Source of the DNA: Auanema rhodensis | Lineage: Eukaryota > Animalia > Nematoda | Length of the DNA: 64,000 nt | Assembly (NCBI GenBank): GCA_964057225.1 | Contig: OZ059899.1 | Location: forward strand, 9,424,001-9,488,000 | Reading direction: 5' to 3' | In this document: positions 1 to 64,000 of the stretch, in pieces | Numbering within the stretch: position 1 is the first letter of the stretch | Layout of the letters: each line of letters begins with the position of its first letter | Notes under the pieces: generated by a model | The model's database searches: none | What the model saw: the letters and a program-made list of their open reading frames with translations, nothing else | Told to the model about the DNA's origin: nothing | Made by a program: the position numbers and the translations under genes

Positions 1-2139
1 AGAGATATACAAGAAGTGCTGAACAAGGTCACTGAACTAGGGTTAAAAATTAAGTTATCTAAATGTTGCTTTGCAGCCACTGAAGTAAAGTTTTTGGGTT
101 TTATAATAGGTAGAAATGGTGTTAAACCAGATCCTGCTAAAATACAGGCTGTTTCCGAATTTCCAAATCCAAGCACAGTTACGGCTGTCAGATCCTTTCT
201 AGGTATGACTAACTATTTTCGACGGTTTATTCAAAATTATGCCGGAATAGCTGAGCCATTGTATAAGTTAACACATAAGGATACTCCTTTTGAGTGGAAA
301 TCGGAACATGCAGACGCATTTAAAACTTTAAAAACATTACTGTGTACTGCCCCTGTACTGAAACCTCCTAAAGCAGACCAACCTTTTGTTATAGAAAGTG
401 ATGGCAGTATGATCGCTGTGGGAGCAGTTTTATTGCAATCAGCAGAGAAAAATTCTCCATTACACCCGATTGCGTTCGCTAGTAGAAAGTTGACTCCAGC
501 GGAACGGAAATATCCTCCTATTGAAGTTGAAGCACTCGGTTTAGTCTTTGCTCTTCAACAATTCCGTACCTATGTATTAGGAGTACCTACCACAGTTATC
601 ACAGATCACCGACCATTAACCAGTTTAATGTCGCGTAAAGATCTCATAGGTAGATTAGCCAAGTATCAACTAATGATACAAGATTTCAACATAAAGATTG
701 AATATCGTCCTGGCAAATTAAACAGTGTCTGTGATGCTCTCTCCAGGTATATAGGAAACGAAGCAAATGACAGTCGTCCTACTAAACCAAAGGACAAAGT
801 AAAACCTGTTGATGCTTTTATTGCTCATATCACAACTATTTCTTCTATTGACCAACTAAATTGTGAAGAAATACGGAAAGTTCAAGCTGGAGTTCCCTGG
901 ATTCGCGAAGCACTTTCTCAAATTAATAATGATAACTGTCCGGCTAATATATCAGACCGGTATGAAGAACGAGAAGGCATATTACATGCAAAACAAGCGA
1001 AAAATTATTTGAAACCATCTATTATTTTGCCTCGTAACGACAAAATAACTGATGTTGTTATCAAGTTTTTTCATGAAGATTCCAAAATTGGTGCACACCT
1101 AGGTATAAATAAAACTACTGATGCGATTCGACGACGATTCTTTTGGACTAATATGGTTCCACAAATAACTGAATTTATTAATCGTTGTACAAAATGTGCA
1201 AGTAGGAAATCTTATCCACACCAATCGTATATTCAACTTATGGGAAGATTTGTTATACCCGAAAAGCCATTTGATCGTATTCATGTAGATATACTAGGTC
1301 CTTTACCTCGCACTAATGATGGACATCGATACATCTTGAGTATTCAAGACGCTTTTAGTAAATGGGGAACAACTTGCCCATTAATAACACAAACGGCTAC
1401 TGAAATCACAAAAGCGTTTGTAATTAGATTTGTTTTCATATATGGACCACCAATGAGTATGATAACCGATAATGGTAGTAGCTTTTTGTCATCTGAATTT
1501 CAAGCTATGTGTAAACAATTTGGAATTAAACACACTACTACGCTACCATATCATAAAAATGCTAATGGACAAGTTGAGAGACTTCATAGAACTTTAGAAG
1601 AAGCTCTATCTTCATTCGTGAATGAACAACAAACTAACTGGGATATACACCTACCTAAAGTTATGTTTGCGATCAATACGTTACCAAACTCATCAACATC
1701 TATTAGTCCATATGTTGTATTATTTGGTCGGGATGCAAGACTTCCTATTGACCATCAATTGCCTGGAAATAATCTTCAAACTGAAGAACCAGCCAATCCT
1801 ACAGAAGATTTTGTCAATAGATCGCTAATACAAAATGAAAGCACATCTAATATAGTAAAAGATAGAATTGAAACATGCACAAAGAAGAATGAACAACGGT
1901 ACAATACACGAAATAGAACACAAAATAAAGAAATTCAGGTTAATGACTTAGTTATGATAAAAGTGAATTCTACTCGAAACAAACTAACACCTTCATTCGA
2001 AGGGCCTTATTTAGTTACAGCAGTTCAAAGATCTTTCGTCGTGGTTCAAACAGATAAAGGAAAAAGCAGAAGAGTACACAAGGACTTCGTCAAACCTTAC
2101 CAACGGACAACATCTATTCCGGTTATCACAATTTCTTGA
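1..2139 (+). CDS. pol: Pol polyprotein, 5'-partial: RT C-terminus, RNase H, integrase
   Basis: The frame is open from base 1 (RDIQEVLNK...), so the GTG at 16 is not the true start. RT motifs: LSKCCF..EVKFLG and FLGMTNYFRRFI. RNase H (~382-747): FVIESDGS..GAVLLQ, PIAFASRKL, ITDHRPL, DALSR. Integrase zinc finger: H(1072), H(1096), CTKC(1186-1197). Catalytic D(1288), D(1468), E(1576), with exactly 35 residues between D and E. GPY motif at 2002-2010. No chromodomain. Confidence 0.96.
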   Translation, partial: RDIQEVLNKVTELGLKIKLSKCCFAATEVKFLGFIIGRNGVKPDPAKIQAVSEFPNPSTVTAVRSFLGMTNYFRRFIQNYAGIAEPLYKLTHKDTPFEWKSEHADAFKTLKTLLCTAPVLKPPKADQPFVIESDGSMIAVGAVLLQSAEKNSPLHPIAFASRKLTPAERKYPPIEVEALGLVFALQQFRTYVLGVPTTVITDHRPLTSLMSRKDLIGRLAKYQLMIQDFNIKIEYRPGKLNSVCDALSRYIGNEANDSRPTKPKDKVKPVDAFIAHITTISSIDQLNCEEIRKVQAGVPWIREALSQINNDNCPANISDRYEEREGILHAKQAKNYLKPSIILPRNDKITDVVIKFFHEDSKIGAHLGINKTTDAIRRRFFWTNMVPQITEFINRCTKCASRKSYPHQSYIQLMGRFVIPEKPFDRIHVDILGPLPRTNDGHRYILSIQDAFSKWGTTCPLITQTATEITKAFVIRFVFIYGPPMSMITDNGSSFLSSEFQAMCKQFGIKHTTTLPYHKNANGQVERLHRTLEEALSSFVNEQQTNWDIHLPKVMFAINTLPNSSTSISPYVVLFGRDARLPIDHQLPGNNLQTEEPANPTEDFVNRSLIQNESTSNIVKDRIETCTKKNEQRYNTRNRTQNKEIQVNDLVMIKVNSTRNKLTPSFEGPYLVTAVQRSFVVVQTDKGKSRRVHKDFVKPYQRTTSIPVITIS

Positions 2140-2709
2140 AGGTAGTTTTTTTTTAACAAAATCAAATTGTTGAAATTTTTTTATTTTATTTTGTGCCATT
2201 TCTGATTGTACCACTTCTTTGTTGTTGATTGATTTTCTCTGAGAAGTCTGCTATTGTTTTACAAAAGTTTGTTTTATTACTCCAACTCTCATTGAGTAGA
2301 TTTTTTTTTTTTCAACATTCTCTTGTGAATCTTGCTATTTTTTTATGCTTAATCATTACTTGTATTCACCTTATGGACATTAGTCATACGGGTTAAACGA
2401 GTTTTCATTTTTTTGTACAGAACGGGCTCGACCTATTCTCAGGGTAACACCGTACCTGTACAACTCGAGAAAATGAACGACTATATCACAGTCGAATGGT
2501 TTAGAAGCAAAGCTCTCGTTTGCAAGCATTTCACTACTCAAGTGAATGGAATAGAATCTACTCGATACTACATTTCGAATTCAACAAACTTGAAGAGACG
2601 ATAGCTAAACTTTCAAATCGTATTGTATACACTTTTTTTTTATCCACTACACCATGATTTTTTTTTCAACACCCAACTATCTTAAAAAGTGAATTAATTT
2701 ATTTTGTTT

Positions 2710-2727
2710 TTGAACGAGGACGTTCAA
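2710..2727 (+). other. Pre-PPT stem-loop TTGAACG-AGGA-CGTTCAA
   Basis: Perfect 7-bp inverted repeat around a CGAGGACG core, a motif common just upstream of the PPT in Ty3/Gypsy elements. Confidence 0.6.
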
Positions 2728-2733
2728 CTTTTT

Positions 2734-2745
2734 AAGGTGGGGGGA
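2734..2745 (+). other. Polypurine tract (plus-strand primer)
   Basis: AAGGTGGGGGGA, preceded by a T-run and immediately followed by TGTCACA. Confidence 0.88.
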
Positions 2746-3126
2746 TGTCACATCTGCAAGCACATGGTAAACATGTGCGCGCTATTCAAATAGCGGGAGC
2801 CTGAACAAGCCCCGCCCACAACATGGGACACACATGGCACTCTTGCTTCTGGCCTAACCCAGATAGGTTGTCTTATAGTCATGTGAGTCTCATCTCTATA
2901 TCATCTATATATATACTCTATTTAATACTTTATTAGATCTCTTTATATTCTTTCTTAATGTAATTCTTATATTGTATTTTCTTGTTATCTGATAATGAAT
3001 CCTTTTCTCTTTAAGTATTTGTCTTAATAAGGAAATCGGGGCGTTCGGGTCTGCCTACCTAAGGAACAAGGTAGAAGTACATATATCTTCCGACCATGAA
3101 AAGACGGGAAGAAACAATATGTAACG
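2746..3126 (+). repeat. 3' LTR (~381 bp)
   Basis: Begins TGTCACAT right after the PPT and ends ATGTAACG (6/8 match to the inverted 5' end), exactly where the array unit resumes. The partner LTR is not in the window, so the right end is inferred. Confidence 0.8.
2760..2915 (+). promoter_or_regulatory. Putative LTR U3 promoter region
   Basis: Several CACATG/CATGTG E-box hexamers, a GC-box GCCCCGCCC (2809-2817) and TATATATATA (2906-2915). Motif-level evidence only. Confidence 0.35.
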
Positions 3127-3463
3127 CTTTAAAACAAACAATAAGAAATAAAATGAAAAAGATTGTTAGATATCCAATTTAAACTTATACATTTACTTCG
3201 ATAAAGAGCCTATTAGATTGAAATTTTATGTCTTACAGTTCTCCAACAGAACAGACTGATCCTGATTTCTCTATGATTACATAAAACTCCCGTTTGATAT
3301 AAAAAAAGGAGAGGAATAACGTTTCCAGGATGTCAAGGATATCGAATCTAGTGATATTGTAGAGAAATGTAATGTGAGCTCCATAGGTTTTCTCCTAATT
3401 TCTCTCATCACAATTGTCTTAGTTTTTTTTCTCATAAGAGTTTCTGAAATCTTAGGTGAACAA

Positions 3464-3873
3464 GGCCGTATATAATTTCCTGGAATTCGAAAGCATTTGG
3501 GATGGAATTTAGAAAGAAAAGAACTAGTTTTTCCTACTTTAAAACAAACAATAAGAAATAAAATGAAAAAGATTGTTAGATATCCAATTTAAACTTATAC
3601 ATTTACTTCAATAAAGAGCCTATTAGTTTGAAATTTTATGTCTTACAGTTCTCCAACAGAACAGACTGATCCTGATTTCTCTATGATTACATAAAACTCC
3701 CGTTTGATATGAAAAAAGAAGAGAAATAACGCTTCTAGGATATCAATGATATTGAATCTAGTGATATTGTAGAGAAATGTAATGTCAGCTCCATAGGTTT
3801 TCTCTTAATTTCTCTCATCACAATTCTCTTAGTTTTTTTTCTCATAAGAGTTTCTGAAATCTTTGTTGAACAA
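3464..3873 (+). pseudogene. Representative tRNA-deleted short unit (retains only tRNA nt 1-5, GGCCG)
   Basis: AACAA-GGCCG is joined directly to TATATAATTTCCTGG, which lies 200 bp further on in long units. Confidence 0.85.
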
Positions 3874-3946
3874 GGTCGCGTGGCGCAATGGATAACGCGT
3901 CTGCCTACGGAGCAGAAGATTATAGGTTCGAATCCTGCCGTGGTCG
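3874..3946 (+). tRNA. tRNA-Arg-ACG: tRNA-Arg(ACG), variant allele C3T+G49A
   Basis: 73-nt cloverleaf with T3-G70 wobble and A49-C65 mismatch. Confidence 0.85.
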
Positions 3947-4891
3947 TAAATTTTTTTCATTTCACTTGTCATTTACAAAAATCGAATTTATCTTCTTCAA
4001 CGATTATTTTTGCAATGTGTCATAAGAATTTCACAGTTGAACAAAACGTTTTTTAAGAAGTTTTTTTGTTGTCAACATATATATTTTGCTGGAATTCAAA
4101 AGCATTTGGGATGGAAATTAGAAAGAAAAGAACTAGTTTTTCCTACTTTAAAACAAACAATAAGAAATAAAATGAAAAAGATTGTTAGATATCCAATTTA
4201 AACTTATACATTTACTTCGATAAAGAGCCTATTAGATTGAAATTTTATGTCTTACAGTTCTCCAACAGAACAGACTGATCCTGATTTTTCTACGATTACA
4301 TAAAACTCTCGTTTAATATAAAAAAAGGAGAGGAACAAGGTTTCCAGGATGTCAAGGATATCGAATCTAGTGATATTGTAGAAAAATGTAATGTCAGCTC
4401 CATAGGTTTTCTCCTAATTTCTCTCATCACAATTGTCTTAGTTTTTTTCTCATAAGAGTTTCTGAAATCTTAGGTGAACAAGGCCGTATAAAATTTCCTG
4501 TAATTCGAAAGCATTTGGGATGGAATTTAGAAAGAAAAGAACTAGTTTTTCCTACTTTAAAACAAACAATAAAAAATAAAATGAAAAAGATTGTTAGATA
4601 TCCAATTTAAACTTATACATTTACTTCGATAAGAAGCCTATTAGTTTGAAATTTTATGTCTTACAGTTCTCCAACAGAACAGACTGATCCTGATTTTTCT
4701 ACGATTACATAAAACTCTCGTTTGATATAAAAAAAGGAGAGGAATAACGTTTCCAGGATGTCAAGGATATCGAATCTAGTGATATTGTAGAAAAATGTAA
4801 TGTCAGCTCCATAGGTTTTCTCCTAATTTCTCTCATCACAATTGTCTTAGTTTTTTTTCTCATAAGAGTTTCTGAAATCTTAGTTGAACAA

Positions 4892-4964
4892 GGCCGCGTG
4901 GCGCAATGGATAACGCGTCTGCCTACGGAGCAGAAGATTGTAGGTTCGAATCCTGCCGTGGTCG
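4892..4964 (+). tRNA. tRNA-Arg-ACG: tRNA-Arg(ACG), consensus allele
   Basis: Acceptor GGCCGCG/CGTGGTC, D-stem GCG/CGC, anticodon stem TCTGC/GCAGA with loop CT-ACG-GA, T-arm GTAGG-TTCGAAT-CCTGC, discriminator G. A box TGGCGCAATGG and B box GGTTCGAATCC. No intron and no encoded CCA. Confidence 0.97.
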
Positions 4965-4968
4965 TAAA

Positions 4969-4975
4969 TTTTTTT
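4969..4975 (+). terminator. RNA polymerase III terminator (T7); an equivalent T7-T8 run follows every tRNA copy
   Basis: TAAA followed by TTTTTTT directly after the discriminator base. Confidence 0.85.
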
Positions 4976-5910
4976 CATTTCACTTGTCATTCATAAAAAT
5001 CGAATTTATTTTTTTCAATGATTTTTTTTTGCAATGTGTCATAAGAATTACACAGTTGAACAAAACGTTTTTTAAGAAGTTTTTTTGTTGTCAACATATA
5101 TATTTTGCTGGAATTCAAAAGCATTTGGGATGGAAATTAGAAAGAAAAGAACTAGTTTTTCCTACTTTAAAACAAACAATAAAAAATAAAATGAAAAAGA
5201 TTGTTAGATATCCAATTTAAACTTATACATTTACTTCGATAAAAAGCCTATTAGTTTGAAATTTTATGTCTTACAGTTCTCCAACAGAACAGACTGATCC
5301 TGATTTCTCTATGATTACATAAAACTCTCGTTTGATATAAAAAAAGGAGAGGAATAACGTTTCCAGGATGTCAAGGATATCGAATCTAGTGATATTGTAG
5401 AGAAATGTAATGTCAGCTTCATAGCTTTTCTCTTGATTTTTCTCATCACAATTGTCTTAGTTTTTTTCTCATAAGAGTTTCTGAAATCTTAGGTGAACAA
5501 GGCCGTATATAATTTCCTGGAATTCGAAAGCATTTGGGATGGAATTTAGAAAGAAAAGAACTAGTTTTTCCTACTTTAAAACAAACAATAAGAAATAAAA
5601 TGAAAAAGATTGTTAGATATCCAATTTAAACTTATACATTTACTTCAATAAAGAGCCTATTAGTTTGAAATTTTATGTCTTACAGTTCTCCAACAGAACA
5701 GACTGATCCTGATTTCTCTATGATTACATAAAACTCCCGTTTGATATGAAAAAAGAAGAGAAATAACGCTTCTAGGATATCAATGATATTGAATCTAGTG
5801 ATATTGTAGAGAAATGTAATGTCAGCTCCATAGGTTTTCTCTTAATTTCTCTCATCACAATTCTCTTAGTTTTTTTTCTCATAAGAGTTTCTGAAATCTT
5901 TGTTGAACAA

Positions 5911-5983
5911 GGTCGCGTGGCGCAATGGATAACGCGTCTGCCTACGGAGCAGAAGATTATAGGTTCGAATCCTGCCGTGGTCG
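5911..5983 (+). tRNA. tRNA-Arg-ACG: tRNA-Arg(ACG), variant C3T+G49A
   Basis: As 3874. Confidence 0.85.
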
Positions 5984-6928
5984 TAAATTTTTTTCATTTC
6001 ACTTGTCATTTACAAAAATCGAATTTATCTTCTTCAACGATTATTTTTGCAATGTGTCATAAGAATTTCACAGTTGAACAAAACGTTTTTTAAGAAGTTT
6101 TTTTGTTGTCAACATATATATTTTGCTGGAATTCAAAAGCATTTGGGATGGAAATTAGAAAGAAAAGAACTAGTTTTTCCTACTTTAAAACAAACAATAA
6201 GAAATAAAATGAAAAAGATTGTTAGATATCCAATTTAAACTTATACATTTACTTCGATAAAGAGCCTATTAGATTGAAATTTTATGTCTTACAGTTCTCC
6301 AACAGAACAGACTGATCCTGATTTTTCTACGATTACATAAAACTCTCGTTTGATATAAAAAAAGGAGAGGAACAACGTTTCCAGGATGTCAAGGATATCG
6401 AATCTAGTGATATTGTAGAAAAATGTAATGTCAGCTCCATAGGTTTTCTCCTAATTTCTCTCATCACAATTGTCTTAGTTTTTTTCTCATAAGAGTTTCT
6501 GAAATCTTAGGTGAACAAGGCCGTATAAAATTTCCTGTAATTCGAAAGCATTTGGGATGGAATTTAGAAAGAAAAGAACTAGTTTTTCCTACTTTAAAAC
6601 AAACAATAAAAAATAAAATGAAAAAGATTGTTAGATATCCAATTTAAACTTATACATTTACTTCGATAAGAAGCCTATTAGTTTGAAATTTTATGTCTTA
6701 CAGTTCTCCAACAGAACAGACTGATCCTGATTTTTCTACGATTACATAAAACTCTCGTTTGATATAAAAAAAGGAGAGGAATAACGTTTCCAGGATGTCA
6801 AGGATATCGAATCTAGTGATATTGTAGAAAAATGTAATGTCAGCTCCATAGGTTTTCTCCTAATTTCTCTCATCACAATTGTCTTAGTTTTTTTTCTCAT
6901 AAGAGTTTCTGAAATCTTAGTTGAACAA

Positions 6929-7001
6929 GGCCGCGTGGCGCAATGGATAACGCGTCTGCCTACGGAGCAGAAGATTGTAGGTTCGAATCCTGCCGTGGTC
7001 G
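6929..7001 (+). tRNA. tRNA-Arg-ACG: tRNA-Arg(ACG)
   Basis: Consensus copy. Confidence 0.96.
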
Positions 7002-7539
7002 TAAATTTTTTTCATTTCACTTGTCATTCATAAAAATCGAATTTATTTTTTTCAATGATTTTTTTTTGCAATGTGTCATAAGAATTACACAGTTGAACAA
7101 AACGTTTTTTAAGAATTTTCTTTGTTGTCAACATATATATTTTCCTGGAATTCGAAAGCATTTGGGATGGAAATTAGAAAGAAAAGAACTAGTTTTTCCT
7201 ACTTTAAAACAAACAATAAGAAATAAAATGAAAAAGATTGTTAGATATCCAATTTAAACTTATACATTTACTTCGATAAAGAGCCTGTTAGTTTGAAATT
7301 TTATGTCTTACAGTTCTCCAACAGAACAGACTGATCCTGATTTTTCTACGATTACATAAAACTCTTGTTTGATATAAAAAAAGGAGAAGAATAACGTTTC
7401 CAGGATGTCAAGGATATCGAATCTAGTGATATTGTAGAAAAATGTAATGTCAGCTCCACAGGTTTTCTCCTAATTTCTCTCATCACAATTGTCTTAGTTT
7501 TTTTTTCTCATAAGAGTTTCTGAAATCTTAGTTGAACAA

Positions 7540-7612
7540 GGCCGCGTGGCGCAATGGATAACGCGTCTGCCTACGGAGCAGAAGATTGTAGGTTCGAATC
7601 CTGCCGTGGTCG
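7540..7612 (+). tRNA. tRNA-Arg-ACG: tRNA-Arg(ACG)
   Basis: Consensus copy. Confidence 0.96.
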
Positions 7613-8560
7613 TAAATTTTTTTCATTTCACTTGTCATTCATAAAAATCGAATTTATTTTTTTCAATGATTTTTTTTTGCAATGTGTCATAAGAATTACA
7701 CAGTTGAACAAAACGTTTTTTAAGAAGTTTTTTTGTTGTCAACATATATATTTTGCTGGAATTCAAAAGCATTTGGGATGGAAATTAGAAAGAAAAGAAC
7801 TAGTTTTTCCTACTTTAAAACAAACAATAAGAAATAAAATGAAAAAGATTGTTAGATATCCAATTTAAACTTATACATTTACTTCGATAAAGAGCCTATT
7901 AGATTGAAATTTTATGTCTTACAGTTCTCCAACAGAACAGACTGATCCTGATTTTTCTACGATTACATAAAACTCTCGTTTGATATAAAAAAAGGAGAGG
8001 AACAACGTTTCCAGGATGTCAAGGATATCGAATCTAGTGATATTGTAGAAAAATGTAATGTCAGCTCCATAGGTTTTCTCCTAATTTCTCTCATCACAAT
8101 TGTCTTAGTTTTTTTTTCTTATAAGAGTTTCAGAAATCTTAGTTGAACAAGGCCGTATAAAATTTCCTGTAATTCGAAAGCATTTGGGATGGAATTTAGA
8201 AAGAAAAGAACTAGTTTTTCCTACTTTAAAACAAACAATAAGAAATAAAATGAAAAAGATTGTTAGATATCCAATTTAAACTTATACATTTACTTCGATA
8301 AAAAGCCTATTAGTTTGAAATTTTATGTCTTACAGTTCTCCAACAGAACAGACTGATCCTGATTTTTCTACGATTACATAAAACTCTCGTTTGATATAAA
8401 AAAAGGAGAGGAATAACGTTTCCAGGATGTCAAGGATATCGAATCTAGTGATATTGTAGAAAAATGTAATGTCAGCTCCATAGGTTTTCTCCTAATTTCT
8501 CTCATCACAATTGTCTTAGTTTTTTTTCTCATAAGAGTTTCTGAAATTTTAGTTGAACAA

Positions 8561-8633
8561 GGCCGCGTGGCGCAATGGATAACGCGTCTGCCTACGGAGC
8601 AGAAGATTGTAGGTTCGAATCCTGCCGTGGTCG
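8561..8633 (+). tRNA. tRNA-Arg-ACG: tRNA-Arg(ACG)
   Basis: Consensus copy. Confidence 0.96.
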
Positions 8634-9581
8634 TAAATTTTTTTCATTTCACTTGTCATTCATAAAAATCGAATTTATTTTTTTCAATGATTTTTTTTTG
8701 CAATGTGTCATAAGAATTACACAGTTGAACAAAACGTTTTTTAAGAATTTTCTTTGTTGTCAACATATATATTTTCCTGAAATTCGAAAGCATTTGGGAT
8801 GGAAATTAGAAAGAAAAGAACTAGTTTTTCCTAATTTAAAACAAACAATAAGAAATAAAATGAAAAAGATTGTTAGATATCCAATTTAAACTTATACATT
8901 TACTTCGATAAAGAGCCTATTAGATTGAAATTTTATGTCTTACAGTTTTCCAACAGAACAGACTGATCCTGATTTTTCTACGATTACATAAAACTCTCGT
9001 TTGATATAAAAAAAGGAGAGGAACAACGTTTCCAGGATGTCAAGGATATCGAATCTAGTGATATTGTAGAAAAATGTAATGTCAGCTCCATAGGTTTTCT
9101 CCTAATTTCTCTCATCACAATTGTCTTAGTTTTTTTTTCTTATAAGAGTTTCAGAAATCTTAGTTGAACAAGGCCGTATAAAATTTCCTGTAATTCGAAA
9201 GCATTTGGGATGGAATTTAGAAAGAAAAGAACTAGTTTTTCCTACTTTAAAACAAACAATAAGAAATAAAATGAAAAAGATTGTTAGATATCCAATTTAA
9301 ACTTATACATTTACTTCGATAAAAAGCCTATTAGTTTGAAATTTTATGTCTTACAGTTCTCCAACAGAACAGACTGATCCTGATTTTTCTACGATTACAT
9401 AAAACTCTCGTTTGATATAAAAAAAGGAGAGGAATAACGTTTCCAGGATGTCAAGGATATCGAATCTAGTGATATTGTAGAAAAATGTAATGTCAGCTCC
9501 ATAGGTTTTCTCCTAATTTCTCTCATCACAATTGTCTTAGTTTTTTTTCTCATAAGAGTTTCTGAAATTTTAGTTGAACAA

Positions 9582-9654
9582 GGCCGCGTGGCGCAATGGA
9601 TAACGCGTCTGCCTACGGAGCAGAAGATTGTAGGTTCGAATCCTGCCGTGGTCG
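9582..9654 (+). tRNA. tRNA-Arg-ACG: tRNA-Arg(ACG)
   Basis: Consensus copy. Confidence 0.96.
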
Positions 9655-10601
9655 TAAATTTTTTTCATTTCACTTGTCATTCATAAAAATCGAATTTATT
9701 TTTTTCAATGATTTTTTTTTGCAATGTGTCATAAGAATTACACAGTTGAACAAAACGTTTTTTAAGAATTTTCTTTGTTGTCAACATATATATTTTCCTG
9801 AAATTCGAAAGCATTTGGGATGGAAATTAGAAAGAAAAGAACTAGTTTTTCCTAATTTAAAACAAACAATAAGAAATAAAATGAAAAAGATTGTTAGATA
9901 TCCAATTTAAACTTATACATTTACTTCGATAAAGAGCCTATTAGATTGAAATTTTATGTCTTACAGTTCTCCAACAGAACAGACTGATCCTGATTTTTCT
10001 ACGATTACATAAAACTCTCGTTTGATATAAAAAAAGGAGAGGAACAACGTTTCCAGGATGTCAAGGATATCGAATCTAGTGATATTGTAGAAAAATGTAA
10101 TGTCAGCTCCATAGGTTTTCTCCTAATTTCTCTCATCACAATTGTCTTAGTTTTTTTCTCATAAGAGTTTCTGAAATCTTAGGTGAACAAGGCCGTATAA
10201 AATTTCCTGTAATTCGAAAGCATTTGGGATGGAATTTAGAAAGAAAAGAACTAGTTTTTTCTACTTTAAAACAAACAATAAGAAATAAAATGAAAAAGAT
10301 TGTTAGATATCCAATTTAAACTTACACATTTACTTCGATAAAAAGCCTATTAGTTTGAAATTTTATGTCTTACAGTTCTCCAACAGAACAGACTGATCCT
10401 GATTTTTCTACGATTACATAAAACTCTCGTTTGATATAAAAAAAGGAGAGGAATAACGTTTCCAGGATGTCAAGGATATCGAATCTAGTGATATTGTAGA
10501 AAAATGTAATGTCAGCTGCATAGGTTTTCTCCTAATTTCTCTCATCACAATTGTTTTAGTTTTTTTTTCTCATAAGAGTTTCTGAAATCTTAGTTGAACA
10601 A

Positions 10602-10674
10602 GGCCGCGTGGCGCAATGGATAACGCGTCTGCCTACGGAGCAGAAGATTGTAGGTTCGAATCCTGCCGTGGTCG
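10602..10674 (+). tRNA. tRNA-Arg-ACG: tRNA-Arg(ACG)
   Basis: Consensus copy; trailer TGAA instead of TAAA. Confidence 0.96.
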
Positions 10675-11622
10675 TGAATTTTTTTCATTTCACTTGTCAT
10701 TCATAAAAATCGAATTTATTTTTTTCAATGATTTTTTTTTGCAATGTGTCATAAGAATTACACAGTTGAACAAAACGTTTTTTAAGAATTTTCTTTGTTG
10801 TCAACATTTATATTTTCCTGGAATTCGAAAGCATTTGGGATGGAAATTAGAAAGAAAAGAACTAGTTTTTCCTACTTTAAAACAAACAATAAGAAATAAA
10901 ATGAAAAAGATTGTTAGATATCCAATTTAAACTCATACATTTACTTCGATAAAGAGCCTATTAGATTGAAATTTTATGTCTTACAGTTCTCCAACAGAAC
11001 AGACTGATCCTGATTTTTCTACGATTACATAAAACTCTCGTTTGATATAAAAAAAGGAGAGGAACAACGTTTCCAGGATGTCAAGGATATCGAATCTAGT
11101 GATATTGTAGAAAAATGTAATGTCAGCTCCATAGGTTTTCTCCTAATTTCTCTCATCACAATTGTCTTAGTTTTTTTTTCTTATAAGAGTTTCAGAAATC
11201 TTAGTTGAACAAGGCCGTATAAAATTTCCTGTAATTCGAAAGCATTTGGGATGGAATTTAGAAAGAAAAGAACTAGTTTTTCCTACTTTAAAACAAACAA
11301 TAAGAAATAAAATGAAAAAGATTGTTAGATATCCAATTTAAACTTATACATTTACTTCGATAAAAAGCCTATTAGTTTGAAATTTTATGTCTTACAGTTC
11401 TCCAACAGAACAGACTGATCCTGATTTTTCTACGATTACATAAAACTCTCGTTTGATATAAAAAAAGGAGAGGAATAACGTTTCCAGGATGTCAAGGATA
11501 TCGAATCTAGTGATATTGTAGAAAAATGTAATGTCAGCTCCATAGGTTTTCTCCTAATTTCTCTCATCACAATTGTCTTAGTTTTTTTTCTCATAAGAGT
11601 TTCTGAAATTTTAGTTGAACAA

Positions 11623-11695
11623 GGCCGCGTGGCGCAATGGATAACGCGTCTGCCTACGGAGCAGAAGATTGTAGGTTCGAATCCTGCCGTGGTCG
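11623..11695 (+). tRNA. tRNA-Arg-ACG: tRNA-Arg(ACG)
   Basis: Consensus copy. Confidence 0.96.
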
Positions 11696-12643
11696 TAAAT
11701 TTTTTTCATTTCACTTGTCATTCATAAAAATCGAATTTATTTTTTTCAATGATTTTTTTTTGCAATGTGTCATAAGAATTACACAGTTGAACAAAACGTT
11801 TTTTAAGAATTTTCTTTGTTGTCAACATATATATTTTCCTGAAATTCGAAAGCATTTGGGATGGAAATTAGAAAGAAAAGAACTAGTTTTTCCTAATTTA
11901 AAACAAACAATAAGAAATAAAATGAAAAAGATTGTTAGATATCCAATTTAAACTTATACATTTACTTCGATAAAGAGCCTATTAGATTGAAATTTTATGT
12001 CTTACAGTTCTCCAACAGAACAGACTGATCCTGATTTTTCTACGATTACATAAAACTCTCGTTTGATATAAAAAAAGGAGAGGAACAACGTTTCCAGGAT
12101 GTCAAGGATATCGAATCTAGTGATATTGTAGAAAAATGTAATGTCAGCTCCATAGGTTTTCTCCTAATTTCTCTCATCACAATTGTCTTAGTTTTTTTTT
12201 CTTATAAGAGTTTCAGAAATCTTAGTTGAACAAGGCCGTATAAAATTTCCTGTAATTCGAAAGCATTTGGGATGGAATTTAGAAAGAAAAGAACTAGTTT
12301 TTCCTACTTTAAAACAAACAATAAGAAATAAAATGAAAAAGATTGTTAGATATCCAATTTAAACTTATACATTTACTTCGATAAAAAGCCTATTAGTTTG
12401 AAATTTTATGTCTTACAGTTCTCCAACAGAACAGACTGATCCTGATTTTTCTACGATTACATAAAACTCTCGTTTGATATAAAAAAAGGAGAGGAATAAC
12501 GTTTCCAGGATGTCAAGGATATCGAATCTAGTGATATTGTAGAAAAATGTAATGTCAGCTCCATAGGTTTTCTCCTAATTTCTCTCATCACAATTGTCTT
12601 AGTTTTTTTTCTCATAAGAGTTTCTGAAATTTTAGTTGAACAA

Positions 12644-12716
12644 GGCCGCGTGGCGCAATGGATAACGCGTCTGCCTACGGAGCAGAAGATTGTAGGTTCG
12701 AATCCTGCCGTGGTCG
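12644..12716 (+). tRNA. tRNA-Arg-ACG: tRNA-Arg(ACG)
   Basis: Consensus copy. Confidence 0.96.
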
Positions 12717-13663
12717 TAAATTTTTTTCATTTCACTTGTCATTCATAAAAATCGAATTTATTTTTTTCAATGATTTTTTTTTGCAATGTGTCATAAGAAT
12801 TACACAGTTGAACAAAACGTTTTTTAAGAATTTTCTTTGTTGTCAACATATATATTTTCCTGGAATTCGAAAGCATTTGGGATGGAAATTAGAAAGAAAA
12901 GAACTAGTTTTTCCTACTTTAAAACAAACAATAAGAAATAAAATGAAAAAGATTGTTAGATATCCAATTTAAACTTATACATTTACTTCGATAAAGAGCC
13001 TGTTAGTTTGAAATTTTATGTCTTACAGTTCTCCAACAGAACAGACTGATCCTGATTTTTCTACGATTACATAAAACTCTCGTTTGATATAAAAAAAGGA
13101 GAGGAACAACGTTTCCAGGATGTCAAGGATATCGAATCTAGTGATATTGTAGAAAAATGTAATGTCAGCTCCATAGGTTTTCTCCTAATTTCTCTCATCA
13201 CAATTGTCTTAGTTTTTTTCTCATAAGAGTTTCTGAAATCTTAGGTGAACAAGGCCGTATAAAATTTCCTGTAATTCGAAAGCATTTGGGATGGAATTTA
13301 GAAAGAAAAGAACTAGTTTTTTCTACTTTAAAACAAACAATAAGAAATAAAATGAAAAAGATTGTTAGATATCCAATTTAAACTTACACATTTACTTCGA
13401 TAAAAAGCCTATTAGTTTGAAATTTTATGTCTTACAGTTCTCCAACAGAACAGACTGATCCTGATTTTTCTACGATTACATAAAACTCTCGTTTGATATA
13501 AAAAAAGGAGAGGAATAACGTTTCCAGGATGTCAAGGATATCGAATCTAGTGATATTGTAGAAAAATGTAATGTCAGCTGCATAGGTTTTCTCCTAATTT
13601 CTCTCATCACAATTGTTTTAGTTTTTTTTTCTCATAAGAGTTTCTGAAATCTTAGTTGAACAA

Positions 13664-13736
13664 GGCCGCGTGGCGCAATGGATAACGCGTCTGCCTACGG
13701 AGCAGAAGATTGTAGGTTCGAATCCTGCCGTGGTCG
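13664..13736 (+). tRNA. tRNA-Arg-ACG: tRNA-Arg(ACG)
   Basis: Consensus copy; trailer TGAA. Confidence 0.96.
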
Positions 13737-14683
13737 TGAATTTTTTTCATTTCACTTGTCATTCATAAAAATCGAATTTATTTTTTTCAATGATTTTTTT
13801 TTGCAATGTGTCATAAGAATTACACAGTTGAACAAAACGTTTTTTAAGAATTTTCTTTGTTGTCAACATTTATATTTTCCTGGAATTCGAAAGCATTTGG
13901 GATGGAAATTAGAAAGAAAAGAACTAGTTTTTCCTACTTTAAAACAAACAATAAGAAATAAAATGAAAAAGATTGTTAGATATCCAATTTAAACTCATAC
14001 ATTTACTTCGATAAAGAGCCTATTAGATTGAAATTTTATGTCTTACAGTTCTCCAACAGAACAGACTGATCCTGATTTCTCTATGATTACATAAAACTCC
14101 CGTTTGATATAAAAAAAGGAGAGGAATAACGTTTCCAGGATGTCAAGGATATCGAATCTAGTGATATTGTAGAGAAATGTAATGTCAGCTCCATAGGTTT
14201 TCTCTTGATTTCTCTCATCACAATTGTCTTAGTTTTTTTCTCATAAGAGTTTCTGAAATCTTAGGTGAACAAGGCCGTATAAAATTTCCTGTAATTCGAA
14301 AGCATTTGGGATGGAATTTAGAAAGAAAAGAACTAGTTTTTCCTACTTTAAAACAAACAATAAGAAATAAAATGAAAAAGATTGTTAGATATCCAATTTA
14401 AACTTATACATTTATTTCGATAAAAAGCCTATTAGTTTGAAATTTTATGTCTTACAGTTCTCCAACAGAACAGACTGATCCTGATTTTTCTACGATTACA
14501 TAAAACTCTCGTTTGATATAAAAAAAGGAGAGGAATAACGTTTCCAGGATGTCAAGGATATCGAATCTAGTGATATTGTAGAAAAATGTAATGTCAGCTC
14601 CATAGGTTTTCTCCTAATTTCTCTCATCACAATTGTCTTAGTTTTTTTTTCTCATAAGAGTTTCTGAAATCTTAGTTGAACAA

Positions 14684-14756
14684 GGCCGCGTGGCGCAATG
14701 GATAACGCGTCTGCCTACGGAGCAGAAGATTGTAGGTTCGAATCCTGCCGTGGTCG
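14684..14756 (+). tRNA. tRNA-Arg-ACG: tRNA-Arg(ACG)
   Basis: Consensus copy. Confidence 0.96.
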
Positions 14757-15703
14757 TAAATTTTTTTCATTTCACTTGTCATTCATAAAAATCGAATTTC
14801 TTTTTTTCAATTATTTTTTTTTGCAATGTGTCATAAGAATTACACAGTTGAACAAAACGTTTTTTAAGAATTTTCTTTGTTGTCAACATATATATTTTCC
14901 TGGAATTCGAAAGCATTTGGGATGGAAATTAGAAAGAAAAGAACTAGTTTTTCCTACTTTAAAACAAACAATAAGAAATAAAATGAAAAAGATTGTTAGA
15001 TATCCAATTTAAACTTATACATTTACTTCGATAAAGAGCCTATTAGATTGAAATTTTATGTCTTACAGTTCTCCAACAGAACAGACTGATCCTGATTTTT
15101 CTACGATTACATAAAACTCTCGTTTGATATAAAAAAAGGAGAGGAACAACGTTTCCAGGATGTCAAGGATATCGAATCTAGTGATATTGTAGAAAAATGT
15201 AATGTCAGCTCCATAGGTTTTCCCCTAATTTCTCTCATCACAATTGTCTTAGTTTTTTTCTCATAAGAGTTTCTGAAATCTTAGGTGAACAAGGCCGTAT
15301 AAAATTTCCTGTAATTCGAAAGCATTTGGGATGGAATTTAGAAAGAAAAGAACTAGTTTTTCCTACTTTAAAACAAACAATAAGAAATAAAATGAAAAAG
15401 ATTGTTAGATATCCAATTTAAACTTATACATTTACTTCGATAAAAAGCCTATTAGTTTGAAATTTTATGTCTTACAGTTCTCCAACAGAACAGACTGATC
15501 CTGATTTTTCTACGATTACATAAAACTCTCGTTTGATATAAAAAAAGGAGAGGAATAACGTTTCCAGGATGTCAAGGATATCGAATCTAGTGATATTGTA
15601 GAAAAATGTAATGTCAGCTCCATAGGTTTTCTCCTAATTTCTCTCATCACAATTGTTTTAGTTTTTTTTTCTCATAAGAGTTTCTGAAATCTTAGTTGAA
15701 CAA

Positions 15704-15776
15704 GGCCGCGTGGCGCAATGGATAACGCGTCTGCCTACGGAGCAGAAGATTGTAGGTTCGAATCCTGCCGTGGTCG
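15704..15776 (+). tRNA. tRNA-Arg-ACG: tRNA-Arg(ACG)
   Basis: Consensus copy. Confidence 0.96.
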
Positions 15777-16723
15777 TAAATTTTTTTCATTTCACTTGTC
15801 ATTCATAAAAATCGAATTTATTTTTTTCAATGATTTTTTTTTGCAATGTGTCATAAGAATTACACAGTTGAACAAAACGTTTTTTAAGAATTTTCTTTGT
15901 TGTCAACATATATATTTTCCTGGAATTCGAAAGCATTTGGGATGGAAATTAGAAAGAAAAGAACTAGTTTTTCCTACTTTAAAACAAACAATAAGAAATA
16001 AAATGAAAAAGATTGTTAGATATCCAATTTAAACTTATACATTTACTTCGATAAAGAGCCTATTAGATTGAAATTTTATGTCTTACAGTTCTCCAACAGA
16101 ACAGACTGATCCTGATTTCTCTATGATTACATAAAACTCCCGTTTGATATAAAAAAAGGAGAGGAATAACGTTTCCAGGATGTCAAGGATAGCGAATCTA
16201 GTGATATTGTAGAGAAATGTAATGTCAGCTCCATAGGTTTTCTCTTAATTTCTCTCATCACAATTGTCTTAGTTTTTTTCTCATAAGAGTTTCTGAAATC
16301 TTAGGTGAACAAGGCCGTATATAATTTCCTGTAATTCGAAAGCATTTGGGATGGAATTTAGAAAGAAAAGAACTAGTTTTTCCTACTTTAAAACAAACAA
16401 TAAGAAATAAAATGAAAAAGATTGTTAGATATCCAATTTAAACTTATACATTTACTTCGATGAAGAGCCTGTTAGTTTGAAATTTTATGTCTTACAGTTC
16501 TCCAACAGAACAGACTGATCCTGATTTTTCTACGATTACATAAAACTCTCGTTTGATATAAAAAAAGGAGAGGAATAACGTTTCCAGGATGTCAAGGATA
16601 TCGAATCTAGTGATATTATAGAAAAATGTAATGTCAGCTCCACAGGTTTTCTCCTAATTTCTCTCATCACAATTGTCTTAGTTTTTTTTTCTCATAAGAG
16701 TTTCTGAAATCTTAGTTGAACAA

Positions 16724-16796
16724 GGCCGCGTGGCGCAATGGATAACGCGTCTGCCTACGGAGCAGAAGATTGTAGGTTCGAATCCTGCCGTGGTCG
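16724..16796 (+). tRNA. tRNA-Arg-ACG: tRNA-Arg(ACG)
   Basis: Consensus copy. Confidence 0.96.
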
Positions 16797-17332
16797 TAAA
16801 TTTTTTTCATTTCACTTGTCATTCATAAAAATCGAATTTATTTTTTTCAATGATTTTTTTTTGCAATGTGTCATAAGAATTTCACAGTTGAACAAAACGT
16901 TTTTTAAGAAGTTTTTTTGTTGTCAACATATATATTTTGCTGGAATTCAAAAGCATTTGGGATGGAAATTAGAAAGAAAAGAACTAGTTTTTCCTACTTT
17001 AAAACAAACAATAAGAAATAAAATGAAAAAGATTGTTAGATATCCAATTTAAACTTATACATTTACTTCGATAAAGAGCCTATTAGTTTGAAATTTTATG
17101 TCTTACAGTTCTCCAACAGAACAGACTGATCCTGATTTCTCTATGATTACATAAAACTCTCGTTTGATATAAAAAAAGGAGAGGAATAACGTTTCCAGGA
17201 TGTCAAGGATATCGAATCTAGTGATATTGTAGAGAAATGTAATGTCAGCTTCATAGCTTTTCTCTTGATTTCTCTCATCACAATTGTCTTAGTTTTTTTC
17301 TCATAAGAGTTTCTGAAATCTCAGTTAAACAA

Positions 17333-17405
17333 GGCCGCGTGGCGCAATGGATAACGCGTCTGCCTACGGAGCAGAAGATTGTAGGTTCGAATCCTGCCGT
17401 GGTCG
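17333..17405 (+). tRNA. tRNA-Arg-ACG: tRNA-Arg(ACG)
   Basis: Consensus copy. Confidence 0.96.
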
Positions 17406-18351
17406 TAAATTTTTTTTATTTCACTTGTCATTCATAAAAATCGAATTTATTTTTTTCAACGACTATTTTTGCAATGTGTAATAAAAATTTCACAGTTTAA
17501 CAAAACGTTTTTTAAGAAGTTTTTTTGTTGTCAACATATATATTTTGCTGGAATTCGAAAGCATTTGGGATGGAAATTAGAAAGAAAAGAACTAGTTTTT
17601 CCTACTTTAAAACAAACAATAAGAAATAAAATGAAAAAGATTGTTAGATATCCAATTTAAACTTATACATTTACTTCGATAAAGAGCCTATTAGATTGAA
17701 ATTTTATGTCCTACAGTTCTCCAACAGAACAGACTGATCCTGATTTCTCTATGATTACATAAAACTCCCGTTTGATATAAAAAAAGGAGAGGAATAACGT
17801 TTCCAGGATGTCAAGGATATCGAATCTAGTGATATTGTAGAGAAATGTAATGTGAGCTCCATAGGTTTTCTCCTAATTTCTCTCATCACAATTGTCTTAG
17901 TTTTTTTTCTCATAAGAGTTTCTGAAATCTTAGGTGAACAAGGCCGTATATAATTTCCTGGAATTCGAAAGCATTTGGGATGGAATTTAGAAAGAAAAGA
18001 ACTAGTTTTTCCTACTTTAAAACAAACAATAAGAAATAAAATGAAAAAGATTGTTAGATATCCAATTTAAACTTATACATTTACTTCAATAAAGAGCCTA
18101 TTAGTTTGAAATTTTATGTCTTACAGTTCTCCAACAGAACAGACTGATCCTGATTTCTCTATGATTACATAAAACTCCCGTTTGATATGAAAAAAGAAGA
18201 GAAATAACGCTTCTAGGATATCAATGATATTGAATCTAGTGATATTGTAGAAAAATGTAATGTCAGCTCCATAGGTTTTCTCTTAATTTCTCTCATCACA
18301 ATTGTCTTAGTTTTTTTTCTCATAAGAGTTTCTGAAATCTTTGTTGAACAA

Positions 18352-18424
18352 GGTCGCGTGGCGCAATGGATAACGCGTCTGCCTACGGAGCAGAAGATTA
18401 TAGGTTCGAATCCTGCCGTGGTCG
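18352..18424 (+). tRNA. tRNA-Arg-ACG: tRNA-Arg(ACG), variant C3T+G49A
   Basis: As 3874. Confidence 0.85.
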
Positions 18425-19369
18425 TAAATTTTTTTCATTTCACTTGTCATTTACAAAAATCGAATTTATCTTCTTCAACGATTATTTTTGCAATGTGTCA
18501 TAAGAATTTCACAGTTGAACAAAACGTTTTTTAAGAAGTTTTTTTGTTGTCAACATATATATTTTGCTGGAATTCAAAAGCATTTGGGATGGAAGTTAGA
18601 AAGAAAAGAACTAGTTTTTCCTACTTTAAAACAAACAATAAGAAATAAAATGAAAAAGATTGTTAGATATCCAATTTAAACTTATACATTTACTTCGATA
18701 AAGAGCCTATTAGATTGAAATTTTATGTCTTACAGTTCTCCAACAGAACAGACTGATCCTGATTTTTCTACGATTACATAAAACTCTCGTTTGATATAAA
18801 AAAAGGAGAGGAACAAGGTTTCCAGGATGTCAAGGATATCGAATCTAGTGATGTTGTAGAAAAATGTAATGTCAGCTCCATAGGTTTTCTCCTAATTTCT
18901 CTCATCACAATTGTCTTAGTTTTTTTCTCATAAGAGTTTCTGAAATCTTAGGTGAACAAGGCCGTATAAAATTTCCTGTAATTCGAAAGCATTTGGGATG
19001 GAATTTAGAAAGAAAAGAACTAGTTTTTCCTACTTTAAAACAAACAATAAAAAATAAAATGAAAAAGATTGTTAGATATCCAATTTAAACTTATACATTT
19101 ACTTCGATAAGAAGCCTATTAGTTTGAAATTTTGTGTCTTACAGTTCTCCAACAGAACAGACTGATCCTGATTTTTCTACGATTACATAAAACTCTCGTT
19201 TGATATAAAAAAAGGAGAGGAATAACGTTTCCAGGATGTCAAGGATATCGAATCTAGTGATATTGTAGAAAAATGTAATGTCAGCTCCATAGGTTTTCTC
19301 CTAATTTCTCTCATCACAATTGTCTTAGTTTTTTTTCTCATAAGAGTTTCTGAAATCTTAGTTGAACAG

Positions 19370-19442
19370 GGCTGCGTGGCGCAATGGATAACGCGTCTGC
19401 CTACGGAGCAGAAGATTGTAGGTTCGAATCCTGCCGTGGTCG
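19370..19442 (+). tRNA. tRNA-Arg-ACG: tRNA-Arg(ACG), variant C4T
   Basis: Starts GGCTGCG, giving a T4-G69 wobble. Confidence 0.9.
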
Positions 19443-19978
19443 TAAATTTTTTTCATTTCACTTGTCATTCATAAAAATCGAATTTATTTTTTTCAATGAT
19501 TTTTTTTTGCAATGTGTCATAAGAATTTCACAGTTGAACAAAACGTTTTTTAAGAAGTTTTTTTGTTGTCAACATATATATTTTGCTGGAATTCAAAAGC
19601 ATTTGGGATGGAAATTAGAAAGAAAAGAACTAGTTTTTCCTACTTTAAAACAAACAATAAGAAATAAAATGAAAAAGATTGTTAGATATCCAATTTAAAC
19701 TTATACATTTACTTCGATAAAGAGCCTATTAGTTTGAAATTTTATGTCTTACAGTTCTCCAACAGAACAGACTGATCCTGATTTCTCTATGATTACATAA
19801 AACTCTCGTTTGATATAAAAAAAGGAGAGGAATAACGTTTCCAGGATGTCAAGGATATCGAATCTAGTGATATTGTAGAGAAATGTAATGTCAGCTTCAT
19901 AGCTTTTCTCTTGATTTCTCTCATCACAATTGTCTTAGTTTTTTTCTCATAAGAGTTTCTGAAATCTCAGTTAAACAA

Positions 19979-20051
19979 GGCCGCGTGGCGCAATGGATAA
20001 CGCGTCTGCCTACGGAGCAGAAGATTGTAGGTTCGAATCCTGCCGTGGTCG
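19979..20051 (+). tRNA. tRNA-Arg-ACG: tRNA-Arg(ACG)
   Basis: Consensus copy. Confidence 0.96.
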
Positions 20052-20586
20052 TAAATTTTTTTTATTTCACTTGTCATTCATAAAAATCGAATTTATTTTT
20101 TTCAACGACTATTTTTGCAATGTGTAATAAAAATTTCACAGTTTAACAAAACGTTTTTTAAGAAGTTTTTTTGTTGTCAACATATATATTTTGCTGGAAT
20201 TCGAAAGCATTTGGGATGGAAATTAGAAAGAAAAGAACTAGTTTTTCCTACTTTAAAACAAACAATAAGAAATAAAATGAAAAAGATTGTTAGATATCCA
20301 ATTTAAACTTATACATTTACTTCGATAAAGAGCCTATTAGTTTGAAATTTTATGTCTTACAGTTCTCCAACAGAACAGACTGATCCTGATTTCTCTATGA
20401 TTACATAAAACTCTCGTTTGATATAAAAAAAGGAGAGGAATAACGTTTCCAGGATGTCAAGGATATCGAATCTAGTGATATTGTAGAGAAATGTAATGTC
20501 AGCTTCATAGCTTTTCTCTTGATTTCTCTCATCACAATTGTCTTAGTTTTTTTCTCATAAGAGTTTCTGAAATCTCAGTTAAACAA

Positions 20587-20659
20587 GGCCGCGTGGCGCA
20601 ATGGATAACGCGTCTGCCTACGGAGCAGAAGATTGTAGGTTCGAATCCTGCCGTGGTCG
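20587..20659 (+). tRNA. tRNA-Arg-ACG: tRNA-Arg(ACG)
   Basis: Consensus copy. Confidence 0.96.
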
Positions 20660-21605
20660 TAAATTTTTTTTATTTCACTTGTCATTCATAAAAATCGAAT
20701 TTATTTTTTTCAACGACTATTTTTGCAATGTGTAATAAAAATTTCACAGTTGAACAAAACGTTTTTTAAGAATTTTCTTTGTTGTCAACATATATATTTT
20801 CCTGGAATTCGAAAGCATTTGGGATGGAAATTAGAAAGAAAAGAACTAGTTTTTCCTACTTTAAAACAAACAATAAGAAATAAAATGAAAAAGATTGTTA
20901 GATATCCAATTTAAACTTATACATTTACTTCGATAAAGAGCCTATTAGATTGAAATTTTATGTCCTACAGTTCTCCAACAGAACAGACTGATCCTGATTT
21001 CTCTATGATTACATAAAACTCCCGTTTGATATAAAAAAAGGAGAGGAATAACGTTTCCAGGATGTCAAGGATATCGAATCTAGTGATATTGTAGAGAAAT
21101 GTAATGTGAGCTCCATAGGTTTTCTCCTAATTTCTCTCATCACAATTGTCTTAGTTTTTTTTCTCATAAGAGTTTCTGAAATCTTAGGTGAACAAGGCCG
21201 TATATAATTTCCTGGAATTCGAAAGCATTTGGGATGGAATTTAGAAAGAAAAGAACTAGTTTTTTCTACTTTAAAACAAACAATAAGAAATAAAATGAAA
21301 AAGATTGTTAGATATCCAATTTAAACTTATACATTTACTTCAATAAAGAGCCTATTAGTTTGAAATTTTATGTCTTACAGTTCTCCAACAGAACAGACTG
21401 ATCCTGATTTCTCTATGATTACATAAAACTCCCGTTTGATATGAAAAAAGAAGAGAAATAACGCTTCTAGGATATCAATGATATTGAATCTAGTGATATT
21501 GTAGAAAAATGTAATGTCAGCTCCATAGGTTTTCTCTTAATTTCTCTCATCACAATTGTCTTAGTTTTTTTTCTCATAAGAGTTTCTGAAATCTTTGTTG
21601 AACAA

Positions 21606-21678
21606 GGTCGCGTGGCGCAATGGATAACGCGTCTGCCTACGGAGCAGAAGATTATAGGTTCGAATCCTGCCGTGGTCG
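21606..21678 (+). tRNA. tRNA-Arg-ACG: tRNA-Arg(ACG), variant C3T+G49A
   Basis: As 3874. Confidence 0.85.
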
Positions 21679-22623
21679 TAAATTTTTTTCATTTCACTTG
21701 TCATTTACAAAAATCGAATTTATCTTCTTCAACGATTATTTTTGCAATGTGTCATAAGAATTTCACAGTTGAACAAAACGTTTTTTAAGAAGTTTTTTTG
21801 TTGTCAACATATATATTTTGCTGGAATTCAAAAGCATTTGGGATGGAAGTTAGAAAGAAAAGAACTAGTTTTTCCTACTTTAAAACAAACAATAAGAAAT
21901 AAAATGAAAAAGATTGTTAGATATCCAATTTAAACTTATACATTTACTTCGATAAAGAGCCTATTAGATTGAAATTTTATGTCTTACAGTTCTCCAACAG
22001 AACAGACTGATCCTGATTTTTCTACGATTACATAAAACTCTCGTTTGATATAAAAAAAGGAGAGGAACAAGGTTTCCAGGATGTCAAGGATATCGAATCT
22101 AGTGATGTTGTAGAAAAATGTAATGTCAGCTCCATAGGTTTTCTCCTAATTTCTCTCATCACAATTGTCTTAGTTTTTTTCTCATAAGAGTTTCTGAAAT
22201 CTTAGGTGAACAAGGCCGTATAAAATTTCCTGTAATTCGAAAGCATTTGGGATGGAATTTAGAAAGAAAAGAACTAGTTTTTCCTACTTTAAAACAAACA
22301 ATAAAAAATAAAATGAAAAAGATTGTTAGATATCCAATTTAAACTTATACATTTACTTCGATAAGAAGCCTATTAGTTTGAAAATTTATGTCTTACAGTT
22401 CTCCAACAGAACAGACTGATCCTGATTTTTCTACGATTACATAAAACTCTCGTTTGATATAAAAAAAGGAGAGGAATAACGTTTCCAGGATGTCAAGGAT
22501 ATCGAATCTAGTGATATTGTAGAAAAATGTAATGTCAGCTCCATAGGTTTTCTCCTAATTTCTCTCATCACAATTGTCTTAGTTTTTTTTCTCATAAGAG
22601 TTTCTGAAATCTTAGTTGAACAG

Positions 22624-22696
22624 GGCTGCGTGGCGCAATGGATAACGCGTCTGCCTACGGAGCAGAAGATTGTAGGTTCGAATCCTGCCGTGGTCG
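22624..22696 (+). tRNA. tRNA-Arg-ACG: tRNA-Arg(ACG), variant C4T
   Basis: As 19370. Confidence 0.9.
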
Positions 22697-23232
22697 TAAA
22701 TTTTTTTCATTTCACTTGTCATTCATAAAAATCGAATTTATTTTTTTCAATGATTTTTTTTTGCAATGTGTCATAAGAATTTCACAGTTGAACAAAACGT
22801 TTTTTAAGAAGTTTTTTTGTTGTCAACATATATATTTTGCTGGAATTCAAAAGCATTTGGGATGGAAATTAGAAAGAAAAGAACTAGTTTTTCCTACTTT
22901 AAAACAAACAATAAGAAATAAAATGAAAAAGATTGTTAGATATCCAATTTAAACTTATACATTTACTTCGATAAAGAGCCTATTAGTTTGAAATTTTATG
23001 TCTTACAGTTCTCCAACAGAACAGACTGATCCTGATTTCTCTATGATTACATAAAACTCTCGTTTGATATAAAAAAAGGAGAGGAATAACGTTTCCAGGA
23101 TGTCAAGGATATCGAATCTAGTGATATTGTAGAGAAATGTAATGTCAGCTTCATAGCTTTTCTCTTGATTTCTCTCATCACAATTGTCTTAGTTTTTTTC
23201 TCATAAGAGTTTCTGAAATCTCAGTTAAACAA

Positions 23233-23305
23233 GGCCGCGTGGCGCAATGGATAACGCGTCTGCCTACGGAGCAGAAGATTGTAGGTTCGAATCCTGCCGT
23301 GGTCG
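23233..23305 (+). tRNA. tRNA-Arg-ACG: tRNA-Arg(ACG)
   Basis: Consensus copy. Confidence 0.96.
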
Positions 23306-24661
23306 TAAATTTTTTTTATTTCACTTGTCATTCATAAAAATCGAATTTATTTTTTTCAATGATTTTTTTTTGCAATGTGTCATAAGAATTTCACAGTTGA
23401 ACAAAACGTTTTTTAAGAAGTTTTTTTGTTGTCAACATATATATTTTGCTGGAATTCAAAAGCATTTGGGATGGAAATTAGAAAGAAAAGAACTAGTTTT
23501 TCCTACTTTAAAACAAACAATAAGAAATAAAATGAAAAAGATTGTTAGATATCCAATTTAAACTTATACATTTACTTCGATAAAGAGCCTATTAGATTGA
23601 AATTTTATGTCTTACAGTTCTCCAACAGAACAGACTGATCCTGATTTCTCTATGATTACATAAAACTCCCGTTTGATATAAAAAAAGGAGAGGAATAACG
23701 TTTCCAGGATGTCAAGGATATCGAATCTAGTGATATTGTAGAGAAATGTAATGTGAGCTCCATAGGTTTTCTCCTAATTTCTCTCATCACAATTGTCTTA
23801 GTTTTTTTTCTCATAAGAGTTTCTGAAATCTTAGGTGAACAAGGCCGTATATAATTTCCTGGAATTCGAAAGCATTTGGGATGGAATTTAGAAAGAAAAG
23901 AACTAGTTTTTCCTACTTTAAAACAAACAATAAGAAATAAAATGAAAAAGATTGTTAGATATCCAATTTAAACTTATACATTTACTTCGATAAAGAGCCT
24001 ATTAGATTGAAATTTTATGTCTTACAGTTCTCCAACAGAACAGACTGATCCTGATTTTTCTACGATTACATAAAACTCTCGTTTGATATAAAAAAAGGAG
24101 AGGAACAAGGTTTCCAGGATGTCAAGGATATCGAATCTAGTGATGTTGTAGAAAAATGTAATGTCAGCTCCATAGGTTTTCTCCTAATTTCTCTCATCAC
24201 AATTGTCTTAGTTTTTTTCTCATAAGAGTTTCTGAAATCTTAGGTGAACAAGGCCGTATAAAATTTCCTGTAATTCGAAAGCATTTGGGATGGAATTTAG
24301 AAAGAAAAGAACTAGTTTTTCCTACTTTAAAACAAACAATAAAAAATAAAATGAAAAAGATTGTTAGATATCCAATTTAAACTTATACATTTACTTCGAT
24401 AAGAAGCCTATTAGTTTGAAATTTTATGTCTTACAGTTCTCCAACAGAACAGACTGATCCTGATTTTTCTACGATTACATAAAACTCTCGTTTGATATAA
24501 AAAAAGGAGAGGAATAACGTTTCCAGGATGTCAAGGATATCGAATCTAGTGATATTGTAGAAAAATGTAATGTCAGCTCCATAGGTTTTCTCCTAATTTC
24601 TCTCATCACAATTGTCTTAGTTTTTTTTCTCATAAGAGTTTCTGAAATCTTAGTTGAACAG

Positions 24662-24734
24662 GGCTGCGTGGCGCAATGGATAACGCGTCTGCCTACGGAG
24701 CAGAAGATTGTAGGTTCGAATCCTGCCGTGGTCG
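24662..24734 (+). tRNA. tRNA-Arg-ACG: tRNA-Arg(ACG), variant C4T
   Basis: As 19370. Confidence 0.9.
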
Positions 24735-25271
24735 TAAATTTTTTTCATTTCACTTGTCATTCATAAAAATCGAATTTATTTTTTTCAATGATTTTTTTTT
24801 GCAATGTGTCATAAGAATTTCACAGTTGAACAAAACGTTTTTTAAGAAGTTTTTTTGTTGTCAACATATATATTTTGCTGGAATTCAAAAGCATTTGGGA
24901 TGGAAATTAGAAAGAAAAGAACTAGTTTTTCCTACTTTTAAACAAACAATAAGAAATAAAATGAAAAAGATTGTTAGATATCCAATTTAAACTTATACAT
25001 TTACTTCGATAAAGAGCCTATTAGTTTGAAATTTTATGTCTTACAGTTCTCCAACAGAACAGACTGATCCTGATTTCTCTATGATTACATAAAACTCTCG
25101 TTTGATATAAAAAAAGGAGAGGAATAACGTTTCCAGGATGTCAAGGATATCGAATCTAGTGATATTGTAGAAAAATGTAATGTCAGCTCCATAGGTTTTC
25201 TCCTAATTTCTCTCATCACAATTGTCTTAGTTTTTTTTCTCATAAGAGTTTCTGAAATCTTAGTTGAACAG

Positions 25272-25344
25272 GGCTGCGTGGCGCAATGGATAACGCGTCT
25301 GCCTACGGAGCAGAAGATTGTAGGTTCGAATCCTGCCGTGGTCG
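25272..25344 (+). tRNA. tRNA-Arg-ACG: tRNA-Arg(ACG), variant C4T
   Basis: As 19370. Confidence 0.9.
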
Positions 25345-25880
25345 TAAATTTTTTTCATTTCACTTGTCATTCATAAAAATCGAATTTATTTTTTTCAATG
25401 ATTTTTTTTTGCAATGTGTCATAAGAATTTCACAGTTGAACAAAACGTTTTTTAAGAAGTTTTTTTGTTGTCAACATATATATTTTGCTGGAATTCAAAA
25501 GCATTTGGGATGGAAATTAGAAAGAAAAGAACTAGTTTTTCCTACTTTTAAACAAACAATAAGAAATAAAATGAAAAAGATTGTTAGATATCCAATTTAA
25601 ACTTATACATTTACTTCGATAAAGAGCCTATTAGTTTGAAATTTTATGTCTTACAGTTCTCCAACAGAACAGACTGATCCTGATTTCTCTATGATTACAT
25701 AAAACTCTCGTTTGATATAAAAAAAGGAGAGGAATAACGTTTCCAGGATGTCAAGGATATCGAATCTAGTGATATTGTAGAGAAATGTAATGTCAGCTTC
25801 ATAGCTTTTCTCTTGATTTCTCTCATCACAATTGTCTTAGTTTTTTTCTCATAAGAGTTTCTGAAATCTCAGTTAAACAA

Positions 25881-25953
25881 GGCCGCGTGGCGCAATGGAT
25901 AACGCGTCTGCCTACGGAGCAGAAGATTGTAGGTTCGAATCCTGCCGTGGTCG
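25881..25953 (+). tRNA. tRNA-Arg-ACG: tRNA-Arg(ACG)
   Basis: Consensus copy. Confidence 0.96.
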
Positions 25954-26488
25954 TAAATTTTTTTTATTTCACTTGTCATTCATAAAAATCGAATTTATTT
26001 TTTTCAACGACTATTTTTGCAATGTGTAATAAAAATTTCACAGTTTAACAAAACGTTTTTTAAGAAGTTTTTTTGTTGTCAACATATATATTTTGCTGGA
26101 ATTCGAAAGCATTTGGGATGGAAATTAGAAAGAAAAGAACTAGTTTTTCCTACTTTAAAACAAACAATAAGAAATAAAATGAAAAAGATTGTTAGATATC
26201 CAATTTAAACTTATACATTTACTTCGATAAAGAGCCTATTAGTTTGAAATTTTATGTCTTACAGTTCTCCAACAGAACAGACTGATCCTGATTTCTCTAT
26301 GATTACATAAAACTCTCGTTTGATATAAAAAAAGGAGAGGAATAACGTTTCCAGGATGTCAAGGATATCGAATCTAGTGATATTGTAGAGAAATGTAATG
26401 TCAGCTTCATAGCTTTTCTCTTGATTTCTCTCATCACAATTGTCTTAGTTTTTTTCTCATAAGAGTTTCTGAAATCTCAGTTAAACAA

Positions 26489-26561
26489 GGCCGCGTGGCG
26501 CAATGGATAACGCGTCTGCCTACGGAGCAGAAGATTGTAGGTTCGAATCCTGCCGTGGTCG
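26489..26561 (+). tRNA. tRNA-Arg-ACG: tRNA-Arg(ACG)
   Basis: Consensus copy. Confidence 0.96.
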
Positions 26562-27507
26562 TAAATTTTTTTTATTTCACTTGTCATTCATAAAAATCGA
26601 ATTTATTTTTTTCAACGACTATTTTTGCAATGTGTAATAAAAATTTCACAGTTTAACAAAACGTTTTTTAAGAAGTTTTTTTGTTGTCAACATATATATT
26701 TTGCTGGAATTCGAAAGCATTTGGGATGGAAATTAGAAAGAAAAGAACTAGTTTTTCCTACTTTAAAACAAACAATAAGAAATAAAATGAAAAAGATTGT
26801 TAGATATCCAATTTAAACTTATACATTTACTTCGATAAAGAGCCTATTAGATTGAAATTTTATGTCCTACAGTTCTCCAACAGAACAGACTGATCCTGAT
26901 TTCTCTATGATTACATAAAACTCCCGTTTGATATAAAAAAAGGAGAGGAATAACGTTTCCAGGATGTCAAGGATATCGAATCTAGTGATATTGTAGAGAA
27001 ATGTAATGTGAGCTCCATAGGTTTTCTCCTAATTTCTCTCATCACAATTGTCTTAGTTTTTTTTCTCATAAGAGTTTCTGAAATCTTAGGTGAACAAGGC
27101 CGTATATAATTTCCTGGAATTCGAAAGCATTTGGGATGGAATTTAGAAAGAAAAGAACTAGTTTTTCCTACTTTAAAACAAACAATAAGAAATAAAATGA
27201 AAAAGATTGTTAGATATCCAATTTAAACTTATACATTTACTTCAATAAAGAGCCTATTAGTTTGAAATTTTATGTCTTACAGTTCTCCAACAGAACAGAC
27301 TGATCCTGATTTCTCTATGATTACATAAAACTCCCGTTTGATATGAAAAAAGAAGAGAAATAACGCTTCTAGGATATCAATGATATTGAATCTAGTGATA
27401 TTGTAGAAAAATGTAATGTCAGCTCCATAGGTTTTCTCTTAATTTCTCTCATCACAATTGTCTTAGTTTTTTTTCTCATAAGAGTTTCTGAAATCTTTGT
27501 TGAACAA

Positions 27508-27580
27508 GGTCGCGTGGCGCAATGGATAACACGTCTGCCTACGGAGCAGAAGATTATAGGTTCGAATCCTGCCGTGGTCG
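27508..27580 (+). tRNA. tRNA-Arg-ACG: tRNA-Arg(ACG), variant C3T+G24A+G49A (likely pseudogene)
   Basis: Additional D-stem break (ATAACACG). Confidence 0.7.
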
Positions 27581-28525
27581 TAAATTTTTTTCATTTCACT
27601 TGTCATTTACAAAAATCGAATTTATCTTCTTCAACGATTATTTTTGCAATGTGTCATAAGAATTTCACAGTTGAACAAAACGTTTTTTAAGAAGTTTTTT
27701 TGTTGTCAACATATATATTTTGCTGGAATTCAAAAGCATTTGGGATGGAAGTTAGAAAGAAAAGAACTAGTTTTTCCTACTTTAAAACAAACAATAAGAA
27801 ATAAAATGAAAAAGATTGTTAGATATCCAATTTAAACTTATACATTTACTTCGATAAAGAGCCTATTAGATTGAAATTTTATGTCTTACAGTTCTCCAAC
27901 AGAACAGACTGATCCTGATTTTTCTACGATTACATAAAACTCTCGTTTGATATAAAAAAAGGAGAGGAACAAGGTTTCCAGGATGTCAAGGATATCGAAT
28001 CTAGTGATGTTGTAGAAAAATGTAATGTCAGCTCCATAGGTTTTCTCCTAATTTCTCTCATCACAATTGTCTTAGTTTTTTTCTCATAAGAGTTTCTGAA
28101 ATCTTAGGTGAACAAGGCCGTATAAAATTTCCTGTAATTCGAAAGCATTTGGGATGGAATTTAGAAAGAAAAGAACTAGTTTTTCCTACTTTAAAACAAA
28201 CAATAAAAAATAAAATGAAAAAGATTGTTAGATATCCAATTTAAACTTATACATTTACTTCGATAAGAAGCCTATTAGTTTGAAAATTTATGTCTTACAG
28301 TTCTCCAACAGAACAGACTGATCCTGATTTTTCTACGATTACATAAAACTCTCGTTTGATATAAAAAAAGGAGAGGAATAACGTTTCCAGGATGTCAAGG
28401 ATATCGAATCTAGTGATATTGTAGAAAAATGTAATGTCAGCTCCATAGGTTTTCTCCTAATTTCTCTCATCACAATTGTCTTAGTTTTTTTTCTCATAAG
28501 AGTTTCTGAAATCTTAGTTGAACAG

Positions 28526-28598
28526 GGCTGCGTGGCGCAATGGATAACGCGTCTGCCTACGGAGCAGAAGATTGTAGGTTCGAATCCTGCCGTGGTCG
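28526..28598 (+). tRNA. tRNA-Arg-ACG: tRNA-Arg(ACG), variant C4T
   Basis: As 19370. Confidence 0.9.
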
Positions 28599-29134
28599 TA
28601 AATTTTTTTCATTTCACTTGTCATTCATAAAAATCGAATTTATTTTTTTCAATGATTTTTTTTTGCAATGTGTCATAAGAATTTCACAGTTGAACAAAAC
28701 GTTTTTTAAGAAGTTTTTTTGTTGTCAACATATATATTTTGCTGGAATTCAAAAGCATTTGGGATGGAAATTAGAAAGAAAAGAACTAGTTTTTCCTACT
28801 TTAAAACAAACAATAAGAAATAAAATGAAAAAGATTGTTAGATATCCAATTTAAACTTATACATTTACTTCGATAAAGAGCCTATTAGTTTGAAATTTTA
28901 TGTCTTACAGTTCTCCAACAGAACAGACTGATCCTGATTTCTCTATGATTACATAAAACTCTCGTTTGATATAAAAAAAGGAGAGGAATAACGTTTCCAG
29001 GATGTCAAGGATATCGAATCTAGTGATATTGTAGAGAAATGTAATGTCAGCTTCATAGCTTTTCTCTTGATTTCTCTCATCACAATTGTCTTAGTTTTTT
29101 TCTCATAAGAGTTTCTGAAATCTCAGTTAAACAA

Positions 29135-29207
29135 GGCCGCGTGGCGCAATGGATAACGCGTCTGCCTACGGAGCAGAAGATTGTAGGTTCGAATCCTGCC
29201 GTGGTCG
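29135..29207 (+). tRNA. tRNA-Arg-ACG: tRNA-Arg(ACG)
   Basis: Consensus copy. Confidence 0.96.
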
Positions 29208-30154
29208 TAAATTTTTTTTATTTCACTTGTCATTCATAAAAATCGAATTTATTTTTTTCAATGATTTTTTTTTGCAATGTGTCATAAGAATTTCACAGTT
29301 GAACAAAACGTTTTTTAAGAAGTTTTTTTGTTGTCAACATATATATTTTGCTGGAATTCAAAAGCATTTGGGATGGAAATTAGAAAGAAAAGAACTAGTT
29401 TTTCCTACTTTAAAACAAACAATAAGAAATAAAATGAAAAAGATTGTTAGATATCCAATTTAAACTTATACATTTACTTCGATAAAGAGCCTATTAGATT
29501 GAAATTTTATGTCTTACAGTTCTCCAACAGAACAGACTGATCCTGATTTCTCTATGATTACATAAAACTCCCGTTTGATATAAAAAAAGGAGAGGAATAA
29601 CGTTTCCAGGATGTCAAGGATATCGAATCTAGTGATATTGTAGAGAAATGTAATGTGAGCTCCATAGGTTTTCTCCTAATTTCTCTCATCACAATTGTCT
29701 TAGTTTTTTTTCTCATAAGAGTTTCTGAAATCTTAGGTGAACAAGGCCGTATATAATTTCCTGGAATTCGAAAGCATTTGGGATGGAATTTAGAAAGAAA
29801 AGAACTAGTTTTTCCTACTTTAAAACAAACAATAAGAAATAAAATGAAAAAGATTGTTAGATATCCAATTTAAACTTATACATTTACTTCAATAAAGAGC
29901 CTATTAGTTTGAAATTTTATGTCTTACAGTTCTCCAACAGAACAGACTGATCCTGATTTCTCCATGATTACATAAAACTCCCGTTTGATATGAAAAAAGA
30001 AGAGAAATAACGCTTCTAGGATATCAATGATATTGAATCTAGTGATATTGTAGAGAAATGTAATGTCAGCTCCATAGGTTTTCTCTTAATTTCTCTCATC
30101 ACAATTCTCTTAGTTTTTTTTCTCATAAGAGTTTCTGAAATCTTTGTTGAACAA

Positions 30155-30227
30155 GGTCGCGTGGCGCAATGGATAACGCGTCTGCCTACGGAGCAGAAGA
30201 TTATAGGTTCGAATCCTGCCGTGGTCG
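30155..30227 (+). tRNA. tRNA-Arg-ACG: tRNA-Arg(ACG), variant C3T+G49A
   Basis: As 3874. Confidence 0.85.
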
Positions 30228-31172
30228 TAAATTTTTTTCATTTCACTTGTCATTTACAAAAATCGAATTTATCTTCTTCAACGATTATTTTTGCAATGTG
30301 TCATAAGAATTTCACAGTTGAACAAAACGTTTTTTAAGAAGTTTTTTTGTTGTCAACATATATATTTTGCTGGAATTCAAAAGCATTTGGGATGGAAATT
30401 AGAAAGAAAAGAACTAGTTTTTCCTACTTTAAAACAAACAATAAGAAATAAAATGAAAAAGATTGTTAGATATCCAATTTAAACTTATACATTTACTTCG
30501 ATAAAGAGCCTATTAGATTGAAATTTTATGTCTTACAGTTCTCCAACAGAACAGACTGATCCTGATTTTTCTACGATTACATAAAACTCTCGTTTGATAT
30601 AAAAAAAGGAGAGGAACAACGTTTCCAGGATGTCAAGGATATCGAATCTAGTGATATTGTAGAAAAATGTAATGTCAGCTCCATAGGTTTTCTCCTAATT
30701 TCTCTCATCACAATTGTCTTAGTTTTTTTCTCATAAGAGTTTCTGAAATCTTAGGTGAACAAGGCCGTATAAAATTTCCTGTAATTCGAAAGCATTTGGG
30801 ATGGAATTTAGAAAGAAAAGAACTAGTTTTTCCTACTTTAAAACAAACAATAAAAAATAAAATGAAAAAGATTGTTAGATATCCAATTTAAACTTATACA
30901 TTTACTTCGATAAGAAGCCTATTAGTTTGAAATTTTATGTCTTACAGTTCTCCAACAGAACAGACTGATCCTGATTTTTCTACGATTACATAAAACTCTC
31001 GTTTGATATAAAAAAAGGAGAGGAATAACGTTTCCAGGATGTCAAGGATATCGAATCTAGTGATATTGTAGAAAAATGTAATGTCAGCTCCATAGGTTTT
31101 CTCCTAATTTCTCTCATCACAATTGTCTTAGTTTTTTTTCTCATAAGAGTTTCTGAAATCTTAGTTGAACAA

Positions 31173-31245
31173 GGCCGCGTGGCGCAATGGATAACGCGTC
31201 TGCCTACGGAGCAGAAGATTGTAGGTTCGAATCCTGCCGTGGTCG
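31173..31245 (+). tRNA. tRNA-Arg-ACG: tRNA-Arg(ACG)
   Basis: Consensus copy. Confidence 0.96.
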
Positions 31246-31783
31246 TAAATTTTTTTCATTTCACTTGTCATTCATAAAAATCGAATTTATTTTTTTCAAT
31301 GATTTTTTTTTGCAATGTGTCATAAGAATTACACAGTTGAACAAAACGTTTTTTAAGAATTTTCTTTGTTGTCAACATATATATTTTCCTGGAATTCGAA
31401 AGCATTTGGGATGGAAATTAGAAAGAAAAGAACTAGTTTTTCCTACTTTAAAACAAACAATAAGAAATAAAATGAAAAAGATTGTTAGATATCCAATTTA
31501 AACTTATACATTTACTTCGATAAAGAGCCTATTAGTTTGAAATTTTATGTCTTACAGTTCTCCAACAGAACAGACTGATCCTGATTTTTCTACGATTACA
31601 TAAAACTCTCGTTTGATATAAAAAAAGGAGAGGAATAACGTTTCCAGGATGTCAAGGATATCGAATCTAGTGATATTGTAGAAAAATGTAATGTCAGCTC
31701 CACAGGTTTTCTCCTAATTTCTCTCATCACAATTGTCTTAGTTTTTTTTTCTCATAAGAGTTTCTGAAATCTTAGTTGAACAA

Positions 31784-31856
31784 GGCCGCGTGGCGCAATG
31801 GATAACGCGTCTGCCTACGGAGCAGAAGATTGTAGGTTCGAATCCTGCCGTGGTCG
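31784..31856 (+). tRNA. tRNA-Arg-ACG: tRNA-Arg(ACG)
   Basis: Consensus copy. Confidence 0.96.
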
Positions 31857-32392
31857 TAAATTTTTTTCATTTCACTTGTCATTCATAAAAATCGAATTTA
31901 TTTTTTTCAATGATTTTTTTTTGCAATGTGTCATAAGAATTTCACAGTTGAACAAAACGTTTTTTAAGAAGTTTTTTTGTTGTCAACATATATATTTTGC
32001 TGGAATTCAAAAGCATTTGGGATGGAAATTAGAAAGAAAAGAACTAGTTTTTCCTACTTTAAAACAAACAATAAGAAATAAAATGAAAAAGATTGTTAGA
32101 TATCCAATTTAAACTTATACATTTACTTCGATAAAGAGCCTATTAGTTTGAAATTTTATGTCTTACAGTTCTCCAACAGAACAGACTGATCCTGATTTCT
32201 CTATGATTACATAAAACTCTCGTTTGATATAAAAAAAGGAGAGGAATAACGTTTCCAGGATGTCAAGGATATCGAATCTAGTGATATTGTAGAGAAATGT
32301 AATGTCAGCTTCATAGCTTTTCTCTTGATTTCTCTCATCACAATTGTCTTAGTTTTTTTCTCATAAGAGTTTCTGAAATCTCAGTTAAACAA

Positions 32393-32465
32393 GGCCGCGT
32401 GGCGCAATGGATAACGCGTCTGCCTACGGAGCAGAAGATTGTAGGTTCGAATCCTGCCGTGGTCG
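32393..32465 (+). tRNA. tRNA-Arg-ACG: tRNA-Arg(ACG)
   Basis: Consensus copy. Confidence 0.96.
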
Positions 32466-33001
32466 TAAATTTTTTTTATTTCACTTGTCATTCATAAAAA
32501 TCGAATTTATTTTTTTCAACGACTATTTTTGCAATGTGTAATAAAAATTTCACAGTTTAACAAAACGTTTTTTAAGAAGTTTTTTTGTTGTCAACATATA
32601 TATTTTGCTGGAATTCGAAAGCATTTGGGATGGAAATTAGAAAGAAAAGAACTAGTTTTTCTTACTTTAAAACAAACAATAAGAAATAAAATGAAAAAGA
32701 TTGTTAGATATCCAATTTAAACTTATACATTTACTTCGATAAAGAGCCTATTAGATTGAAATTTTATGTCCTACAGTTCTCCAACAGAACAGACTGATCC
32801 TGATTTCTCTATGATTACATAAAACTCCCGTTTGATATAAAAAAAGGAGAGGAATAACGTTTCCAGGATGTCAAGGATATCGAATCTAGTGATATTGTAG
32901 AGAAATGTAATGTCAGCTCCATAGGTTTTCTCTTAATTTCTCTCATCACAATTGTCTTAGTTTTTTTTCTCATAAGAGTTTCTGAAATCTTTGTTGAACA
33001 A

Positions 33002-33074
33002 GGTCGCGTGGCGCAATGGATAACGCGTCTGCCTACGGAGCAGAAGATTATAGGTTCGAATCCTGCCGTGGTCG
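33002..33074 (+). tRNA. tRNA-Arg-ACG: tRNA-Arg(ACG), variant C3T+G49A
   Basis: As 3874. Confidence 0.85.
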
Positions 33075-34019
33075 TAAATTTTTTTCATTTCACTTGTCAT
33101 TTACAAAAATCGAATTTATCTTCTTCAACGATTATTTTTGCAATGTGTCATAAGAATTTCACAGTTGAACAAAACGTTTTTTAAGAAGTTTTTTTGTTGT
33201 CAACATATATATTTTGCTGGAATTCAAAAGCATTTGGGATGGAAATTAGAAAGAAAAGAACTAGTTTTTCCTACTTTAAAACAAACAATAAGAAATAAAA
33301 TGAAAAAGATTGTTAGATATCCAATTTAAACTTATACATTTACTTCGATAAAGAGCCTATTAGATTGAAATTTTATGTCTTACAGTTCTCCAACAGAACA
33401 GACTGATCCTGATTTTTCTACGATTACATAAAACTCTCGTTTGATATAAAAAAAGGAGAGGAACAACGTTTCCAGGATGTCAAGGATATCGAATCTAGTG
33501 ATATTGTAGAAAAATGTAATGTCAGCTCCATAGGTTTTCTCCTAATTTCTCTCATCACAATTGTCTTAGTTTTTTTCTCATAAGAGTTTCTGAAATCTTA
33601 GGTGAACAAGGCCGTATAAAATTTCCTGTAATTCGAAAGCATTTGGGATGGAATTTAGAAAGAAAAGAACTAGTTTTTCCTACTTTAAAACAAACAATAA
33701 AAAATAAAATGAAAAAGATTGTTAGATATCCAATTTAAACTTATACATTTACTTCGATAAGAAGCCTATTAGTTTGAAATTTTATGTCTTACAGTTCTCC
33801 AACAGAACAGACTGATCCTGATTTTTCTACGATTACATAAAACTCTCGTTTGATATAAAAAAAGGAGAGGAATAACGTTTCCAGGATGTCAAGGATATCG
33901 AATCTAGTGATATTGTAGAAAAATGTAATGTCAGCTCCATAGGTTTTCTCCTAATTTCTCTCATCACAATTGTCTTAGTTTTTTTTCTCATAAGAGTTTC
34001 TGAAATCTTAGTTGAACAA

Positions 34020-34092
34020 GGCCGCGTGGCGCAATGGATAACGCGTCTGCCTACGGAGCAGAAGATTGTAGGTTCGAATCCTGCCGTGGTCG
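34020..34092 (+). tRNA. tRNA-Arg-ACG: tRNA-Arg(ACG)
   Basis: Consensus copy. Confidence 0.96.
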
Positions 34093-34630
34093 TAAATTTT
34101 TTTCATTTCACTTGTCATTCATAAAAATCGAATTTATTTTTTTCAATGATTTTTTTTTGCAATGTGTCATAAGAATTACACAGTTGAACAAAACGTTTTT
34201 TAAGAATTTTCTTTGTTGTCAACATATATATTTTCCTGGAATTCGAAAGCATTTGGGATGGAAATTAGAAAGAAAAGAACTAGTTTTTCCTACTTTAAAA
34301 CAAACAATAAGAAATAAAATGAAAAAGATTGTTAGATATCCAATTTAAACTTATACATTTACTTCGATAAAGAGCCTATTAGTTTGAAATTTTATGTCTT
34401 ACAGTTCTCCAACAGAACAGACTGATCCTGATTTTTCTACGATTACATAAAACTCTCGTTTGATATAAAAAAAGGAGAGGAATAACGTTTCCAGGATGTC
34501 AAGGATATCGAATCTAGTGATATTGTAGAAAAATGTAATGTCAGCTCCACAGGTTTTCTCCTAATTTCTCTCATCACAATTGTCTTAGTTTTTTTTTCTC
34601 ATAAGAGTTTCTGAAATCTTAGTTGAACAA

Positions 34631-34703
34631 GGCCGCGTGGCGCAATGGATAACGCGTCTGCCTACGGAGCAGAAGATTGTAGGTTCGAATCCTGCCGTGG
34701 TCG
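34631..34703 (+). tRNA. tRNA-Arg-ACG: tRNA-Arg(ACG)
   Basis: Consensus copy. Confidence 0.96.
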
Positions 34704-35239
34704 TAAATTTTTTTCATTTCACTTGTCATTCATAAAAATCGAATTTATTTTTTTCAATGATTTTTTTTTGCAATGTGTCATAAGAATTTCACAGTTGAAC
34801 AAAACGTTTTTTAAGAAGTTTTTTTGTTGTCAACATATATATTTTGCTGGAATTCAAAAGCATTTGGGATGGAAATTAGAAAGAAAAGAACTAGTTTTTC
34901 CTACTTTAAAACAAACAATAAGAAATAAAATGAAAAAGATTGTTAGATATCCAATTTAAACTTATACATTTACTTCGATAAAGAGCCTATTAGTTTGAAA
35001 TTTTATGTCTTACAGTTCTCCAACAGAACAGACTGATCCTGATTTCTCTATGATTACATAAAACTCTCGTTTGATATAAAAAAAGGAGAGGAATAACGTT
35101 TCCAGGATGTCAAGGATATCGAATCTAGTGATATTGTAGAGAAATGTAATGTCAGCTTCATAGCTTTTCTCTTGATTTCTCTCATCACAATTGTCTTAGT
35201 TTTTTTCTCATAAGAGTTTCTGAAATCTCAGTTAAACAA

Positions 35240-35312
35240 GGCCGCGTGGCGCAATGGATAACGCGTCTGCCTACGGAGCAGAAGATTGTAGGTTCGAATC
35301 CTGCCGTGGTCG
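35240..35312 (+). tRNA. tRNA-Arg-ACG: tRNA-Arg(ACG)
   Basis: Consensus copy. Confidence 0.96.
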
Positions 35313-35848
35313 TAAATTTTTTTTATTTCACTTGTCATTCATAAAAATCGAATTTATTTTTTTCAACGACTATTTTTGCAATGTGTAATAAAAATTTCAC
35401 AGTTTAACAAAACGTTTTTTAAGAAGTTTTTTTGTTGTCAACATATATATTTTGCTGGAATTCGAAAGCATTTGGGATGGAAATTAGAAAGAAAAGAACT
35501 AGTTTTTCCTACTTTAAAACAAACAATAAGAAATAAAATGAAAAAGATTGTTAGATATCCAATTTAAACTTATACATTTACTTCGATAAAGAGCCTATTA
35601 GATTGAAATTTTATGTCCTACAGTTCTCCAACAGAACAGACTGATCCTGATTTCTCTATGATTACATAAAACTCCCGTTTGATATAAAAAAAGGAGAGGA
35701 ATAACGTTTCCAGGATGTCAAGGATATCGAATCTAGTGATATTGTAGAGAAATGTAATGTCAGCTCCATAGGTTTTCTCTTAATTTCTCTCATCACAATT
35801 GTCTTAGTTTTTTTTCTCATAAGAGTTTCTGAAATCTTTGTTGAACAA

Positions 35849-35921
35849 GGTCGCGTGGCGCAATGGATAACGCGTCTGCCTACGGAGCAGAAGATTATAG
35901 GTTCGAATCCTGCCGTGGTCG
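35849..35921 (+). tRNA. tRNA-Arg-ACG: tRNA-Arg(ACG), variant C3T+G49A
   Basis: As 3874. Confidence 0.85.
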
Positions 35922-36866
35922 TAAATTTTTTTCATTTCACTTGTCATTTACAAAAATCGAATTTATCTTCTTCAACGATTATTTTTGCAATGTGTCATAA
36001 GAATTTCACAGTTGAACAAAACGTTTTTTAAGAAGTTTTTTTGTTGTCAACATATATATTTTGCTGGAATTCAAAAGCATTTGGGATGGAAATTAGAAAG
36101 AAAAGAACTAGTTTTTCCTACTTTAAAACAAACAATAAGAAATAAAATGAAAAAGATTGTTAGATATCCAATTTAAACTTATACATTTACTTCGATAAAG
36201 AGCCTATTAGATTGAAATTTTATGTCTTACAGTTCTCCAACAGAACAGACTGATCCTGATTTTTCTACGATTACATAAAACTCTCGTTTGATATAAAAAA
36301 AGGAGAGGAACAAGGTTTCCAGGATGTCAAGGATATCGAATCTAGTGATGTTGTAGAAAAATGTAATGTCAGCTCCATAGGTTTTCTCCTAATTTCTCTC
36401 ATCACAATTGTCTTAGTTTTTTTCTCATAAGAGTTTCTGAAATCTTAGGTGAACAAGGCCGTATAAAATTTCCTGTAATTCGAAAGCATTTGGGATGGAA
36501 TTTAGAAAGAAAAGAACTAGTTTTTCCTACTTTAAAACAAACAATAAAAAATAAAATGAAAAAGATTGTTAGATATCCAATTTAAACTTATACATTTACT
36601 TCGATAAGAAGCCTATTAGTTTGAAATTTTATGTCTTACAGTTCTCCAACAGAACAGACTGATCCTGATTTTTCTACGATTACATAAAACTCTCGTTTGA
36701 TATAAAAAAAGGAGAGGAATAACGTTTCCAGGATGTCAAGGATATCGAATCTAGTGATATTGTAGAAAAATGTAATGTCAGCTCCATAGGTTTTCTCCTA
36801 ATTTCTCTCATCACAATTGTCTTAGTTTTTTTTCTCATAAGAGTTTCTGAAATCTTAGTTGAACAG

Positions 36867-36939
36867 GGCTGCGTGGCGCAATGGATAACGCGTCTGCCTA
36901 CGGAGCAGAAGATTGTAGGTTCGAATCCTGCCGTGGTCG
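36867..36939 (+). tRNA. tRNA-Arg-ACG: tRNA-Arg(ACG), variant C4T
   Basis: As 19370. Confidence 0.9.
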
Positions 36940-37475
36940 TAAATTTTTTTCATTTCACTTGTCATTCATAAAAATCGAATTTATTTTTTTCAATGATTTT
37001 TTTTTGCAATGTGTCATAAGAATTTCACAGTTGAACAAAACGTTTTTTAAGAAGTTTTTTTGTTGTCAACATATATATTTTGCTGGAATTCAAAAGCATT
37101 TGGGATGGAAATTAGAAAGAAAAGAACTAGTTTTTCCTACTTTAAAACAAACAATAAGAAATAAAATGAAAAAGATTGTTAGATATCCAATTTAAACTTA
37201 TACATTTACTTCGATAAAGAGCCTATTAGTTTGAAATTTTATGTCTTACAGTTCTCCAACAGAACAGACTGATCCTGATTTCTCTATGATTACATAAAAC
37301 TCTCGTTTGATATAAAAAAAGGAGAGGAATAACGTTTCCAGGATGTCAAGGATATCGAATCTAGTGATATTGTAGAGAAATGTAATGTCAGCTTCATAGC
37401 TTTTCTCTTGATTTCTCTCATCACAATTGTCTTAGTTTTTTTCTCATAAGAGTTTCTGAAATCTCAGTTAAACAA

Positions 37476-37548
37476 GGCCGCGTGGCGCAATGGATAACGC
37501 GTCTGCCTACGGAGCAGAAGATTGTAGGTTCGAATCCTGCCGTGGTCG
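37476..37548 (+). tRNA. tRNA-Arg-ACG: tRNA-Arg(ACG)
   Basis: Consensus copy. Confidence 0.96.
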
Positions 37549-38495
37549 TAAATTTTTTTTATTTCACTTGTCATTCATAAAAATCGAATTTATTTTTTTC
37601 AATGATTTTTTTTTGCAATGTGTCATAAGAATTTCACAGTTGAACAAAACGTTTTTTAAGAAGTTTTTTTGTTGTCAACATATATATTTTGCTGGAATTC
37701 AAAAGCATTTGGGATGGAAATTAGAAAGAAAAGAACTAGTTTTTCCTACTTTAAAACAAACAATAAGAAATAAAATGAAAAAGATTGTTAGATATCCAAT
37801 TTAAACTTATACATTTACTTCGATAAAGAGCCTATTAGATTGAAATTTTATGTCTTACAGTTCTCCAACAGAACAGACTGATCCTGATTTCTCTATGATT
37901 ACATAAAACTCCCGTTTGATATAAAAAAAGGAGAGGAATAACGTTTCCAGGATGTCAAGGATATCGAATCTAGTGATATTGTAGAGAAATGTAATGTCAG
38001 CTCCATAGGTTTTCTCTTAATTTCTCTCATCACAATTGTCTTAGTTTTTTTCTCATAAGAGTTTCTGAAATCTTAAGTGAACAAGGCCGTATATAATTTC
38101 CTGTAATTCGAAAGCATTTGGGATGGAATTTAGAAAGAAAAGAACTAGTTTTTCCTACTTTAAAACAAACAATAAGAAATAAAATGAAAAAGATTGTTAG
38201 ATATCCAATTTAAACTTATACATTTACTTCGATGAAGAGCCTGTTAGTTTGAAATTTTATGTCTTACAGTTCTCCAACAGAACAGACTGATCCTGATTTT
38301 TCTACGATTACATAAAACTCTTGTTTGATATGAAAAAAGGAGAGGAATAACGTTTCCAGGATGTCAAGGATATCGAATCTAGTGATATTGTAGAAAAATG
38401 TAATGTCAGCTCCACAGGTTTTCTCCTAATTTCTCTCATCACAATTGTCTTAGTTTTTTTTTCTCATAAGAGTTTCTGAAATCTTAGTTGAACAA

Positions 38496-38568
38496 GGCCG
38501 CGTGGCGCAATGGATAACGCGTCTGCCTACGGAGCAGAAGATTATAGGTTCGAATCCTGCCGTGGTCG
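38496..38568 (+). tRNA. tRNA-Arg-ACG: tRNA-Arg(ACG), variant G49A only (recombinant)
   Basis: GGCCGCG 5' end with GATTATAGG T-stem. Confidence 0.88.
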
Positions 38569-39513
38569 TAAATTTTTTTCATTTCACTTGTCATTTACAA
38601 AAATCGAATTTATCTTCTTCAACGATTATTTTTGCAATGTGTCATAAGAATTTCACAGTTGAACAAAACGTTTTTTAAGAAGTTTTTTTGTTGTCAACAT
38701 ATATATTTTGCTGGAATTCAAAAGCATTTGGGATGGAAATTAGAAAGAAAAGAACTAGTTTTTCCTACTTTAAAACAAACAATAAGAAATAAAATGAAAA
38801 AGATTGTTAGATATCCAATTTAAACTTATACATTTACTTCGATAAAGAGCCTATTAGATTGAAATTTTATGTCTTACAGTTCTCCAACAGAACAGACTGA
38901 TCCTGATTTTTCTACGATTACATAAAACTCTCGTTTGATATAAAAAAAGGAGAGGAACAACGTTTCCAGGATGTCAAGGATATCGAATCTAGTGATATTG
39001 TAGAAAAATGTAATGTCAGCTCCATAGGTTTTCTCCTAATTTCTCTCATCACAATTGTCTTAGTTTTTTTCTCATAAGAGTTTCTGAAATCTTAGGTGAA
39101 CAAGGCCGTATAAAATTTCCTGTAATTCGAAAGCATTTGGGATGGAATTTAGAAAGAAAAGAACTAGTTTTTCCTACTTTAAAACAAACAATAAAAAATA
39201 AAATGAAAAAGATTGTTAGATATCCAATTTAAACTTATACATTTACTTCGATAAGAAGCCTATTCGTTTGAAATTTTATGTCTTACAGTTCTCCAACAGA
39301 ACAGACTGATCCTGATTTTTCTACGATTACATAAAACTCTCGTTTGATATAAAAAAAGGAGAGGAATAACGTTTCCAGGATGTCAAGGATATCGAATCTA
39401 GTGATATTGTAGAAAAATGTAATGTCAGCTCCATAGGTTTTCTCCTAATTTCTCTCATCACAATTGTCTTAGTTTTTTTTCTCATAAGAGTTTCTGAAAT
39501 CTTAGTTGAACAA

Positions 39514-39586
39514 GGCCGCGTGGCGCAATGGATAACGCGTCTGCCTACGGAGCAGAAGATTGTAGGTTCGAATCCTGCCGTGGTCG
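39514..39586 (+). tRNA. tRNA-Arg-ACG: tRNA-Arg(ACG)
   Basis: Consensus copy. Confidence 0.96.
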
Positions 39587-40124
39587 TAAATTTTTTTCAT
39601 TTCACTTGTCATTCATAAAAATCGAATTTATTTTTTTCAATGATTTTTTTTTGCAATGTGTCATAAGAATTACACAGTTGAACAAAACGTTTTTTAAGAA
39701 TTTTCTTTGTTGTCAACATATATATTTTCCTGGAATTCGAAAGCATTTGGGATGGAAATTAGAAAGAAAAGAACTAGTTTTTCCTACTTTAAAACAAACA
39801 ATAAGAAATAAAATGAAAAAGATTGTTAGATATCCAATTTAAACTTATACATTTACTTCGATAAAGAGCCTATTAGTTTGAAATTTTATGTCTTACAGTT
39901 CTCCAACAGAACAGACTGATCCTGATTTTTCTACGATTACATAAAACTCTCGTTTGATATAAAAAAAGGAGAGGAATAACGTTTCCAGGATGTCAAGGAT
40001 ATCGAATCTAGTGATATTGTAGAAAAATGTAATGTCAGCTCCACAGGTTTTCTCCTAATTTCTCTCATCACAATTGTCTTAGTTTTTTTTTCTCATAAGA
40101 GTTTCTGAAATCTTAGTTGAACAA

Positions 40125-40197
40125 GGCCGCGTGGCGCAATGGATAACGCGTCTGCCTACGGAGCAGAAGATTGTAGGTTCGAATCCTGCCGTGGTCG
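40125..40197 (+). tRNA. tRNA-Arg-ACG: tRNA-Arg(ACG)
   Basis: Consensus copy. Confidence 0.96.
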
Positions 40198-40733
40198 TAA
40201 ATTTTTTTCATTTCACTTGTCATTCATAAAAATCGAATTTATTTTTTTCAATGATTTTTTTTTGCAATGTGTCATAAGAATTTCACAGTTGAACAAAACG
40301 TTTTTTAAGAAGTTTTTTTGTTGTCAACATATATATTTTGCTGGAATTCAAAAGCATTTGGGATGGAAATTAGAAAGAAAAGAACTAGTTTTTCCTACTT
40401 TAAAACAAACAATAAGAAATAAAATGAAAAAGATTGTTAGATATACAATTTAAACTTATACATTTACTTCGATAAAGAGCCTATTAGTTTGAAAATTTAT
40501 GTCTTACAGTTCTCCAACAGAACAGACTGATCCTGATTTCTCTATGATTACATAAAACTCTCGTTTGATATAAAAAAAGGAGAGGAATAACGTTTCCAGG
40601 ATGTCAAGGATATCGAATCTAGTGATATTGTAGAGAAATGTAATGTCAGCTTCATAGCTTTTCTCTTGATTTCTCTCATCACAATTGTCTTAGTTTTTTT
40701 CTCATAAGAGTTTCTGAAATCTCAGTTAAACAA

Positions 40734-40806
40734 GGCCGCGTGGCGCAATGGATAACGCGTCTGCCTACGGAGCAGAAGATTGTAGGTTCGAATCCTGCCG
40801 TGGTCG
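40734..40806 (+). tRNA. tRNA-Arg-ACG: tRNA-Arg(ACG)
   Basis: Consensus copy. Confidence 0.96.
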
Positions 40807-41342
40807 TAAATTTTTTTTATTTCACTTGTCATTCATAAAAATCGAATTTATTTTTTTCAACGACTATTTTTGCAATGTGTAATAAAAATTTCACAGTTTA
40901 ACAAAACGTTTTTTAAGAAGTTTTTTTGTTGTCAACATATATATTTTGCTGGAATTCGAAAGCATTTGGGATGGAAATTAGAAAGAAAAGAACTAGTTTT
41001 TCCTACTTTAAAACAAACAATAAGAAATAAAATGAAAAAGATTGTTAGATATCCAATTTAAACTTATACATTTACTTCGATAAAGAGCCTATTAGATTGA
41101 AATTTTATGTCCTACAGTTCTCCAACAGAACAGACTGATCCTGATTTCTCTATGATTACATAAAACTCCCGTTTGATATAAAAAAAGGAGAGGAATAACG
41201 TTTCCAGGATGTCAAGGATATCGAATCTAGTGATATTGTAGAGAAATGTAATGTCAGCTCCATAGGTTTTCTCTTAATTTCTCTCATCACAATTGTCTTA
41301 GTTTTTTTTCTCATAAGAGTTTCTGAAATCTTTGTTGAACAA

Positions 41343-41415
41343 GGTCGCGTGGCGCAATGGATAACGCGTCTGCCTACGGAGCAGAAGATTATAGGTTCGA
41401 ATCCTGCCGTGGTCG
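41343..41415 (+). tRNA. tRNA-Arg-ACG: tRNA-Arg(ACG), variant C3T+G49A
   Basis: As 3874. Confidence 0.85.
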
Positions 41416-42360
41416 TAAATTTTTTTCATTTCACTTGTCATTTACAAAAATCGAATTTATCTTCTTCAACGATTATTTTTGCAATGTGTCATAAGAATTT
41501 CACAGTTGAACAAAACGTTTTTTAAGAAGTTTTTTTGTTGTCAACATATATATTTTGCTGGAATTCAAAAGCATTTGGGATGGAAATTAGAAAGAAAAGA
41601 ACTAGTTTTTCCTACTTTAAAACAAACAATAAGAAATAAAATGAAAAAGATTGTTAGATATCCAATTTAAACTTATACATTTACTTCGATAAAGAGCCTA
41701 TTAGATTGAAATTTTATGTCTTACAGTTCTCCAACAGAACAGACTGATCCTGATTTTTCTACGATTACATAAAACTCTCGTTTGATATAAAAAAAGGAGA
41801 GGAACAAGGTTTCCAGGATGTCAAGGATATCGAATCTAGTGATGTTGTAGAAAAATGTAATGTCAGCTCCATAGGTTTTCTCCTAATTTCTCTCATCACA
41901 ATTGTCTTAGTTTTTTTCTCATAAGAGTTTCTGAAATCTTAGGTGAACAAGGCCGTATAAAATTTCCTGTAATTCGAAAGCATTTGGGATGGAATTTAGA
42001 AAGAAAAGAACTAGTTTTTCCTACTTTAAAACAAACAATAAAAAATAAAATGAAAAAGATTGTTAGATATCCAATTTAAACTTATACATTTACTTCGATA
42101 AGAAGCCTATTAGTTTGAAATTTTATGTCTTACAGTTCTCCAACAGAACAGACTGATCCTGATTTTTCTACGATTACATAAAACTCTCGTTTGATATAAA
42201 AAAAGGAGAGGAATAACGTTTCCAGGATGTCAAGGATATCGAATCTAGTGATATTGTAGAAAAATGTAATGTCAGCTCCATAGGTTTTCTCCTAATTTCT
42301 CTCATCACAATTGTCTTAGTTTTTTTTCTCATAAGAGTTTCTGAAATCTTAGTTGAACAG

Positions 42361-42433
42361 GGCTGCGTGGCGCAATGGATAACGCGTCTGCCTACGGAGC
42401 AGAAGATTGTAGGTTCGAATCCTGCCGTGGTCG
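42361..42433 (+). tRNA. tRNA-Arg-ACG: tRNA-Arg(ACG), variant C4T
   Basis: As 19370. Confidence 0.9.
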
Positions 42434-42969
42434 TAAATTTTTTTCATTTCACTTGTCATTCATAAAAATCGAATTTATTTTTTTCAATGATTTTTTTTTG
42501 CAATGTGTCATAAGAATTTCACAGTTGAACAAAACGTTTTTTAAGAAGTTTTTTTGTTGTCAACATATATATTTTGCTGGAATTCAAAAGCATTTGGGAT
42601 GGAAATTAGAAAGAAAAGAACTAGTTTTTCCTACTTTAAAACAAACAATAAGAAATAAAATGAAAAAGATTGTTAGATATCCAATTTAAACTTATACATT
42701 TACTTCGATAAAGAGCCTATTAGTTTGAAATTTTATGTCTTACAGTTCTCCAACAGAACAGACTGATCCTGATTTCTCTATGATTACATAAAACTCTCGT
42801 TTGATATAAAAAAAGGAGAGGAATAACGTTTCCAGGATGTCAAGGATATCGAATCTAGTGATATTGTAGAGAAATGTAATGTCAGCTTCATAGCTTTTCT
42901 CTTGATTTCTCTCATCACAATTGTCTTAGTTTTTTTCTCATAAGAGTTTCTGAAATCTCAGTTAAACAA

Positions 42970-43042
42970 GGCCGCGTGGCGCAATGGATAACGCGTCTGC
43001 CTACGGAGCAGAAGATTGTAGGTTCGAATCCTGCCGTGGTCG
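42970..43042 (+). tRNA. tRNA-Arg-ACG: tRNA-Arg(ACG)
   Basis: Consensus copy. Confidence 0.96.
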
Positions 43043-43989
43043 TAAATTTTTTTTATTTCACTTGTCATTCATAAAAATCGAATTTATTTTTTTCAATGAT
43101 TTTTTTTTGCAATGTGTCATAAGAATTTCACAGTTGAACAAAACGTTTTTTAAGAAGTTTTTTTGTTGTCAACATATATATTTTGCTGGAATTCAAAAGC
43201 ATTTGGGATGGAAATTAGAAAGAAAAGAACTAGTTTTTCCTACTTTAAAACAAACAATAAGAAATAAAATGAAAAAGATTGTTAGATATCCAATTTAAAC
43301 TTATACATTTACTTCGATAAAGAGCCTATTAGATTGAAATTTTATGTCTTACAGTTCTCCAACAGAACAGACTGATCCTGATTTCTCTATGATTACATAA
43401 AACTCCCGTTTGATATAAAAAAAGGAGAGGAATAACGTTTCCAGGATGTCAAGGATATCGAATCTAGTGATATTGTAGAGAAATGTAATGTCAGCTCCAT
43501 AGGTTTTCTCTTAATTTCTCTCATCACAATTGTCTTAGTTTTTTTCTCATAAGAGTTTCTGAAATCTTAGGTGAACAAGGCCGTATATAATTTCCTGTAA
43601 TTCGAAAGCATTTGGGATGGAATTTAGAAAGAAAAGAACTAGTTTTTCCTACTTTAAAACAAACAATAAGAAATAAAATGAAAAAGATTGTTAGATATCC
43701 AATTTAAACTTATACATTTACTTCGATGAAGAGCCTGTTAGTTTGAAATTTTATGTCTTACAGTTCTCCAACAGAACAGACTGATCCTGATTTTTCTACG
43801 ATTACATAAAACTCTTGTTTGATATGAAAAAAGGAGAGGAATAACGTTTCCAGGATGTCAAGGATATCGAATCTAGTGATATTGTAGAAAAATGTAATGT
43901 CAGCTCCACAGGTTTTCTCCTAATTTCTCTCATCACAATTGTCTTAGTTTTTTTTTCTCATAAGAGTTTCTGAAATCTTAGTTGAACAA

Positions 43990-44062
43990 GGCCGCGTGGC
44001 GCAATGGATAACGCGTCTGCCTACGGAGCAGAAGATTGTAGGTTCGAATCCTGCCGTGGTCG
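43990..44062 (+). tRNA. tRNA-Arg-ACG: tRNA-Arg(ACG)
   Basis: Consensus copy. Confidence 0.96.
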
Positions 44063-45010
44063 TAAATTTTTTTCATTTCACTTGTCATTCATAAAAATCG
44101 AATTTATTTTTTTCAATGATTTTTTTTTGCAATGTGTCATAAGAATTACACAGTTGAACAAAACGTTTTTTAAGAAGTTTTTTTGTTGTCAACATATATA
44201 TTTTGCTGGAATTCAAAAGCATTTGGGATGGAAATTAGAAAGAAAAGAACTAGTTTTTCCTACTTTAAAACAAACAATAAGAAATAAAATGAAAAAGATT
44301 GTTAGATATCCAATTTAAACTTATACATTTACTTCGATAAAGAGCCTATTAGATTGAAATTTTATGTCTTACAGTTCTCCAACAGAACAGACTGATCCTG
44401 ATTTTTCTACGATTACATAAAACTCTCGTTTGATATAAAAAAAGGAGAGGAACAACGTTTCCAGGATGTCAAGGATATCGAATCTAGTGATATTGTAGAA
44501 AAATGTAATGTCAGCTCCATAGGTTTTCTCCTAATTTCTCTCATCACAATTGTCTTAGTTTTTTTTTCTTATAAGAGTTTCAGAAATCTTAGTTGAACAA
44601 GGCCGTATAAAATTTCCTGTAATTCGAAAGCATTTGGGATGGAATTTAGAAAGAAAAGAACTAGTTTTTCCTACTTTAAAACAAACAATAAGAAATAAAA
44701 TGAAAAAGATTGTTAGATATCCAATTTAAACTTATACATTTACTTCGATAAAAAGCCTATTAGTTTGAAATTTTATGTCTTACAGTTCTCCAACAGAACA
44801 GACTGATCCTGATTTTTCTACGATTACATAAAACTCTCGTTTGATATAAAAAAAGGAGAGGAATAACGTTTCCAGGATGTCAAGGATATCGAATCTAGTG
44901 ATATTGTAGAAAAATGTAATGTCAGCTCCATAGGTTTTCTCCTAATTTCTCTCATCACAATTGTCTTAGTTTTTTTTCTCATAAGAGTTTCTGAAATTTT
45001 AGTTGAACAA

Positions 45011-45083
45011 GGCCGCGTGGCGCAATGGATAACGCGTCTGCCTACGGAGCAGAAGATTGTAGGTTCGAATCCTGCCGTGGTCG
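45011..45083 (+). tRNA. tRNA-Arg-ACG: tRNA-Arg(ACG)
   Basis: Consensus copy. Confidence 0.96.
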
Positions 45084-46030
45084 TAAATTTTTTTCATTTC
45101 ACTTGTCATTCATAAAAATCGAATTTATTTTTTTCAATGATTTTTTTTTGCAATGTGTCATAAGAATTACACAGTTGAACAAAACGTTTTTTAAGAATTT
45201 TCTTTGTTGTCAACATATATATTTTCCTGAAATTCGAAAGCATTTGGGATGGAAATTAGAAAGAAAAGAACTAGTTTTTCCTAATTTAAAACAAACAATA
45301 AGAAATAAAATGAAAAAGATTGTTAGATATCCAATTTAAACTTATACATTTACTTCGATAAAGAGCCTATTAGATTAAAATTTTTAGTCTTACAGTTCTC
45401 CAACAGAACAGACTGATCCTGATTTTTCTACGATTACATAAAACTCTCGTTTGATATAAAAAAAGGAGAGGAACAACGTTTCCAGGATGTCAAGGATATC
45501 GAATCTAGTGATATTGTAGAAAAATGTAATGTCAGCTCCATAGGTTTTCTCCTAATTTCTCTCATCACAATTGTCTTAGTTTTTTTCTCATAAGAGTTTC
45601 TGAAATCTTAGGTGAACAAGGCCGTATAAAATTTCCTGTAATTCGAAAGCATTTGGGATGGAATTTAGAAAGAAAAGAACTAGTTTTTCCTACTTTAAAA
45701 CAAACAATAAGAAATAAAATGAAAAAGATTGTTAGATATCCAATTTAAACTTATACATTTACTTCGATGAAGAGCCTGTTAGTTTGAAATTTTATGTCTT
45801 ACAGTTCTCCAACAGAACAGACTGATCCTGATTTTTCTACGATTACATAAAACTCTTGTTTGATATAAAAAAAGGAGAGGAATAACGTTTCCAGGATGTC
45901 AAGGATATCGAATCTAGTGATATTGTAGAAAAATGTAATGTCAGCTCCACAGGTTTTCTCCTAATTTCTCTCATCACAATTGTCTTAGTTTTTTTTTCTC
46001 ATAAGAGTTTCTGAAATCTTAGTTGAACAA

Positions 46031-46103
46031 GGCCGCGTGGCGCAATGCATAACGCGTCTGCCTACGGAGCAGAAGATTGTAGGTTCGAATCCTGCCGTGG
46101 TCG
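46031..46103 (+). tRNA. tRNA-Arg-ACG: tRNA-Arg(ACG), variant G19C (possibly non-functional)
   Basis: D-loop AATGCATAA; the invariant GG is broken. Confidence 0.78.
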
Positions 46104-47869
46104 TAAATTTTTTTCATTTCACTTGTCATTCATAAAAATCGAATTTATTTTTTTCAATGATTTTTTTTTGCAATGTGTCATAAGAATTACACAGTTGAAC
46201 AAAACGTTTTTTAAGAATTTTCTTTGTTGTCAACATATATATTTTCCTGGAATTCGAAAGCATTTGGGATGGAAATTAGAAAGAAAAGAACTAGTTTTTC
46301 CTAATTTAAAACAAACAATAAGAAATAAAATTAAAAAGATTGTTAGATATCCAATTTAAACTTATACATTTACTTCGATAAAGAGCCTATTAGTTTGAAA
46401 TTTTATGTCTTACAGTTCTCCAACAGAACAATCTGATCCTGATTTCTCTATGATTACATAAAACTCCCGTTTGATATAAAAAAAGGAGAGGAATAACGTT
46501 TCCAGGAAGTCAAGGATATCGAATCTAGTGATATTGTAGAGAAATGTAATGTCAGCTTCATAGCTTTTCTCTTGATTTCTCTCATCACAATTGTCTTAGT
46601 TTTTTTCTCATAAGAGTTTCTGAAATCTTAGGTGAACAAGGCCGTATATAATTTCCTGTAATTCGAAAGCATTTGGGATGGAATTTAGAAAGAAAAGAAC
46701 TAGTTTTTCCTACTTTAAAACAAACAATAAGAAATAAACTGAAAAAGATTGTTAGATATCCAATTTAAACTTATACATTTACTTCGATAAAGAGCCTATT
46801 AGATTGAAATTTTATGTCTTACAGTTCTCCAACAAAACAGACTGATCCTGATTTTTCTACGATTACATAAAACTCTCGTTTGATATAAAAAAAGGAGAGG
46901 AACAACGTTTCCAGGATGTCAAGGATATCGAATCTAGTGATATTGTAGAAAAATGTAATGTCAGCTCCATAGGTTTTCCCCTAATTTCTCTCATCACAAT
47001 TGTCTTAGTTTTTTTCTCATAAGAGTTTCTGAAATCTTAGGTGAACAAGGCCGTATAAAATTTCCTGTAATTCGAAAGCATTTGGGATGGAATTTAGAAA
47101 GAAAAGAACTAGTTTTTCCTACTTTAAAACAAACAATAAGAAATAAAATGAAAAAGATTGTTAGATATCCAATTTAAACTTATACATTTACTTCGATAAA
47201 GAGCCTATTAGATTGAAATTTTATGTCTTATAGTTCTCCAACAGAACAGACTGATCCTGATTTTTCTACGATTACATAAAACTCTCGTTTGATATAAAAA
47301 AAGGAGAGGAACAACGTTTCCAGGATGTCAAGGATATCGAATCTAGTGATATTGTAGAAAAATGTAATGTCAGCTCCATAGGTTTTCTCCTAATTTCTCT
47401 CATCACAATTGTCTTAGTTTTTTTTTCTTATAAGAGTTTCAGAAATCTTAGTTGAACAAGGCCGTATAAAATTTCCTGTAATTCGAAAGCATTTGGGATG
47501 GAATTTAGAAAGAAAAGAACTAGTTTTTCCTACTTTAAAACAAACAATAAGAAATAAAATGAAAAAGATTGTTAGATATCCAATTTAAACTTATACATTT
47601 ACTTCGATAAAAAGCCTATTAGTTTGAAATTTTATGTCTTACAGTTCTCCAACAGAACAGACTGATCCTGATTTTTCTACGATTACATAAAACTCTCGTT
47701 TGATATAAAAAAAAGAGAGGAATAACGTTTCCAGGATGTCAAGGATATCGAATCTAGTGATATTGTAGAAAAATGTAATGTCAGCTCCATAGGTTTTCTC
47801 CTAATTTCTCTCATCACAATTGTCTTAGTTTTTTTTCTCATAAGAGTTTCTGAAATTTTAGTTGAACAA

Positions 47870-47942
47870 GGCCGCGTGGCGCAATGCATAACGCGTCTGC
47901 CTACGGAGCAGAAGATTGTAGGTTCGAATCCTGCCGTGGTCG
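47870..47942 (+). tRNA. tRNA-Arg-ACG: tRNA-Arg(ACG), variant G19C
   Basis: As 46031. Confidence 0.78.
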
Positions 47943-49708
47943 TAAATTTTTTTCATTTCACTTGTCATTCATAAAAATCGAATTTATTTTTTTCAATGAT
48001 TTTTTTTTGCAATGTGTCATAAGAATTACACAGTTGAACAAAACGTTTTTTAAGAATTTTCTTTGTTGTCAACATATATATTTTCCTGGAATTCGAAAGC
48101 ATTTGGGATGGAAATTAGAAAGAAAAGAACTAGTTTTTCCTAATTTAAAACAAACAATAAGAAATAAAATTAAAAAGATTGTTAGATATCCAATTTAAAC
48201 TTATACATTTACTTCGATAAAGAGCCTATTAGTTTGAAATTTTATGTCTTACAGTTCTCCAACAGAACAATCTGATCCTGATTTCTCTATGATTACATAA
48301 AACTCCCGTTTGATATAAAAAAAGGAGAGGAATAACGTTTCCAGGATGTCAAGGATATCGAATCTAGTGATATTGTAGAGAAATGTAATGTCAGCTTCAT
48401 AGCTTTTCTCTTGATTTCTCTCATCACAATTGTCTTAGTTTTTTTCTCATAAGAGTTTCTGAAATCTTAGGTGAACAAGGCCGTATATAATTTCCTGTAA
48501 TTCGAAAGCATTTGGGATGGAATTTAGAAAGAAAAGAACTAGTTTTTCCTACTTTAAAACAAACAATAAGAAATAAAATGAAAAAGATTGTTAGATATCC
48601 AATTTAAACTTATACATTTACTTCGATAAAGAGCCTATTAGATTGAAATTTTATGTCTTACAGTTCTCCAACAAAACAGACTGATCCTGATTTTTCTACG
48701 ATTACATAAAACTCTCGTTTGATATAAAAAAAGGAGAGGAACAACGTTTCCAGGATGTCAAGGATATCGAATCTAGTGATATTGTAGAAAAATGTAATGT
48801 CAGCTCCATAGGTTTTCCCCTAATTTCTCTCATCACAATTGTCTTAGTTTTTTTCTCATAAGAGTTTCTGAAATCTTAGGTGAACAAGGCCGTATAAAAT
48901 TTCCTGTAATTCGAAAGCATTTGGGATGGAATTTAGAAAGAAAAGAACTAGTTTTTCCTACTTTAAAACAAACAATAAGAAATAAAATGAAAAAGATTGT
49001 TAGATATCCAATTTAAACTTATACATTTACTTCGATAAAGAGCCTATTAGATTGAAATTTTATGTCTTACAGTTCTCCAACAGAACAGACTGATCCTGAT
49101 TTTTCTACGATTACATAAAACTCTCGTTTGATATAAAAAAAGGAGAGGAACAACGTTTCCAGGATGTCAAGGATATCGAATCTAGTGATATTGTAGAAAA
49201 ATGTAATGTCAGCTCCATAGGTTTTCTCCTAATTTCTCTCATCACAATTGTCTTAGTTTTTTTTTCTTATAAGAGTTTCAGAAATCTTAGTTGAACAAGG
49301 CCGTATAAAATTTCCTGTAATTCGAAAGCATTTGGGATGGAATTTAGAAAGAAAAGAACTAGTTTTTCCTACTTTAAAACAAACAATAAGAAATAAAATG
49401 AAAAAGATTGTTAGATATCCAATTTAAACTTATACATTTACTTCGATAAAAAGCCTATTAGTTTGAAATTTTATGTCTTACAGTTCTCCAACAGAACAGA
49501 CTGATCCTGATTTTTCTACGATTACATAAAACTCTCGTTTGATATAAAAAAAAGAGAGGAATAACGTTTCCAGGATGTCAAGGATATCGAATCTAGTGAT
49601 ATTGTAGAAAAATGTAATGTCAGCTCCATAGGTTTTCTCCTAATTTCTCTCATCACAATTGTCTTAGTTTTTTTTCTCATAAGAGTTTCTGAAATTTTAG
49701 TTGAACAA

Positions 49709-49781
49709 GGCCGCGTGGCGCAATGGATAACGCGTCTGCCTACGGAGCAGAAGATTGTAGGTTCGAATCCTGCCGTGGTCG
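49709..49781 (+). tRNA. tRNA-Arg-ACG: tRNA-Arg(ACG)
   Basis: Consensus copy. Confidence 0.96.
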
Positions 49782-50728
49782 TAAATTTTTTTCATTTCAC
49801 TTGTCATTCATAAAAATCGAATTTATTTTTTTCAATGATTTTTTTTTGCAATGTGTCATAAGAATTACACAGTTGAACAAAACGTTTTTTAAGAATTTTC
49901 TTTGTTGTCAACATATATATTTTCCTGAAATTCGAAAGCATTTGGGATGGAAATTAGAAAGAAAAGAACTAGTTTTTCCTAATTTAAAACAAACAATAAG
50001 AAATAAAATGAAAAAGATTGTTAGATATCCAATTTAAACTTATACATTTACTTCGATAAAGAGCCTATTAGATTAAAATTTTATGTCTTACAGTTCTCCA
50101 ACAGAACAGACTGATCCTGATAATTCTACGATTACATAAAACTCTCGTTTGATATAAAAAAAGGAGAGGAACAACGTTTCCAGGATGTCAAGGATATCGA
50201 ATCTAGTGATATTGTAGAAAAATGTAATGTCAGCTCCATAGGTTTTCTCCTAATTTCTCTCATCACAATTGTCTTAGTTTTTTTCTCATAAAAGTTTCTG
50301 AAATCTTAGGTGAACAAGGCCGTATAAAATTTCCTGTAATTCGAAAGCATTTGGGATGGAATTTAGAAAGAAAAGAACTAGTTTTTCCTACTTTAAAACA
50401 AACAATAAGAAATAAAATGAAAAAGATTGTTAGATATCCAATTTAAACTTACACATTTACTTCGATAAAAAGCCTATTAGTTTGAAATTTTATGTCTTAC
50501 AGTTCTCCAACAGAACAGACTGATCCTGATTTTTCTACGATTACATCAAACTCTCGTTTGATATAAAAAAAGGAGAGGAATAACGTTTCCAGGATGTCAA
50601 GGATATCGAATCTAGTGATATTGTAGAAAAATGTAATGTCAGCTCCATAGGTTTTCTCCTAATTTCTCTCATCACAATTGTCTTAGTTTTTTTTTCTCAT
50701 AAGAGTTTCTGAAATCTTAGTTGAACAA

Positions 50729-50801
50729 GGCCGCGTGGCGCAATGCATAACGCGTCTGCCTACGGAGCAGAAGATTGTAGGTTCGAATCCTGCCGTGGTC
50801 G
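50729..50801 (+). tRNA. tRNA-Arg-ACG: tRNA-Arg(ACG), variant G19C
   Basis: As 46031. Confidence 0.78.
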
Positions 50802-51337
50802 TAAATTTTTTTCATTTCACTTGTCATTCATAAAAATCGAATTTATTTTTTTCAATGATTTTTTTTTGCAATGTGTCATAAGAATTACACAGTTGAACAA
50901 AACGTTTTTTAAGAATTTTCTTTGTTGTCAACATATATATTTTCCTGGAATTCGAAAGCATTTGGGATGGAAATTAGAAAGAAAAGAACTAGTTTTTCCT
51001 AATTTAAAACAAACAATAAGAAATAAAATGAAAAAGATTGTTAGATATCCAATTTAAACTTATACATTTACTTCGATAAAGAGCCTATTAGTTTGAAATT
51101 TTATGTCTTACAGTTCTCCAACAGAACAATCTGATCCTGATTTCTCTATGATTACATAAAACTCCCGTTTGATATAAAAAAAGGAGAGGAATAACGTTTC
51201 CAGGATGTCAAGGATATCGAATCTAGTGATATTGTAGAGAAATGTAATGTCAGCTTCATAGCTTTTCTCTTGATTTCTCTCATCACAATTGTCTTAGTTT
51301 TTTTCTCATAAGAGTTTCTGAAATCTCAGTTTAACAA

Positions 51338-51410
51338 GGCCGCGTGGCGCAATGGATAACGCGTCTGCCTACGGAGCAGAAGATTGTAGGTTCGAATCCT
51401 GCCGTGGTCG
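51338..51410 (+). tRNA. tRNA-Arg-ACG: tRNA-Arg(ACG)
   Basis: Consensus copy. Confidence 0.96.
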
Positions 51411-52357
51411 TAAATTTTTTTTATTTCACTTGTCATTCATAAAAATCGAATTTATTTTTTTCAACGACTATTTTTGCAATGTGTCATAAGAATTTCACAG
51501 TTTAACAAAACGTTTTTTAAGAAGTTTTTTTGTTGTCAACATATATATTTTGCTGGAATTCAAAAGCATTTGGGATGGAAATTAGAAAGAAAAGAACTAG
51601 TTTTTCCTACTTTAAAACAAACAATAAGAAATAAAATGAAAAAGATTGTTAGATATCCAATTTAAACTTTTACATTTACTTCGATAAACAGCCTATTAGA
51701 TTGAAATTTTATGTCTTACAGTTCTCCAACAGAACAGACTGATCCTGATTTTTCTACGATTACATAAAACTCTCGTTTGATATAAAAAAAGGAGAGGAAC
51801 AACGTTTCCAGGATGTCAAGGATATCGAATCTAGTGATATTGTAGAAAAATGTAATGTCAGCTCCATAGGTTTTCTCCTAATTTCTCTCATCACAATTGT
51901 CTTAGTTTTTTTTTCTTATAAGAGTTTCAGAAATCTTAGTTGAACAAGGCCGTATAAAATTTCCTGTAATTCGAAAGCATTTGGGATGGAATTTAGAAAG
52001 AAAAGAACTAGTTTTTCCTACTTTAAAACAAACAATAAGAAATAAAATGAAAAAGATTGTTAGATATCCAATTTAAACTTATACATTTACTTCGATAAAA
52101 AGCCTATTAGTTTGAAATTTTATGTCTTACAGTTCTCCAACAGAACAGACTGATCCTGATTTTTCTACGATTACATAAAACTCTCGTTTGATATAAAAAA
52201 AGGAGAGGAATAACGTTTCCAGGATGTCAAGGATATCGAATCTAGTGATATTGTAGAAAAATGTAATGTCAGCTCCATAGGTTTTCTCCTAATTTCTCTC
52301 ATCACAATTGTCTTAGTTTTTTTTCTCATAAGAGTTTCTGAAATTTTAGTTGAACAA

Positions 52358-52430
52358 GGCCGCGTGGCGCAATGGATAAAGCGTCTGCCTACGGAGCAGA
52401 AGATTGTAGGTTCGAATCCTGCCGTGGTCG
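52358..52430 (+). tRNA. tRNA-Arg-ACG: tRNA-Arg(ACG), variant C23A
   Basis: GGATAAAGCG; breaks the D-stem pair G12-C23. Confidence 0.8.
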
Positions 52431-53377
52431 TAAATTTTTTTCATTTCACTTGTCATTCATAAAAATCGAATTTATTTTTTTCAATGATTTTTTTTTGCAA
52501 TGTGTCATAAGAATTACACAGTTGAACAAAACGTTTTTTAAGAATTTTCTTTGTTGTCAACATATATATTTTCCTGAAATTCGAAAGCATTTGGGATGGA
52601 AATTAGAAAGAAAAGAACTAGTTTTTCCTAATTTAAAACAAACAATAAGAAATAAAATGAAAAAGATTGTTAGATATCCAATTTAAACTTATACATTTAC
52701 TTCGATAAAGAGCCTATTAGATTAAAATTTTATGTCTTACAGTTCTCCAACAGAACAGACTGATCCTGATTTTTCTACGATTACATAAAACTCTCGTTTG
52801 ATATAAAAAAAGGAGAGGAACAACGTTTCCAGGATGTCAAGGATATCGAATCTAGTGATATTGTAGAAAAATGTAATGTCAGCTCCATAGGTTTTCTCCT
52901 AATTTCTCTCATCACAATTGTCTTAGTTTTTTTCTCATAAGAGTTTCTGAAATCTTAGGTGAACAAGGCCGCATAGAATTTCCTGTAATTCGAAAGCATT
53001 TGGGATGGAATTTAGAAAGAAAAGAACTAGTTTTTCCTACTTTAAAACAAACAATAAGAAATAAAATGAAAAAGATTGTTAGATATCCAATTTAAACTTA
53101 CACATTTACTTCGATAAAAAGCCTATTAGTTTGAAATTTTATGTCTTACAGTTCTCCAACAGAACAGACTGATCCTGATTTTTCTACGATTACATAAAAC
53201 TCTCGTTTGATATAAAAAAAGGAGCGGAATAACGTTTCCAGGATGTCAAGGATATCGAATCTAGTGATATTGTAGAAAAATGTAATGTCAGCTCCATAGG
53301 TTTTCTCCTAATTTCTCTCATCACAATTGTCTTAGTTTTTTTTTCTCATAAGAGTTTCTGAAATCTTAGTTGAACAA

Positions 53378-53450
53378 GGCCGCGTGGCGCAATGCATAAC
53401 GCGTCTGCCTACGGAGCAGAAGATTGTAGGTTCGAATCCTGCCGTGGTCG
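53378..53450 (+). tRNA. tRNA-Arg-ACG: tRNA-Arg(ACG), variant G19C
   Basis: As 46031. Confidence 0.78.
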
Positions 53451-55215
53451 TAAATTTTTTTCATTTCACTTGTCATTCATAAAAATCGAATTTATTTTTT
53501 TCAATGATTTTTTTTTGCAATGTGTCATAAGAATTACACAGTTGAACAAAACGTTTTTTAAGAATTTTCTTTGTTGTCAACATATATATTTTCCTGGAAT
53601 TCGAAAGCATTTGGGATGGAAATTAGAAAGAAAAGAACTAGTTTTTCCTAATTTAAAACAAACAATAAGAAATAAAATGAAAAAGATTGTTAGATATCCA
53701 ATTTAAACTTATACATTTACTTCGATAAAGAGCCTATTAGATTGAAATTTTATGTCTTACAGTTCTCCAACAGAACAGACTGATCCTGATTTTTCTACGA
53801 TTACATAAAACTCTCGTTTGATATAAAAAAAGGAGAGGAACAACGTTTCCAGGATGTCAAGGATATCGAATCTAGTGATATTGTAGAAAAATGTAATGTC
53901 AGCTCCATAGGTTTTCCCCTAATTTCTCTCATCACAATTGTCTTAGTTTTTTTCTCATAAGAGTTTCTGAAATCTTAGGTGAACAAGGCCGTATAAAATT
54001 TCCTGTAATTCGAAAGCATTTGGAATGGAATTTAGAAAGAAAAGAACTAGTTTTTCCTACTTTAAAACAAACAATAAGAAATAAAATGAAAAAGATTGTT
54101 AGATATCCAATTTAAACTTATACATTTACTTCGATGAAGAGCCTGTTAGTTTGAAATTTTATGTCTTACAGTTCTCCAACAGAACACACTGATCCTGATT
54201 TTTCTACGATTACATAAAACTCTCGTTTGATATAAAAAAAGGAGAGGAATAACGTTTCCAGGATGTCAAGGATATCGAATCTAGTCATATTGTAGAAAAA
54301 TGTAATGTCAGCTCCATAGGTTTTCCCCTAATTTCTCTCATCACAATTGTCTTAGTTTTTTTCTCATAAGAGTTTCTGAAATCTTAGGTGAACAAGGCCG
54401 TATAAAATTTCCTGTAATTCGAAAGCATTTGGGATGGAATTTAGAAAGAAAAGAACTAGTTTTTCCTACTTTAAAACAAACAATAAGAAATAAAATGAAA
54501 AAGATTGTTAGATATCCAATTTAAACTTATACATTTACTTCGATAAAGAGCCTATTAGATTGAAATTTTATGTCTTACAGTTCTCCAACAGAACAGACTG
54601 ATCCTGATTTTTCTACGATTACATAAAACTCTCGTTTGATATAAAAAAAGGAGAGGAACAAGGTTTCCAGGATGTCAAGGATATCGAATCTAGTGATATT
54701 GTAGAAAAATGTAATGTCAGCTCCATAGGTTTTCTCCTAATTTCTCTCATCACAATTGTCTTAGTTTTTTTCTCATAAGAGTTTCTGAAATCTTAGGTGA
54801 ACAAGGCCGTATAAAATTTCCTGTAATTCGAAAGCACTTGGGATGGAATTTAGAAAGAAAAGAACTAGTTTTTCCTACTTTAAAACAAACAATAAGAAAT
54901 AAAATGAAAAAGATTGTTAGATATCCAATTTAAACTTATACATTTACTTCGATGAAGAGCCTGTTAGTTTGAAAATTTATGTCTTACAGTTCTCCAACAG
55001 AACACACTGATCCTGATTTTTCTACGATTACATAAAACTCTCGTTTGATATAAAAAAAGGAGAGGAATAACGTTTCCAGGATGTCAAGGATATCGAATCT
55101 AGTGATATTGTAGAAAAATGTAATGTCAGCTCCATAGGTTTTCTCCTAATTTCTCTCATCACAATTGTCTTAGTTTTTTTTTCTCATAAGAGTTTCTGAA
55201 ATCTTAGTTGAACAA

Positions 55216-55288
55216 GGCCGCGTGGCGCAATGGATAACGCGTCTGCCTACGGAGCAGAAGATTGTAGGTTCGAATCCTGCCGTGGTCG
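55216..55288 (+). tRNA. tRNA-Arg-ACG: tRNA-Arg(ACG)
   Basis: Consensus copy. Confidence 0.96.
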
Positions 55289-57053
55289 TAAATTTTTTTC
55301 ATTTCACTTGTCATTCATAAAAATCGAATTTATTTTTTTCAATGATTTTTTTTTGCAATGTGTCATAAGAATTACACAGTTGAACAAAACGTTTTTTAAG
55401 AATTTTCTTTGTTGTCAACATATATATTTTCCTGGAATTCGAAAGCATTTGGGATGGAAATTAGAAAGAAAAGAACTAGTTTTTCCTACTTTAAAACAAA
55501 CAATAAGAAATAAAATGAAAAAGATTGTTAGATATCCAATTTAAACTTATACATTTACTTCGATAAAGAGCCTATTAGATTGAAATTTTATGTCTTACAG
55601 TTCTCCAACAGAACAGACTGATTCTGATTTCTCTATGATTACATAAAACTCCCGTTTGATATAAAAAAAGGAGAGGAATAACGTTTCCAGGATGTCAAGG
55701 ATATCGAATCTAGTGATATTGTAGAGAAATGTAATGTCAGCTCCATAGGTTTTCTCTTAATTTCTCTCTTCACAATTGTCTTAGTTTTTTTCTCATAAGA
55801 GTTTCTGAAATCTTAGGTGAAGAAGGCCGTATATATTTTCCTGGAATTCGAAAGCATTTGGGATGGAAATTAGAAAGAAAAGAACTAGTTTTTCCTACTT
55901 TAAAACAAACAATAAGAAATAAAATGAAAAAAATTGTTAGATATCCAATTTAAACTTATACATTTACTTCGATAATGAGCCTATTAGATTGAAATTTTAT
56001 GTCTTACAGTTCTCCAACAGAACAGACTGATCCTGATTTTTCTACGATTACATAAAACTCTCGTTTGATATAAAAAAAGGAGAGGAACAACGTTTCCAGG
56101 ATGTCAAGGATATCGAATCTAGTGATATTGTAGAAAAATGTAATGTCAGCTCCATAGGTTTTCCCCTAATTTCTCTCATCACAATTGTCTTAGTTTTTTT
56201 CTCATAAGAGTTTCTGAAATCTTAGGTGAACAAGGCCGTATAAAATTTCCTGTAATTCGAAAGCATTTGGGATGGAATTTAGAAAGAAAAGAACTAGTTT
56301 TTCCTACTTTAAAACAAACAATAAGAAATAAAATGAAAAAGATTGTTAGATATCCAATTTAAACTTATACATTTATTTCGATGAAGAGCCTGTTAGTTTG
56401 AAATTTTATGTCTTACAGTTCTCCAACAGAACACACTGATCCTGATTTTTCTACGATTACATAAAACTCTCGTTTGATATAAAAAAAGGAGAGGAACAAG
56501 GTTTCCAGGATGTCAAGGATATCGAATCTAGTGATATTGTAGAAAAATGTAATGTCAGCTCCATAGGTTTTCTCCTAATTTCTCTCATCACAATTGTCTT
56601 AGTTTTTTTCTCATAAGAGTTTCTGAAATCTTAGGTGAACAAGGCCGTATAAAATTTCCTGTAATTCGAAAGCATTTGGGATGGAATTTAGAAAGAAAAG
56701 AACTAGTTTTTCCTACTTTAAAACAAACAATAAGAAATAAAATGAAAAAGATTGTTAGATATCCAATTTAAACTTATACATTTACTTCGATGAAGAGCCT
56801 GTTAGTTTGAAAATTTATGTCTTACAGTTCTCCAACAGAACACACTGATCCTGATTTTTCTACGATTACATAAAACTCTCGTTTGATATAAAAAAAGGAG
56901 AGGAATAACGTTTCCAGGATGTCAAGGATATCGAATCTAGTGATATTGTAGAAAAATGTAATGTCAGCTCCATAGGTTTTCTCCTAATTTCTCTCATCAC
57001 AATTGTCTTAGTTTTTTTTTCTCATAAGAGTTTCTGAAATCTTAGTTGAACAA

Positions 57054-57126
57054 GGCCGCGTGGCGCAATGGATAACGCGTCTGCCTACGGAGCAGAAGAT
57101 TGTAGGTTCGAATCCTGCCGTGGTCG
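57054..57126 (+). tRNA. tRNA-Arg-ACG: tRNA-Arg(ACG)
   Basis: Consensus copy. Confidence 0.96.
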
Positions 57127-59300
57127 TAAATTTTTTTCATTTCACTTGTCATTCATAAAAATCGAATTTATTTTTTTCAATGATTTTTTTTTGCAATGTG
57201 TCATAAGAATTACACAGTTGAACAAAACGTTTTTTAAGAATTTTCTTTGTTGTCAACATATATATTTTCCTGGAATTCGAAAGCATTTGGGATGGAAATT
57301 AGAAAGAAAAGAACTAGTTTTTCCTACTTTAAAACAAACAATAAGAAATAAAATGAAAAAGATTGTTAGATATCCAATTTAAACTTATACATTTACTTCG
57401 ATAAAGAGCCTATTAGATTGAAATTTTATGTCTTACAGTTCTCCAACAGAACAGACTGATTCTGATTTCTCTATGATTACATAAAACTCCCGTTTGATAT
57501 AAAAAAAGGAGAGGAATAACGTTTCCAGGATGTCAAGGATATCGAATCTAGTGATATTGTAGAGAAATGTAATGTCAGCTCCATAGGTTTTCTCTTAATT
57601 TCTCTCTTCACAATTGTCTTAGTTTTTTTCTCATAAGAGTTTCTGAAATCTTAGGTGAAGAAGGCCGTATATATTTTCCTGGAATTCGAAAGCATTTGGG
57701 ATGGAAATTAGAAAGAAAAGAACTAGTTTTTCCTACTTTAAAACAAACAATAAGAAATAAAATGAAAAAAATTGTTAGATATCCAATTTAAACTTATACA
57801 TTTACTTCGATAATGAGCCTATTAGATTGAAATTTTATGTCTTACAGTTCTCCAACAGAACAGACTGATCCTGATTTTTCTACGATTACATAAAACTCTC
57901 GTTTGATATAAAAAAAGGAGAGGAACAACGTTTCCAGGATGTCAAGGATATCGAATCTAGTGATATTGTAGAAAAATGTAATGTCAGCTCCATAGGTTTT
58001 CCCCTAATTTCTCTCATCACAATTGTCTTAGTTTTTTTCTCATAAGAGTTTCTGAAATCTTAGGTGAACAAGGCCGTATAAAATTTCCTGTAATTCGAAA
58101 GCATTTGGAATGGAATTTAGAAAGAAAAGAACTAGTTTTTCCTACTTTAAAACAAACAATAAGAAATAAAATGAAAAAGATTGTTAGATATCCAATTTAA
58201 ACTTATACATTTACTTCGATGAAGAGCCTGTTAGTTTGAAATTTTATGTCTTACAGTTCTCCAACAGAACACACTGATCCTGATTTTTCTACGATTACAT
58301 AAAACTCTCGTTTGATATAAAAAAAGGAGAGGAATAACGTTTCCAGGATGTCAAGGATATCGAATCTAGTCATATTGTAGAAAAATGTAATGTCAGCTCC
58401 ATAGGTTTTCCCCTAATTTCTCTCATCACAATTGTCTTAGTTTTTTTCTCATAAGAGTTTCTGAAATCTTAGGTGAACAAGGCCGTATAAAATTTCCTGT
58501 AATTCGAAAGCATTTGGGATGGAATTTAGAAAGAAAAGAACTAGTTTTTCCTACTTTAAAACAAACAATAAGAAATAAAATGAAAAAGATTGTTAGATAT
58601 CCAATTTAAACTTATACATTTACTTCGATAAAGAGCCTATTAGATTGAAATTTTATGTCTTACAGTTCTCCAACAGAACAGACTGATCCTGATTTTTCTA
58701 CGATTACATAAAACTCTCGTTTGATATAAAAAAAGGAGAGGAACAAGGTTTCCAGGATGTCAAGGATATCGAATCTAGTGATATTGTAGAAAAATGTAAT
58801 GTCAGCTCCATAGGTTTTCTCCTAATTTCTCTCATCACAATTGTCTTAGTTTTTTTCTCATAAGAGTTTCTGAAATCTTAGGTGAACAAGGCCGTATAAA
58901 ATTTCCTGTAATTCGAAAGCACTTGGGATGGAATTTAGAAAGAAAAGAACTAGTTTTTCCTACTTTAAAACAAACAATAAGAAATAAAATGAAAAAGATT
59001 GTTAGATATCCAATTTAAACTTATACATTTACTTCGATGAAGAGCCTGTTAGTTTGAAAATTTATGTCTTACAGTTCTCCAACAGAACACACTGATCCTG
59101 ATTTTTCTACGATTACATAAAACTCTCGTTTGATATAAAAAAAGGAGAGGAATAACGTTTCCAGGATGTCAAGGATATCGAATCTAGTGATATTGTAGAA
59201 AAATGTAATGTCAGCTCCATAGGTTTTCTCCTAATTTCTCTCATCACAATTGTCTTAGTTTTTTTTTCTCATAAGAGTTTCTGAAATCTTAGTTGAACAA

Positions 59301-59373
59301 GGCCGCGTGGCGCAATGGATAACGCGTCTGCCTACGGAGCAGAAGATTGTAGGTTCGAATCCTGCCGTGGTCG
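59301..59373 (+). tRNA. tRNA-Arg-ACG: tRNA-Arg(ACG)
   Basis: Consensus copy. Confidence 0.96.
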
Positions 59374-61138
59374 TAAATTTTTTTCATTTCACTTGTCATT
59401 CATAAAAATCGAATTTATTTTTTTCAATGATTTTTTTTTGCAATGTGTCATAAGAATTACACAGTTGAACAAAACGTTTTTTAAGAATTTTCTTTGTTGT
59501 CAACATATATATTTTCCTGGAATTCGAAAGCATTTGGGATGGAAATTAGAAAGAAAAGAACTAGTTTTTCCTACTTTAAAACAAACAATAAGAAATAAAA
59601 TGAAAAAGATTGTTAGATATCCAATTTAAACTTATACATTTACTTCGATAAAGAGCCTATTAGATTGAAATTTTATGTCTTACAGTTCTCCAACAGAACA
59701 GACTGATTCTGATTTCTCTATGATTACATAAAACTCCCGTTTGATATAAAAAAAGGAGAGGAATAACGTTTCCAGGATGTCAAGGATATCGAATCTAGTG
59801 ATATTGTAGAGAAATGTAATGTCAGCTCCATAGGTTTTCTCTTAATTTCTCTCTTCACAATTGTCTTAGTTTTTTTCTCATAAGAGTTTCTGAAATCTTA
59901 GGTGAAGAAGGCCGTATATATTTTCCTGGAATTCGAAAGCATTTGGGATGGAAATTAGAAAGAAAAGAACTAGTTTTTCCTACTTTAAAACAAACAATAA
60001 GAAATAAAATGAAAAAAATTGTTAGATATCCAATTTAAACTTATACATTTACTTCGATAATGAGCCTATTAGATTGAAATTTTATGTCTTACAGTTCTCC
60101 AACAGAACAGACTGATCCTGATTTTTCTACGATTACATAAAACTCTCGTTTGATATAAAAAAAGGAGAGGAACAACGTTTCCAGGATGTCAAGGATATCG
60201 AATCTAGTGATATTGTAGAAAAATGTAATGTCAGCTCCATAGGTTTTCCCCTAATTTCTCTCATCACAATTGTCTTAGTTTTTTTCTCATAAGAGTTTCT
60301 GAAATCTTAGGTGAACAAGGCCGTATAAAATTTCCTGTAATTCGAAAGCATTTGGGATGGAATTTAGAAAGAAAAGAACTAGTTTTTCCTACTTTAAAAC
60401 AAACAATAAGAAATAAAATGAAAAAGATTGTTAGATATCCAATTTAAACTTATACATTTATTTCGATGAAGAGCCTGTTAGTTTGAAATTTTATGTCTTA
60501 CAGTTCTCCAACAGAACACACTGATCCTGATTTTTCTACGATTACATAAAACTCTCGTTTGATATAAAAAAAGGAGAGGAACAAGGTTTCCAGGATGTCA
60601 AGGATATCGAATCTAGTGATATTGTAGAAAAATGTAATGTCAGCTCCATAGGTTTTCTCCTAATTTCTCTCATCACAATTGTCTTAGTTTTTTTCTCATA
60701 AGAGTTTCTGAAATCTTAGGTGAACAAGGCCGTATAAAATTTCCTGTAATTCGAAAGCATTTGGGATGGAATTTAGAAAGAAAAGAACTAGTTTTTCCTA
60801 CTTTAAAACAAACAATAAGAAATAAAATGAAAAAGATTGTTAGATATCCAATTTAAACTTATACATTTACTTCGATGAAGAGCCTGTTAGTTTGAAAATT
60901 TATGTCTTACAGTTCTCCAACAGAACACACTGATCCTGATTTTTCTACGATTACATAAAACTCTCGTTTGATATAAAAAAAGGAGAGGAATAACGTTTCC
61001 AGGATGTCAAGGATATCGAATCTAGTGATATTGTAGAAAAATGTAATGTCAGCTCCATAGGTTTTCTCCTAATTTCTCTCATCACAATTGTCTTAGTTTT
61101 TTTTTCTCATAAGAGTTTCTGAAATCTTAGTTGAACAA

Positions 61139-61211
61139 GGCCGCGTGGCGCAATGGATAACGCGTCTGCCTACGGAGCAGAAGATTGTAGGTTCGAATCC
61201 TGCCGTGGTCG
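61139..61211 (+). tRNA. tRNA-Arg-ACG: tRNA-Arg(ACG)
   Basis: Consensus copy. Confidence 0.96.
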
Positions 61212-62566
61212 TAAATTTTTTTCATTTCACTTGTCATTCATAAAAATCGAATTTATTTTTTTCAATGATTTTTTTTTGCAATGTGTCATAAGAATTACAC
61301 AGTTGAACAAAACGTTTTTTAAGAATTTTCTTTGTTGTCAACATATATATTTTCCTGGAATTCGAAAGCATTTGGGATGGAAATTAGAAAGAAAAGAACT
61401 AGTTTTTCCTACTTTAAAACAAACAATAAGAAATAAAATGAAAAAGATTGTTAGATATCCAATTTAAACTTATACATTTACTTCGATAAAGAGCCTATTA
61501 GATTGAAATTTTATGTCTTACAGTTCTCCAACAGAACAGACTGATTCTGATTTCTCTATGATTACATAAAACTCCCGTTTGATATAAAAAAAGGAGAGGA
61601 ATAACGTTTCCAGGATGTCAAGGATATCGAATCTAGTGATATTGTAGAGAAATGTAATGTCAGCTCCATAGGTTTTCTCTTAATTTCTCTCTTCACAATT
61701 GTCTTAGTTTTTTTCTCATAAGAGTTTCTGAAATCTTAGGTGAAGAAGGCCGTATATATTTTCCTGGAATTCGTAAGCATTTGGGATGGAAATTAGAAAG
61801 AAAAGAACTAGTTTTTCCTACTTTAAAACAAACAATAAGAAATAAAATGAAAAAAATTGTTAGATATCCAATTTAAACTTATACATTTACTTCGATAAAG
61901 AGCCTATTAGATTGAAATTTTATGTCTTACAGTTCTCCAACAGAACAGACTGATCCTGATTTTTCTACGATTACATAAAACTCTCGTTTGATATAAAAAA
62001 AGGAGAGGAACAACGTTTCCAGGATGTCAAGGATATCGAATCTAGTGATATTGTAGAAAAATGTAATGTCAGCTCCATAGGTTTTCCCCTAATTTCTCTC
62101 ATCACAATTGTCTTAGTTTTTTTCTCATAAGAGTTTCTGAAATCTTAGGTGAACAAGGCCGTATAAAATTTCCTGTAATTCGAAAGCATTTGGGATGGAA
62201 TTTAGAAAGAAAAGAACTAGTTTTTCCTACTTTAAAACAAACAATAAGAAATAAAATGAAAAAGATTGTTAGATATCCAATTTAAACTTATACATTTATT
62301 TCGATGAAGAGCCTGTTAGTTTGAAATTTTATGTCTTACAGTTCTCCAACAGAACAGACTGATCCTGATTTTTCTACGATTACATAAAACTCTCGTTTGA
62401 TATAAAAAAAGGAGAGGAACAACGTTTCCAGGATGTCAAGGATATCGAATCTAGTGATATTGTAGAGAAATGTAATGTCAGCTCCATAGGTTTTCTCTTA
62501 ATTTCTCTCATCACAATTGTCTTAGTTTTTTTTCTCATAAGAGTTTCTGAAATCTTTGTTGAACAA

Positions 62567-62639
62567 GGTCGCGTGGCGCAATGGATAACGCGTCTGCCTA
62601 CGGAGCAGAAGATTGTAGGTTCGAATCCTGCCGTGGTCG
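62567..62639 (+). tRNA. tRNA-Arg-ACG: tRNA-Arg(ACG), variant C3T only (recombinant)
   Basis: GGTCGCG 5' end with consensus GATTGTAGG. Confidence 0.9.
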
Positions 62640-63177
62640 TAAATTTTTTTCATTTCACTTGTCATTCATAAAAATCGAATTTATTTTTTTCAATGATTTT
62701 TTTTTGCAATGTGTCATAAGAATTACACAGTTGAACAAAACGTTTTTTAAGAATTTTCTTTGTTGTCAACATATATATTTTCCTGGAATTCGAAAGCATT
62801 TGGGATGGAAATTAGAAAGAAAAGAACTAGTTTTTCCTACTTCAAAACAAACAATAAGAAATAAAATGAAAAAGATTGTTAGATATCCAATTTAAACTTA
62901 TACATTTACTTCGATAAAGAGCCTATTAGATTGAAATTTTATGTCTTACAGTTCTCCAACAGAACAGACTGATCCTGATTTCCCTATGATTACATAAAAC
63001 TCCCGTTTGATATAAAAAAAGGAGAGGAATAACGTTTCCAGGATGTCAAGGATATCGAATCTAGTGATATTGTAGAGAAATGTAATGTCAGCTCCATAGG
63101 TTTTCTCTTAATTTCTCTCATTACAATTGTCTTAGTTTTTTTTTCTCATAAGAGTTTCTGAAATCTTAGTTGAACAA

Positions 63178-63250
63178 GGCCGCGTGGCGCAATGCATAAC
63201 GCGTCTGCCTACGGAGCAGAAGATTGTAGGTTCGAATCCTGCCGTGGTCG
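63178..63250 (+). tRNA. tRNA-Arg-ACG: tRNA-Arg(ACG), variant G19C
   Basis: As 46031. Confidence 0.78.
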
Positions 63251-64000
63251 TAAATTTTTTTCATTTCACTTGTCATTCATAAAAATCGAAATTATTTTTT
63301 TCAATGATTTTTTTTTGCAATGTGTCATAAGAATTACACAGTTGAACAAAACGTTTTTTAAGAATTTTCTTTGTTGTCAACATATATATTTTCCTGAAAT
63401 TCGAAAGCATTTGGGATGGAAATTAGAAAGAAAAGAACTAGTTTTTCCTAATTTAAAACAAACAATAAGAAATAAAATGAAAAAGATTGTTAGATATCCA
63501 ATTTAAACTTATACATTTACTTCGATAAAGAGCCTATTAGATTGAAATTTTATGTCTTACAGTTTTCCAACAGAACAGACTGATCCTGATTTCTCTATGA
63601 TTACATAAAACTCCCGTTTGATATAAAAAAAGGAGAGGAATAACGTTTCCAGGATGTCAAGGATATCGAATCTAGTGATATTGTAGAAAAATGTAATGTC
63701 AGCTCCATAGGTTTTCTCCTAATTTCTCTCATCACAATTGTCTTAGTTTTTTTCTCATAAGAGTTTCTGAAATCTTAGGTGAACAAGGCCGTATAAAATT
63801 TCCTGTAATTCGAAAGCATTTGGGATGGAATTTAGAAAGAAAAGAACTAGTTTTTCCTACTTTAAAACAAACAATAAGAAATAAAATGAAAAAGATTGTT
63901 AGATATCCAATTTAAACTTATACATTTACTTCGATGAAGAGCCTGTTAGTTTGAAATTTTATGTCTTACAGTTCTCCAACAGAACAGACTGATCCTGATT

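What the first reader, a model, noticed from the sequence alone, without database searches (positions are those of the whole stretch)
3127..64000. >60 kb single-isoacceptor tRNA-Arg(ACG) tandem array behaving like satellite DNA
Seen: 62 co-oriented tRNA-Arg(ACG) genes (about 38 identical to consensus), each with A/B boxes and a T-run terminator, in near-identical spacers. The array is open at the right edge and probably continues left of the transposon. Known: tRNA genes are usually dispersed; large tandem arrays are described in Entamoeba and at a few plant and vertebrate loci. A34 is edited to inosine to read CGU/CGC/CGA. Inference: either extreme dosage amplification of one decoder, or a structural role (TFIIIC/condensin platform, boundary, or centromere/subtelomere-like domain). 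This is the best candidate for an undescribed system in the window.
Basis: partly seen in the sequence, partly recalled or inferred. Interest (0 to 1): 0.8.

Follow-up and report, generated by a model that had tools for sequence, protein, structure and literature searches.

The report
tRNA-Arg gene array turned satellite
A roundworm chromosome carries a very long head-to-tail repeat in which one arginine tRNA gene is an optional part of the unit; it is real and striking, but it behaves like ordinary satellite DNA, is one of many such arrays in this genome, and was reported in outline in a 2026 preprint.

Summary
There are 62 co-oriented tRNA-Arg(ACG) genes, and 38 are identical to the consensus. 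Each has an exact B box and a T7 or T8 terminator.

The array is a two-module satellite:
- 62 T modules of 198-199 bp, holding tRNA nt 6-73 plus the trailer.
- 118 tRNA-less B modules of 409-412 bp.

All 55 B-to-B junctions share one breakpoint inside the tRNA 5' end, so the tRNA-less unit comes from a single 199-bp deletion. Modules group by their position in the unit, not by adjacency. Multi-unit blocks of 2,847 bp are 99.8-99.96% identical, which marks higher-order repeats made by unequal exchange.

The tRNA is not significantly better conserved than its spacers, and 26% of copies carry damaging variants.

The genome is a rhabditine nematode. Earlier scan notes name it Auanema rhodense. The scan already met this same satellite on other DNA, from 184 kb left to about 1 Mb right of this window, between candidate DNA-elimination break sites. 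A 2026 preprint reports 19,554 tRNA genes and tRNA arrays in germline-restricted repeat blocks.

My reading is a neutrally amplified satellite, probably germline-restricted, and not a dosage or TFIIIC system. Expression and elimination were not testable here.

The parts
16..2139 (+). 3' part of the pol ORF of a Ty3/gypsy LTR retrotransposon (RNase H, integrase zinc finger, integrase core). It runs off the left edge of the window.
   Evidence: The ORF is listed. Pfam gives RT_RNaseH_2 2e-32, rve 6.5e-15 and Integrase_H2C2 3e-14. The best relatives are Caenorhabditis pol proteins at 40-44% identity over 98-99% of the query, and Auanema sp. JU1783 at 57% over 43%.
2746..3126 (+). 3' LTR of the retrotransposon, preceded by a polypurine tract (AAGGTGGGGGGA). 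It is inserted at position 69/70 of a B module.
   Evidence: Contigs of three runs end their match exactly at 2746 and at 3126 and continue into different sequences (table 7). The sequence is shown.
3127..64000 (+). Tandem array of 62 T modules and 118 B modules, plus one B module truncated by the LTR. It is open at the right edge.
4892..4964 (+). Representative consensus tRNA-Arg(ACG) gene. A box TGGCGCAATGG, B box GGTTCGAATCC, and a T7 terminator at 4969-4975.
4897..5095 (+). Representative T module (199 bp): tRNA nt 6-73 plus a 131-nt trailer. This is the segment missing from tRNA-less units.
   Evidence: Module decomposition and junction sequences.
4077..4485 (+). Representative B module (409 bp). 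It ends in the tRNA leader plus tRNA nt 1-5 (GGCCG). It has no A or B box, no Rfam match and no Pfam match in its ORFs.
30155..35848 (+). Two adjacent copies of a 2,847-bp higher-order repeat (four tRNA units with spacings 1018+611+609+609), 99.96% identical. A third copy at 38496-41342 is 99.8% identical.
46031..62566 (+). tRNA-poor right part of the array. Seven of its eleven units carry 3 to 5 B modules per tRNA (spacings 1428-2247 bp); the other four carry one or two.

Best explanation
This is satellite DNA that grew out of a tandem tRNA-Arg(ACG) gene array.

The ancestral unit was about 609 bp: the tRNA gene, a 131-nt trailer and about 405 nt of leader. One 199-bp deletion removed tRNA nt 6-73 and the trailer, producing a 409-bp tRNA-less monomer. 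Unequal exchange then amplified multi-unit blocks that mix both monomer types, giving higher-order repeats.

By sequence, most T modules are complete Pol III type-2 genes. However, the array's growth does not depend on the tRNA, and individual copies are under little or no selection.

I infer, and have not shown, that the array is one of the chromosome-specific central repeat blocks of a nematode with programmed DNA elimination, probably Auanema rhodense. If so, it exists only in the germline and early embryo, where selection against repeat growth is weak. Somatic cells would then rely on dispersed tRNA-Arg(ACG) genes.
For: Shown in the window:
- There are 62 T and 118 B modules.
- All 55 B-to-B junctions share the breakpoint AAGGCCG|TATA, with tRNA nt 1-5 kept. 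The opposite history, insertion of a tRNA lacking its first 5 nt into an older satellite, would need the satellite to supply a pairing 5-mer by chance. My estimate of that chance is about 1.6%.
- B modules group by position in the unit. Nearest neighbours share the same context in 109 of 115 cases. Same-context distance is 1.9-2.3%, while adjacent modules differ by 3.4%, the same as the overall mean.
- 2,847-bp blocks are 99.8-99.96% identical and 1,839-bp units 99.8% identical. Nineteen T-module haplotypes recur in fixed orders.
- Nucleotide diversity (pi) is 0.013 in the tRNA, 0.033 in the leader and 0.044 in the trailer. The segregating-site test gives p=0.11, and 12% of 73-nt flank windows are at least as conserved as the tRNA.
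- 16 of 62 copies carry G49A (10), G18C (5) or C23A (1), each breaking a stem or the conserved D-loop GG. They occur as amplified subfamilies.
- No B box lies outside the tRNAs.
- Independent DNA runs from two other studies hold the array words at k-mer depths of 10^3-10^4.
- The same tRNA occurs with other flanks elsewhere in those runs (loose ends at 4887, 4972, 7620, 7622).

Context:
- The pol protein is rhabditine-nematode-like.
- Scan notes place the same satellite from -184 kb to +1.05 Mb of this window.
- Scan notes place break sites at -4.68 Mb and a candidate at +2.25 Mb on the same piece.
- The preprint 10.64898/2026.08.27.747507 reports 19,554 tRNA genes, central repeat blocks unique to each autosome with units of 167-504 bp that are eliminated from the soma, and tRNA arrays among them.
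Against: - The tRNA does show about 2.5-fold lower diversity than its flanks, and 61% of copies are perfect. Some purifying selection or biased conversion cannot be excluded.
- Elimination from the soma, the species identity and the megabase extent all rest on unverified scan notes and one preprint whose tables are not readable here.
- No expression data bear on Pol III transcripts.
Confidence: 0.7

Rival explanations
1. Germline or early-embryo dosage reservoir. The array is kept because hundreds of active tRNA-Arg(ACG) genes supply oocytes and cleavage-stage embryos, and it is discarded from the soma when no longer needed. This would parallel Xenopus oocyte-type 5S genes, but with DNA loss in place of silencing.
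For: - 38 of 62 copies are perfect, and all 62 keep an exact B box and a terminator.
- Diversity is lower in the tRNA than in its flanks.
- The preprint reports only 215 pseudogenes among 19,554 tRNA loci.
Against: - The lower diversity is not significant.
- Damaged variants are amplified as freely as intact ones.
- tRNA-less monomers outnumber gene-bearing ones 118:62 here, and 4-5:1 further right according to scan notes.
- Scan notes list equally large arrays for rarely used decoders such as Trp, which does not fit codon demand.
- Clustered tRNA genes with intact promoters are silent in Arabidopsis (PMC7544208).
Confidence: 0.13
2. Structural role. The block acts as a TFIIIC/condensin platform or boundary, or as a chromosome-specific identity or pairing domain in meiosis.
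For: - The preprint speculates that central repeat blocks unique to each autosome could aid homologue recognition.
- By the scan notes, all listed instances of this satellite lie on one assembled piece.
Against: - Two thirds of the modules lack any A or B box, so a TFIIIC-based role would use only a minority of units.
- tRNA density varies more than two-fold within 60 kb.
- Nothing in the sequence singles out a protein-binding motif. Any chromosome-specific satellite would fit a pairing role equally well.
Confidence: 0.1
3. Assembly artefact. A much shorter array was inflated or mis-ordered by the assembler.
For: Long near-identical repeats are hard to assemble. No read spanning the array could be inspected, because only contigs were served.
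Against: - Array words reach k-mer depths of thousands in runs from independent studies.
- The units carry ordered, non-random variant patterns and higher-order repeats.
- The preprint states that HiFi reads map uniquely across such blocks.
Confidence: 0.03

Closest known systems
tRNA, 5S and U2 arrays within germline-restricted tandem-repeat blocks of Auanema rhodense (preprint 10.64898/2026.08.27.747507)
   Same: - A nematode with thousands of tRNA genes (19,554).
- tRNA genes that sit in tandem blocks.
- Repeat units of 167-504 bp; the 409-bp module fits this range.
- ncRNA density below 20% per 10 kb; here it is about 7%.
   Different: As far as its text is readable here, the preprint gives only an outline. 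It does not describe this array's isoacceptor, its two-module build, the single 199-bp deletion or the higher-order repeats. Identity of the species and of the block was not proven here.
Entamoeba tRNA gene arrays (PMC2652664)
   Same: Tandem, co-oriented, highly uniform tRNA-bearing units that make up a large share of the genome. Their function is unclear and a structural role has been discussed.
   Different: Entamoeba units hold up to 5 different tRNA genes with microsatellite-like spacers, and they carry nearly all tRNA genes of the cell. Here there is one isoacceptor, a tRNA-less sister monomer, and dispersed copies elsewhere in the genome.
Clustered tRNA genes of Arabidopsis (PMC7544208)
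   Same: Extra tandem copies with conserved Pol III elements alongside dispersed functional genes. They show that intact-looking arrayed tRNA genes can be transcriptionally silent.
   Different: The plant clusters have tens of copies and are silenced by DNA methylation. Here there are hundreds of copies or more, chromatin is untested, and the array is probably removed from the soma altogether.
Higher-order-repeat satellites such as primate alpha satellite (my own knowledge)
   Same: Monomers differ by a few percent, while multi-monomer blocks are nearly identical. Homogenisation is by unequal exchange.
   Different: Here the monomer derives from, and in a third of cases still contains, a complete Pol III gene.
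Vertebrate tRNA clusters: zebrafish and stickleback (PMC2888827); the Xenopus 3.18-kb tDNA repeat (my own knowledge)
   Same: Thousands of clustered, mostly parallel tRNA genes in some animal genomes.
   Different: Those clusters are mostly heterogeneous, mixing isoacceptors. This array is strictly one isoacceptor.

Membership tests
Tandem tRNA gene array | Many head-to-tail copies of a tRNA gene in one orientation | tested here: met
   62 genes, all on the + strand, with regular spacings.
Tandem tRNA gene array | Genes fold as canonical tRNAs with one anticodon | tested here: met
   ARAGORN calls ACG in all 62. Rfam gives 58.3 and 47.9 bits against a threshold of 29. 16 copies carry stem or D-loop defects.
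Tandem tRNA gene array | Pol III internal promoter and terminator present | tested here: met
   62 of 62 have an exact B box and a T7 or T8 run 4 nt downstream. The A box is intact except in the 5 G18C copies.
Tandem tRNA gene array | Genes are transcribed | not testable with these tools
   Only assembled contigs were served. The RNA-like run covers only the LTR, and short Pol III RNAs would be lost in such libraries.
Satellite DNA with higher-order repeats | Long uninterrupted tandem array of a few-hundred-bp monomer | tested here: met
   60.9 kb within the window, open at the right edge. The extent beyond 1.2 Mb comes only from scan notes.
Satellite DNA with higher-order repeats | Multi-monomer blocks far more alike than neighbouring monomers | tested here: met
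   Blocks are 99.8-99.96% identical, while adjacent monomers differ by 3.4%.
Satellite DNA with higher-order repeats | No sequence constraint beyond homogenisation | tested here: inconclusive
   Diversity in the tRNA is 0.013 against 0.033-0.044 in the flanks. The difference is not significant: p=0.11, and 12% of flank windows are as conserved.
Germline-restricted central repeat block of Auanema rhodense | Genome is A. rhodense | tested here: inconclusive
   The pol protein's best relatives are Caenorhabditis and Auanema sp. JU1783, so this is a rhabditine nematode. The species name comes from scan notes. Run and organism names are coded.
Germline-restricted central repeat block of Auanema rhodense | Lies between two break sites with the 29-nt palindrome | not tested
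   Scan notes place sites at -4.68 Mb and +2.25 Mb on the same piece. The left border of the block was not located, and the sequence outside the window is not readable here.
Germline-restricted central repeat block of Auanema rhodense | Lower read depth than retained DNA (29x against 236x in the preprint) | not testable with these tools

The most novel reading that the evidence does not exclude
Several hundred intact tRNA-Arg(ACG) genes sit in DNA that exists only in the germline and in embryos up to about the 12-cell stage. If they are transcribed there, the worm would adjust tRNA gene dosage between germline and soma by physically discarding gene arrays. That would be a DNA-elimination counterpart of the oocyte-type and somatic-type 5S gene switch. 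Alternatively, the chromosome-specific block could serve homologue recognition in meiosis.
Probability: 0.12. Interest if true: 0.7.

Novelty: new member of a known kind. Interest (0 to 1): 0.4.

Why it matters
The window gives a clean, stepwise record of how a tandem gene array becomes non-coding satellite: one deletion, then higher-order amplification. It also offers ready-made variant tags (U4; U3+A49; C18) that would let tRNA sequencing show whether arrayed tRNA genes in probably germline-only DNA are ever used. If they are silent, the reported 19,554 tRNA genes are mostly satellite ballast, and tRNA gene counts should not be read as decoding capacity. If they are active, it would be a new way of tuning tRNA supply between germline and soma.

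Tried and rejected
- An exact-protein look-up of the 104-aa ORF that starts inside the tRNA, tried to reach a named genome record, found nothing on record.
- The preprint's supplementary tables S3 and S4, which would name the repeat families and the eliminated tRNA arrays, are images and are not held as text.
A word query on depth and elimination of tRNA arrays returned nothing.
- The spacer is not a fossil protein exon by any test available: three spacer ORFs have no significant Pfam match, and an Rfam scan at E<=1 of 12 kb on both strands finds only tRNA.
- I rejected the history in which a tRNA was inserted into an older 409-bp satellite. The tRNA-less unit keeps tRNA nt 1-5 and the same leader.
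- I rejected an array-targeting retrotransposon. The LTR has other flanks elsewhere in three runs.
- Two papers suggested by a search for tRNA-derived satellites did not deal with such satellites. A search for tRNA genes together with programmed DNA elimination gave nothing specific.
- The RNA-like run is uninformative for Pol III products.
- Arg codon counts in the retrotransposon ORF (25 CGN, 17 AGR) say nothing about host demand, so I did not use them.
Full report
**Observation**

ARAGORN finds 62 tRNA-Arg(ACG) genes, all on the + strand, between 3874 and 63250.
- The consensus scores 58.3 bits on the Rfam tRNA model, against a gathering score of 29. The commonest variant scores 47.9.
- The B box GGTTCGAATCC occurs 62 times, only in the tRNAs, where 1.7 matches are expected by chance.
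- Every gene is followed after 4 nt by a T7 (49 copies) or T8 (13 copies) run.
- GC content is a flat 30-31% across the array.

**Anatomy**

The gene-to-gene spacings are 609, 1019, 1429, 1838 and 2247 bp, and Tandem Repeats Finder reports a 409-411-bp period between the genes. Anchoring on conserved words splits the array into two module types:
- 62 T modules of 198-199 bp, each holding tRNA nt 6-73 plus a 131-nt trailer.
- 118 B modules of 409-412 bp, plus one B module truncated by an LTR.

Every T module is followed by one to five B modules. Each B module ends with the tRNA leader and the first five tRNA nucleotides (GGCCG). All 55 B-to-B junctions have the same breakpoint, AAGGCCG|TATA.

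The 409-bp unit is therefore the 609-bp gene unit minus one 199-bp segment, lost once. The reverse history would be the insertion of a tRNA lacking its first 5 nt into an older satellite. That satellite would have to supply, by chance, a 5-mer that pairs with the 3' acceptor strand; I estimate this at about 1.6%.

**Higher-order structure**

B modules resemble other B modules that occupy the same place in the unit:
- Nearest neighbours share the same context in 38 of 39 (after T), 36 of 39 (before T), 20 of 22 (between two T) and 15 of 15 (internal) cases.
- Same-context distance is 1.9-2.3%. Adjacent modules differ by 3.4%, the same as the overall mean.

Nineteen T-module haplotypes recur in fixed orders. 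Self-similarity peaks at lags of 2847, 5494 and 8341 bp.
- Two adjacent 2,847-bp blocks (30155-33001 and 33002-35848) are 99.96% identical. A third copy at 38496 is 99.8% identical.
- 1,839-bp units are 99.8% identical.

This is the classical signature of higher-order repeats spread by unequal exchange. It also shows that the deletion is older than the present amplification. tRNA density falls from 13 per 10 kb in the middle of the window to 6 per 10 kb on the right.

**State of the genes**

Six of the 73 tRNA positions vary.
- C3T and C4T turn C-G pairs into U-G wobbles.
- G49A (10 copies) breaks the 49-65 T-stem pair.
- G18C (5 copies) destroys the conserved D-loop GG and the end of the A box.
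- C23A (1 copy) and G24A (1 copy, which also carries G49A) break D-stem pairs.

So 16 of 62 copies (26%) carry a probably damaging change, and these variants occur as amplified subfamilies within the higher-order repeats.

Nucleotide diversity is 0.013 in the tRNA, 0.033 in the 400-nt leader and 0.044 in the trailer. The count of segregating sites does not differ significantly (Fisher p=0.11). Of the 73-nt windows in the flanks, 12% have at least as many consensus-identical copies as the tRNA, which has 61% against a flank mean of 40%. Selection on single copies is therefore weak or absent at this time scale.

The spacers hold no other Rfam family, and their ORFs match no Pfam family.

**Surroundings and organism**

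The left 3.1 kb is the 3' part of a Ty3/gypsy LTR retrotransposon. Its LTR spans 2746-3126 and interrupts a B module at position 69/70. Contigs from three runs leave the LTR at both ends into different sequences, so the element also sits elsewhere and is not array-specific.

Its pol protein is closest to Caenorhabditis proteins (40-44% identity over the full length) and to a partial Auanema sp. JU1783 protein (57%). The genome is therefore a rhabditine nematode.

Earlier notes of this scan name it Auanema rhodense and report arrays for Phe, Trp, Leu(TAA), Glu(CTC), Ala(AGC), Arg(CCT) and Asp. I could not confirm the species name myself, because run and organism names are coded.

The scan has also met this same 409/609 satellite before on other DNA, in windows from 184 kb left to about 1.05 Mb right of mine. 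One follow-up on those windows reached the same conclusion of a single 199-bp deletion. Notes place a confirmed break site 4.68 Mb to the left, genes (unc-49) 4.12 Mb to the left, and a candidate break site 2.25 Mb to the right.

**Literature**

The preprint 10.64898/2026.08.27.747507 makes these statements about A. rhodense:
- It has 19,554 tRNA loci, of which only 215 are pseudogenes.
- 61% of the germline genome is eliminated from the soma.
- Every autosome has a central eliminated repeat block with its own repeat families, with units of 167-504 bp.
- These blocks include arrays of 5S, U2 and 'several' tRNA loci.
- Retained autosomal regions have under 10% repeats.

The 2019 assembly of the same species had about 500 tRNA loci (PMC6469403). 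If the species and extent leads hold, a megabase satellite on an autosome must lie in eliminated DNA. I put this at about 0.75. The preprint's tables naming the families are images and could not be read.

**Reads**

I laid four runs on 2601-8600, which is 6,000 letters.
- DNA contigs of two further coded organisms or labels, from two studies, cover 27-29 of the 30 bins at k-mer depths of 10^3-10^4. The repeat is therefore truly high-copy.
- The RNA-like run covers only the LTR (2685-3126). This says nothing about Pol III products.
- Contigs that match the tRNA but leave it at 4887, 4972, 7620 and 7622 into other sequences show the same tRNA at other loci, so dispersed copies exist.

**Explanation**

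Best reading (0.7): a tandem tRNA-Arg(ACG) gene array has become a satellite.
- Shown: the modules, the single deletion, the higher-order repeats, the lack of significant constraint, the amplified defective variants, and the absence of Pol III boxes from two thirds of the modules.
- Inferred: amplification by unequal exchange in DNA under weak selection, and germline restriction.

The rivals are a germline or embryo dosage reservoir (0.13), a structural or pairing role (0.10) and an assembly artefact (0.03).

Intact-looking arrayed tRNA genes can be silent, as in Arabidopsis (PMC7544208). Tandem tRNA arrays of unknown function are long known in Entamoeba (PMC2652664), and clustered tRNA genes are known in several animals (PMC2888827).

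**Verdict**

This is a real and handsome example of a known kind of feature. It is one of many in this genome, it was reported in outline in 2026, and this scan has already seen it on neighbouring DNA. What is new is the fine structure and a concrete way to test expression with array-private variants.

Noticed in passing
window 1-3126: A Ty3/gypsy LTR retrotransposon with an open pol frame is inserted in a B module. Its LTR (2746-3126) is present in an RNA-like run and has different flanks elsewhere in three runs. It is therefore multi-copy, possibly transcribed, and not specific to this array.
   Followed up: partly
window 4731 / 7151 (joint seen in runs X5 and X9): Contigs of two runs join B position 246 to B position 19 through 17 other letters (GCATATTGGATAGAAAT), at k-mer depth 540-720. 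This looks like a third, shortened monomer type of the same satellite. It does not occur in this window.
   Followed up: no
window 4887, 4972, 7620, 7622 (loose ends in runs X5 and X9): Contigs that match the tRNA leave it into unrelated flanks, which points to dispersed tRNA-Arg(ACG) genes of the same or nearly the same sequence outside the array.
   Followed up: no
window 7554-7868 and the same place in most units: A 104-codon ORF starts at the ATG inside the tRNA D-arm and runs through the trailer into the B module. It has no Pfam match and no exact record in the protein collection, so it is almost certainly spurious. Gene callers could nevertheless pick it up many times.
   Followed up: yes
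window 5004-5036 and the same place in most units: A 16-bp motif (ATTTATTTTTTGCAATG) is duplicated in tandem in the tRNA trailer. It is a small internal slippage product fixed across the array.
   Followed up: no
run X14 (coded organism D), matches at window 3444-3594 and 8327-8477: A run labelled as a fourth organism holds two 151-nt contigs at depth 2 that match the B module with 0-2 differences. This could be trace carry-over or a close relative.
   Followed up: no
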